Positions 1-62,580 are shown, counted from the whole stretch's first letter. The stretch is DNA of 62,580 nucleotides, filler included, from 11 parts of 11 records of this genome joined end to end with filler, not necessarily neighbours in it, one strand, 5' to 3'. Notes: generated by a model from the sequence alone, not told the origin. A program made the numbers and translations.

Positions 1-55
1 CGTACTCGTACTCGTACTCGTACTCGTACGTACGTAAGTACTCGTACGAGTCGCA
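1..55. repeat. (CGTACT)n hexamer tandem repeat decaying into GTAC/TACG palindromes
   Basis: cgtact x4 then cgtacgtacgtaagtactcgtacgagt; lies about 75 nt downstream of a minus-strand stop codon. Confidence 0.9.
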
Positions 56-129
56 GTACAGTACCATTTTTGCAGCGTCAATTCAGTCATATACATGTAA
101 TCACAAATCAAATTCACTCTACAGGCAGA

Positions 130-821
130 TCAAACGTTGAGGAACTTGCCCGTCTCTGGGTCCATCTCCACCCCGCCCGGCAGCATGACCGGATCCGGGA
201 TCGGCTCTTCACCACGCGCAATCCGCGCCTTGTTCTCCTTGATACGCTGCTCCTTCATGTACTTCTTGGCCTTGGGGTGGACCTGCCCGATAAACGGCTC
301 GGTCTGCTCGGCCTTGGGCGGCTGGATGTCCGGATCCTTGAAGTCGTACTGGGTGAACTTTCTGCAGTCGAGGCAAAAGTTCTCGGTCTCCACAAACCAC
401 TTGTTCCGGCAAACAGTCATCTTGCACTGAATCCGCACCGTGTGCTCGCTCCCACACGACAGACAGGTCGGCAGGATCTGCGCCCCACCGGTCAGCCGCG
501 GCCCAGCTGTGGGCGCACGTCGCACTGCTTCTTGTTGCCGCCGTCCGGTGAGCTCCAGTAGTCGTCCTGGTCTTTGAAGGTGATGTACCGTTGCTTGAGT
601 TCGAGCTTGAACGGCCGGTTGTTGTCCACCATCTCCATCCTGCCCCCCAGCCTCGCAAACAGCCCAGCCGGCCGCGCTTACGACTGCATGAACATGGCGC
701 AGGCCTTGTCACACTTGCCCGGGTTGGGGTACTGATCGTTGGGGATCTGAATGTACGGCCGGTCGTGCACGCGCGACGAGCTCAGCAGCGGGATCTCCGG
801 CTTGTCTGGGAAGTTGTCCAT
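130..821 (-). CDS. Hypothetical protein with a CxxC...CxxC zinc-ribbon-like region; 2 mini-introns
   Basis: ATG at 821 (MDNFPDKPEI). GT-AG introns near 640-680 and 478-518 join the ORF pieces to CLSC...CLDC; TGA stop at 130. Confidence 0.7.
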
Positions 822-956
822 TGTGGTCCGCCGGGCGCCATCCGACCTGGGAGCCTTTACGACCGGCATACTTGGCTCCTCCCCCTAGCCGCGAGCTGGT
901 GATTAACCCTTTCTGCCTTCCAACGGAATCCAAGCTGGTAGGTGTCGGGAGTGCGG

Positions 957-2703
957 ATGGAGGCGGTGGTCATCGACCTCACGCTGTCATCCGACGACGA
1001 GCCGAGCCCGCCGCCGGCCAAGCGGATCCGGGTCGACCCGCCGCCGATCGAGAAGCCCGAGTGCGGCTGCGGCGAGCGGCCACTGGACGCGATCTGCTAC
1101 TTCGACTGCTGCAACCACAGCAGCTGCAGGGCGTGCCTGGCCCGGGCGGTGGATGCCGCGATCGGGACGGGGGCCGAGCCGCGCTGCCCCGGGTGCCAGG
1201 CCGCGCTGGGGCAGCACGAGCTGCAGCAGCTGGACGACCCGGCCCGGCTGGAGCGACTGGAGCGGGCCCAGCTGCAGGCGGCGCTACCGACGGACATGCT
1301 CGAGTGCCCCAAGTGCGCGGCCAGGTGGGAGGCCTCCACCGAGCGGCCCGAGCCGCCCAAGGCGTTTGACGGGTGCGCGCTCAATCCGGAGGCGGCGGCC
1401 CACTTTGCAGCGCACCGGTTCCGTTGCCCGGCGTGCAAAGTCGACTTCTGCCGCGAGTGCAAGGCCAGCCCGTACCACCTGGGCAAGACGTGCGCCGCCG
1501 CGTCGGCCAAGAGCTGCCGTTTCTGTGGGGATCCGGCCACGGCATGGCACGGCGCGGGAGATCTGTGCGGCGCAAAGGAGTGAGGCAGCGGCGTGGGCAG
1601 GGCTCTGAACGATGCCAGGTGCAAACTGAAGGCGCAGCAGTGCTGCCTGCGGGTGCTCGCGTGCGGGCATCCATGCGGGGGGGTCAAGGGCGAGGCCAAC
1701 TGCCTGCCGTGCCTACAGTGCAGCGGGGGGCGCCACCGGCAGTTCTCGGATGATTTTTGCAACATCTGCTTCGTGGAAGCGCTGGGCGCGGCCCCGGCGG
1801 TGGAGCTCGGGTGCGGGCACATCTTCCACAGAGACTGCCTGCTCAAGCGGCTGAAGGCAACTGCCTAGCCAGCCGCTGGCTTAGCGGGGGCAGGCCGGGT
1901 TCACGGGGCTTCGAATCGCTTTCGGTGCAGCTGTGGGAGGGTTGGGTATAAACTTACTGGGTGGCAGGCTTTATGTGCTGCACGCTGTGTGCGCAGCCGG
2001 TGAAGCACCCGGCGCTTACCAAAGGTCCGGGTTCGGGCCACGGCTAGGGGCGAGCCGGCGGGCCAGCGCTGCAGCCGTGGCAAAAGCTCGAGGCCAAAGT
2101 AACGTCCGCGGCGCTAGCCAGGCTCAAAGCCGACTCAGAGAGAGAAAGGAAAGCGTTGCCGGCTGAGCCTGAGGCGGAGGCCCTCCGGCGATATTGTTAC
2201 TTCCAATGCCACAAGTGCAAGGAGCCATACTTTGGGGGAGGGGCCCAGTGCAACGCACAGAACGTGGCGGAGCAAGACAGAGAGAAGCTGGTTGGCCGAG
2301 CTGGGCAAGGGCTCCGGCTGAGCGCCGGGCGCAGGTGTGCACAGGGTGCAGTGCTAGGATGCTGGGGAAGCCTGCGGCGAGCTGCCAGGTGCATGGGACT
2401 GAGTACATTGAGTTCAAGTGCCGCTGGTGCTGCTCGGTCCCTGCCCAGGCCGGGGCTAGCTGACCGGCGGCCAGACTGCGGCGTTCTTCTGTTTCGGCAC
2501 CACGCATTTCTGCGACAGATGCCACAAGGTGGCGGATCGTTGGCTGTCGGGTAAGCGGTGCGCAGGAGTGGGACAAGAAGCCAGGGTGTGTGAAGGTCAA
2601 GCCGTGTACGTGCGGGCTGCAGCATCCGCCCAATGGAAAGGATATCAAGTCCGAGCATTGCTTTGGCTGCTCTTTGTGTCGTTCGGCCGCCGCCGCGACC
2701 TAG
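957..2703 (+). CDS. E3 ubiquitin ligase: N-terminal SIM, RING and IBR-like zinc fingers, and a MYCBP2/Highwire-type RING plus tandem-cysteine (RCR) module; 7 mini-introns
   Basis: Spliced product contains DDFCNICFVEALGAAPAVELGCGHIFH, RYCYFQCHKCKEPYFGGGAQC, CQVHGTEYIEFKCRWCCS, AAFFCFGTTHFCDRCH and HPPNG..FGCSLCR, all hallmark motifs of the MYCBP2 C-terminus. Confidence 0.85.
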
Positions 2704-2832
2704 CCGAAACCTAACTAACCTATAACTAACCGACACCTAACTGGTCGAAACACTCGCTAAACGCTCGCTGCTATTCTTCAGACAGTCGGGTTTGAAGTTT
2801 TTAGACGTTGTTTTAATGAATTTACATGCAAA

Positions 2833-3846
2833 TCAATCAGACGAGTCTGACCGCTTCCGCTTCTTTGCCTTCTTCTTCTTCTTTGGCTTCTTCACCTTTT
2901 TGTCCTTTCTACTCTGCTTTGGTCGCATTCGGTCCTCACCAACACCTGGTGCCCTTCCCGCCGCCTTTTCCCCATCCGGCGCCGCGCGGCCGCCCGCGCT
3001 AAGCACCACCGTGCCCTGTTCAACCCGCACCGCCTCAGCCGCCAGGAATCGCTCGCACTCGTCCAGCCGATCGAATCCCAACCGCTCAGCCAGTACGGCC
3101 AGCGGAATGCTCGGCCGGAACGCCGCGCATATGCTCCCGAGCGCCCGCCGCCGGACCGCTGGGAGCATCCGGCTGATGAGCGCGGCGCTCACCTCGAAGC
3201 TTGCGGCCTGCCTCCGGAGCTTGAAGAACAGGTGCCAGTTGTTGGTGTTGACTGCGGAGGTCACGTTCAGCGCGAGTTTGACCGCCGGGTGCCCGATCAT
3301 CGAGAGCCCCCCGCGGCTGATCCTCTGGACACACTCGGTCAGGTCCGGCTTGCTGTTGACAGACAGCTGCCAGAGCAGCTCATACGACGCAAACTCCTGC
3401 CGGTGGCCGAGCCCGGGCAGCTTGCCGAACAGGTGCTTGAGTACGGACTGGCACTGGTTGTACTCGGCCGCGTCGTCCTGGTGTATGGCCAGCCGGGCGT
3501 TGGTCTCGTACACGTCGATCGCCAGCTCGTCCTCCACCCGCTGCACCACCAAGTCCTGGCGGATCGCCTTGAGCTGGTTGGCGCACCACGAGTACTCGGC
3601 ACCGTCGGCCCACCGCCGGAGCACGTGCTTGAGGCTGCGCCGTAGGACGGGCGGGGGGCGGACGGTGGTCGGGTCCGGGTCGGCGGTGAGCCGGAGGTAC
3701 TGCTTCTCCAGCTGGCTGCTGGTGCCGAGCACCTCCCGGGACTGGCCGATGGACCGGCGGATGGGCTGCAGGTGCTGCGGCTGCACTCCGCCGTAGAATC
3801 GCATCGCCCGCTCGGCCCGCCGCCGCTCCTCCTCCTCGCCCTCCAT
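2833..3846 (-). CDS. SAC3/GANP/THP3 (LENG8-like) PCI-domain protein, intronless
   Basis: GTSSQLEKQYLRLTADPDPTTVRPP, NQLKAIRQDLVVQ, VYETNARLAI, EYNQCQSVL; Lys-rich C-terminal tail. Likely ATG at 3846 (MEGEEE). Confidence 0.88.
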   Translation of the reverse strand: MEGEEEERRRAERAMRFYGGVQPQHLQPIRRSIGQSREVLGTSSQLEKQYLRLTADPDPTTVRPPPVLRRSLKHVLRRWADGAEYSWCANQLKAIRQDLVVQRVEDELAIDVYETNARLAIHQDDAAEYNQCQSVLKHLFGKLPGLGHRQEFASYELLWQLSVNSKPDLTECVQRISRGGLSMIGHPAVKLALNVTSAVNTNNWHLFFKLRRQAASFEVSAALISRMLPAVRRRALGSICAAFRPSIPLAVLAERLGFDRLDECERFLAAEAVRVEQGTVVLSAGGRAAPDGEKAAGRAPGVGEDRMRPKQSRKDKKVKKPKKKKKAKKRKRSDSSD

Positions 3847-4050
3847 CCGCCAAAGAAAAACCGTGTTGTGTTGTCTCTGAATGCTCCTCCAAGCAAAAAC
3901 ACACCGGCCTCGAAGCTTGTGCGCGGCGGTGCATAAAACTTGGACCTGATGCTCATTATCTTGCGTATGGCGCCAGAATTTGCTCGCGAGCAGGCGACAC
4001 CGGACAGAACCGAGAAAAAGGGGGAGGACGAGCGACGAGGAGGGCAAAAA

Positions 4051-4125
4051 TGGGGGGACAGCCGGGAATCGAACCCAGGACCTCTCGCACCCGAAGCGAG
4101 AATCATACCACTAGACCACTATCCT
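4051..4125 (-). tRNA. trnP-CGG: tRNA-Pro (anticodon CGG)
   Basis: Minus strand reads AGGATAG TG GTCTAGTGGTATGATT CTCGC TTCGGGT GCGAG AGGTC CTGGG TTCGATT CCCGG CTGTCCC C CCA, followed by a TTTTT Pol III terminator. Confidence 0.95.
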
Positions 4126-4223
4126 CCGCTCGCTTCTACGCCACGCGCAATTGCTGATATTATACCCGTCGCTGACTCGCTGTTCGAGCACCCCGGCAAT
4201 CTGAGGCCGCTGTTCTCGAGACC

Positions 4224-5268
4224 ATGGTGAGACGGGTCTGGCCGCCGCGGGGGAGGGGCTTGGGTCGTTGGGTCGGACCGGACGCATGCCTGATCGCTGT
4301 GCGCTAGAGGCCGCGAGCGGCCGGTCGGGCTTGCTCATGCGCTTCAGTCCCGGTCCAAGGGGCTTCGGGTGGCTCGGCTCGCGTGGGGCTGGCGTGCCGA
4401 TACGACCCGGTTGGCGTGTGGAACCGGGTTGCGGCTCGGGGCATCTGGTTCGATCACCTCGATTCCCGGCCGCCCTGGCTTAGCCGTCCGGTAGCCTCCA
4501 CCGATTAGCGCCATGTGCACGTGTACGAGCCACTGAGGGCGGACGCGCGGGCCTGACGGCGGGACAGGGCTGTGGAAATTCGGCCGAAAAGGATGTCTCG
4601 AACGAGGCTCGGAAGGAGGCTGCATTCGAGGCTCCGGCCAGTTGGACCAACCCAAAGCTGAACACCGAGTACGCCATTAGCCTGCCGGCTGCCCGTAGTG
4701 AGCCCGGACCTGTCTGTTCAGAGCGTACTACACTCCCGCGGAACATGCGGCCAAGATGAAAGAAGTGTTCGTAGCGCTTGATCGCGACGGCGACGGGTTT
4801 GTTGATTGCGCTGAGGCCATGGCCTTATTGGGCGAGAAACACCGCGCCGAAGGTCTTATTCGAGACTTGGATACAAATTCGGTGCACTCACTGGCCCGCT
4901 AGGCACGCTCATTCTCGTGTTGCCGCAGGATGGAAAGCTCGATGTGGCCGAATATTGCAAGTTCTACCTGACTCAGATGGACTCCGAAGAAGGAGAAGGA
5001 GCGACAAAGAAGAAGATCGATAGAATGCTAAAGGAAGCTCTCGAACTGATTTCGCATCACTATGCCGAGCGCTGATTCTAAGATTTCTCACTGCGGCTTG
5101 TGGAAGGACCCCAAGCACGCTGGCTGGGAGTTTCAGTGCTCATTGGACCGAGCCACACTGGTCAACAACGAGGAGGTTGCTATCAACTACAAGCTGATGT
5201 CGCTATTAAAGACCGGAAGTAAATCCGTGGCGTGTAAGCTTAGATCTAACGTTAATTATTATACGTAA
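4224..5268 (+). CDS. EF-hand calcium-binding protein with predicted N-terminal dual acylation (MGCGNS); 3' end uncertain (TGA at 5075 or spliced on to TAA at 5268)
   Basis: ATG|GTGAG at 4224 splices to CAG|GGC TGT GGA AAT TCG at 4568; EF loops DRDGDGFVD and DTNSDGKLD. Confidence 0.65.
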
Positions 5269-5317
5269 GCTTATTCGTACACGTGCGTCGCATTTAATAT
5301 TTCAATAGCTACTCGTA

Positions 5318-6013
5318 CTATTGGCCAATGCACGTCGCATCGCTATACTCACCGCCTTGAAGTGAGTAATCAACAGCCCGCACTTTGTAGCATCCCAATG
5401 CCGCAACAGAAACATCCTGTGCATGAAGAAATGACGTGAAGATGGTGTCCGGTCCGGTATTCACCCGCTCCCAGTTCGATTGACGGGTTCTGCTCCAGAG
5501 CACCTCCCAAGTTTTCAGGCAGCGCTGCGGGATGTCCCGCCACGTGACAAGCACCGAGCCTCGAGTGGTGGTCAAGTGAAGGCCTAGGCCCGTCGGCTTT
5601 TCGGGTGAACTGGGCAGCTTGTTTCGGTCAAGGCGGCAAATGTGCACTAGTGCCACCGCCGGCTGCGGCAGGGACAATGTCAGTACTCGATCGGCTGGGA
5701 CTGGGACAGTGCGTGCAGGCAGCTCCATCCGCTGCCGCAGGACTGCAAACTGCTCTGGTGTAGGATATGGATTGGCTGCACCACCCATTTGTTCCCACGC
5801 AGCCCTCGGGTCGCCCTCACCTGCACTCATCGAATAGATACGTGCGACCACCGCTGTGGCGGGCAGAGACGAGATATCTACCCGGACAGTGGCGTTGCAA
5901 AGGCGATGATGCGGGGAGCATTCTGACGCGTCTGCAGTGCCATTTGAATTGTAGAGAAGGATAGCGTGCTCTTGAGGCTCTGCGGTTGATGTTGGTCGAA
6001 GAGAGGTGGCGAT
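5318..6013 (-). CDS. IDUA: Alpha-L-iduronidase-like (GH39) C-terminal part, truncated by contig end
   Basis: AWEQMG..PYPTPEQFAVLR, LSLPQPAVALVHIC, RCLKTWEVLWS, YKVRAVDY match the IDUA beta-sandwich and FN3-like domains. Confidence 0.75.
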   Translation of the reverse strand: MATSLRPTSTAEPQEHAILLYNSNGTADASECSPHHRLCNATVRVDISSLPATAVVARIYSMSAGEGDPRAAWEQMGGAANPYPTPEQFAVLRQRMELPARTVPVPADRVLTLSLPQPAVALVHICRLDRNKLPSSPEKPTGLGLHLTTTRGSVLVTWRDIPQRCLKTWEVLWSRTRQSNWERVNTGPDTIFTSFLHAQDVSVAALGCYKVRAVDYSLQGGEYSDATCIGQ

Positions 6014-6113
6014 NNNNNNNNNNNNNNNNNNNNNNNNNNNNNNNNNNNNNNNNNNNNTTAATTAATTAANNNNNNNNNNNNNNNNNNNNNNNNNNNNNNN
6101 NNNNNNNNNNNNN
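6014..6113. other. Artificial contig spacer; identical spacers at 10081-10180, 14458-14557, 24878-24977, 28478-28577, 33323-33422, 37239-37338, 45202-45301, 52608-52707 and 57157-57256
   Basis: 44 N + TTAATTAATTAA (stops in all frames) + 44 N, ten times. Confidence 0.99.
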
Positions 6114-6170
6114 TATAGTATAGTATAGTCTGCTCGCTCGGGGTCGGAGCAGGTGCTTTCGGTTACTTAG

Positions 6171-9100
6171 ATGAAACCTGCTCACGGGGGAACAGGTGGA
6201 ACGCTGGCTTGGTTGGTTTACCACCTGAACCGAACCGATATCGAAAACGTGTTCGATCAGCAGCTCTCCAGAGGCCAGACTGCCTGGCCGCTCCTGTACA
6301 CGGTATGCTTCCTCGGGCTGTGCATTCTGGCCGGGTTCCAGCTGATCATGTTCGCCCACCTGCTCTGCCCGCGCCTCTTCTGGGTGGAGCCGTGCTCCGG
6401 CGAGCTCCAGGGCTGCTACTCCATCGCCTACACCCGCGAGCTCCTCACTCAGACACCGCCAGCTCCTTCGGCCCCGCGCTGCACCGCCCGCTCGTTCGAC
6501 TGGGTCGATATAGAGTGGCACTCGCCCCCGGCTCTCCAGCATCTAGTGGTCTCGTACACCGTGCTGGCTCAGACCGGGAAGCACTCCGCGCCGTTCAGGC
6601 CGGTGGTGCCCGATGTTAGAGAGAAGCTCTCGGCTGGCTGCTGTGCGAGCGAGTCTATGGAGCACAAGCACAAGTTTAAGCAGCTAGGGCGCGTCAGTGT
6701 GGACAAATTGGACTGCAGCCGTGGCAGTCTGCCGGGACTCCTTGCCTCTGCACCGACAGTTGAGCGATTCGGTACAATCTGATTTTAAGCAGCCCCGGTG
6801 TGACTGTATGGGCAGGCTGCAGAGTGAGCGGGCTGGCGCCAGAGACTCGTTACAGGTTCCAGGTGGTGGCCACCACTGCGACGCCGGAGCTGCCTGGCTG
6901 GAGGGCGCTCTTTGGGGAGCGGGCGCACTTCTTCTGGGGAGGGGGGCGGGGCAGCCAGCCTAGTGAGCCCTCTGAGTTTTGCATGACATTAGAGAAGCCC
7001 AAGCTGCACTGGTCGAATATGTTGCGGTGCGACTGGCCGGATTCGGAGGAGTGTGCTGAGCCGATCGAACCGGCGGGTGCGAGTGGCGACGGGAACTGGG
7101 TTAGGCTTCTAGAGATGCCCAGCGCCGAAGAATGGTGCCAACTGATGAGCGCGCCCAAGGCTCACGGGGGGTATGGTTACACGCCCGAGCAGACCTTCAA
7201 GGCGCTTAAGCGGGAGCTCCAGCGGAATGAGTGCGCCGAGGCGGAGCTGTTGCCGGATAGAGTGGACTATCGAGAACTCGGGGACTACTTGTGCGATTTC
7301 TTTTTGCCCTCGTCAAAGAGCAAGAATCCTTTCCGTCGGATGAGGCTCCGATACTTTGTGCAGTGAGCTCACTATATAACTACCAGTAGTAGTAGTAGTA
7401 GTAGTAGTGCAGTGTGCAGTGTGCAGTAGGCTGTTGGCGTGCTGAGTGGATGGGCTGCAGTCTGTTCCCGCCCAAGCTTTGTGGGTCGATGCTGCTAGGA
7501 GTGATGCTGCTCGTCGTGCTGGTAGGCCTATCCATCAACTCGACCGAGTACACCCTGGAGCAAATAGACCACAGGACGCGGAATGCCTCGCGTGTGCTTG
7601 AAATAGAGCAGGCAGCACGACAAGCATTCGTCACCACGACCACTTTTCTCAGCGACACTGCTACTTTGCTCAACGACACTGTTATCAACAGAGCGAATGC
7701 ATCCGTTCAAGGCGGGCCTGCAGCGCTGGACGCGGCTGAAAGGGTGGATGATGTGCTCTCGCGCGCACTGTCGCGAACCAGCTCGACGGGCAAAGGGTCG
7801 GGTGCGCTGAGCGACCTGCGCACCGACTTCCAAGAGGCGATCGCCAATCTGACGGAAATCAGATCTTATATCAATGAGACCTTAAACAGCTCGATTGAGG
7901 ACGGCAGGTCCAGGGTCGCTGCCGCTCTGGCTCTCTACGAGTCTGGAGAGCTCTGTACAGCCCACGATTCTGGAGAGCTCTGTACAGCGGAAGAAATGTA
8001 CGCCGAAATCCGGCAGTTTATTGTGGAAATTTACGATTTCTGGAGAGGTCTGTACAGCCCTGTTGAGATTGGCTCGACGGTTGGGATTTCTTTCGCGGTG
8101 TTGTGTGCCGTCGGTATGATGCCGTCCATCTTTCTGGCCTACAGGAAGAGAGTGTTCAACTTGAGGATCGGCAAACCCGAGTTTTACGTCGATCTGAATC
8201 TCTACGAGGGCTACCATGTGACGTGCTTTTACGGTGCTTACATGTCTTTCTACTTACTTGGCTACATCGCAGTCTGGGGTCTGGTTGGATTGATCGCGTT
8301 TAGTCTTGCGTGGGAGGAGACCTGGAACGGCTTTTGGGCACCGTGCGTGCCCGCATATTCGCCCTGACTGAGCGGTGTGTGCGGCTCAGGTTGATCAAGT
8401 GGTTTGCGTGGTGGCTGATCAGTTACATGATTGACGCGCTCTGGCTTAGGACTCAGCTGTTGAATACGATTTGTACCGACGGGGAGTATCACTTTTGGCT
8501 GAAAACACCCAACCTTTACTTCTTGGTAGACACAGCCTTGTCGTGTTACTATGTGAGTGCCATCAGGACCGCAAGGCGCGAATGGCTTGGGGGGGTAGGT
8601 CCCTCAACAGCTAGCCGCAGCGTTCTATCGGCTGATCTATCTGGTTCTTATTGCGCTCATGAGCGCCTATCGTATGGACGTGAGCGCGCCACCGAACGAT
8701 TGGCTGAGTTTGTTGTTACAGATCGACATGTTCCCGCGGGGTGGGGAGACTTACGATACCGGGTTCACTTGTTTCACAGCGATGCTGCTCATGTGACTTG
8801 CGGTCCTGGTCACAGCTTTTGACATTGCTGCAGGTATGAGCGGCAGCGAAATCCTGTCATTCTGGGGTTCTTTGAGTGCTTGAACTTGCCCGAGACCAGA
8901 CCGCCGCGTGTCAGCAGGCGGGCTGTGATCCGCTGGCACCTGGCCCTGCTCTTGTTGAAGAACCCATCTCTTCGGCGGTATCGTCGTCGCAACATGGAGT
9001 GGATGGCCTTATCGCCCTTATCCCAGTCCAGCCGAGAATTATTGACTTCTAGTGAACAGTTCAAGAAGGCAGATAGCATGAGTGATGGCGTGGTCGTCTA

Positions 9101-9290
9101 CAATGGGAAGACAGACGCACTGTCTCCGCCTCCAGCGGTTGATTTCTCACCGTCGCGACGTCTGCAGTTTTCAGAGATGATGGAGTTTGGCGATGAGCTC
9201 AAAGATTCTTCATACGGACCTTATGCAAGAGGCAGATACGGTGCTCCTCGCGATGAACGCGAAGCTCCTATGGAAGCAATTGGGTTGTGA
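6171..9290 (+). CDS. Multi-pass membrane protein with fibronectin type III domain(s) and a STRA6-like (RBP receptor family) C-terminus; multi-exon, 5' end possibly missing
   Basis: FN3 motifs PSAPRCTARSFDWVDIEW and VSGLAPETRYRFQVVA; several hydrophobic helices; ERQRNPVILGFFECL and RAVIRWHLALLLLKNPSLRRYR resemble the STRA6 C-terminal signature. Confidence 0.6.
7383..7428. repeat. (TAG)n microsatellite followed by (GCAGTGT)n, probably intronic
   Basis: cagtagtagtagtagtagtagtagtgcagtgtgcagtgtgcagtag. Confidence 0.85.
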
Positions 9291-9448
9291 TTGAATAGAT
9301 TCAATAAACCCGCCATGGTTTAGTACAATCATATATTCATACATTCATAATACATTCATACATTATCAAGCACTGTTAAGCACTGGACATCATGTTAAGC
9401 ACTGGACATCATCAAAATTCGTTTAATTATTAATGCAGTCAGTGCCTC

Positions 9449-10080
9449 CTAGTTTTGTATGAATGCGTCCAGTGTTTCAGGAATAGACGGTTCCACAAAC
9501 CTCAAGGCACTCAGCAAACCCCTCTTGAAACTACTAATTGCCCCATAAGCTGCATCAGGCGATTTCGGTTGCTTCCAGTGCATCAGCTCACGGTCCAGAT
9601 TGTCCCCACGCACTGAGACTTCTAATTTGCGATCTCGTCTGGATGATGCCTTGTCTCGCGCGACAGTACTTTCTACCTGCTTGCTGAGTCGCAGACAGCT
9701 TTCGAGCTGCTTGCTGAGCTGCGCTGTTTGCGCCTCAGCATCATCACCTGTTTGCTCAGTGCTCCAGCGCCCACGTGGAACTTCTTGTTGCTGCATCGAC
9801 TTGAGCTTCCGCTCCAAGGTGTGCTGCACTCGCTTAGCGTCACCAGCCTCTTCCCTCAGCTGGGAAATCGTCCTCTCCAGTTTTAAGACGCGAGGTTGCA
9901 ACCTGTCTTTTTCTTGAACAAGCTGAGTTTCCATCAATTTGGACGCAACTGCTCTACGCTCCGCGTTTGCATCCCGAAGGGCCTCTTTTGCTGCGCGCAA
10001 CTGCTCCTCGAGTTCTCTGCGCCGCATGGCTTCTCTGGTTGAGACCTCGTCTTGTGTCATGGCTGTGGCAATGCTTGATG
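9449..10080 (-). CDS. Coiled-coil protein, C-terminal fragment
   Basis: E/Q/K/R-rich heptad ORF running into the contig end. Confidence 0.6.
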
Positions 10081-10180
10081 NNNNNNNNNNNNNNNNNNNN
10101 NNNNNNNNNNNNNNNNNNNNNNNNTTAATTAATTAANNNNNNNNNNNNNNNNNNNNNNNNNNNNNNNNNNNNNNNNNNNN

Positions 10181-10273
10181 ATGTTCAATGGCATGTCGAT
10201 GAATCAAGGCAATCAAGCAAATCAGCCCAAACCAAAATCCAATAGTGACAATCTCATGGACTTTTTGAACTAG
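10181..10273 (+). CDS. C-terminal tail of a truncated gene (..NSDNLMDFLN*)
   Basis: Open frame from the contig start to TAG at 10271-10273; N/Q-rich. Confidence 0.35.
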   Translation: MFNGMSMNQGNQANQPKPKSNSDNLMDFLN

Positions 10274-10757
10274 ATCTATAGACCGCATCAGTTGAGACCC
10301 GGATAAGACCCGGAGACCGCACTAGCACCGTGACGGTTGTTAAAGATTCAAAACACATGAATGAATTGTAGTCTGAGTATAGTCTGAGTACTAGTTTAAA
10401 GGGACTCGATAGACTGTCCACAACATTATTTTACAAGGCGACATAACCACGAGACCGCAACAAAGGTGTTCGCAACAAACTGAACAAAGGTGTTCCCCCA
10501 TTGTACACCATTGTCTAATAACCGGTCATAACCCTCCTCTACCCTCCTCGGGTTGTCTGTTAGAGACCCAGACCCTCTACCAGAGGTACGGCGGTAGGGT
10601 CTAGGTCTATAATTTGTCTATAATGGACAATCCTCTGGAGTCTAGAGGTCTTCAGTGGCAGGGGTTGTACTGTACTTGGTACTGTACTGACTCATCAGCG
10701 GCTGTACTGTACGAAGTACAAGACATTCCCCACCGCGCCTTTGCATTCCAGAAGCAA

Positions 10758-12379
10758 ATGCTGCGGCTGCTGCGGCCTCGACAAGTCACCGCTCACAGGC
10801 TGAGCCGGCAGCTACATGTGGCCGTGGGCACCCAGCTGTCTGCTGGCTGGTCATCCCAGCATCAGTGGTTGTGCCGCGTGCTGCCCTCGAGGATGAGCCT
10901 ACTACGAGCAGTGCCGGTCCCACAGCCAGGGCCAACCCCGGAGACAAAGTTGGCCGTGCCCTTGACCTGGGGGCACCTGCTCCGCATATCCAAGCGGCTG
11001 CTCATGTACATTGCCCTCGGGCTGCCCATACTCGTGTTCGCGCTCCCGTTCTGGGCCCTGAGGCAGTCCAAGGCGATGGCGCCCGGGGTGGAGAGGTTGG
11101 CCTGGGATTACCTCGTCTGGTGCATGGAGACGCTTGGGCCCACCTTCATCAAGTACGGCCAGTGGGCCTCCACTCGGCGCGACCTCTTCCCGGCGCTGCT
11201 GATAGAGAAGCTTTCCCGGCTGCAGGACGGGACCTCGGTGCACTCGTGGGCCGAGACAGAGAGGGCGCTCACTGCCGCGTTCGGCGAGGAGTGGGCCCAG
11301 ACTCTGCAGATAGAGCAGCGGCCGATCGGCTCGGGCTGCGTGGCCCAGGTCTACCAAGGCTGGACCTGTGAGCAAGACGAGGCCGCACCGACACAGGTGG
11401 CAGTCAAGCTGCTGCACCCGGGAGTGATTGAGGTCATCGCTGCGGATATGTCGCTGCTCAAAGCAGCGGCCCGCTGGCTCGAGCTGGTGCCCAGGCTGCG
11501 ATATCTTTCGATCCAGGACACGATCGGCCAATTTGAGCAGGTGATGCTGGCGCAGCTAGACTTGAGGATTGAGGCGGCTAACCTGACCAGATTCAGAGAT
11601 AATTTTGCAGATGATGGAGACTGGATTCGATTCCCACGCCCAATCCACCAAAAGTGCAGCCGCGGCGTGCTTGTAGAGAGCTTCGAGAAAGGCACTTCGA
11701 TTGCCAGAATTATCGAGACGGGTGATGCTGAGCTGCGAACCAAGGTGTGGCATCTGGGGTGCACAATGGTCTTGAATATGATATTCATGCACCGCTTTGT
11801 GCACTCTGACCTCCACCCTGGGAATGTGCTGGTGGACACTAGCGACCCAGTCAAGCCTAGGCTGATCGTGCTGGATGCTGGCCTAGTTACTGCTGTTACG
11901 GCCGAGGAGGGCCAAGGGATGGTGGAGATTGCCATCAATATGTTGAGACACAAAGGATACCAGGCGGGCTGAAGGCTCTGGGTGCTGTTCTGATAAGTGG
12001 GGGGCAGGCGGGCCAGATGATCCTGGACCACACCAAGCGGGCTGCCTGCAAAGACTCAGAAGCCTTCTGCCGTGGAGTGGAGCACATTGTCGATCACTCG
12101 TTCGACGATACCGACAAGTACTCCAGCTTTGGCAAATACATGATGCAAGTGTGCGGTCTGGCTTGCAGCCACCGAGTCAAAGTGGAGCCCACGTACCTCT
12201 CTGTCGCTCTAGCTCTCAAGACCTTAGAGGGAACCAGCATGGCGCTTGATCCTTCGCTTTCCATTATCAGTGAGGCGATCCCAGTATGTTTGAAAGCTCA
12301 GGCACAATATGCAACTGATTCCTTATACGAAGCTGTGTTTGCTAATGGGCGAATCACCTTGTATCCCAAAGACACATAG
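10758..12379 (+). CDS. ABC1/UbiB atypical kinase (ADCK2-like), probably mitochondrial; one GC-AG intron at 11964-12007
   Basis: LGPTFIKYGQWASTRRDLF, PIGSGCVAQVY, VAVKLLHP, HSDLHPGN, LDAGL; Arg-rich N-terminus MLRLLRPRQ. Confidence 0.9.
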
Positions 12380-12606
12380 GTAGACCTGTAGTTTTTATCT
12401 TTATAAGATCCATCATGTAGAATTGATAGTATTAAAATAAATTTAGTATCAAAAGTAATCAAACTTGAACAAAGACGCTCCCGAGACCGAGTCAAAAATA
12501 ACAAATTAAACTTAAATTCATTGTTCATACGCAGTAAACTATACTCGCAACTACTGACATGAAGAGAAGAGCTCAAGAGACTGAGTTCGACTTTGTTCAT
12601 TTAATT

Positions 12607-14457
12607 TCATTCAGACTCTTCATCACTGCTATCATCGTTATTCATCTGTTGTTTGATCCACTCTTGCACCTGAGAAAACGCCTCACTGCGAGTAGCAGCC
12701 ACTAAGCCTACCATCAAGTCGGCGGCACTCAGCTTTTTGGGTCCCGTGATATTTTCCGACACTTGGTCCTCGATTGATCCAATCTTGAGTCGAGACATCA
12801 GGTTGTCCTTGACGCTGACTCTCATCTGCTTGTTGGCCTTCACTAAACTCAAGATATCTCTTCCGCCCTGCACAGCCCCAACGTCAAACGATGGATTCTA
12901 GACCGGTTTGTTAAAGTCACTTCATCGGTGATTTTGCTGTTGTTCATTGTGACCATCACTGGATGCTTCCTGGCGCGTAGTCCAGTCCCAAGTATTTTGG
13001 CCCCTTCGTCATGAACTCCATTTCGGCAGATTCGCACACAGGATAATGCTTCATGCGCTTCGTCAGCCACAAGCGAGCACACCGCAGCCACAGAACCTCC
13101 CCAGCATGAGAGACCATTGTCTCTCAAGTCCTGGTGTGACTGGTCAGGCACGCGGCCGGCTCGGGCTGACCAGATGCTGCAGGAGCGGGGCATGCTGCTG
13201 CAGGGCCGGGACCAGCTCCAGGCAGCCCTTGTCCCCGATCGCATTCGAGCCCAGCCTGAGTTCCTTGAGCTGACTCATTGTGCCTGCACAACTTCAATGG
13301 TGTCGTGAGCAATCACTCACCGCGCTTGCAACTAGTTGCGAGCACGCAAGCTCCAGCTGATGACACCGATGCATCACTCAGATCCAAAAACTGGATGCTT
13401 CCTGGTCAAACTCGCGTCAGGATGGCCAGCGCACCAGGCAAGCGCACCTGTGGGCAAGCCACCTACCAGTCTTGAGAGCCCGTCATCGCAGAAACAGTTG
13501 AGGCTCAGGTCAATACTCGAGCAGTGGCGCATCAACTCATTCAGAGTCATAGCGCTTTTGGAGCACAGACGGCAGTCACCTGGACACAGCAGGCTGTCAC
13601 TGCTGGTCCGGCACGCGGCCTGACCGAGACTGAGGTGTCTCAGGTCCGGGATCCCCAAGATCGCGCTCTTGAGCCCAGCCAGCCCGGCATCTCCCAGCCG
13701 AGTGTCAAACATCTGAACCGTTGATCATTCGGCCCCGGCCCGCCTGGACCTCGAGCACGCATCCGTCGAGCGCCACGGTTTGTATCGACCGGATCAGCTG
13801 CCCAGCGGCTCCAAGCAACTGGCACAGGCTCGATGCTCGGCTCAGCCTCGGGGCACCTCGAGCGCATCGGCGTGGGCCTGGAATCGGCTGAAATCGGCCA
13901 CTGCCCACAGCCCTTTCGGGGAGCCGTGCCACCAACTGGCGTTTGATTCAAACTTGATCGCCGCCCTCCGCCTCAGCCTGTTCACTTTCTCGAGCTCAGC
14001 CCTGCAACACGCAGTCATTCTGCCGCCCTCGAGTGATCAAACCGACCGCACTGCTGCTGGGCCGTCGGCCGCCCTGCGCGATCCGTACTTGGCCTGTCGG
14101 CTCGCATCCCGGTGCTTTTTGGTGAGCAGCGTGCCCTCTTGCTCCATGTCTGCGTGCAGTTGCCACAGCTCGTCTGCCCAGCTGTCTCCGGTCCGCTCGC
14201 TGCTCGGCTGTCTGTTGGCCCGCTCCAGCTGCTCGCTCAGCTCGCGCTGCTCCTGCAGCAGCCGGCCCCGGGCCGCCTGCTCGTCCAGCAGCGCCTGCAG
14301 CAGCCGGTTCTCCTCCTGGATCCGCTGCTCGGCTGCAGCACGCTGCTCCCTTTCCTCCAGTGACTCTTCTGGGACCGGCTCCGGGGGCCGGACAGGCTGC
14401 TGCTGCGGCTTGGCAGGCTCCGGTGCTGGCTCCGGTGCCGGCTCCGGTGCCGGCTCC
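12607..14457 (-). CDS. Coiled-coil plus ribonuclease-inhibitor-like LRR protein; multi-exon, 5' truncated
   Basis: LGDAGLAGL, IDLSLNCFCDDGLSRL, LDLSDASVSSAG, LRDNGLSCWG, RNGVHDEGAKILG repeats; upstream EPAP repeats and coiled coil. Confidence 0.65.
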
Positions 14458-14557
14458 NNNNNNNNNNNNNNNNNNNNNNNNNNNNNNNNNNNNNNNNNNN
14501 NTTAATTAATTAANNNNNNNNNNNNNNNNNNNNNNNNNNNNNNNNNNNNNNNNNNNN

Positions 14558-15843
14558 CAGTCGCTACGGTGCACGAGCCGCCTGCCCCCCCGACGGGCGG
14601 GTTGTACAAGGAGCCCCCGACGCTGCCTACTATGGGCAGTGTTGCTTCCGCTCCGCCCGAGGAACCTGAGCAGAGCACAGAGGGGCGCGAGCTCCGAATC
14701 CCGATCTTCGAGTGGTTCGGCAAGAATGTGGCCACACTAGTGATTTCCATCCTGGATCCCACATCGCGGGGCAAGGTGGCTAGAGCACTTTAGTCCGATT
14801 TTTGACCTCTCAGTTAGACCCGTCCACCCGACCGATCTCGTGGGCATAGGTGGCGTGCAGCAGCAACGGGATGTGGTGGGCAGTGGAAGCCACTCGGCAG
14901 GTGATGACGGGGAACGGGCTCGGGATTGACCGGCCGCAGGAGGGACGATGTGTAGCCGATCGGTTGCTGCGGGTTGATCACGATCAATTCGGTGATCGGT
15001 CGGCCTTTGCAGCGGTCCGTGTTTGGATTTGGGATCCACACAGCGCCAAGCGGTGGAAGAGAGCAGCTCCGCTCGCTGGAAAGCGACGCGGCCACACCTG
15101 CACAGCGCTGGATGGCAAGCTGTGGGTGGTAGGTGGTTTTACAAGTAGTAGAAGTGAGGGCCGTACGTATACCAAGTGAGGGCTACTGTGCACTGCTATC
15201 CGTTCTAGCTGCTTGTGGCAGGCCGCTGGACTCGGTGGACGTGTTTGATCCATCCAACGGGCCGGGAGGTTCGTGGACCACAGCTGCACCACTCAGCTCT
15301 GCGCGTGCCGAACACAGCTGTACAGCAGCTGACGGCAGACTGTGGGTGGCGGGCGGGAAGGACACGCTCTTCTTCAGGTGCGGCCGCATTCGCATGCTGC
15401 TCACCCGTGTGGTGCTAGCGCTCTGGACTCTGTGGAGGTGTACGACCCAAGCACCGACAAGTGGACTCCAGCTGGCAGCCTGTGCCAAGCCCGGCACGAG
15501 CACCACGGCGACGTGTCGGAGGAGGGCGTCCTCAGGCTGTGGGGCGGGTGGCCGGAGCATGGGTGAGGACGCATGTAGCAGCGTTGTATGAGTCTGTGTG
15601 TGTGTAGTGGCGCGGAGTTGGACAGCGCAGAAGTGTATGACCCAGTGAGCGGCCAGTGGACCGAAACAAAGGACGGGCTAGAGTGCACAATGAGAACCGG
15701 CAACAGATACAGACCAATCGGCTACAAAGGCAGACCTGATGCAAATGAACACCGGGTTGGGGAGCACCGGCTAGAGTGCAGTGAACAGCCATCGCGGCGC
15801 TGGCTTTGTTTGGGACGCTTTCGGTAGTACTGCAACACGCTAG
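14558..15843 (+). CDS. Kelch-repeat protein with a possible F-box-like N-terminal segment; multi-exon, 5' truncated
   Basis: RRGHTCTALDGKLWVVGG, LDSVDVFDP, ARAEHSCTAADGRLWVAGG, LDSVEVYDPSTDKW, DSAEVYDPVSGQW. Confidence 0.8.
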
Positions 15844-15883
15844 AGCACTTTGGTCCGATTTTTGACCTCTCAGCTAGACCCGT
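14779..15883 (+). repeat. 45-bp direct repeat pair (14779-14823 and 15839-15883)
   Basis: gctagagcacttt(a/g)gtccgatttttgacctctcag(t/c)tagacccgt, 43/45 identical. Confidence 0.95.
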
Positions 15884-15897
15884 GCGATTTATAACAT

Positions 15898-16749
15898 TTA
15901 TTCAGCCGGGGGCAAGACATTCACCGTGTGTCCGGTGCTTTGTTCTATAAACTGGCGGAACTGGTCTACCTTGACGGCCACCGAGGCTTGGCATCCATTC
16001 GGGTGGAACTGGAGCCACTGGCTTGCAGCCGCCTTGTGCTCGAGCCAGAACTCAACTGAGCCTGATTTGTCGTTGATTAGCCCGAACGGGGTCACACTCC
16101 CGGGGATCAGCCCCAGCTTGTCCCAGAGCGCCTGCTCAGAGGCAAAGCTGAGCCCCTTGGCAAATGGGAGCTGATTGAGCTTGACTGGGCTGTCTGCCAG
16201 CGCCGAGAGCAAGTACAGCCTCTTCTTTTTGTCCTTGAGGAACAAGTTCTTCATGTGCCCCGCCGCCGCCTCAGGCGATGGGCACAGCTCGTCCGCCTGG
16301 CTGCACGTGTACACCGGCGGATGGAGCAACAGCTCGAATCGGCACCCGGGCAGCTGCTCCGACCAAAACCGGCACATGGCGCGCACGCAGTCCCGGGCCG
16401 AGCGCTCGAGCACCGCCTGCCGGCCAGGGCCGGTGTGCTGGTGCGGGTTGGGCGCTCCGGCCGCTCGGTCGTCGAGCCGCAGGCAGTCAGGCGGCTGGAT
16501 CCCCGGCCAGAGCTGGTGCTGCTCCAGCCGGTGTTCCTCTAGCTCCGCCGCCGAGCCGAAGTGCTCCACGGCCAGCATACAGCCCGGGTGGGCGCACCAC
16601 AGCCGGAGCCCCTTGGGCACAGCACCGTCGGCCGACATCAGCTCTCGCTTGGCCTCGTCCTGCCGGGCGCAGTCGCACCAGGCTGGGCTCGGGCGCGGCT
16701 CGGGCGGCGGCGAGTCCTCCGGCTGGACCCCGGAGCACAGCGCGCCCAT
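15898..16749 (-). CDS. YbaK/ProX (PRORSD1/ProXp-ala-like) aminoacyl-tRNA deacylase with N-terminal extension
   Basis: HPPVYT, KNLFLKDKKKRLYLL, LSFASE, LGLIPGSVTPFGLIND, FHP; first in-frame ATG at 16749. Confidence 0.85.
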   Translation of the reverse strand: MGALCSGVQPEDSPPPEPRPSPAWCDCARQDEAKRELMSADGAVPKGLRLWCAHPGCMLAVEHFGSAAELEEHRLEQHQLWPGIQPPDCLRLDDRAAGAPNPHQHTGPGRQAVLERSARDCVRAMCRFWSEQLPGCRFELLLHPPVYTCSQADELCPSPEAAAGHMKNLFLKDKKKRLYLLSALADSPVKLNQLPFAKGLSFASEQALWDKLGLIPGSVTPFGLINDKSGSVEFWLEHKAAASQWLQFHPNGCQASVAVKVDQFRQFIEQSTGHTVNVLPPAE

Positions 16750-16799
16750 CCGCCGTCGACCCCGAGCGAGAGTCGAAAGGCCACTCGCCAGTGGCAAGC

Positions 16800-17960
16800 A
16801 TGCGGATAGCACGGTTGCCCGGGGTGGCCTTGGTCTTGCTGGTGTGCTCGGCCGCGGGCCAGGGCTGCTGGACCGAGCAGTGCGACCCGCAGCGCTCGGG
16901 TGTGCTGTACAGCCCGCTGGGCCTGCCTGCCCGCCTGGCCTGGAGTCATCCGCTCCCCGGGGCGGTGGGCTGCTCGACCGACGGTGACGTGCTCCTGTGT
17001 GCGAGCGCCGGCAGCAACCAATCGGCGGTCCGGTTGGGGCCAGACGGCCGAACAGTCTGGGGCCTTTCGCTCCCGGCCGGCGCGGCGGCCACCGGCGTGG
17101 TCAAGGACGGGGCGGTCTGGCTGCCCGGTCGGGCCCAGCTGGCCGCGGCTACTGCCAGCGAGGGCGATATCGCCTGGGAGGCCGCGGCCGGGGTGCGCGG
17201 GTGCCCGGGGCTGACGGCCAACGGATATTTGCTGGTCGGACTGTCGGACGGTAGCCTGTCGGCCTGGGACGCGGATCAGGGCAACTGCTGGGCAAGCATT
17301 CGGTTGGGGGAGGCGCCGGCCGGAGATTTCTGGGCGGTGGAGGGCTCAGTGGCGGTGGTCGGCAGCCGGGGGTACGTGGCCACCCGGCACTCGGCTGGGC
17401 AGGGCACCCGGCTCTGGGCAGTGGACGTGAGGGAAGAGCCAGTCGGCCGGCTCGACCCCCAGTGGTGGCTGCCCGTACCCGGACTCGATACGGCCGCCGG
17501 GCTCACGGCAAGGGTCGGGTTGGACGCCGCCGCCCGGGTGCTCCTGCTGGGGCAGCTCGGGCTCGGCTCTGTGCGCGATGAGGACTCGTCTGGGGCAGTT
17601 GAGTGGTGGGCGGCGGCCGAGGGGGCGAGCTCTACGTTCGGGATCGTGCAGGATCCTGGCACCGGCGGGGTATGGCTGGCCAACGCGAGCTCATTGGCAC
17701 TGGTCGGGCCAGCCGGTGAGCTGCTGGCCTGCTGGCCGGTCCAGCTTGGCGCCGCCCGCTCTCGCGGCACGCTGCTTGCCGGGCTCAACAGCTCAGTGAT
17801 GCTGGCCGGCTGGGAGCTAGCCGGGGCCGCGGCCATCGATCTGGCCAACGGACGGCAGATCTGGCGCCGGACCGAATCAGTGGTCGGGCAGTTCAACACG
17901 CTGGGTCGGCTGCTGGTGTTTGCTTCGACCGACCAGATCATAGCACTCGGAGATAACTGA
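16800..17960 (+). CDS. Secreted PQQ-like beta-propeller protein, intronless
   Basis: Signal peptide MRIARLPGVALVLLVCSAAG; repeated AxDxxxGxxxW motifs (AWDADQGNCW, AIDLANGRQIW). Confidence 0.7.
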   Translation: MRIARLPGVALVLLVCSAAGQGCWTEQCDPQRSGVLYSPLGLPARLAWSHPLPGAVGCSTDGDVLLCASAGSNQSAVRLGPDGRTVWGLSLPAGAAATGVVKDGAVWLPGRAQLAAATASEGDIAWEAAAGVRGCPGLTANGYLLVGLSDGSLSAWDADQGNCWASIRLGEAPAGDFWAVEGSVAVVGSRGYVATRHSAGQGTRLWAVDVREEPVGRLDPQWWLPVPGLDTAAGLTARVGLDAAARVLLLGQLGLGSVRDEDSSGAVEWWAAAEGASSTFGIVQDPGTGGVWLANASSLALVGPAGELLACWPVQLGAARSRGTLLAGLNSSVMLAGWELAGAAAIDLANGRQIWRRTESVVGQFNTLGRLLVFASTDQIIALGDN

Positions 17961-18143
17961 TCCTCGGATGTATTAAGCGAGTCTAGATCTTGGCTAGCCT
18001 CTTGCCGAGCCGCCGAGCCATCTAACTGTTAGTCATTTGAAAACTAGTTTAAACATTGGTATCCCCTATCAGTACTAGAGCGTACTAGACTACCTTTATA
18101 GATCTTAGCCGCCTGATGGCGGCAGCAGTCCTGGAGTAGCGGG

Positions 18144-21100
18144 ATGGCGGCCCTGTTCGCCGAGGGGCTCCGGCAGGCGCTCGGGCTGCTCGGGCTGGCT
18201 GACGGGCCAGTCCCGGCCGGCCCCCGCGCACGGGCCGCCCTCTGGCTGCTTGGGCTGCCGCCTGATCCGGGGCTGCTGGCCAGACTTGCCGAGGCCATCG
18301 CACAGGTGCCGGGGCGACTGATGGAGCTCAGCCCTGCGGCAGGAGCAGCCGGAGGAAGCGCTGGCCGGTGTGGATGGCTGGCGCGACTGGCGGTCCGGCC
18401 AGCCCGAGCCGGGGCCTGATTGCTGGCCGGCAGGCCCTGCCGTCAGTCGGGGGTCCGTGCGGTGCTCAGTATCTTTGGCAAGAGGTGCGAGCAGCCCGAC
18501 GAGGGGACAGACGAGGAGCTATATCTGGACCAGGCGAGGCTTGGGCCGGCCAGACCGACAGGGCGCCAGGTCGAATTCAACCGGGCGATGGCGGCCATGC
18601 TAAAGAAGCAGCGCTGGTTTGGACGGGAAGGCCGGCGCGAGAATCATCTCCGGCAGGCTGCTCTCAATGCCACCCGAGAGGTGCAGAGCCCTGGCCCAGC
18701 GCTCAGTGTTGACGGCAGCTGGAGGCTGAAGCGCTGACGAGTGCCTACGCTGAGTTCACGCAAAGCAACTGCGGCGAGCAAACCAAGGCCGTGGCTGCGA
18801 AAGTGTGAGGCTGGCTCGGGTCGTTTTGAGTACCCGCGTTTTTAGGTGCATCAGCTGCGTAGGATGAAAGATCAGCGGTATGGTGTGCAGCCGGATGCTC
18901 TGAGCCGAATGCAGGTTGGTCGGGCTAGCTGGTCTGGTGGTTGCCCTGGGTACTGCGGTGCCAGTGTCGCGGCTGCAATCGGACTCAGGGCCAGGCAGGT
19001 TCCCGCACCAGCCATGCGACCGCGATTGGAGGAAGAGATGCGCAGCTTACAGCAAATGTTCACGCTCATTGACACTGGTGGGGACGGCGATGTGGATGTT
19101 GAGGACTTCATTCGCGCGGTCGAGATGGTAGGGATGCATTGGGGGGGTGAAGATGAGCTGCAGCATGCAATTAGAGTCGTCAGTGGCAGCGATCAGGCCT
19201 GCTTTGCTGACTTCGTGCTCATGTGCTGTGATTCGCCACAACTTATTACCCGTCGGTTTGTGCCACGGATGAGATACTTTCTCGACGCCTTTTCACTGTT
19301 TGATGAGGATGGGGAGGGTGAAATCTCGGCTGATGAGCTTCGTGCAGCAATTTCTAAGCTTTTTGGCTGGAGGCCGACCAGGTGAAACAGCTATTCATCC
19401 GGGGTAGAGCAATGGACAGGTACGAATCCGAAAAGATGGTGATGTCAGTCGATGCGGATGGCTCTGGAATCATAGAGTTCAACGAGTTTGTGGTGACGAG
19501 CTACGGCTAGAGTTTATGATTGTCGAACTAGGTGATGATGACAACCACCAAATCAGCTGATCTAGTCAAAATCAAAGAAGAGATTGAAGCGGTGCCCCAG
19601 TGATTTGGGCTCTGTCAGCGTTGGGTAGGTTTATGCAATGTTCATGATGTTTGATCTCGATCCAAAGGGTGCACTTGCTTGCTTCGAGTTTGGCTTTCTT
19701 GAGTTCTGTGCTGTGATGCGCTCAACCGGCCACCGAGCCACTGATGAAGATCTGGCTGCCATGTTTGCTGAGATGGACAATGACGGTAAGGGTCAAGTAT
19801 GCTTCGCTGAATTTGCAGAGATTATGACTGGTGAGCAGACTGAGCTGAGCGACACCATACGGATTCGGTAAACCCTGCTTGTGGTGTCAGCATTAGGGGT
19901 TTGTCTGGCCACAGGTACACCGAACTTGAATCATTCTTTGCTTTGATTGATGAGGATGGTGGAGGATCTGTTGACTTCAATGAGATGGCCAAGATTCTGT
20001 TGCTGCTGGGAAAGCCGCCATCTGGAGAGGACAAGCACCATCTGCTCGTGGCAATCGATGTCGCTCAGGATGAAGAAGTGGGATTTGACCGGTTTGTCAG
20101 ACTTTTAGCTGGAAACTCACTTGAGGTGCACTCCCGGCTGCAGTCTGGAAAGTGATTCGCTGCAGGTGCAACGTCGATTGACCCATGCACTCACTGAGTT
20201 TCGAGAAGCGTTCCTCATCTTTGACGCTGACGGGGGTGGGGTTGTGAATGAGGCAGAATTTGTGACCGCGATGGAGCATGTTTTTGGCTGCACCAACCGG
20301 AGCGCCTCACGCAGAATGATACGTCAATTTGATAAGAATGGGAACGGAGAAATTGACTTTGCTGAGTTTGTGGGGATGATGGCCTTTGACTCGGGGGATG
20401 GGCTTGGACTCAATTCATTACTCAAGAGCCAGCTCGTTGGGTACAGGGAGGCATTCAATTTGTTTGACCGGGACAACGATGGGAACGTGACTGCTGATGA
20501 TCTGATTGCCACATTTAAACTCCTTGCAATAAAGGTGGACGATGACACGGTAGTCTCAATGGTCGAGTCTGCTGATACCGATGGGTCTGGAGAGTTGCAG
20601 TTTCCTGAGTTTGTGCTAGTACTCTCTGCAGCAAGGAATCAGACTGGTGGCAAGGTGAGGCTGGACAAGATCTCTGAGCTCAGAGAGATGTGGGCGTACT
20701 TCGATCAAGATGGTTCTGGATCAATTACTGAGGATGAGATCGCTGTGGTGCTCATCAGCCTTGGAACTGACCCGGAGGCTGCCCCAGTGACTGCGCATGA
20801 TATGATGCTCGCAGCAGATGCTGGCGGAGACGGCCAGATCGAGTTTGAGGAGTTTGTTAAAATCATGTGTCTTGCCCGTAAAGAAGACGATCCTGAGGAT
20901 GACCCTTTGTTTGGGTCTGCTGCAAATGTCGATGTGCTTGAGTTGTTGATGGCACAGCTTGGACCACCAACAGCCCCTAAAGTTGCAGTTCCTGTCTCTA
21001 AGGCTACTCGGCTGCTGAAAAAGAAACAGAACAAAGAGCAGGAGCTAAGCCCAGTCGAGACGCGGACCAAGGAACTAGAGCTGATGCGTACGCAAATTGC

Positions 21101-23556
21101 CAAAGCTTATCTAGACGGAGAGCATGGCACTGCGGCACAAATGGAGCACCGGACAGTAAAGGCGGAGCAAATGCTCACTGCAATGGCCAACAAGGTGCTG
21201 AACGTGCTCAAGGAGCACCTGCAACTGGAGCACTTCCGGAAGCTACCACCAAAGGAAGCAAACGCGCTGTGCTGTCATGTCAAGTTGCATAAGCACCCCC
21301 CTGGGAAAATCTTGGTGCACGAAGGCCGGCCTGTTGCTGGATGGAACTTTCTGTTAAAGGGGAATGCAATCATGCGCAAGATGCCTACTAATGACCGAAG
21401 AGAGGACACGCGCAGGGTTGCAATGTGGATCGACCTCAAGGATCCTTCTGACCAGCTGCTGTATGCGCTTCAGCGAGCAATGTCTTCACTACCATCCAAG
21501 GATAAGGTCGGGTTGAGCAGTAATGCCAAGGTGATGCTGGAGAAGCTGGATGAGTCTCAGCTTGGGTGCAGCACATGGATCAGACAGGCGAAGCAGACCT
21601 TGAGTAACGACATGGACAACCTCCACCGCTTCCCATGGCTAATCAAGCAAGGCCGGATCCATGTGATATCGCTGCAGGAGCTTGCCATACTGGTTCCAGC
21701 TGTTCGAAAAGAGTACCTTTTGGTCAAAGCATGCACACAACTGTCCTCCACTGGCGACAAGAGGATGCAGATTTACGAAGCATCCAGCGTATTGACCACA
21801 CTCAAGATGCTAGCTGGTGCACTCGAGCGAGGGCTCAACTGCCTTGAACCAGTGTTCACACCAGAGTCGGTGGTGGATGAGGACGCACTGTTGCAGCTAG
21901 AGCGGTTCAACCATCAGGATCTGGGTAGAGCACTACTCGAGCTCCAGCCAAATCGCGGATTTGGTGAAATTGTCTTTCAGCCCACAAAACTGGGCAATGA
22001 TGAGATCTGCAGCCCAGTATCAGTGGCCTGTTCTCCTGAGACCGAGGTAATTTGCCTCTATGTGAGCAGGGATGCCTTTCGTTTATCGATGGTAATCGAG
22101 GAAGCCTCCTTTCTTAGCACCATGCCAGCTTTCCGTGAGTTGCAGCTGGTCCAACTCCAGAAGCTTTGCTTACATGTAGAGAAGCGTGAGTTGGCTTTTG
22201 GACAGACATTCATGTTAGCTGGAGCACCTGCCAACTCCATTTTCGTAGTGAAGAGCGGCACCATTGACATTAGGGTGTACCTGGAGCAGTCAGGCGAGAA
22301 GCCAGAGGCAGATACTTCTGCCTCATCTAGTGAGACCAAGATGCACTCGGTGGCAATTGTGGGCAAGGGTGATATCTTGAATGAGACCAAAGATGTCGAT
22401 GGTCGGAAGGTGTACCTCTACAACGCAGTGTGCCTCCAAAACGGCTCTGTCGTTTTTCAGATAGACCGACGTGCAATGAGCAAGCTAGTAAACCCTTTAA
22501 CTGGCAAACCATTCGAACTCGTGCAAGATATTGCCAAGTTGACCCATAGGACTGAGCGGGCCCGCCGGCTCCAGAGCGCCACTGACACAGCGGCTGCTCT
22601 GCTAGATGCTGACCACCAGATGGCCAAGGATGCGCTGCAGCAGATGGTCTTGGCAGGATGTTCGTCAAGTGGTCGAGCCCGATCGTGCCTGCCGCCAGTG
22701 GAGGATCACACCATCAAGGGCACAATGGAGCGGCGGAGAGAACTGGTTTGCTCGAGGGCCAGCCAGGTCATTGTTGACTCGCGGGCCAGGCACACCCAGT
22801 GCTTCAAGACGGAACTAGACAGTTCCAAAGCCCGCCGCCACCTGTAGAGGTGTCTGCAGATGCATGCAGACTTAAGCCTGGGGCCAGATCCCTGCCGAGG
22901 TGCTGTCAATGTCGCGACGGCACCATGCCAAGCACCTCATGGCTACAATGGGTAGCCTGACTTCCCAGCTGTCAGCCAAGGCACACAAGCGCCGATCTGA
23001 AGCTTTTGAACGAACACAGCGATTGGCCATGTCGAACTATCTGCTCCAGCCTGAAGAGCTCCGGGTGGCTTGATTACTTGCTAGAAATGAGCCCGTGGCA
23101 GGCCTGGCTCGAGACTGGTAGCTCGCTAGCTCCACCACCGTCGAATCCAGTTGCTGTGATCCGGGAGCGTCGGCCCCGTCTGCCCTGTAGCACTGCAGTT
23201 TGGGAGAATTCAATCCGCTGCCATAGTGGTCAGTTGGCACACAGACTGACGTGGCCAATGACCGGTGACTGTGTGCCAGCCGTCAGCCCGCTGCAGCCAT
23301 CGCCAGCTGTACCCCAGTGCATTCAGGCAAGCTACCAACCAGAACCTGGTTGACTTGCTTAGCAGAATATCAAGAGCCTTGCAAACATCCAGCAGCCCCG
23401 CAGTCTGCCTCAGCCAAGGCCAGTGCGTTGGTGTCCACAACTAACAAGGAACACCCCATTGTCGTGTGGATGCAGCTCTATCGTCGAGCATTCTATCTGC
23501 TGCCCACCGCGACCACGGCGGATCCAGGTGGTCCAAAGAAATTCAATCATGGCTAA
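18144..23556 (+). CDS. Giant multi-EF-hand protein with cyclic-nucleotide-binding-like domains; at least 10 introns in the 5' part; 3' end uncertain
   Basis: About 13 EF loops (DTGGDGD, DEDGEGE, DADGSG, DNDGKG, DEDGGGS, DADGGG, DKNGNGE, DRDNDGN, DTDGSGE, DQDGSGS, DAGGDGQ and others); cNMP-like ILVHEGRPVAGWNFLLKG..GFGE and FMLAGAPANSIFVVKSG. Confidence 0.8.
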
Positions 23557-23888
23557 CATTTGATCCTGGCAGGCGGTGATTGCACGGGTAGATCCAGCCA
23601 GAGCTAACACAAAAACGCCCAAGCTGATCAACGAGGGCCAAGTTTGCACACCTTATCAGCGCCGTCTACTTGGGAAACGATATCACAATCACAGACCAAC
23701 AAAGCTCAGGTAGGAACCGCAGCATCATGGACACGGTCACTAGAAGCAATGTGCTCTTATTGAGCCTTAAAGCCCCGACTTTCTAATAAATGAATGTACT
23801 TATAAATATGTTTTTAATGTATTGATAGCTACTTGTACTTCTACGTATGTGTATGAATATAATTGATATCGATTCTACCATTTGGTTA

Positions 23889-24877
23889 TCATGACCCTTT
23901 TGTGGTGTAAACACTCCAATCTGCGGTCATCTTCCCGCCTCCAACTTCATTGCAGCAAAAGCAGCCTTTGGTCTTCCATGTTTGGGGGCCCCACATGAAG
24001 CTCTTTGACTCTTGGCACTTGGGATCAGTGGCAGCAAGCGCTGAACACGAGCTTTGATCGACCTTGCCTAAAAGTGCACCCGCAGCCTTGCATTGCTGAT
24101 GTCGGTGGATCTGCACAGGTGCCACGTCTTGGGTGCTGAGGACTCTAATAGAACCTATGTGGATTTTGAAACAAGGTCATCTAGCATCCCTCGTAGATTG
24201 CTAACATCAACAATCCCAGAATCGCTCGCAGCGTCTGTTTCACCGACTGATGATCTGTCATGAACCTCAGCAAGCTCTTCAGACCGCTTATCGGCATCAG
24301 AGACCAGCCCGTCCAAGCTGGTTGTCTTTTCAGGTTGCATTGGCACTTTGCCTTGGACCTTCTTCAGGGCCTGAGCCACGTGACCGTTCGGAAACATTTT
24401 CTTTGCCACAGATGCAAGCTGGCTAGCACTCTTTTCCTTCTTACTGGGAGCTCCAGCCGCATACCCTGCTTCGAATGCGTGTGTTTCCTTTCCTTGCGAG
24501 GCCCGAGCCATATAACCTGCATGGAAGGTATTCTTCAATGCAGATGCGTACTCTTGAGACCACTTCTTCAGCATTGCTGTACGCTCTGAAACTGTGTCAA
24601 AGAATCCCTCAATTACTGCTTTTGCGCGCTCCGAGTGTGTCTGAGCTGCTTGCTTCATCTTTTTCCTTGCTGCAGTGGAATTAGCAAGCACTTCTTTCTG
24701 ATTCGCATCCTGACTCAGCTTCTGGATTTGGAACTGCTTAGCCTTTTGATCTGCAGCCTCCTTGAACTTGAGCATGACATCGTATCTCTCTTGTGCTTTC
24801 TGCAGCTGCAGCTTCTGCTCCTCGTGCTCCTTAACACGCTTTTTGAGATCTTGAAGCATTTGTCGCTCCTGCTCCCT
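23889..24877 (-). CDS. Hypothetical coiled-coil protein with a Cys-rich C-terminal domain; 5' truncated, final splice uncertain
   Basis: Two minus-strand ORFs 30 nt apart; the last exon has six Cys (C..C..C..GCFCC..WSVY). Confidence 0.5.
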
Positions 24878-25195
24878 NNNNNNNNNNNNNNNNNNNNNNN
24901 NNNNNNNNNNNNNNNNNNNNNTTAATTAATTAANNNNNNNNNNNNNNNNNNNNNNNNNNNNNNNNNNNNNNNNNNNNTCCGTTCGGAAACTCAAGCTGGA
25001 TTAAAATGTGCGCTCTAATATCGGCTAGTATCTCCTGTTTTGAGGGTGCATATCTTATAATTAAGCTTATGTGAGCCCCTAGGGCCCCGAATTTCTAATG
25101 AATACATTATGAATACATGTACTTATAAATGCTCATCATTCAGTAGGTCATCATAGTAGCCTAGTCGCTTAATTAAGCTTAATCTTTCTAACTAC

Positions 25196-28100
25196 TCACT
25201 TGAGCGGTTTGAGGGTGGCGGTGCAGTGCGGCATCAGGCTAGTCACTAGCCCTCTCCCGATTCCCGGCACTGCCTGTAACTCCTCCATCTCCGCAAACCT
25301 GCCATCAACAGTAAGTAGACACCCAAAGGATCAAGAAAATAGCGAATACCGGCCGTGCTGCTCGCGCCAGGCCACAATGGCCTTCGCCTTGGCTCTGCCA
25401 ATCTTGGGGAGCGCGGTCAGCTCTTCGCAGCTGGCAGCATTCAGGTCCACCAATGGATTCTTGACCTGATCTGGTTGATTATTTGCTGTGTTGGTCGTCA
25501 GGGGCAAAAGTGGCGGCCGGCTCAAGGGCTCTGTCCTAAGACCGAGCGACAGCCCAGCCATCTGACTCACCAGCTCATCATCGACTGACCCTCCTGTCAT
25601 CTCACCCTCCAGCCCATCGCTGTCAATAGACAAGCCAGCAGCCATCTGACTCGCAAGCCCGTCGTCGACTGACAACCTCGCCCAGTCGAGTTTGGCCTCG
25701 AGTGCTTGGTGCACGAGCTCGACCGCCTCAGCCAGCGCGGGCTTGGCACTAGCCGTGACCAGCACCACACTCGTTCCGTCTATATGGGTCTGCCTCTTGG
25801 CAGGCACGGTCACCTTGGTGCCAGTGCTTGTTTGTATGGCCTGGAGAGTATGGCCTTGCTTGCCAACCAGCTGCGCAAGCTGCCGTCGACAACACGGGAC
25901 ACATTCTAACAGCTCGCCGTTTGGTGAGTCCCAGAGGGCGACCGCCGACAGCAGAAGGTCGCGCGAAGCGTAGTTCTCCATGAGTGCCACAAGGTCAGGC
26001 GAGCGGGACGAGAGCAGCGTGGGCGCGTGGCCCAAGATTACAAGACCAAACCTCGCCCTAGTGAGGGCCACGTTGAGCCGCCTAAAGTCCTTGAGGAAAC
26101 CAATTGCCGACTCCAGATTGGATCGGACACATGAGATCACAACCCCATCCCACTCGCTGCCCTGGCACCCGTCTACAGTGCTTGCCCTCACCCCGTCCGG
26201 CAACCCCAGCCCCTCAATTGCCCTGACCTGCCCTGAATAAAAGCTCACCACAGCCACCGATCGCAGCCCCGATATCCGCATCTCGCTTGCCACACGTTTG
26301 GCCATTGCTGCTTCCTTATGATTGACCAGCGAGGAGCCCGCTTTTGCTTCGTTCCCATCCACGTGAACGAATAGACAAGACCGCTCCTGGAGAGCAGTAG
26401 TCCAACTGTGAGTAGTATTAGTCTCTGTAGCTATCCACGGCGCGGTCCTGGTGCGGATGGAGTCATGATCGCGGAGCCTGCCCTACCATCAGCCGAATCA
26501 TGATAGTATTAATAATGCCTTGCTTCGTAGAACCGAGTTGACGGGAACTTGGATATGCCATGTGCCATACGGAACTGCTTGTCTAGCAGTATAGAGGGGG
26601 CTCCACAGTCGGCCAGCCGCGCCATCAGAGACCGATCGAGTCCTGCAATCAATCAATGGTATTCGAATCGTTGTCATCACCGGCTGCTTTGGCGTACTGT
26701 GACCGGACCATTGGCGGCAGTTGCATGGGGTCGCCCACCAGCATAATCCTTGCCTGCGGATGAACTGTGAGTCAACAATTCTTGGTATTAATGAGCACCT
26801 CAGGGTCAAGCAGTGGCATCGGCAGCAGAATCTCCGGCTCCATCGCCTGGTTACGTTAATCATGGTATAGTATAGTCAATTCAAGCGTGCCTGGCCCGCC
26901 TCGTCTATGATCAGCCTATCAGCCACCAGCGCCCCGTCCAGACCTGTGATCACTTAGAGATCATATTGTGATTACCATCACCTGGGCGTGCCAGCACCGA
27001 AAGTGTCCCAAATATCACCCGAGCATGACCCAGCAGACCAGCCACCACCTGTTGCACGTCTAAGTCCAGTCACAGCTGACGCCGGCACCGACGTGGACCC
27101 GTGCTTTTCCACCGTCAGCGAGATCCGCTCCACCAGCCTGTGTCAATGTGTCATTTCTACATTAGGAACATGGCGCTAGTGTGTCACCGCTGCACGGCCT
27201 CTGCCAGCCCCTCGCTCCGTTTCTCTTCCACCAGCCAGGCACGGATGTTCTCCAGTGCAGCGCGGTGGGCCCCAATCTCCCCAACGAGCGCCTTCTTGCT
27301 CAGCAGCCGCAACAAATCCGCCACCTGCGCCTCAATAACTCATCTCCCCCCAGTCGTCAGACGACGCTTACCCGCTTGAGGGCCGCGTACACCCTTGACC
27401 GGGCCTTCGTCTGCACCTCCACTAGCTGCGAGACCAGCCGAGATGCCTCTTCACCAGCCTCTGCCGGCGAGACACACCGGTGTGCACAGTGCCGGCAGAT
27501 CTCCCGGTGCTGATCCTTGCTGATTGCTTTACTCTTCCACCACCGCTGCAGCGACCGCTTGGCGCTCTCCGCTCTCTCAAACTTACCCTCGTCTGTTGCT
27601 GGATCCAGCACCGCCGCGGTCAACCCAGTGACCGAGGCGTCGGCCATCTTTTCAGCCGCCCGTGTGGCATTGGCCAAGCCAACCCTCAGCTGGGGCATCC
27701 AATGGTCCAGCGAGATCCGCTCGAGATCCGCCGATTGGGGCTGAGAATGCTCGCTCGAAACGCGCAGCGCTCGCGGCTCAACACTGTGCTTGGCGCAGCT
27801 CTCTAAATACCTAGTGGCTAATTGATTTACCGCTTGGTTGCTCGGCGCCGCCACAATAACGGTGCTGTCCGGGCTGACCGCCCTGAGTGTTGTCAGTAGC
27901 GCCGTCAGCGCTGTCGATTTGCCAGTGCCAGGAGGCCCGTGCACCAGGCACACCCCAGGCCCAGCAGCCAGCCCCCAACCGACCGCTTTGGCCTGTGCGG
28001 CCTCCAATGAACAGTCTGTTGCTTGCTGCAAGGGGATCGGCTCAGAGTGGGGCTGCGTGAGCCGACCGCTGGCCAGCTGCGACGCCACAGACAGCGCCTG

Positions 28101-28477
28101 GTGCAATGGTTTGAGGCAGGCTGAATGCATCCGAGCCAGCGGCAGCAGCGACCCCAGCCTGGCCACCGACACTGCTTCTTCTCCCGTCACTTCCGCCATG
28201 GCCGGCGGCAGCAGCAGCTGTGCCGCAGGCGGCCCGGCCCGGCTGACGATGGCCAGATACTCACTGGCCGATTCTTGAGTCGGCCGGACCAGCAGCGCCT
28301 CACCTGGCGGCAGAGTGCCCTCTGCATCGGCCAGCACGCCCCGCGACCCGCCGCACCGCCGCAACCGCCGGAACTCTGGGGACGGTCCGGTCTCCAGGCC
28401 GGCCAGCACGGTGACCCGGGCCTCCTCCTCGAGCCAACTGCCGAACCGCCGGGGATACTCGCCAACGGCAAACCGAA
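25196..28477 (-). CDS. Superfamily 1 (UPF1/senataxin/IGHMBP2-like) helicase with C-terminal KH and ComEA-type helix-hairpin-helix domains; multi-exon, 5' truncated
   Basis: LVHGPPGTGKS, APSNQAVNQL, IIDEAGQA, LVGDPMQLPP, QFRM, STVDGCQGSE, RRLNVALTRAR; KH LVGKQGHTLQAIQTSTGTKVTV; VDLNAASCEELTALPKIGRAKAKAIVAWREQHG. Confidence 0.88.
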
Positions 28478-28631
28478 NNNNNNNNNNNNNNNNNNNNNNN
28501 NNNNNNNNNNNNNNNNNNNNNTTAATTAATTAANNNNNNNNNNNNNNNNNNNNNNNNNNNNNNNNNNNNNNNNNNNNATATCTATGCGATTTACTTTTTT
28601 GAGGAAATCCGCAGATAACCCGGGTCTGCCA

Positions 28632-28851
28632 GGGGGATTATGCAAGTAACCCGGATTATAAAACGGATTATAAAACGGATTATACCATACTGTGCAATAG
28701 CGAAGTGTGCCCCGTATACAGTATCGAACCGTAAGTTTTTCTATAATATTTATAATTAAACCAAGACCAATGTGTCCGATAGCTCTATACGAGCAAGCTA
28801 CGACCAAGCTGCGAGCAAGCTACAAGTAAGCTACGAGTAAGCTACGAGTAT
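28632..28851. repeat. Tandem repeats: (AAACGGATTATA) x3 and an 11-mer (AGCTACGAGTA-like) x6
   Basis: ccggattataaaacggattataaaacggattata; acgagcaagctacgaccaagctgcgagcaagctacaagtaagctacgagtaagctacgagta. Confidence 0.85.
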
Positions 28852-28877
28852 GTACAAATAACCTTTTGAAGCCAATG

Positions 28878-31800
28878 CTACTTTCCAGCAATCGCAGTCT
28901 GGACCTTGGCATTGAGCGAGTCGCAGTCGCGCCGGACTAGGAAGCACTCCTCACTCATCTTGCTCTGTTCTGCCTGCACTTGGCTAAGCTGTTGGAGCAG
29001 TTGCTCTTTCTCAGCTTCGAATTGGCGCAAGGTGGCCATGAGCGAGTTCATCTCGGCCCACATCCCGTCACGTTCACTCTGCATCTCATGCACCAGCCAC
29101 TGAAGCTTGGACAGCTTGCGCTTCGCCAGCTCTCCCCCGCCGCCACCGCCGTGCGGCTCCGAGTCCATGTCCACCTGGGTACGCTTCCTGGTCCAGACTG
29201 CTTTCCAGTGGCGAAAGTGGCCCGGCAGGTCTGAGGCTTGGAACATCAGGCTGACTGTGCGCATCACTTGGTTGCACGCCTGCTTCTTGAGCTTGTCCCT
29301 CAACAGCTCCATCTCAACGTCCTGCTGCGCCTCCCGTTCAAGCGCCGCTTGCAATTGCGCATCGTCCACTGTGCCACCAGGCCTGCCTGCACCACCAACC
29401 GGTCGGCTCGAATCCTGTGCGATGATCCGCTTGAGGTCCTCAATAGCCTTAATGAGCTTCTTTCGTTGCTTCTCGTTCTTCTCCTCCGCAAGCACTGTCT
29501 GCAACCGGGCCATCTCAGCATGCAGCGTCTTGTTGTGGCCCTGATTGGTTGCATCCGCAAAGAAGCGCTTGTCAGTCATGACCGATTTCCAGAAATAAAA
29601 CGATGCGCACATCCGCTGCGAGACCACCTGTTTGGTGACCGAGGCAATCTTGAGAGCGCCTTGTTGCTTGTACACAGAGTCCACCTGGTTAGTGTTGGCG
29701 TTCACGTACTCGGCCCACGAGGCCTTCTGCTCCTCTATCTGCTCTCCCAGGGTGGCCACCTCCTTGCGCAGTTGCTCCTTCTGCCGCTCATGCACCGCGT
29801 TGGTCACGGCTTCAGCAAACATATCGAACGCGATTTGCTTGAGCCGACGCTTCCACTCAGATACGATCCCTTTCATCTTCCTAATTGCAGATTGCCTCAT
29901 CACGTCAAACAGTTTATTGCGGAGCTTGTCAATCTCTCCAGCCAGAGCGTACTTGTCTGCCTCTGAGGTGTCGAGCTCATCTTCCAGTGAGTCGATCTTG
30001 TCGCCTGAGCTGTCCAATTGGGTCTTGAGGCTGTTAACCTCGCTCGCTAGCACATGCAGTTCCTCATTATCAGCTGCAAGGAAACCAACCGCCATCGCCG
30101 CGGCCGCCCGCAACTCACCTGACTTTGGATCGCGTGCAACTGCCATCAGCGGCGTGAGCCCCTGCCGCTCGCCTATTCTCAGCTTGTTCTGCTGGTACCG
30201 TGCCAGGTTAGACAGCGCCTTCACTCCCGCATGCTTCACTTGATGGTCAGCAGCAGAGCTCATCTTAATGATTGGGTCCAGTCCGCCGTTCTTGACAACG
30301 TGCACAGCGTTGTCCTCATTGAGCGACAACTCGGCCAGTGCCATTGCCCCGTGGATCTGCACTTGGGCGTCATCGAACCGAGTCATTGAGATCAAAGGAT
30401 CTATCCCGAGTTCATTTGCCACATGTACTCTATTCTCTGGCATTATAGCCAAATTGGCGATTGCATACGCAGCTCGCTTCTGACAGACCATGTTGCGTGA
30501 GCGAGTAAGCTTGATGAGCTTCCGGAGTGTGTCACCCTCTGCCATGAGCCGGTGGCAGTCCTTGTTGTCCGATACATTAGCTATCGCCTGAACGGAGGCT
30601 TCCTGCACGTCCCGGTCAGGAGAGGTGGCCAGCAGGAACAGAGCGTGCACAGCCTTCTGATTCTGCATGACAGCGAACTGCACGTCACTGCGCGAGGAAA
30701 GAAATTGGAAAGCTTGTGCAGCATACAAGTGAACTTCTGGCTGATCTGAGCTGGCAAAATTTGTACATAGGTCGAGCCCATCGCCGCGGACAATTGTCGA
30801 TTTGAGCTCCTCTTTGAAGCATAGATGCCGGAGCGTCATTGCAGCCTCAATCACGACATCAGGGTCTTGAGAAAGTGAGAGCGGGGCAATAGCCTTCAGC
30901 CCGCCTTCGAGCACCATCCGGATTTTGTTGTTCTCGTTCTCTGCAAGTACTGACATGGTTTTGGCCAGAGACAGCTGGTCATTGGCATCCTTAGACTCAG
31001 AGAGCGTGTAAAGCAGCCGCAGTCCTCCCTGCTTCACAATTTGGAAGCGAGTCTCATCATTGAAGCAGAGCTGCATCAGCGCCTGGGCTGCTCTCAGCTC
31101 GAATTCCTCTGTTTGCTCCCTGACCACCGCCAACAGCGGCTGGAGTCCTATGTGCATCATCACGTTGTAAAGGGAAGTGATGGCTGCTGACTGAATGTCG
31201 CCATTGTCGTTGTTGCTGTTATCTACAAAATACACCAGGCAGCCTGCGTCCACCAGTGCCCGAAGGTTCTCATCATCCTCGGACAGGTTCTGTATCGCTG
31301 CACAGGAGCACCGCTTGAGCTCATGCTGCGTGTCCTGGTTGGCACCCATCAGCTGAACCAACTTGGAAAGCACATCCGGAGCCAACATGATCCGACGCCG
31401 GATGGCCGCGTTCATTGTCATGTTGGCCAGCCCGCGAACCGCCTCGGTCACCAGCTTTGGATCCTTGTGCTCCACCAGCTCCATCACAGGTTCCACGCCG
31501 CCCTTCTGCTCCATCTCGTCGATGGCCAGATCGTTCATCGCCAGATTTGCCAGCGCACGTGTGGCGTGCTCCTTAGCCAAGTTGATCATCTTGGTGCCCA
31601 GCCTGTTGGGCCGCGACGCCAGATATATAAGTTGCTCCATCCCGCCCGCCGTCAGGATCTGGTCTTGCTTGGTCTCGTCATCCGCCAAGTTGGCCAGTGC
31701 CGCAGCCGTCCGTGCCACGAATTCAGTTGGACCATCGCTCATCAGCAATACAAGTAGCGGCACCTCCAGATTCATCAAGGCAGACAAATCCTCCTCGTTG

Positions 31801-32952
31801 CCTCCGAGCAAATTAGTCATGGTCTGCAAGGCTGACTGCTGCAGCTCCTCGTTGGTGGATTTCATCGTGAGAACTACAAGTGGTGAAATCACTCCAGCAT
31901 TCCGGATCCTGGCCTGATACATCCTCACTGCAGTCAGCCTTGAGAGCGCTAGGCAGCAGTGCAGCTGGGTGATCTCATCATCGCCTGGCTCACAGGTTTC
32001 TTTACAGATCTCAATCAGAGGCGCCAAGCACTCCTCCTGCACAAACTTGCCAGCCCAGGTCTCCTTTGTGAGCACATTCGCTGCGCAAACACTGCCCCAC
32101 CGACGCATGATCGGATCCTGCTTGCTCAGCACCCAGCAGATGGTCCGCATCACGCCGTGCTTTACCATCTTCCCCAAGAGGCTGCCGACTGCTGTCACTT
32201 TCGCCAGCGTCTCGGCCGCCTTCTTCTGTATGTCCAGCGCAGTATCAGTATCCTTGATCAATGAGAGCACGTAGGGCACCCCCCCGCCATTGACCATCTT
32301 TTCTTTGACCTGTGTGCCTGGTCAGCCTGTCAGCTAGTATAACCATCCACCTCGTCATCTTCGACAAGGTTGCTTATACCAGTAATCGCAGGCAGTCGCA
32401 CCTGCCCAGACCGTCACTGTGCCGCCAGTGCTGCTGGGCAGCATGCACACTGCCCCGCTAGTCAGTTACGACACCACCTGCGACAGCTCGTCGTCGGCCT
32501 CGCTCACTGTCACCAACTGTAGCAGCTTGTCCAGCCCACCTTCCCCCCAGCCGTCAGCGCACCCCCACAGACGCACACCATCTTCCTGGATTCGGCTCCG
32601 GTTCGCCGGTAGCTCTGCCAGCCCTGCGACCGCCCTGGCACAATTGCGCAGAATTGTCGTGTTGGTCTGCGTCGACCGGATGAGCGACAGGATCGGCTCG
32701 AGCGCTCCCTGAGATATCAGCTCCGCCTGCCGACCGCTGGTGAGCCCGGCTCCCGAGCGCGGGCAGCGCCTGGTACTTCTCCTGCTGCGATAGCTTGGTG
32801 AGCACCTCCACAGACTTGGACTGGGCAATCGGCTCGCCCGCCCAAGCGTTGGCCACGTGCTTCTGAATCGTGTACTCATCCGGGAAGATCTCGCCCCCAG
32901 AGGCATCGGCCCCGTTCTGCTGCTCCTCCTCGTTCCGCCGGAAGAAACTCAT
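28878..32952 (-). CDS. Armadillo-repeat (Vac8-like) protein with long C-terminal coiled coil; 4 or more introns at the 5' end then a 3.4-kb exon
   Basis: Many ARM repeats (AAALANLA, ATRALANLA, AYAIANLA, GGLDPII); ATG at 32952 (MSFFRR). Confidence 0.85.
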
Positions 32953-33422
32953 CCTGCGCTCGCTAGCCGGTTCGGATCACTGGCCAGGTGCGTGGGCCTG
33001 CCCGGCCACCCGTCAGTGCGTCGAATGTCTGTTCTGCTTCAGCTGCCAAAGTGGCCGCAGCCATGACAGCAGTGCAGGGTGCTTTATTAGTGAACCCACG
33101 GGCGGGCGGGGTGGGGGTCACGCACCCTGGTAACAGGCGAGGGCGCGAGGCCGCCCCTCTGAGGGTGGGTCCGTGGCCGCCGCAATGTGCGGACTCCCCC
33201 CACGAGGCCTGTCGCCACACTGGCACTGCTGTGGTACCGCTCACTCCAGAGTCCAGCTGCAGATCTACGAGGAGGTGCTAGTACAGGTTAGGCCAGTGTT
33301 GATGTCTCAATTTTCTGCGCGGNNNNNNNNNNNNNNNNNNNNNNNNNNNNNNNNNNNNNNNNNNNNTTAATTAATTAANNNNNNNNNNNNNNNNNNNNNN
33401 NNNNNNNNNNNNNNNNNNNNNN

Positions 33423-36400
33423 GTTTGGTTCGCTGCCCAGCCAATCAGACGTGCGTAAGCCTCGGTCGGTGCTGCGTGCAGCACTGCTGCAGCACAACCC
33501 TCGCCAAGAACTGTTCCATCCGCAGTCTGATCAAGAGGTTGCATTCGACCTGAGCAAGACCAGATGCCCAGCTCCCACAGCGAGACTGCAAAATCTGGCC
33601 GTAACAGCATTGACACTCCAGCCACGACTGCACTTTCACAAACTCCAGCTGAGAGCTGTTCTGCTGCATGGTGGATCCCAAGATATCCGGAGGAGCAAGT
33701 TGCTTCGATATTCATGTGCGGACCATCGACGCGCAGTGAAGCTGATACGTATCGTGCAACATAGTGTGATGGTGTCGGCGTTATGAAGTCGCTTGTAGCA
33801 GCTGCGGTGAACACTCCCATTCTGGTGAGACTTCGACCTTCGATCAAACCAGCATCAGCACGAGCAGCAGAGGCAGCAATGCTCATTAATCCCAAGTGAG
33901 TATCAGTCCCATTGTTGCTTGCAGCGCGAGAAACTCGTCCTGCGCTCATCACGGTGCTTGACGTAAGGAATGCGCCCCGAAAGAGTGGAGCAGGGACACG
34001 TGCAGCTTGAAACGCACTAGTCCATCGTTGAGGCGGGTTGTCGGAAATGTAGGCATGTTGTGTGCTCAAGGCATTCCACACCTGCGTGGCAGAGACTGAA
34101 CCTTGAGCGTGGAAACAAGCCATGCCAATCAAAGCTATAGAGCACGCGCACTGGTCTCGAGGGGCCTTTGTGAGACGCTCGAGCTTTGCAGTTCCTGCTC
34201 CAGATTTAGCGAGCAACTGTGCCTGAATCAGTGTTGCCAGATCATTGATGCTAGGATGTTCCAACAGTGTTACAGATGAGACTTTGCATTGAAATGCTCG
34301 TTCAAGAGATGCCGCAAATTCGACTGCAGCTAAGGAGTCGAGAATGCCATTCATCAATGCAGTGTCTGAGTCTATGCCGATTGTGAAACCGCTCACCTCT
34401 TCTGCTAATATGGCAATTCTGTCAATTATGCATCCTCGCTGCTCGCTGTCAACGAGTTCCTGGAGTATCGGTCCTGATCCTTCAGTGGATGAGTTGAAAG
34501 CTTCCGCTTGCTCGCTGACAAACCCACTTGATTTTGGCAACCTGCTATCGAGGACGTGTATCCCTTGTAAGAGAGCTGGCTCCCTGGTGCTCGCCAAAAG
34601 TGGCGTGGCCATGATAGTCAGATGATAAAACCAGGCACTGCTCAACGCTTGGAACCCCAAAGCGGCAGAAGAGCTTGGGCCTGCCCGGCTAGCAGAAGAC
34701 CAAACACCCCACTGCAGTCGTACAGCAGCCTGGCCACGACACCGAAGTTGTTGCACAAATCCATCCACTGCAGAGTTCGCCGAAGAATTAGATGACTGGC
34801 CAGGGCATCCTATCGCGCCAGCTATAGAGGAGATCACTGCCAGGCAGTCTAAGGATCTGCATTGTGTGAATCTCTTGAGGTGCTCAGCGCCATCGACTTT
34901 GGGGCTTGTGGCCTTTTGGAAGCTGGCGAGCTGCTGGTTCTCAATCAGTCCCTCTGAGAGCACACTTGCGCTGTGCACGAGGGCGCACAGCGATGGAACT
35001 CCAGCAAGCAGCTGTTGCATTTGGTTGAGCTGTGTGACATTGCAAGCAGTTGCCTCAACCCAGGCCCACGGCCCACTCTGGAGTCGTGCAAGTAGTGTCT
35101 GACCACATAAATCCTTGACTGCGCCACTTCGAGATGTCAGGACCAGGCGCAACACACTATGGCACTCGACTAACCAGCACGCTGTCACCAACCCGAGGCC
35201 ACCCAGCCCGCCAGTGATGACAAAGGACCCTGCAGATTGTGTTGGTTTAAGTGGGAGCCGGCCGAGAGCTACAGGGCACGCTGCAGTTGCGACAAAGACA
35301 GTCTGGCCCTCCAAGGCACCAGGTTCACTGAGCTGTGGCTGCGCTGAACCTGGTGCCAGGTCAAACCCACTGAGCTTGAACCATGCGTCCCACTGGTCCC
35401 GGGACTGCGCGGCGAACTTACGGCCGTCACTGAACAGCCACCACCCCTCAGTTAGGCCCCACGTGCAGTCTGCCACTGCTGTATCTCGTGTCTCTGTCAC
35501 TTCAGACAGTACTAACATCCCAGCTGGACGTAGGAGCCGGTGTGTGTTGGTGAGTGTCTCTGTGAGATCTTTAGTTGCATGTAAAACATTTGTAGCTAAT
35601 ACAGCATCAAAGCTGTGTGGCGGAATCCCCTGTTGGGCCGGATCCAGTTCAACATTGAAGATGCTATAGCGGACAAATGGGAAGCGACTTTGCCAGCGCT
35701 GGCGTGCCCTCTTCAGAAACGCATTGGAGAGGTCGGTAAACCAATACTCCGAAGACCATGAGGGCAGGACAGGTAGTACACCGGTAGTAGTCCCACCAGT
35801 ACCCCCACCAATCTCGAGCAGTCTGAGATGAGCCTGTTCTCCTACAGTGCAGTCGACCAGTGCCTCGACAGCAGTGGCCACCAGTATGTTATAAAATTTA
35901 GCTGAAGGCGAGTCCGCATACACGGCTTCGGCCTCATCCATGCTACCTCCAGGAAATAGCAACTGCAGGGGATCTTGTACGCCTCTCAGCACAGCTGCAA
36001 GTCTTGGGCCACACCTGCACACATTGAGATTACATGCGCGTAACGCTTAAATGCGCAAGCTACCTGGATAACATAGCAATAGAGGTTTCCACCTCGGGAA
36101 ATTCTGAAATTACTTGCTCACGTGTCATTGGGATTGAGAGCTCCTGCTTGCTACTCAGTCTTGTGTGCCAGCGATGCCACAATTTGCGATGGTGCTCGTG
36201 GTGAACTTCTGAGGCGTCCATGGTTTCCATGGCCTTCCAAAGATATTGTCGAGCCAGTGCTTCCTGAGCTAACGCGCACGCACCCAGCCGCTCCAAGTCG
36301 AGACGCTGACTAGCCGTCACAGCAGCAATTTGGAGTGCTGCTCGGCGCGCAACCTCAAGTGCAGCAATTGGGAGCCGTGGACTCGTGTGTGGTGTTGGTG

Positions 36401-37238
36401 CAGCTGTACCCTCTATTGAACTCATAACCATCCTGCGGCCATAGCACAGGCCATGCTGTAAAACACTCTCAAGCTCGTGACTCCTAGCCTCATGCAAATA
36501 ACTTTCGTTGATGTCAAACGAGTCGATACAACAAATTTTAAGCTCTTGGTGCTCACTGCGAACTGAGCGGGCGAGGCCCCAGACTACACCTTGCAGCCAC
36601 CCACTACAGATCTCTGCAAGCTGAACGCCACCTGGGTTCTGTGAGCGCACCGTTAAAATGACCATGGATGCTTCGTTTGCGTCATTCTGACATAGCAGAG
36701 CTTGGGTCAGCTGAAGTACGTCGCTCAGCACGTCACGTGCAGCAACAGCGACCTCGAGGGCACCAGTGTACCAAATCTCCTCGTCCAATTGAGGTAGCAA
36801 GGCTATGTCCGACGCCAGGACATCACAGTGCGAATATGTTACAGGAAATCCCACATCAAACGATGTATCTGGTGCCATGCTGACCCACTCGACCTGCCAG
36901 AGGACTTGACAATCGGTGCGCCTGACATCGTCAGCAAGCTGCACAACAAGTTGGCTGTGGCAGAGGTAGCTGATTCCACCGCCTTCGACGAAAGAGTTTA
37001 GATACAAGTCTGGAAGGTAGTACCAGTCGTCGATGTCATGAAGAAGGTTCCATGCAATGCCCTGCTTTCGACTCCTTTGCTGTGGGGATCCAATCTTCTT
37101 GACAAGAGTGACTGCTGCATGCTGTGTCCACTGGCCCTCGGCCTTACTGGCTTCAATACTACACATTACAACGGAACCACTGAACTCAGCTGCAGTAATC
37201 CGCACCACCACTGGCGTCACGCCATCCAGCACAAGCAT
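33423..37238 (-). CDS. Modular type I polyketide synthase fragment (partial DH, C-methyltransferase, KR, ACP, KS); truncated at both ends; one intron near 36013-36059
   Basis: MT LLEIGGGTGGTT and FDAVLATNVLHAT; KR VITGGLGGLG; ACP GILDSLAAVEF; KS IALIGMAC, GPHMNIEATCSS, DGTVLGEGCAAAVL. Confidence 0.92.
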
Positions 37239-37426
37239 NNNNNNNNNNNNNNNNNNNNNNNNNNNNNNNNNNNNNNNNNNNNTTAATTAATTAANNNNNN
37301 NNNNNNNNNNNNNNNNNNNNNNNNNNNNNNNNNNNNNNACGCAAAGGGGCAGTACTCAATGAGTTAATTAATAATGATTACTTGATTGAAATGAAATACT
37401 TTTACGGGCACGGATCTGACTTCATA

Positions 37427-38992
37427 TCAATCTTCAGCCTTTGACCACTTCCTGGACCACTTGGCAGGCCCTGTGGCCCTTGGCCGGGCCCAAACTCCAG
37501 ACCTGGATACTGTGCCACTGATTGAGTTGTCTTGCACCGACAGTGACTCTAGCGTGGTGAGCGAGCAGAGCTCCACAGGCAAGGTTCCAGACATGCTGTT
37601 ACTAAACACGTTCAGGGTCTCGAGAACTGTGAGCGGGCTCAGGACACTTGGTATTGTGCTAGAAAATCGGTTTGAAAAGAAGTTGAGGTGAAGCAATCTT
37701 GTCAACGAACCCAGCTCACCTACCAAAAGAGCTCAGCTCTCCTCACATTTACAACCCAGCTCACTCGGAATAGTGCCTGAAAGCGAGTTTGCGTCCAGTT
37801 GAACCACGTAAGCGGCAGTGAGTGCCGACCAAGCACTGGGTGCGGTCCCACTCAGAGAATTCAATGAGAAGGTGAACTCATCAAGTGCCGTGAGCGAGAG
37901 CAGCTCCGGAGGGATGGTGCCGCTGATTGTTGTGTTGGAGATCCTCAGCCGCGGGCAGAGAGTGAGTGACGAGAGTGTGCTCGGTATTGTCCCTGAGAGT
38001 CCAGGGACTGTAATAACGTAGAACATATAATCTGAGATAGCAGTCAAAGAGCCGAGCTCACCTGCCCAAAGAGCTCAGCTCTCCTCGCATCTACAAGCCA
38101 CACACTCGGCAGTGTTCCTGAAAGCGAGTTCTGCAGCAGAGTGAAGATCTGCAGGGAGGTATGAGCTGAGCCCATAAAGCTTGGTATGGTGCCACTGTAT
38201 CTGGAACGCCAGATACGGAGACTTTGGAGTTGGGTGAGTGCGCTCAGTGTGGCTGGGAGAGTGCCACTGATCTCATTGGAAGCGACAGTGAGTTGTTGCA
38301 GCAGCGTCAGTGAGCCGAGAATTGGAGGGAGGGTGCCACTGAGCGGATTTGATTCTAGTTTCAATTGCAAGATCGAAGTCCAGCTCCCAAGCTGAGACGG
38401 TACCGTGCCTGACATGGAGTTTGACTGCACCGTGAAGGATTTCATTGTTGTGCAGCTGCTAACTGTATCAGAGATAGTTCCACTTATGCGATTGCCAGTA
38501 AAAGCTACTTGCGACAAACTAGTCAGTAAAGCCATTTCGCTCGGGAGTGTCCCAGACAGCGAGTTGCCTTCAAACCACAAGGACACAAGTTGAGTCAGTG
38601 ATCCGAGCGAACTCGGAATCGAGCCAGTTAGCCCGTTCGAATTGACCAGGCTGCCCATCCTGTCAAGCCCCGATTAGGCGGGCGCGACCCACATTGAGCG
38701 CGGCACGTCACTGTCGCACCGGACCAATGGCTCCTCACCCGAGTTTGTCCAGTCACAATAGTCTCCAGAGCACCAGTTGGTGTTAACAGTCCAGCTGGAC
38801 CCGCCTGCAGACAGCGGCTCTCAGATTATAAATAAACGGAGGGCAATAACCGGTGGCGGTGTAAAACTCCACCAGAGCATCGCAGTACGTCGGACCATCA
38901 GTCGGGGCGGAGCTCGGGGCCGAGCATGGGCACCCCAGCGCCACCGGCAACAGAATGCCGAGAAGAGTCTGGAGCCTAGGCATGGCGGGCAT
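37427..38992 (-). CDS. Secreted LRR protein with plant-type 24-aa repeats; multi-exon
   Basis: Signal peptide MPAMPRLQTLLGILLPVALG; repeated NxLSGTLPSxLGSLTxL. Confidence 0.88.
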
Positions 38993-39091
38993 GGGGCCCC
39001 GCTGAAGAGCAACTGCTTGACTAATTTTTTATTGGCGCAACGCTCAACAACGTCAATCTGTGGGGCAGGTGGAGGGTGAGCCTCCCGGTGA

Positions 39092-42000
39092 ATGGGTTCG
39101 TCGAGCTCGAAGCAGGACGAGCGGGCAGCCGGCCCGGCCGGCCAGCCCGAGAGCGTTGTGGTGGGGCCGTCCAGTGCTGAGGAGGTTGTGCCGCTGGAGG
39201 ATCTGCAGGCCAGGCTGCGGGCGGTGAGCAAGCTGGTGGATGCCCCTGGCGAGCTGGTGGTGCTGCTGGTCAACAACCCAGAGATCGTCGGGCTGGTGCA
39301 ACCGCTGATGTCCCTGTCCGCGATAGACGACAGGGAGCTGCTCCAGGTGCCTGCGGGCGAGGTCCGCCGGATGATAGCCCCGAGCAACCTGCCGTATTCG
39401 CTCACCTTCAGCTCGCCGGACAGCCGGCGCACCATCTCGCACAGCTTTGGGGTGCACGCGGCGGTCGGGATCCGGTTCATGGCGCGGGTGGATGTGGTCC
39501 AGCGGGAGCTCACCGAACTCAAGCGTCAGCTCGACGCGCACCCGCAGGGCTGGTGCAGCCGGGCCACTCAGCTAGCGGCCGAGCGGGACGCCATAGAGGA
39601 GGCCGAGAAGGATCGGCTGGCGGACAAGAGAAGGATGCCGATCGCCAGCCGGCAGGAGGAGCGGGCGGTGGAGACTGGGGTGGACCCGTCGGACATGTCC
39701 TACTGGAGTCCGCTGCTGTATGAGGTGCTCGTGACCAACCAAGTCGACTTGGACGAATGGGAGAAGGCCGACCAGGCCAGGGCCAAGCTGGACCTCGGCG
39801 GACTGATGGCGCTGGCCGAGATCCGCAATCAGACTAGCAATCGGCAGCAGGTGCCGGCCTGGCGAGCGGCCGGGGCAGTCGGGCGGCAGGAGACCACAGG
39901 CGATCGGATCCTGCCTGGAGATCTGGTGGACGTCACGCTCACGCGCGATGATCGGGTGGCCGCTCCCGCCGCCTGCTGGCCCTGACAGCCCTGCGCAGAC
40001 GGAGGCTGGGCTTGAAGGCTGGTCCAAAACAGCGAGGGGTGAGGTGGCCTACACCAATCACAAGGCCAGTACGGTGCCCGGCCTGCCGGCCCACAGCCCA
40101 GCCGCGGGCCAGGTGCGGCTGCTCAACTCCGAGAAGCCGCTCCAAGGGGTCGAGCACGCGCGGCTGGCCAAGGCCCCGGCGTGCAGCCGCCCTGCGGATG
40201 ACATGTATGAAATGGAGCCGTTTGGGAGCGGCAATACAGTCGTTATTGAGGTCTGTTGCCCGCGCATTATCGGGCTGATCTGTGGCTGCAGCCTGGCTCG
40301 TTCAGCACCAAGTACGGCCTCGGGCGGGACACGGCGCCTCGTGTGATGCGGAGCATGGTCATCCGAGTGCCGGAGGAGGCCGTCTGTGAGTGGGAGAGCG
40401 CGACTTGTTCATGCGCGATTGGTCTGACGGCGAGCGACTGCGTGTGCGACGTGTTCGAGCTGGACAGAGAGCTGCTCGGGCGGGTGGCTGGCGGGCCGGC
40501 TGGTTGGTGAGCCGGTTGGGCAGCTGGATGCGAGCCTGAGGAAGGGGGGCCCGAGATATCTTGTGGGCAACCAGGCTGAGGTCGAATCGGCTCTGCCAGC
40601 CCGCTGAGTGTGGCCAACAGGCTCTCAAGGAGAGGTATGACGCAGTGATGCCACACGCGCATGGCGGGCACCAGTGCTACCCGCACAGGAATAAGACGCA
40701 TCTGTGGGGCCACAGCATCTGCTCGCACCCGGTCCAGCGCTCGAGAATCGTGGACCTCGACTACGACGGCGGGCTTGGCCCGAGCTTCGAGCTCATGCTG
40801 GAGCACATCATCACCGAGTTGACCACCCCCGCGTCAGCCACATTCGGCAGGCCTGACATGACGCGCAACTCTGCTCTCTGGGACGAGTTTGTTGAGGAGA
40901 CCGAGCTCATGCTGGTGGAGGGTTCTGGGATGGCAGAGCAGAGATTCGAGGTCGATCTGCCCAGGTGGCTCGTGTCTCATGCAGACCGGCGCAGGTATCG
41001 GAGCTCGTGCTCGAGCAGATCGGCGCTAAGGTAAGCCTGGGCTGGGGGCCGCTCGAGCGCTGCGCAGGCGGTCAGCTTTGCGCCTCAGACCCTCATGTCT
41101 CTGTTCGGCACCGGCCGTGTGACCGGCACCGTGGTCAATTTCGGCTGGCAGACTACCCAGTTCACAAGTAGCTCTGGGCGGCTGTTGCGGGCCGATGGCT
41201 GGTGCAGGTGTGGTTGGAGGCCTGCCGCTCAGTTTCCGCTGGGCAGGCTGCACCGGCTCGATCAGCTCTGGGACAGCCGACTTTGATGTTGCAGGCACCA
41301 TGCTCTCTAGGAAGAAGAAGATCCTCAGGGCGCCGGACAACCAGCCGTTGGTGGAGTTTGTACCAACCGCAGCCGAGAGCTATGCAAATCAAGCTGCCGA
41401 TGCGGTGCACGGCTGTTTGGTCGACTTGCCAAGGTGGCCCGGGTTGGTGCCTACTGGCTGAGCTCGCTTCAGGTCGTTTGCATGGCGCGGTGTGACTCAG
41501 GTGAGCATGAGCAGCCGTGGAACTCACTGGGGACAGGACGCTGCGTTCGGGCGAGTCACAGCAGACGTGAACGAGTTGGTGTCGAATGTGCTGCTCACTG
41601 GCGGGGTCCTCCACAACGCTCAGCCGGCCATGCGCATTCCGGAGCTCTTTTGCAACCGAATGGCCGAGCTGGTGCGCTTGCTGCTAGGCCCGCCCCATGC
41701 TGCTGGCCAGGCTGTGCCGTCTCGGCTCCGGAAGAAGCCATATTGGGCCCCAGAGCGAGTGTCGGCTTGCGTGGCTCAGAATCCGGACCAGGCGAGCTCG
41801 CATGCCTGCCCGTGCAGAGAGCCGGGCGCAGTGTGCTTGGCTGGGCGCAGCAGGAATGATGTGCATGCCCAGCAGGCCGGCGCACGGTGCGACTCCAGTG
41901 CCCGGCGCCGCAAGAGCGAGCTCTGTGCGCCAGGGCTGCAGAAGAAGGAGTTTGCCGAGCTCGGCAAGTCGGGCTTCAAACGGATGCTCGCCTGGGATGC

Positions 42001-42350
42001 CATGCCGGCCTTCTGGCCGATGGCAGGGTCAGCCTGCCCGCGTTGCTGCTTGGATGACCTGGCCCTTTGTCAGAGGCGAGCCTGTATCTACGAATCAGCT
42101 CAAGAGCTGGCAAGAGCCTGCTTGCGATACGGCTGTGACTCGATCCTGTTTCTCGACGGCCAAGTCGTCGGAGGTCTGGGCGCCACCGCACCTGAAGGAC
42201 TGCTTTAGAGTTGCTACGATGGACCAAGTTAAGCCTGACCTCGAGGTGCCATCATAAGACTCTTCTGATCAGGCTTGACTATGGGGGTGCAGGCGGTGCT
42301 AGAAAAGACCGGCGGTCGAAACAACCGCCAATGCTGCTCGTTGCTTGATT
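39092..42350 (+). CDS. Highly divergent actin-related protein with a long myristoylatable N-terminal extension; multi-exon, 3' end uncertain
   Basis: Collinear with actin: NTVVIE|PGSFSTKYGLGRDTAPRVMRSMV, HPVQRSRIVD, FELMLEHIITEL, LMLVE, LMSLFGTGRVTGTVVNFGWQTTQ, ELVSNVLLTGG, WLGAA; N-terminus MGSSSSK. Confidence 0.65.
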
Positions 42351-42567
42351 GAGCCGCGTGCCGGGTTGTGCCGGATATTGTTTTGGGTAGGCTGCAGGGC
42401 GGTTATTAAATGGAACCTTGTCTAGCTAACGCCAGCCCATCTTCTCGTGCAGACCGTAAAGTGATAAGTTGGTAAATTACTTGTGATCTCACTAGATCTC
42501 ACCAACCCGATATCTATAGACTACTTGGTACAGTACTCCGGTACTCGAGCTCATCGGTTGCATCCGC

Positions 42568-43701
42568 TCATCGAAGACATCCCGTTGGAGAGTAATAATA
42601 GCCAAACGGACACAGCGGCTGACAGAGAGCCGCTGTCTGCAGACAGCGACGTATGTCGGTCAATACGAGCTGGCGAGGCTCGGACCCCGAGCCACCAGCC
42701 CCGCTACCCAGCTGGCACCAGCCGCTGGCCCAGGCGGACGGTCGCAGGCACCAGCAGCTCGCGTACCTCATCCACCGCGCGTGCAAGCCCCGACGGGCCA
42801 GCCGGCAACCGCCCGGCCGATGGATGGACACCGGCCGCGAGGCTCCAGTGACCGGGTGTGCTGGTCCGGCCCCAGTGGCTGAGCTGCAGTCAGGTCGGCC
42901 GCTGACCCCTCAGACGGTCCGCCGGTCGGGCTTTACAATCCTCGTCTCAGGAGGGCCAGCCCCGGCGGCGGCAAGTGGAATCGGCCCACCCCCACCCGGG
43001 GCCCACCCATGGACCAGCCGCCCGTCCCCGAGCCGAATCGCCGGGTCGGTGGGCGGCAGGCCCACAAGCGGAAGCCGGGCGGACGGCGCCGGGGTGCAAG
43101 GATGGACTGGGGCTCGTGCCATGGCCTCCCGCGGAGCTGCCCGCCCGTCTGCCGATCCGAGTGCGCGGCCGGGCCGGCTGCTGCTGAGCATGGGCGGACA
43201 GCGCACTGCTGGTTGCCCAGGAGGGCGGCAGCGAACCGAGTGGCCGCGTGCCCGACTATTGGAGCAAAACTGTTCCACTCAGCAGGCTGAGCCGGGAGCC
43301 TCCGGAGAGGCCGGGGGCGCCGTTCTACTGCAGGAGGCTCGAGACGCCCGACCACCGTGTCCCGACGATGGCGGTGGCCCGCCGAGTGGGCAGGGAAGAC
43401 AAGCAGGTCTCTCCCGGCCGGCCGCCCCTCTCACATGCTGCAGGTACTCAGAAACGTGCCAGGCGGGCGGCTCTATCCGGTCGTACCGCCGGAACCGCCG
43501 TCGACCGGGACGCCGAGCCGCAAACCGGCAGCCCAGCCGCCAAGACTTGTGTGCACCCCGTTCCGGCAACAAGTGTCCCGGAGGAGGGACCGGTTCGCTA
43601 TCGCGCACTCGGACCCTCTTGGGAGGGACGCGCCGGTGGACGTGAGGGACTTTGTGCCGCTGCCCGAGCTTGGGCCGGTCTGGCAACTGTCTGCGTTCCA
43701 T
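42568..43701 (-). CDS. Hypothetical Arg/Pro-rich protein, multi-exon
   Basis: Chain of minus-strand ORFs from MERRQLP to YYYSPTGCLR* flanked by AT-rich spacers; no recognised domain. Confidence 0.35.
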
Positions 43702-43866
43702 GTTGCGCAACCAAACTTTTAGTGCCCGTGTTCGAAATTTAACGAATTCGAGCCATTTATCATGAGTTATTATGTTACTAAGGTGAGTCGCGCGCATTAA
43801 GCTGCGGACTAGATCTGAGCTCGACGACGTACCGCCTAGCTATTCAGGCCGTCGGCCTCGAGACCC

Positions 43867-44312
43867 TCACTTGTATAGTTTGAAATACACAATGATAAAC
43901 AGGATCACTGCCATCACTGCCTGCACGGCCACGCAGATGTTCAAGATCTGATCGCGCCGGTAGACGCATTCGAGCCGCTTTATCAGCGTGTTGGACCCCT
44001 CTATCTCGTAGTCCAGCCGTTCTACCTGTCCGGCCCGCTCGCCTGGCCCTGCCCCCACTCACAAACCTCCTTCTGGTCGCGCCTGAGATCATCGCGGTCC
44101 TGCCTGAGCTGCCCGAGCGTCCCGATCAGCTTATCCTCCGCCTCGTGGGCCGTCCGGTCCGCCGCAATGATCCGCTCGGTGTCGGTCATGTTGGAGCGGT
44201 CCACAGGCTCCCGCGGCCCGAGCAGCCCCTGCCGGCTCTCCTCCTGCGGCCGGTCAGCCCGGCCGGCGGGGGGAGCGGGTGCCGAGAGGTGTGTTCGCGA
44301 GTTGTAGCTCAT
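43867..44312 (-). CDS. Vti1-like Qb-SNARE (SNARE motif plus C-terminal TM helix); one intron
   Basis: ERIIAADRTAHEAEDKLIGTLGQLRQDRDDL..LDYEIEGSNTLIKRL followed by ILNICVAVQAVMAVILFIIVYFK. Confidence 0.7.
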
Positions 44313-44570
44313 ACTCGGCGGCTGGGTCGCGTGTTACGCCCGCTGCGGCATCCTGGAGCGCAACACGTGTGTTACGCCCGCTGGAGGATGAGTGCCCGCT
44401 GCTTGCCCTAGGCTCGAAACAACGGAACCAATCTGAATCAGCTGCAGGCACGGCCGGGTTGGAAATCACCCAAGCGCTACCTGCGACGTCCGGCGGCGAG
44501 AGAAGGAAGGCACAACACGGCCACCTGCACAGCCCAGCGGGCCATCTAACTCTCCCTGCTCTCGGCGGTC

Positions 44571-45201
44571 ATGCCCGCGGTGCGGGTGGTGGCGCTTCTT
44601 TGTGCCGTCGGGGCGGTGGCGGGGAGGCACGGGGCGGGCGGCGGCTGGCGGTTCTGGGAGCTCACCGCAAGCCGTCGCGGGGCGCCCGGGCCGGTCAGCG
44701 GTCAGTACGCCGACGCGCATCATCCCGGGTGCCTTCGGAGCATCGAAATAGACGAGGCGGAGGCTCAAGTTTGGGGCGAGGATCCAGTCGGGGCAGGCGG
44801 GCCCGGCTGCGGTCCGGGCGTGGCGGTCGAGGGATGGGGCCCGCTCGACGGGTCGGTGCTACCGTCCGGTGGGATCTTGGTGGACTTCTCGGCTAAGGGC
44901 GGGCCAGCGGGGCTAGAAGGAGAGTGGCAGGCGGCGAGTGAGTCGATCCAGTGGCCCGACGGGAACAACTGGACCCTCATACACAGCGCCAACAGCACAG
45001 CCGGGGCGGGGGGTAACGCCAGTGGCGGGAAGGCCGAGGCTGGCAACAGCTCGAGCCCATTCAGCGACATCATAGCAAACGGCAGTAGCCCCGGTCACAA
45101 TGGCAGCAGCAACGCCAGCAGTGTAGAGAATGCCAGCAGTGTAGAGAATGCCAGCAGCCGCAGCAGCAACGCCACCAGCGCAGGGAATGCCAGCAGTGCA
45201 G
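44571..45201 (+). CDS. Secreted protein with a small conserved-looking domain and a NAS-repeat stalk; 3' truncated
   Basis: Signal peptide; GQYADAHHPGCLRSI..ILVDFSAKGGP..IQWPDGNNW; repeated N-x-S/T sequons. Confidence 0.65.
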
Positions 45202-45301
45202 NNNNNNNNNNNNNNNNNNNNNNNNNNNNNNNNNNNNNNNNNNNNTTAATTAATTAANNNNNNNNNNNNNNNNNNNNNNNNNNNNNNNNNNNNNNNNNNN
45301 N

Positions 45302-47706
45302 CCTGTCGCTGTAACCACTACGCGCAGTGGCATCTGTTTGGCGGCGAGGGGCGGGCGTCTCAGCTGCAAGCGCAAGTGGATCAGTTTAGGCGGCGGGCTT
45401 TGGTGGCGGAAGCGCAGGTGGAGGCACTCTCAGCACGATGCGAGATAGAGCGGGCGAGGGCGGACAGCAAACCTATCGCTCCGAACAGGCTCCGAAGACG
45501 TAAAGACGTCGACGGCAACCCGGTTACAACCCGGTTTGCTCCTGTAAACGGGACTTGATGTCAGCCTGCGCATCCGTGTCGAGCGCCTCGAGAGCGAGCT
45601 CTCCGCCGCCTGCTTGCGCTGGTTTGACCACCACCACCACTCGCACCATCGAGAACAAGTGGCGAAGTGGCGTGGGCTAGCGCTCGCAGAAGAGGACGGG
45701 AGCTGGCACCTTTCCGTTAAAATAGCCTGGCTCAGATGTCGCATGCTTGGCGGTGCAGCCGGTGTGGGGCCGAGGGCGGGACACCGATCGGCCGGCGACG
45801 GCACCTCGCCCAGTGCCTGCCGGCCGCAGCGCCGGAGCAGCTAGCTAACATTGCCCACAGCCTCCGCCGGCCCGACACCCGGGCACTCGCCGCCCGGCTG
45901 GCAGAGGCCGTGGCCCTCGAAGGCAGCGGCGCGGTGCGGCCATGGGTGGCCAGACTCTCACGGTGAGCTGGCAGGGGTGCCCGGACGCTAGGGCGCTGCG
46001 GAATATGAAGCTGCTGTCGTCGCTCCCCGAGAGTTGGGTCAGCGACCAGCTGGTGCCCGCACTGGCAGCTGGCCCGGAGCCGGAGGGGCAGGCCAGCCCG
46101 GACGCGCTGCACCCGGACTTGCCTGTGGCTTCGCTGCTGTGGAGTCTGATCGAGATGACCCCAGCGGCCAGCCCGCGGATCGAGACTGCCCGCCGAGCCG
46201 TGGCCAGTAAGCAGGCCGCCAACGGTGCGACTGCCGGCGGCCGGCGGTCACTGTGTGAGCAGGGCTTCGGCCGCTGATGGAAGGGGCTGAGCTGGCGATG
46301 CGACGGGCGGCGCTGACCAGCACACTGGCTGCTGTGGCGGGAGATGGCGTGGTGGAACTCGTGACTCGCGAGCTGGTGGTAGGATCTGCAGAGGGCAGGA
46401 CCGTGAGGGAGGGTGCAGGTGAACAGGGCAACACGGCTGGATGCCTCGCTGGTGCAGGCGCTGCAGCTGTGCACGGAGATGCTCGCAGCCGACCAGATTG
46501 TAATCAAGAGCCACGACAACGGATTCTTTGCAAACTGGCTGCAGGTTAACTCTTCACTCATTGATCACTTTTATTAATCGGTTTCGGTTTAATCATGTGC
46601 CGTTTGAGCCGCTGGCAGGTGTTGGATGTGCTAGTACTGATAGATCCGAGCATGCCAGTCTCGGTAGACTGGACGAGCACAGGCGACGAAAAGGACTTCA
46701 CCTACAACAACAACGAGGCGGAGGAGTCTAATCTGTGGGACTGCTTCTTTGCCCCGATCTCGCCGATCTCGCCCACACCAGCGGCCAAGCCAGGGCAGGT
46801 GTTTGTCTCCAAGTCCAGGTGATCCGACAGCAAGCAGAGCCTGATTGGCGGCAGGATGAATCCGTTGTTTTACTCGTGTTACCGTAGGCTGTTCTTCGAT
46901 TGCGCCTACAGCAGAGCCCAGCGCACCGCCTACCACCAGGCATGTTTGATAGCGGGCCCGCGCCCAATTAATATTGAGACGGGCAGGCGTGGACGCGCGC
47001 GGTCAAGCTCACCGACCGTCGAGTGCTGCAGGTCATGCCATTTTGGCGTGGACTCTGGGCTCACGAGGAAGTGGCAGAGGGTCCAAGAGCACAGGGCTGC
47101 AATGGCAGGGAGGCATCGAATAGCTGTGCACAAGCGCGTGCAGTGCGGCGCGGGTGCGGCGGTGGCCTGACTGAGGGCGGCAGCACGCCTGGGGTGGTCG
47201 ACAACCAGTCGAATTACGTGATGCCTAGCATGGACGATTACGTCGAGCGGTGCCTATCTGGCCGCGTTATTGCTGTTATATATAGCGGGTGTAGCACGAG
47301 GCAAGTAGTGGCCGCAGCGCCAGAGCCGGCAGTAATCTACCTGGCAACGGATGACATTGACGCGCCAGACGCATTCCGAGCGGTGCAGGCCCGGGAGAAG
47401 GCCTGCTTGATAGCATGATAGGCGTTTGGAGAAATGGTTGTGGTGCGCGATGATGTCAAGAGGACATGCGGGGGGCTGCAAGAGAATGGGCGCATGAATG
47501 AGGTGCGACACCAGGCGGCTGTTGGTGGATATTGATCTTGGCGCAAGGTGCACATGATTTCCGGGAATGCTGGTGAGCAAGAGGCGGTGGATGTGTTGGT
47601 GGACGTGCACTCAATGGCATTGTGTAGTGAGTTGGTGCATATCGATAGCAACGTGAGTACAGCGGTGGCGATTATCAATCCAGAAATAGTCTCGCATCAT
47701 GTTTAA
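45302..47706 (+). CDS. NodZ/GT23-like alpha-fucosyltransferase domain, probably with a long N-terminal helical region; multi-exon, 5' truncated
   Basis: IVIKSHDNGFFANWLQ|VLD, NLWDCFFAPI, IAVHKR, VIYLATDD, DVLVDVHSMALCSELVHIDSNVSTAVAIINP. Confidence 0.65.
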
Positions 47707-47882
47707 TTAATAATAAACTTTAGACAAGACGTCGATTGCATGATTGTTCGAGTACACCGGCCCACGTGCGTGCACTATTGATACTACTAATATTTAGTCA
47801 CTCGTCGTACACGTACGAGCTCTAATTTAGAGTGTGCTCTACAATCATGATGTCTAGATTTGCTAGATGAATGAATTCGCGA

Positions 47883-50703
47883 TCACCCGCCTTCAAGCTT
47901 CTTTGTCACCTTTTCGACTTCTTCCGTGATGTACTCTATGTAATCTGCTTCTGCAAGCTCGGTGATTTTTGCGTTCCAGTAGGCCTTGATGTGCTCCATG
48001 AGCTGCTTTTCTTGTGGGGTAACAAAGCTGAAAGCAACCCCTGCCTTGCCAAACCGACCAGTCCTGCCTATCCGATGCTGGTAGTCCTCCGCGATCAGCG
48101 CGTCCTCACTGCTCACTCCCTGCTTCTGGTACGGCATGTCAAAGTTGACCACCAGGGTGATATCAGGCACATCCCACCCTGACAAAAGACAATCCTCACG
48201 CTCTGAAACAAACATGTTGGCAAGACCTCTGGAGAGCATATCGGTCGAAACGAGCACTCGGGTTTCTGCCTTAGCGAACCGACTGCGCACCTGCCCCACT
48301 GTTACTCGGGGCTATCGCTGGTTGGCGAGTCGTCACCGCCTCCTGCTCGACCTGTGACAGTCGACTGTGGTTAACATCCACCTCCATCCCCTGCTGGCGG
48401 AACCAGGCCTGTAAACCGGGCTTAAGCTGGGCCCAGGAAGCCCGCAAGGACCTTGAGCTTGTCTGCGGTGTCTATCTTCTGGACAAACACCAACGTCTGG
48501 TTTGCCTGCCGATCAGTCAGATGGCTAGCTAGCAGCAAGGAGCTCAGAACCTGAAGCTCAAGCATCATTTGGAGCAGCATCTCCATCTTGCGCACAGCAT
48601 TTGCGCTGGGAACCATCATGTAACATTGAACAATCGAGCTAACTGAGGCCTTTTCTTGTTCCAAGTAGATCTCTTGGTGCTTGCCCTTAGAAATGCCAAA
48701 CTTTTTGCTAATTTCTTCGGCCAGCCGCTTTGCAGACTCGCCAAATGTGGCAGAGAAAAAAGCGATTTGCGCATGCCGACATGAGCGGCACAGCTCTTTG
48801 AGTTTACTGGCCAAGCCACGTACATCGTTGCTATCGGCAAGCATCTCGTCAGCTTCATCAAACACAATCAGCTTGATGTTATTGCCGTGCGCTTTGGCCA
48901 CTTTGATCACTTGCTCTGGAGGCCCACACACGACCTGGCTCTCGATAGCTGGCAGCGGGCTCTTCCCCCAGATCGCGTCAGGCGGCAGCTGGGCGTTTGG
49001 TTCCTTGTTCAGCACCGACGGGCTGATGATCTGCAGCAAACCCCTCCCTGAGCTCAGCACGGCTAGTGGCTCACCTGTATAGCCCGGCGGACGCCCTTGC
49101 TTCCAAGCTGTCCGGCAGTGATTGTCTGGTTTGTGACACTGCAGGTCTGCTGGGTGAGTGCCCTGTTGTGTGAGACTACTAAAGCCTGAGGCCTCGCAGA
49201 CTTCCAGTCAATCAGCTGAAGCATAGAGAATACAAAAGCCCCGGTCTTGCCCTGGCCGGATGGGGCCTGGGCGATCAGATTGAGCTTTGCTGGCTTGAGC
49301 AGCGCAGGGATGGCGCTGGCTTGCACCAGTGAGGCCTTATCCCAGTCCATTGCCTGTCTCCAAGTTAGCACGATATGCATACATTTCGCCCACCTGTGCG
49401 GCTGCCACCAGCTCGGGCCTCAGCCCCAAGTCGCCAAATGTAGAATCGGATATCACTGCCGAGAGATCTTGAGAAGGTTTCACCTGTGCCAACAGCTCAG
49501 GCTCGCCGATTTATTATGCACCTTGATTACAATCCTGTTTGGAATCACCACCTCAGGCTCTGCTGCCTGCTCACTAGAAGCCTCCGCATCATCTGCGGTG
49601 GCACCCTCTGCTGGAGCAGGCTCGGGCTCAGCTGGCTTGGCTGGCTCCGGCTCGCTAGTGTTGGCTGCCACAGCGGTTGGCTCTGGCACGACAGCTGGTT
49701 TCGCAGCAGTCTCTTTACTCCCTCCTCCCAACCCCCCCAAAATAGATGTTCCGCCACCAAACAGCCCCGTAGTAGAGGGCGCTGTCACAGAAGGTGCTGG
49801 TTCGGTCTTCTCACCCCCGCCGAACAGCCCGAGCCCCCCCATAGATGGCGCTGGATCAGTCTTCTCTACCCCACCGAACAGCCCCGTAGTAGAGGGCGCT
49901 GTTGCAGAAGGTGTTGCAGAAGGCCAAACTGCCTCGGCCTTCTCAGCCACATCCCACAACCCAGCACTGGTCTGGACAGCTCCAGCTGGTGAGCTGACCC
50001 CGGTGCCCTGCACAGCGGGGGCTGCGGCGCTACTGAAGAAGCTCGGATATTTCTTCTCCAAGTCCGACCACATCTTAGCGCGGGACTCGGCTGTCGGCCG
50101 CTTCCTCAGGATCTCGTCAACTTTGGGCAGCTTGCTCGGGTCATGCTTGGTGTACAGCTCCGTGAGTCGTTGCTTGTCTGCCGCGTCGGTAGCCGGCGGT
50201 GGCTCGGGCGCTGCAGCCTGGGCTGGCGCGAAGATGCCCGGCTGCGGGCTGAGTCCCGTCGGGGCCACGGCAGGGCCCGGCGACCACGGTAGCGTGGCGA
50301 CGGGCGCTGGCTGCGTGGCCGGTGGGGCCGGGGTGCCGGCAGCGATTGGGCGGGGGGTTAGTTGGACTGCAGGCAACTCGCGCACCGGCGGGGGGGTGAG
50401 CACGGGCACTGGAATTGCCTGGCGCTGGCGCTCCAGATCGGCCGGAGTGGCCGCCGCTAGACCCATCTGGTGTAGGCTCTTGAGGCTGCGCAGAAACTTC
50501 CGTTGGTGCACCCGGAGCTTCATCTCGAGCTCGTCCGCTAGGTAGGCCTCCCAGTCGAGCTCGGCGTCGCACAAGTCGCGGCCATCCACCCCGAGGCTTA
50601 CGAACGCGTCCATGTACAGCTGCGTGTAGTCTCCGAACCCGAGCGAACCCACCCATGATGCCACCTCGACCGAGGTGGCTGGCTCCTCGCTGCAGCTCGG
50701 CAT
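47883..50703 (-). CDS. DBP5: DEAD-box RNA helicase DDX19/Dbp5-like with N-terminal SAM domain and GLFG repeats; 7 mini-introns
   Basis: FGDLGL, NLIAQAPSGQGKTGAF, VFDEADEM, FFSATF, TDMLSRGWD, YQHRIGRTGRFGKAG (the RFG ending is typical of Dbp5). Confidence 0.85.
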
Positions 50704-50888
50704 TGTCGGCCCGGTTCTAAGGTGGTGAACCCTCCAGAATTTCTCCTGGATTTTAATAAGGAACCTGGTACGATTGTACGAGTAGATCTTGCAGTGCCGA
50801 CGGGGTGGGGCGGCTGGCTGCGCTGACCTCGCGCCGGCTGGTCTGACCGCTGCTGCCCGGCCAGCCTCCCGGCCTGCGCGCGCTGTCC

Positions 50889-52607
50889 ATGGAAGAGTAC
50901 CAGGTGTACGGCCTGTGCGGCGAGGGCAACTTCGGGCGAGTGGTCAAAGCCCGGCGGAAGGGCACCGGCGAGCTGGCCGCGCTCAAGATGATCCCGACCG
51001 CCGGCAAGTCGGCCAAGCAGCTGGCCGAGCTGGAGCACGAGATCTCCATCCTGAGCGCGCTCCGCCACCCGAACATAGTCCAGATGCACCGCTGGTTCTG
51101 CACGGACCGCGAGATCGTTGTGGAGACGGAACTGTGCGAGGGCCAGCTGTTCGAGATCCTGCAGGACGACGGCAGCCTGCCCGAGCCCGAGGTGCGCCAG
51201 ATCGCCCGGCAGCTGGTGGCCGCGCTCCAGTACCTGCATGCGCGAAACATCGTCCACCGGGACATCAAGCCGCAGAACGTGCTGATAGGGGCCGGGGGGA
51301 CGGTTAAAGTGGCCGATTTCGGGTTTGCCCGGCAGGCGCGCGAGAGCATGGTGATGAATTCTATCAAGGGCACGCCGCTGTACATGGCGCCGGAGGTGGT
51401 CCAGGAGAAACCGTACAACCACACAGCCGATCTCTGGTCTCTCGGAGTTATCCTGTTCGAGCTTTACGTGGGCCGGCCGCCCTTCTACACGGACAACATA
51501 TACAAGCTGCTCCGGCTGATCGTCAAGGAGCCTGTAGTGTTCCCTGGCGACATCCCCACTGACCTGCACCGCCTGCTAGATGGGCTGCTCCAGAAGGACC
51601 CAGCCCACAGATGCAGCTGGCCTGCGCTCGGCCGGCACCCGTTCTTGCAGCTTGACGAGCTGGCGCCTGCCGCTGGCCGGGGCAGGCCCAAGACTGCTGC
51701 AACCGAAGCCAGGCCGGAGCCCGTGGAGAAGCCAGAGTCGGCCCGGCCGGCCAGCGCGCGCGCGGCGGGCGGCAGATTTGGGGCGGCGGAGCTGGCCGCA
51801 CTGCAGCAGCAGCTGGACGCGATCGGTGGCGCGGGCAGGTCGGCTGAGCTGAGTGCCAGGCTGCCGGAGAGGCTGCGTGAGCTGCGGAGCTGGGCGGAAT
51901 CGGGCCGGGCGAGTCACCAGGTGGATAGACAGCTGTGCGGTTCGCTGCTAAGGGCCGCCACAGTCTCAGTGCATCACGATACTGCGGTGTTGATGCTGGA
52001 TGCAGCCGCAGTCTACGTACAGGGCCGTGGGCTGGACCCGATGGGTATACTCGAGTCGTGTGGGGACTGGATTGTGCAGGCATGCAGCGGCCCACAGACG
52101 CGCAGCCCAGCGGCTCGGCTTGTGAGCTTGCTCGTTCTGAGCGGCGAGGCCCCGCGCGAGAAGCTGGTCCCTGCCATGCTGGCCCACAGCAGTATCATGC
52201 TGAGGGCCCTAGTGCTCACAGCATGCAGCCAGACCGACCCATCATCCAAAAGTTGCGACGGACCGTGGATCTCGGTGCGTGCGCTGTGTCGACTGATGAG
52301 CCTAGAGCACCTGCCAAGGGAGCCCTTCCCATCGGAAGCCCCGCATGGGTCCAGGCGGGTGGCCGGGTTGATCGCCTCGCCGGTCACAGAGGCCGCTGCC
52401 ATCATGTCTGAGTCTTCCCAGCATATCACAGCACTGGCAGTCCAGCTCAAGCACTGTGAGGCGCCACATGGAGACATTCTAGAGGTCATCGCTCACACCA
52501 CCGCAGCCACCACGGAGCTTGCTGGGATGCTGTCGTGCTCGACTCCGGCGCTGCAGGCGATCCTTTCAGTCCCGGGCCAGCTAGCTCCATGTCAGCTGCT
52601 TGTCCTG
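50889..52607 (+). CDS. STK36: Fused/STK36/TIO-family Ser/Thr kinase; 3' truncated
   Basis: MEEYQVYGLCGEGNFGRVVKARRK, GQLFEILQDD, HRDIKPQN, DFGFAR, SIKGTPLYMAPEVVQEKPYNHTADLWSLG. Confidence 0.92.
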
Positions 52608-52707
52608 NNNNNNNNNNNNNNNNNNNNNNNNNNNNNNNNNNNNNNNNNNNNTTAATTAATTAANNNNNNNNNNNNNNNNNNNNNNNNNNNNNNNNNNNNN
52701 NNNNNNN

Positions 52708-55700
52708 ACAGCGGCATGCCGGTGTCAGCTCGCCGGCTCCCAGCTCCGAGCCGTCGCTGCACAAGCACATCGAGCAGCAAGCCAAGGCCTGGTACACGCC
52801 TCCCAGCAGCAAGCAGCAGCAGGCGAGCAAGCAACCAGGCAGCGCTGAGAGTGGGGTGGGGGCGCCGATCAAGCTGTTGGGCAAGGAGATCAGCTCTCAG
52901 CTCCAGGCTGCCCTGGCTGCCCAGCAGGCCTCGGATGCCGAGCTGAGCACCCGCAAGCAGGAGTTGGGCAAGGCCACCCAGGAGCTGGGCGGGCTGCACA
53001 GCCGATTGGATCAAATGAACGAAGCTGTGAGCGAGCAGAACCAAATCCAAGAAAAGATCCGGCAGGCGCTGGCCGCCAAAAGCGTGACTGACGAGCAGAT
53101 CAGAAAGCTCGAGGCCGAGCTGTCCCGGCTGAGGGCTGAATGCGAGCAGCTCACGCGACAAGTAGAGCGCACTGAAACAGAGCGCACGGAATCAGCTAAC
53201 TTGAGCAAGCAGGCCAGCCAGCAGCTGCAGGAGGCGTTGTCTGCCAGAGCAGCAGCAGAGATGCAGGCAGAGTCATTTCAGGGACAGATCATCGAGTGCC
53301 GAAAGGAGCTCGAAGCACTAAAGACTCAGCTGGCAAGCACCAGTGAAAAAAAAGCTTGCGCATTGGCTCAGGACCGGGCCGCTAAATCGCAGCTGGAGAG
53401 CGCCGCAGCAACGCAGGAATCATCTGAGGCTCAGGCCAGCTCATTGCAGGGTGACTTAAATCTGCTACAAACGCAAGTCGCAGAAATGCGTAGTAAGCTT
53501 GAGTCCGAGCAACAACAGCTGGAGAGTGCTGCCGCAGCACAACAGTCATCTGAGGCTCAGGCCAGCGTATTGCAGGATGAATTAAATCTACTGCACACGA
53601 AAGTTGCAGAGTTGCGCAGCGAGCTTGAGTCCGAGCAACAATTGTTGGTAGAAAGTGCTTCCACTCGGGAGCTGCTGAATGGGCAGATTGAAGATACAAT
53701 GGCACAAAAGGTAGCAACCGAGGCGAAAGTGCTCGAGTTGCAGGGTCAAGTGGACAATTTTCGAGAAGAGATGGGATCAGTCACCAGCGAGCTAGAAAAG
53801 GCCAAAGGTCACACCTCACAGCATGCTGCTGAGGAAGCCTCTCTTAGGATTTCGCTGCAAGAGCTGGAGCGGGCAGCAGATGCGGGGGCGTCATCGGCCC
53901 AGGCTCTTAGATCAGAGGCTGTTGAGATCTGCAGAGTGCTCCAGTGTGACAAAGTGGACGCAACAGAGGCTGTGGAGCTGCAGCAGCAGCTCATCAGCAT
54001 GGACTTTGATCTTTGCCGACAGCTCCATGCGGCTACAGAGACGGAGAGGACATACGCAGCCCAATGTGCGACGCTGAAACAGGAGTTGGAGCAGGCACGC
54101 ACCGAGACCTGCCAAGCTCGCGACCAGGCTGAGGCTGCAAGGCTGCTAGCAGAGAGTGCAGAGGTACTCAAGGCCTCATTTGCAGATCGAGAGAAGGGTT
54201 GGGAAGACGAGTACAAAGCGCTGGAGCGAGCTGTCATATCAGCAGATGAGAGCAAGGCACAAGCTTCAGAGTTTGTGGCAGCCATGAACCAAGCCGCTGA
54301 ACAGCACGATAGGGCGTTGGAGGAAACCGGGGCAGCCCGGGCGGCAGCTGAAGCGCGTGCAGATGCGCTGCAAGAGGAGGTGAACCTGCTACGTGAGGAT
54401 GCTGGCACTCTCAAGACGCAGCTTGAGAAGGCAGAGCAGGAAAGCGCAGCCAGCGCTGTGGAGGCAAGCAAACTAATAGAGCAGCTGCAGGAGGCAGAGC
54501 AAGTCAGGGCTGCCAATAAGGTACAGATTAAGGAACTTGAGGAGGTGATAACGGGGCTCGCAGAAGAACAGCAAAGAGAAGTGGAGCGAATGCAGGAGTC
54601 GGCGGAGCTAGACAGTCAGCTGGAGCAAGCCGATGCCATGGAGAAGCAGAAGGAAATACTACAGAGACAGAAAGGCGCGGCTAGTGCAAAGCTAGCTAGA
54701 GCAACGAAACGGCATGCATGCGGCGATATGCAGAACGAAGAAATAAATCAGGAGATCGAAACTGCGCTAGCAGAGCGAGCTGCTGCAGATGCGAAGGTTG
54801 CAGAGCTGCGTGATTCACTAGAGCTGCTCGAACAAGAATGTTCATCCCTGACAGTAGAACTGGAACGCTACAACCAGACACATGAGCAACGCCAGGCTGA
54901 GCTAACAGATAAGGCCCAGCAGCTCAGCGATTCCAAGGCGGCTGCTGGGGTGGTTGAGCAGCAGATTGATGCATTGCAGCAGGCGCTTCAGGAGATGAAG
55001 CAGGAATCGTTAACTTTGGAGGACAAACTTTCCCAAGAGAAGACGCAAAATGCGCCCAGAGATCAAGAACGAGATGATCTGGAATGCCAATTGAAAGCAA
55101 GTGCTGAGGAGAAGCGGGCAGCAATAGCGCAGATGGAGTCACTGGTCGAGCAGATCGACCAAACCAAGATTGAGTTAGTAGAAACCAGAAGCCAAATAGA
55201 GCATGCTGCTTCAATTGCTCAAAGTGATGCTAGCAAGACTGATGAACTTCGCTGCGAGCTGCAAGATAACCTAACAGCAAAAGCGCTGGCTGAGAATCAA
55301 ATCCACGAGCATCAGAGCGAACTGCATAGATTGCAACAAGATCGCAAGTCAACACAAGACAAGCTGAACATGGCCGCCGGAGATGCGGACCAAATGGACA
55401 AAGTGAAAGAGGCGGTCAGCAAGCAGCTGCAGGAGGCGCTGTCTGCCAGGGTGTCAGCGGAGGGACAGGCTGTGGTCATGCAGCACGAGCTGTTGATGTT
55501 ACGCGAGGAATTAGGTTTGATTGATGGACGGATTAAATCCATAGGGCACAAACATGAAGATGCAGTTGCTGAAAAGCAAGTAGTAAACTTGCATCTGCAG
55601 GAAGCAGTTTCTGCCCGGACAGCAGCAGAAATGCAGGCAGAATCACTCCGGGGTCAGATCCTCGAGTGTCAAAAGGAGCTCGAAGTCTCCAGAGCGTTGC

Positions 55701-57035
55701 TGCAAGAAGCCGAAATCTGCGAGGCATATGATGATGCCGAGTTGGACCAGGCCCGTACTGAGCTTTGTAACGTGGAGGCAGGGAAGGAAGCGGCAGTTGG
55801 ACGAGCATCAGCATTGCAGCGAGAAGTGGATAGACTGTGTGAGGACTCAAGTGCAATGCAAACCGAGCTTGAGAAAGCTAGAGAAGGAAGGGCAGTGAGC
55901 TGTCTACAACATGTCATGGCCGAGCTGCGTGCTTCGGAGCTCCAGATTTTAGAGCTTGAAGCAGACCTTGTACAGAGTAATGAGCAGCTTCAGGCGCTGG
56001 TGAGTAAGCTGCGCTCGCCTAGGTCTGATTAAGGTCGGGTGGGTGCAGGCCCGGGATTCTGTCAAGCTGGGACTGGATGCTGAGCGTTCGTCTCAAGTGC
56101 AGATGGCTGTAGTGCAGCAGCAATCTCAGGCGATGACCACTTGGCGGAGCCATGTCAACTTCATGCATTGTCGCGCAAAGCTGCTCCGTTGCAACGATAA
56201 GAGGCACAAAATGCGCACGGCCCTTGAAGAAGCTCAGAGTGCAAAGGTGGTGGCTGAGGAGCGGGCAGTGGTGTTGCAGCGTGAGGTGGACGTGCTTAGA
56301 AAGCAGCTAGCGGGAATGTCAGAGGCAAATTCAGCCATCGAGGGGGATTCAACACGGCAAAGCGAAGCAGCTGAGTTCCGCTTAGAGTCGCTCCAGCGCG
56401 AGGTGAATAGGCTGGATGGTCAGGCCAGCGCGCTGAAGGAGCGACTAGAGAATAAGAATGACGAGGTAGTTTCGCTTAAAAAGCAGCTTGCGAGAGTCGA
56501 GCAATCGAGGACCGTAAGAGTAGAAAATGCTGGTGCGACAAACGCTGAGACAAGCAGTTTGGAGAGGGAAGTGAGAGAGCTGCGGGTCGAGCTGCAAGCC
56601 GTCAAGGTTGACTTGGAGAGAGCTGGCGAGAAGCTCAAGTCAGTCACTGCCCAGAAACGGCTGCTCAGCGATGAGCTCAATGACGCCAAGGCGATAGCCT
56701 CGAATGCATGGCAGCACAAAGGGTCGAATGAGACAAGCCCAAGGTCGCAGGATGTTGACCGGCTGAGTCGTGAGTGTGCTGACCTAAAGAGGAGCCTCAA
56801 AAGAGCTAATGATAAGGTGGAAGCTGCTGAGGCACAGGCTAGATCCACTCGCTTGTGTGCAAAAGACGATGAGCGGGATCAGCGACGTTTAATCGATTCC
56901 AAGCTGGAAGAGCGAATGCAAAGGGCGATGCGCAAGGCAGAACAACTCGAGAGAAAGCGTGACGCCAACAAAAATGATGGTAGCGGAGATGATTGGATGG
57001 CACGAATGCTATTTAATAATACATGTAGCGAGTGA
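52708..57035 (+). CDS. Very long coiled-coil protein (over 1300 aa) with internal repeats; 5' truncated
   Basis: 1058-aa and 330-aa E/Q/A/L-rich ORFs joined by a GTGAGT..CAG intron near 56000-56048. Confidence 0.8.
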
Positions 57036-57309
57036 CAAAAGCTCAAACTATTTAAAATTTTATCATTTGATTGGTGCACAATTTAATGCAGGTGCTACAG
57101 ACCTACAGTAGTAAATAATGAAATAAATGAATTCCATTTTAATGCGTGATTAAAAGNNNNNNNNNNNNNNNNNNNNNNNNNNNNNNNNNNNNNNNNNNNN
57201 TTAATTAATTAANNNNNNNNNNNNNNNNNNNNNNNNNNNNNNNNNNNNNNNNNNNNAGCACGGTCCCGCTTGCGCTGGCCTCGCGGCAGTGTGCCTTTGG
57301 CTCGGCAAG

Positions 57310-60300
57310 ATGGAGCCGACGTGCCAGCCGTGCCACCAGCCGGTAGCCTGCAGCGAGATCAAGTCCGTCTTCACCAACCAGATCCTGGCTTCGGCCCTCG
57401 CCGCGCGCCAGGCCGAGAATATCGGCCGCTGGTGCGATTGGCTGGTGTGCCCGCCCATCGCCGGGCGCTCGACCGAGCAGCAGGCGGCTGGGCGCACGGC
57501 TGCGGCTGATCCGGGCCGGGCAGTTGTCTGATCTGAAGCAGCGGAGCGCCAAGCGGGTGTGCGGGCACGTGTTCAAGGCCGGCGAGATCGCGTACAACTG
57601 CCTCACCTGCCAGAACGACAGCACCTGCGTCATATGCTACGACTGCTTTAAAAACGGTGGTCCAGCTGCCCGGCTGCGTCCAGCAGCGCTGCAGGCGACC
57701 ACGAGGGGCACGAATACTTTTTCCACAAGACCGGCCCCGGCGGCTGTTGCGACTGCGGCGACCCTGAGGCCTGGGACCCTGCCGGTGCCGGGCAGCTCGG
57801 CTGGACCTGAGCCTGGCCCAGGCTTCTGCCGGTTGCACACGGGGTGCGCTGTGCAGACCGAGCTCCCGCTGCCGGTGCGCGAGCGGGCGGTCCAGACTGT
57901 GCAGGCTGTGGTCTCACACGTGAGCAGATCGATCCACATGGCCCAAGCGGCCTCGGCCGGCGCCCGTGCGTGGCACAGCCGGCTGGGTTGATGGGTGTGT
58001 GCAGCGCCCGGTGCGGGCCCGACCGAGGAGTTCGTGCTCTTCCTGCACGCTGACGAGATGCACTCATTCGAGGTGGCTGCACCCGGTGCATCCGAACCGG
58101 CTGGCAGGAGGTAGCTCGGGTGCTGCTCCAAGTGGCCTCCGAGATCAACACGGACCAACTGGCCAGTCAGCTCGAGAGCCAGGGCGAGGCGGTGGTCAGG
58201 CGTGGGCCGCGTGAAACCTGCCAACAGCTGCACGAGCAGATCAGCTCGGCCGCCACTGCGAGCTCTGTGCCGTTGATGACCAGCGTGCACTCCAGCACCA
58301 TGATACAAAACGAGCAATTGTGCGTTGAGCTGCTCGAGTGGCTATCACAGCTGGTGACCTACTCGGACGTGTTTGGCAGAATCGTTGCTCAAACACTCAA
58401 CTGCGAGGACGACCACGCGCCGCATGCACAGGCGCGCAGAGATCCGGCTCAGAGCAACCGGCTAGATGCCTGGATAAGCTGCGACTGGCTGCTCCGCCAG
58501 AAATTTTGTGACTCGCTCCATCAAATTTACATGCAGCTGATTCCCGAGCCAGAGTTCAAGGCTGTTTTTGCGGAGGCCTTTCTCAGATGCTACTCTGATT
58601 TGTCGAGCAAGTTCATCCAGGGCAGAGGCAGCAGTGAGAACTCAATCTTCAAACTCACTGTACAGCTTTTCACAGTGCCGAGCTTGGTGCCTCAGCTTGT
58701 CATTGATCAGGATATGTTACAAATCATCTTAGGCTGCATCAGCGCTGCAATTTCGTCAGCACTTGACATGTCCACGATGGTTGTGAATGCCGAACACGCC
58801 ATCATTCGGTATTCTCGGTATGCCTACTTGTTCAACGATTTAAGGTATGCGTTATCAATGCCAGGAGTGGCTCGGCATGTGACGTGTGGCGATTCAAGGC
58901 TGCTCACGAGTTGGCTGCAGATGCTTGCGTTTGTGCAGTTGATGGACCCGAACAGACACAAGAAAGATGCCCATGTAGAATACGAAAGCGAGTCCTGGCT
59001 GCATGCCTTTGACTTGAGCATCAAGCTCACCCCAATCCAGGCGTCGATAGTGGACGGCTTCACCGAAGTTTGCCGAGACCTGCCGCACGACCAGAAGTGC
59101 CAGAATGCCCACTCTGTTGTGTCCATGTGCTGCAATGTCATCCATTCCTGGGCAACTGCGCAGAAGCTTCCTACCACAGAATTAAACTCTCCTCTTGGTG
59201 CCGCCTCGGTGATTGATGTCAATGTACTCGAGAAGCCTGTCTCGTTTCATCTGCCTTTGCACCGATTCCTGTCCCTGCTGCTCCTCAACTGTATTACAAA
59301 ACTCAAGATCGAACCCGCAGAGTTTTTGAGACTCAAATACCTTCCTTCGTCCTTTGTTGCATTTCTGATGGAATGGCCGCTCCAAGCCATGGTGGTAGTT
59401 GCACAGACGAAGATTGGAATGTGGAGACGCAACGGACATACAATACTCAACCAAGCCATAAACTACCAGCACAGTGCTGTCGCCGCCCACATGTGTGATT
59501 TGGATTTGCCGCTGATTCAGTTTGGGGCGTCGACTCTGCCGGCTGGAATGTTTCTCACCACTGTTCTTCATAGGTTTGGACTGTTTAACTGGTGGTGGAA
59601 ATGCAGTGGCGAATCTTCAAAGCTTGAGGTAGATATGGCTACCGAGTGTCTTGCCACATTGATTGTGATTTTTTCTGAATTATATTGGTATGATGCTGGG
59701 TTGGGCTTTCTTGAGAGGGAGCTTGTGCACAAGCTGCTGGTGGGACCCTGTACTCATTCCAAATTGCGTGATTGTGTGCTCTCCTTTGGCAGCAAGAAAG
59801 AGACAGATTCACCTTCATCAGAAGAGTTTGATCAGCTCGTATCTGAAATTGCGATCTTTCGTACACCCACCAAGGTCTCTCAAGGCAAATATGAGCTCCG
59901 AGATAGTCATGCGGTGAAATATGACCCTTATTTCTTTCACCTCACCAGAGAGCAGCATCAAGTTGCGCTTGACAACCTGGCACGAGTCCGAAGCAAGCAG
60001 CCGTCAAACCCATCGCGCAGAGATGGCACCCAGCTGCCGCACCTCGCAAAGCTGCCTAAAGCAATGCATGGGATGGCTGCGACACTGCTTAGCGTGGAGA
60101 TTGCAGAAATGCTGTGGTGTCCGATCAGAGATTCCAAGGATGTTGATAGATGCTCGCATGAACTCTTGCAAGCTGCATTATACTTGCTCTTGTTGTGTGT
60201 TTCTTGTATTCGAGAGGATACGGTGACGTCTCAGAAACGTAGCAGTTTCATAGCTGCACTAGAACTGGACCGGAACGGTGATTCGATAGTATCGAGGCTG

Positions 60301-62436
60301 TGCCACCTCTACTCTGAAACTAAGAATGAGTATGCTGTCCAGCTTGTTCGGATGCTTGCGCCTCTTTCCGAGGCCTGTAACGCCTGCTCCATCCGTGACG
60401 AATTGAACACGACCCAGGCATCAAATGAGCAGGCAACCGAGATAGAGAATGCTACTGCATCCAAAAAGAACTCCAAGAAACTTGCAGCACGAGAACGTGC
60501 AATGGCAGCAATGAAGAAAAAGCGAGATCGGTTCTCAAAAACCCAAACTAAAGCTGCTGTTATCAGCGAAGAGTCTAATACTACAACAAACGATGATAGT
60601 TCCATGGCCTCGTCTTGTATACTCTGTCGTGAAGAGAACAATGAGAGTCCATTAGGACATCTGGCATTTGCACAAATCGGGTCATCCGTGCGACATGATA
60701 GTGGGTGTAGCGGAGTTCATATGCATTTCTGTTCTCACTCGATGCATCTGGCTTGTCACCTGCGATACACCCAAGCTTTAAAACAAAAGCATCATGGCCT
60801 ACAGGATTTCGAGGGGCAGCATGTGATCAATTTGGAGCATGGTGAATTCTTGTGTCCAATGTGCAAGACGATATGCAATGTGTTGATCCCGATTAAAAAA
60901 CACGAGCAAGCTTCGGTTCCAGAAGCCCGATCAGAAGCACTACTTGCTCAGGAGCTTTGTCAATGGTACAACACGGGATACGCCGAGCAATCGCAACACC
61001 CTGATCCGGCACTCGAAAAGGATTCAGATGAGAGTGCACTGGCTCTGGCTTCCCAAATAGCGCTAATGGCAACGTCAAGGGAAAGCTACTCATCTACTAG
61101 TAGCTCAAAAGCAGTAGCTGACCTGAGTCAGTCTTGGCAATCCATCTCATACATTGTGGCATCATTATGGCTGTCCAATGCTAGAGTGGAAGCTACGGGA
61201 GTCACGGCCCTCCGCTCTGTTGTGCACAATATCCGAGCGCTATCTTCATTTTGGTGGACCGATCAGTCTCCTCATCAGCAGCAGGTGAGCCAGCCGATGG
61301 AGTGCTTGCTGCAAGGAACCTCGTCTCAAACTATCCCAGGTGTCTCTGAGCTGTTCTCTGGTCCCACACTCTTGGGCACCGATCTGCTCAGATTGATCTC
61401 TACTTTAGTGCTGCTTTCTCCGGACTCAAATGCAGCACTGACTGCCTTTCGAGCACTGTTTGTGGCTGTGGTTGTACAAGCCACGCTTGCTTCTGAGGAC
61501 AGCTACGAGTGCAATTCGCAAGCAATAAAGCACAGTCATAGCGCTGAGGCTGAGATGGCGGCGGCAACAGTGCACCAAGCTGTCTGTGAGCTTGCGGGTG
61601 TTGCTCCAAGGTCAACCCATAGTATAAGCTGTGCCCCCGGTGGTTCACTGACTTGTCTGGTGCATCTTAGGTTTGGTTCTCGAGGCGCCATGGCAGCAAT
61701 CGAGAGACGATGCTCAGCTGTGCTCCAGCAAGCGGACATTTTGCTTGAGCTTTGCTTTGGGTCACCAGACCTGAATATAGGCGTGCAGCAGCAAACGTTC
61801 GACACCTTGTGTCGCAAGTACGGGTTGCCGAGCGTTGAGTTCATTGCAGGCTGCCTCGAGGGCAGGGACTCTGTGTCAACTGCGATTGGAGGTTTCATCC
61901 AGCAATGGTGTGCTGCTGCGGGTGCTGGTTCTGGGGCTGTTGCGGCTGAGGAGGCATCACGGGGTCTTGCACGCTGGTCTGCCGTCTCGCTGATTTCTCT
62001 TCCACTCGAATACGATGAGCTTTATGGTGCTGTCACCCAGCTTTCATGTCCGAGTTTAAGTTCTGCGTCCGAAGAGCCGGCCCTTTGCCTTGTATGTGGA
62101 ACATGGCTCTGTGGTGGCACTAACTGTTGCAGAGTCAACGGACAGGGTGCTTGTACGAGACACGCATGCTTGTGTGCAGCAGGTGTGGGCATATTCTTGT
62201 TGGTGCGCAAGTGCCAGGTTGTGTTGCTACGCGAAAGCTGGGCCGCATTCTATCCGGCTCCGTATTTGGATATGCATGGCGAGGAAGACAAGGGTTTGAA
62301 GCGAGGATGCAGACTTGTCTTAAGCACCGAGAGATACAATGAGTTGTGTATGCTTTGGGCCTCTCATTCAGTCGTCCGAGAAATTTCTAGGATCCGCAAT
62401 CAGTCGGATCGGGTAATTCGGAGGAATTATTTTTAA
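57310..62436 (+). CDS. UBR1: N-end-rule E3 ligase UBR1/PRT6-like (UBR box, ClpS-like domain, RING); 5 introns at the 5' end then a 4.3-kb exon
   Basis: CGHVFKAGEIAYNCLTCQNDSTCVICYDCF..GGCCDCGDPEAW; LHADEMHSFEEV; LTVQLFTVPSL; GMWRRNG; CILCRE..GEFLCPMCKTICN; PYLDMHGEEDKGLKRG. Confidence 0.93.
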
Positions 62437-62580
62437 ACTAGTCAACTCGTGTTTTCGAGTTATGTACCCTATGACACCTATTAGATCAATCTTATAGTGG
62501 GATTAGATCAATCTTTCCATGATCATTCTTATGTTCCTCTATCATATCCGCGGAATATAAGATTGATCTTATCATTCTTA

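Follow-up and report, generated by a model that had tools for sequence, protein, structure and literature searches.

The uncultured marine protist from which this DNA derives has genuine mini-introns of about 40 nt, and between one in seven and one in four of them start with GC. The usual share of GC-AG introns is about 1%. The window, i.e. the whole stretch of 62,580 nucleotides that was analysed, joins parts of 11 records of this genome with filler; each of the 11 contigs carries mini-introns and 7 of them have GC donors, and the GC content of the contigs lies between 54 and 63%. We think it probable that these are ordinary U2-type introns of a compact, moderately GC-rich genome. An earlier note, made from the sequence alone, had put most introns at about 35-47 nt, and this length class is upheld by 70 of 80 introns in set B and 74 of 85 in the extended set of predicted or verified introns (range 28-76 nt), including three that are skipped in RNA contigs. 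The note had also read short junction duplications as signs of intron gain; recent gain as a general process is not supported.

Direct evidence for splicing comes from marine metatranscriptome contigs, which were compared with the N-free contig at 14558-24877, a contig that contains none of the six GC introns proposed earlier. Three introns are spliced out here, each joint being represented by one low-depth RNA contig from one run (Table 1). The joints have two to four ambiguous letters each, and a G(T/C)-AG reading is possible at all three. At 23327-23365, 3 ambiguous letters allow four cuts, CA-AG, AG-GC, GG-CA and GC-AG; as the last is the sole known splice type among them, this intron is read as GC-AG.

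Table 1. Introns discussed in the text, with positions counted from the first letter of the window; the caret marks a splice junction.
Position	Strand	Length (nt)	Type	Location and junction	Basis
1857..1893	+	37	GC-AG, predicted	RING-type E3 ligase gene	parse; no in-frame GT alternative within 36 nt
11964..12007	+	44	GC-AG	ABC1/ADCK2-like kinase gene; 9-nt direct repeat CAGGCGGGC at both borders	homologue alignment
14776..14849	+	74	GT-AG, predicted	AG^GTGGC at both junctions	parse; low-scoring gene model
20126..20165	+	40	GT-AG, predicted	AG^GTGCA at both junctions; last in a cluster of short introns preceding a 2.7-kb EF-hand exon	parse
23065..23101	+	37	GT-AG		spliced out in one RNA contig (run X1, depth 2.5), 23063 joined to 23101; GT..AG at cut +1
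23327..23365	+	39	GC-AG		spliced out in one RNA contig (X1, depth 2.6), 23323 joined to 23363
23528..23572	+	45	GT-AG		spliced out in one RNA contig (X3, depth 3.5), 23524 joined to 23570; GT..AG at cut +3
26478..26518	-	41	GC-AG	helicase gene (FYEA^RLRD), phase 2	gap-free against 10 homologues
26643..26680	-	38	GT-AG	helicase gene, phase 1	homologue alignment
26754..26798	-	45	GT-AG	helicase gene, ahead of motif III (LVGDPMQLPP)	homologue alignment
26847..26890	-	44	GC-AG	helicase gene, just past motif II (DEAGQ^AMEPE)	gap-free against 10 helicase homologues
26944..26981	-	38	GT-AG	helicase gene; GT follows	homologue alignment
27049..27088	-	40	GT-AG	helicase gene	40-nt GT model gap-free against 10 homologues
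27138..27187	-	50	GT-AG	helicase gene	parse; homologue alignment
27325..27371	-	47	GT-AG	helicase gene	parse, reading frame; junction in homologue alignment
32402..32477	-	76	GT-AG, predicted	GCAG^GTG at both junctions	left match 4, right match 3
32727..32769	-	43	GC-AG, predicted	upstream of ARM-repeat exon	parse; in-frame 40-nt GT alternative (-7/-10)
37720..37764	-	45	GT-AG	LRR gene; first 12 nt (GTGAGCTGGGTT) recur exactly at next exon start	reading frame
38062..38105	-	44	GT-AG	equivalent place in another LRR unit; paralogue of 37720-37764	19-nt core in common
46940..46986	+	47	GC-AG, predicted	GC follows; alternative GT (+4/-8, 35 nt) has poor acceptor GAG	parse
50818..50861	-	44	GC-AG, predicted		parse; no in-frame GT alternative listed
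57484..57523	+	40	GC-AG, predicted	ahead of UBR box	coding potential of 58-residue first exon only; no in-frame GT alternative within 36 nt

Homology extends this evidence to one junction in the ABC1 gene and eight in the helicase gene, which are gap-free in alignments to homologues and of which three are GC-AG. Removal of 11964-12007 gives a kinase that aligns without gaps to 10 homologues (MLRHKGYQ^AGQMILDH against MLRHQGYA^AGEMMLDR), and the only nearby GT model leaves a gap of four residues. In the helicase gene, the only GT alternatives for 26847-26890 lose 12 residues including DEAGQ, and the 27 bases preceding 26478-26518 lack GT altogether. Four GC-AG introns are verified in this way, that at 23327 by RNA and those at 11964, 26847 and 26478 by homology. 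The last three are among the six GC donors named in the earlier note; two more of its six, at 1857 and 57484, are predicted by the parse, and the sixth, given as 32726, was off by one (32727), its GC donor being only predicted because an in-frame GT alternative exists. The remark that in five of these six cases the next exon also starts with GC is correct as written.

Most of the remaining introns are predictions from a gene-structure parse in which donor position +2 was left free (T, C, A or G). They were used either as parsed (set A) or as set B (n = 80) and the extended set (n = 85), and every modelled intron kept in the final set has the form G(T/C)..AG. An initial parse without signal scores predicted too many introns, and a codon-usage model alone was weak since GC3 varies from 0.49 to 0.86 across the genes. 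Plain ORF-joining screens gave no discrimination, and counting motifs against the reversed sequence told us nothing, as the dinucleotides change on reversal. A 5'-biased distribution of introns was also considered and dropped, the mean relative position being 0.50. Errors are visible in the set: a GC call at 27049 was overturned by homology, and at 41168-41246 two predicted introns abut with zero exon between them. False members of this kind could weaken a genuine duplication signal.

Both junctions read approximately CAG^G(T/C)G. In the extended set, the 5' site has C at -3 in 40 introns, A at -2 in 48, G at -1 in 72 and G at +3 in 56, while the 3' site has G at -4 in 56 and C at -3 in 76, followed by exonic G at +1 in 68 and T or C at +2 in 35 and 31, respectively. 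A YTRAY motif, weak in itself, occurs in 39 of the 85 introns where shuffling predicts 13, and usually lies 10-16 nt from the intron's 3' end. An AG on the upstream exon side is found in 9 of 11 GC introns versus 33 of 74 GT introns (p = 0.026), and at positions +3 to +6 the GC introns are not clearly stronger. Compensation by a stronger exon-side consensus is known for GC-AG introns, and the nearly obligatory exon-side AG observed here is likely to be an instance of it. The earlier suggestion of a spliceosome relaxed at +2 is supported: C is accepted there far more often than in the usual 1% or so of introns, as seen in the four verified cases and in the overall GC-AG share of about 13-25% (11-20 predicted among 80-85 introns). 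Mean intron GC content is nearly the same for GC and GT donors (0.63 vs 0.61), and two of the verified GC donors lie in AT-rich introns; the use of GC donors thus does not follow local GC content, so that a putative link to base composition would be incomplete as a simple explanation.

We posit that introns in this genome have been squeezed into the narrow class of about 36-47 nt, and that their recognition seems to use intron length and a predicted branch motif resembling YTRAY, together with a short symmetric consensus that consists of (C)AG^G(T/C)G on the 5' side and a G-rich tract plus CAG^G(T/C) on the 3' side. About 13-25% of the introns have C at +2 of the donor, which the splicing machinery tolerates.

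A rival account holds that many introns were recently gained by insertion with target-site duplication or staggered-break repair, the donor G(T/C) being a copy of exon sequence and the gain perhaps still ongoing. Direct repeats at the borders of new introns have been described for Daphnia and introners, and the repeats to which the earlier note had drawn attention do exist: 9 nt at 11964, 7 nt at 14776, 7 nt at 20126 and 12 nt at 37720. Repeats of at least 7 nt number five against 1.6 expected (p = 0.02), two of the five having been added post hoc because the note had named them. Further, donor and exon have the same base at +2 in 38 introns, a mild excess over the 31.6 expected, and GC follows 6 of 11 GC donors compared with 18 of 69 GT donors (Fisher p = 0.08, binomial p = 0.04). 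However, since both junctions have the core AG^G(T/C), most introns appear to be flanked by a 3-6-nt direct repeat in any event. When 5' and 3' junctions were randomly re-paired, almost all of the identity was reproduced: mean repeat length is 3.10 observed versus 2.95 re-paired (p = 0.045 in set B and, without significance, 0.19 in set A), and lengths, which span 0-12, track this null save for a small tail. Among the introns of the window, junction identity thus exceeds the proto-splice expectation only marginally overall and not at all past +2, with 213 matches between intron and downstream exon positions +3 to +12 against 209 permuted (p = 0.39). On the upstream side there are 222 matches against 221.5, so that the signal of decayed repeats is absent from both sides. 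Excluding the five longest repeats leaves 204 matches for 208.6 expected, i.e. nothing to explain. For the statement that about half of the GT introns are followed by GT, the counts are 24 of 69 in set B and 22 of 60 in set A. The junction repeats are mostly splice-site consensus and not target-site duplication, and the proposal that many donors are copies of insertion-site sequence is not supported as a general rule and appears unlikely to us; nor do the introns compared here form sequence families, the LRR pair apart. Tandem duplication of an exon segment containing AGGT, which predicts a match on two sides, was rejected: neither side has excess identity beyond the consensus, and the repeat at 37720 matches over 12 nt on the right and 0 on the left.

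Two repeats, one of 9 nt at 11964 (3 matching on the left and 6 on the right) and one of 12 nt at 37720, are too long for consensus and may be the footprints of single duplication or insertion events. At 37720-37764 the exact 12-nt repeat flanks a 33-nt insert, and removal of the intron restores a repeat, ...LSGTIPSELGSLT..., in the reading frame; an in-frame 33-nt alternative (GTAAAT..TAG) would retain four extra residues. Its paralogue at 38062-38105 shares an exact core of 19 nt (2 matches in the window vs 0.02 expected), and the pair scores 26 against a shuffled maximum of 14. The 5' end of this second intron matches the next exon over 3 nt only; therefore the event that produced the 12-nt repeat predates the duplication within the LRR gene, which speaks against a recent date. 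Such cases might reflect gain on a small scale, active now or recently, in which a filler of about 33-35 nt would be inserted at AG^G(T/C) with a target duplication of 9-12 nt, the upstream copy supplying the donor. Whether the resulting intron is GC-AG or GT-AG would then depend on whether the target begins with GC or GT, and this, if true, would account for the +2 correlation as well as the large proportion of GC-AG introns. We give this scenario little credence at present.

It is very improbable that the introns are copies of introner-type transposons, i.e. elements present in many copies and bounded by terminal inverted repeats, which bring one splice site along and obtain the other from the duplication. 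Introners are common among aquatic protists, and 9 of 85 introns fold with a z-score below -2, above the shuffle expectation; these include the GC-AG introns at 23327 (a strong hairpin, z about -4) and 1857 (z -2.7 to -2.9). However, folding z averages -0.3 (median -0.06), which speaks against a general hairpin, and 35-47 nt leave hardly any room for inverted repeats in addition to the splicing signals. Nor did the introns cluster into families: in an all-against-all comparison of 82 introns across 62 kb, the LRR paralogues were the only related pair, with all others scoring within the range of shuffled maxima (11-14). GC and GT introns did not differ in their folding (p = 0.98), so that this idea was given up. 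An Rfam search of the window returned tRNA only.

Lastly, the GC donors could be modelling errors, with the true donors at GT sites close by. In genes with a score of at least 25 the parse picked GT 58 times, GC 19, GA 2 and GG 2. An in-frame GT alternative is present for all four GA/GG picks and lies within 18 nt of 9 of the 19-20 parsed GC donors, 32727 being one donor with such an alternative; at 27049 a 34-nt GC-AG call by the parse was shown to be GT by homology, the two residues it adds being absent from 10 of 10 homologues. Against this, the parse took each of the control donors GA and GG just twice, and if all GC donors with a nearby in-frame GT are swapped out 11 of 85 introns are still GC-AG. 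We attach almost no weight to the modelling-error reading, which is already refuted for four introns, as RNA at 23327 allows no GT reading, the GT model at 11964 opens its alignment gap and the GT models at 26847 and 26478 delete conserved motifs.

A high share of GC donors has reported precedents in marine protists that are rich in GC: GC-AG accounts for 56% of 241 mapped junctions in Emiliania huxleyi (PMC4028052) and for about 14-17% in the pelagophytes Aureococcus anophagefferens and Pelagomonas calceolata, where it is ascribed to high GC content (bioRxiv 10.1101/2024.10.30.620910). The present system resembles these in that GC replaces GT in a large share of donors with the acceptor still AG. 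In contrast, pelagophyte introns average 103-177 bp in that account, whereas those described here cluster at 36-47 nt; moreover, the window is just 54-63% GC and its GC donors extend beyond GC-rich introns. Animals, fungi and plants are reported to have about 1-2% non-canonical introns, mostly GC-AG (PMC7789003); the introns of the window share with typical U2-type GC-AG introns the dinucleotides and the stronger consensus on the exon side of GC donors, but differ from them in the share of 13-25%. The non-canonical introns of Amoebophrya and dinoflagellates mostly lack GT-AG or GC-AG, have inverted repeats of 8-20 nt and form families. As in these and in introners, short direct repeats overlap the exon-intron borders, so that the exact cut cannot be placed (here within two to four letters). 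Unlike them, the introns of the window are G(T/C)..AG and show neither general hairpins nor families. An assignment to the Amoebophrya or euglenid type was rejected given the G(T/C)-AG reading at 3 of 3 RNA joints, the rarity of GA and GG and the lack of a general hairpin. In Daphnia, intron gains were shown through presence/absence polymorphism (PMC4202315); the introns at 11964 and 37720 resemble those new introns in bearing direct repeats of 9-12 nt at both borders, but the bulk of junction identity here is accounted for by consensus.

Concerning the organism, the lineage may be telonemid-like. Among named organisms Telonema comes nearest, judged by a single protein. Helicase matches point to no clear lineage, one of them being Paraphysomonas at 39% identity. 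A homologue search with the fused-type kinase found no close relative (best 58-60% identity), a protein search with the 1107-residue coiled-coil ORF gave no match, and metagenome scans with the EF-hand exon and with the ABC1 alignment recovered no related locus. A literature search by title or abstract found no paper addressing telonemid nuclear introns.

Intron gain, if true, would matter more than the ordinary U2-type reading, but it is at present a minority view resting on few introns. With 13-25% GC donors and nearly all introns at about 40 nt, this organism will be mis-annotated by gene finders built for GT donors and for introns above 50-60 nt, and the same probably holds for its relatives in plankton metagenome bins. 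In addition, the symmetric CAG^G(T/C)G consensus, with a G-rich tract in place of the polypyrimidine tract, is of use for understanding the recognition of very short introns.

The mini-introns described in the earlier note are real: RNA contigs compared with the contig at 14558-24877 skip 37, 39 and 45 nt at three joints (table), and 74 of the 85 introns in our extended set are 35-47 nt long (median 40.5; extremes 28 and 76). These joints are direct, if thin, evidence for introns, each resting on one RNA contig at a depth of 2.5-3.5 from one run, and the contig at 14558-24877 carries none of the six GC introns that the note had listed. Since the other cuts of the 39-nt joint are non-standard, GC-AG is its sole standard reading. 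Mini-introns occur on all 11 contigs, and GC donors on 7 of them.

The introns were modelled with a dynamic-programming gene parser combining codon log-odds, weight matrices for donors and acceptors, a bonus for the branch motif and a length score, in which donor position +2 was left unscored and GT, GC, GA and GG were all permitted. After three retraining rounds, the genes scoring at least 25 contained 58 GT, 19 GC, 2 GA and 2 GG introns. Among the raw candidates G-C outnumbers G-A or G-G by about 1.6 to 1, so that about three false GC calls are expected against the 19 observed. An in-frame GT alternative lies nearby for nine GC calls and for all four GA/GG calls. Set A comprises the introns as parsed; in set B (69 GT, 11 GC) nine GC calls were switched to GT and three RNA-verified introns added, and the extended set (74 GT, 11 GC) further takes in two LRR introns and three from a Kelch-like gene with a low score. 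The GC-AG share is thereby bracketed between 11/85 (13%) and 20/80 (25%). The intron set is imperfect, in that two predicted introns at 41168-41246 stand back to back with zero exon between them and probably represent a single longer intron or a modelling error. Introns are clustered in three stretches (table), and in several genes the initial 5-25% of the coding sequence holds 3-6 mini-introns, with intron-free exons of 2.7-4 kb after them; intron placement across all complete genes shows no 5' bias (mean relative position 0.50).

Homology upholds three of the six proposed GC-AG donors. Without the intron at 11964, the ABC1 gene reads MLRHKGYQ/AGQMILDH (slash at the junction), which is gap-free against all 10 homologues shown (e.g. 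MLRHQGYA/AGEMMLDR); the sole in-frame GT model nearby leaves a 4-residue gap. In the helicase, eight introns were removed and the product aligned with 10 full-length homologues out of 150 listed: the intron at 26847 falls exactly at DEAGQ/AMEPE (homologues DEAGQ/AVEAE) and that at 26478 at FYEA/RLRD (homologues YYQG/KLEN), both gap-free, and the GT alternatives for the two lose 5-12 conserved residues. The parser's 34-nt GC model at 27049 adds two residues absent from every homologue aligned; a 40-nt GT model is gap-free in the same alignment and corrects the parser. The GC introns at 1857 and 57484 are predicted; for both, no GT alternative lies in frame at up to 36 nt. We take the Cys/His spacing at 1857 to resemble that of a MYCBP2-type RING finger. 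The sixth, noted as 32726-32769, was one base off, and its corrected form, likewise predicted, has a 40-nt GT alternative.

High GC-AG shares are reported from other marine protists. In Emiliania huxleyi, GC-AG accounts for 56% of 241 manually mapped junctions, 9 GC junctions being confirmed by RT-PCR (PMC4028052). Aureococcus and Pelagomonas are given as having about 14-17% GC-AG, which the authors ascribe to GC content, in introns of 103-177 bp (bioRxiv 10.1101/2024.10.30.620910), and Amoebophrya as having non-canonical introns that carry inverted as well as direct repeats (PMC7789003). Literature searches on telonemid nuclear introns and on GC-AG with short marine introns brought up no title or abstract describing the combination seen here, paywalled journals being outside the search.

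Across the 85 modelled introns, the 5' junction has C at -3 in 40, A at -2 in 48 and G at -1 in 72, then G followed by T (74) or C (11) and G at +3 in 56; at the 3' junction, C at -3 (76) precedes AG, and the exon begins with G (68), then T (35) or C (31), then G (36). By these counts both junctions read about CAG/G(T/C)G. A G-rich (G/T) stretch before the acceptor takes the place of the usual polypyrimidine tract, G being commonest throughout -9 to -4 (35-56 of 85 at each position) and A rare there. YTRAY is found in 39 of the 85 introns, where 13 would be expected. Training used the parser's own output and may have sharpened the matrices somewhat; the pattern recurs in the 12 verified introns (CAG acceptor in 12/12, then G in 11/12). 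AG stands upstream of 9/11 GC introns versus 33/74 GT introns (p 0.026).

Short repeats at the two intron ends had been read in the earlier note as duplications, with many donors deriving from recent or ongoing intron gain. Most of these apparent duplications are the shared junction consensus, with a weak association at +2 and a short tail of long repeats left over. As the null, 5' and 3' junctions were randomly re-paired, and the left match (upstream exon end against intron end) and right match (intron start against downstream exon start) summed. The mean sum is 3.12 versus 3.05 re-paired in set A (p 0.19) and 3.10 versus 2.95 in set B (p 0.045), where sums of at least 6 number 7 versus 4.3 (p 0.11) and right matches of at least 2 number 30 versus 24.9 (p 0.02). 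In the extended set, the mean sum gives p 0.006, and five sums reach at least 7 versus 1.6 expected (p 0.02), although two of the five, at 14776 and 37720, had entered the set because the note singled them out. Position +2 alone stands out (38 matches versus 31.6); re-pairing reveals no excess identity at +3 to +12 (213 versus 209; p 0.39) and none on the upstream side (222 versus 221.5; p 0.50), and with the five longest repeats removed the totals are 204 versus 208.6. The next exon starts with gc after 6/11 GC introns versus 18/69 GT introns (Fisher p 0.08; binomial p 0.04), and when gt/gc is tabulated against GT/GC, p is 0.049 for set B and 0.095 for set A.

Among the long repeats, the 9-nt CAGGCGGGC at 11964 has consensus letters at 5-6 of its 9 positions. 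The 12-nt GTGAGCTGGGTT, at both ends of the intron at 37720 and flanking a 33-nt middle part, represents a real duplication event, but only one. Removal of this intron is required by the LRR reading frame (...LSGTIPSELG/SLT...), and a second intron, at 38062, occupies the matching codon position in another LRR unit; the two middle parts have an exact 19-nt core in common and are alike at 29 of 33 positions, and the first 11 nt of the second match the following exon for 3 nt only. To judge from the sequences, the pair looks like one old insertion-with-duplication or slippage event, later copied with the LRR unit. The gene itself is plant-type, with many ...LSGT(I/L)P... units and an intron in two of them only. 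This pair is also the only related one among 82 introns (pair score 26; shuffled maxima 11-14), and the surplus of pairs scoring at least 11 (19 versus 5.9 in mononucleotide shuffles) is ascribed to shared motifs and composition. Folding z averages -0.3 and is below -2 in 9/85, including the GC introns at 23327 and 1857, with no difference between GC and GT introns (p 0.98). Nothing seen in the window's introns fits introner families.

The window consists of 11 contigs of 3.5-10.3 kb, with GC content of 0.535-0.625, separated by filler in which TTAATTAATTAA, an all-frame stop linker, lies between paired 44-N runs (ten such pairs); as the contigs are joined artificially, gene order across the gaps is meaningless. 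In make-up it resembles a fragmentary bin or a single-cell assembly. A Pfam search of 181 stop-to-stop ORFs returned ordinary eukaryotic genes across the window: SAC3/GANP, a GH39-like C-terminal domain, ABC1 kinase, a YbaK-type editing domain, EF-hand and cNMP-binding proteins, an Upf1-like helicase with KH and HhH domains, an ARM/HEAT protein, polyketide synthase, an LRR protein, a DEAD-box helicase, a fused-type kinase and a UBR-box ligase. The polyketide synthase fragment is multidomain (methyltransferase, KR, ACP, KS) and spans its whole contig; its GC3 is low, at 0.49, and few introns are predicted in it. A tRNA-Pro(CGG) gene sits where the long SAC3/GANP ORF has its upstream edge. Of words sampled from 15000-24800, 5-11% are present in four runs of marine metatranscriptomes, drawn from two studies. 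RNA contigs of runs X1 and X2 carry 544 extra letters between the adjacent bases 24158 and 24159, the 3' end of a minus-strand ORF, and a loose end of 255 letters occurs there in run X4; this is either a deletion or collapse in the contig or an indel between strains. A plus-strand transcript contig stops near 23770, and another begins at 23797 with a 21-T run ahead of its start, resembling the poly(A) tail of the minus-strand gene, in which case the convergent genes would end no more than about 30 nt apart. For the ABC1 exon, two relatives reach 57-60% identity, one of them a Telonema subtile transcript (EukProt), and the remaining matches 47% or less; this single gene offers a lead, nothing firmer, towards a telonemid-like source, and the kinase and helicase matches carry no clear lineage signal.

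Features of the window and their coordinates
Feature	Position	Strand	Length (nt)	Remarks
RNA joint	23063 to 23101		37 skipped	2 ambiguous letters; GT-AG at admissible cut
RNA joint	23323 to 23363		39 skipped	3 ambiguous letters; cuts CA-AG, AG-GC, GG-CA or GC-AG
RNA joint	23524 to 23570		45 skipped	4 ambiguous letters; GT-AG at admissible cut
GC intron, ABC1	11964-12007
GC intron, helicase	26847-26890	-
GC intron, helicase	26478-26518	-
GC intron, predicted	1857-1893
GC intron, predicted	57484-57523
GC intron, predicted	32727-32769	-	43
LRR gene	37339-38900	-
LRR intron	37720-37764	-	45
LRR intron	38062-38105	-
Back-to-back predicted introns	41168-41246	+	40 + 39
Clustered introns	18144-22847, 28878-32952, 57310-62436
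SAC3/GANP ORF	2836-4110	-
tRNA-Pro(CGG) gene	4051-4125	-
ORF at extra RNA letters	24158-24925	-
Polyketide synthase contig	33423-37238	-
Filler gaps	6014-6113, 10081-10180, 14458-14557, 24878-24977, 28478-28577, 33323-33422, 37239-37338, 45202-45301, 52608-52707, 57157-57256			each N x44 + TTAATTAATTAA + N x44

Of the features reported in the note, the mini-introns and the GC-AG donors are borne out, and the duplications only weakly so. Recent or ongoing intron gain may account for a few of the introns; as the source of many donors it is not supported, re-paired junctions giving near-equal repeats. The best explanation of the observations is a compact U2-type intron system, in which recognition at +2 would be relaxed and the junction consensus symmetric.
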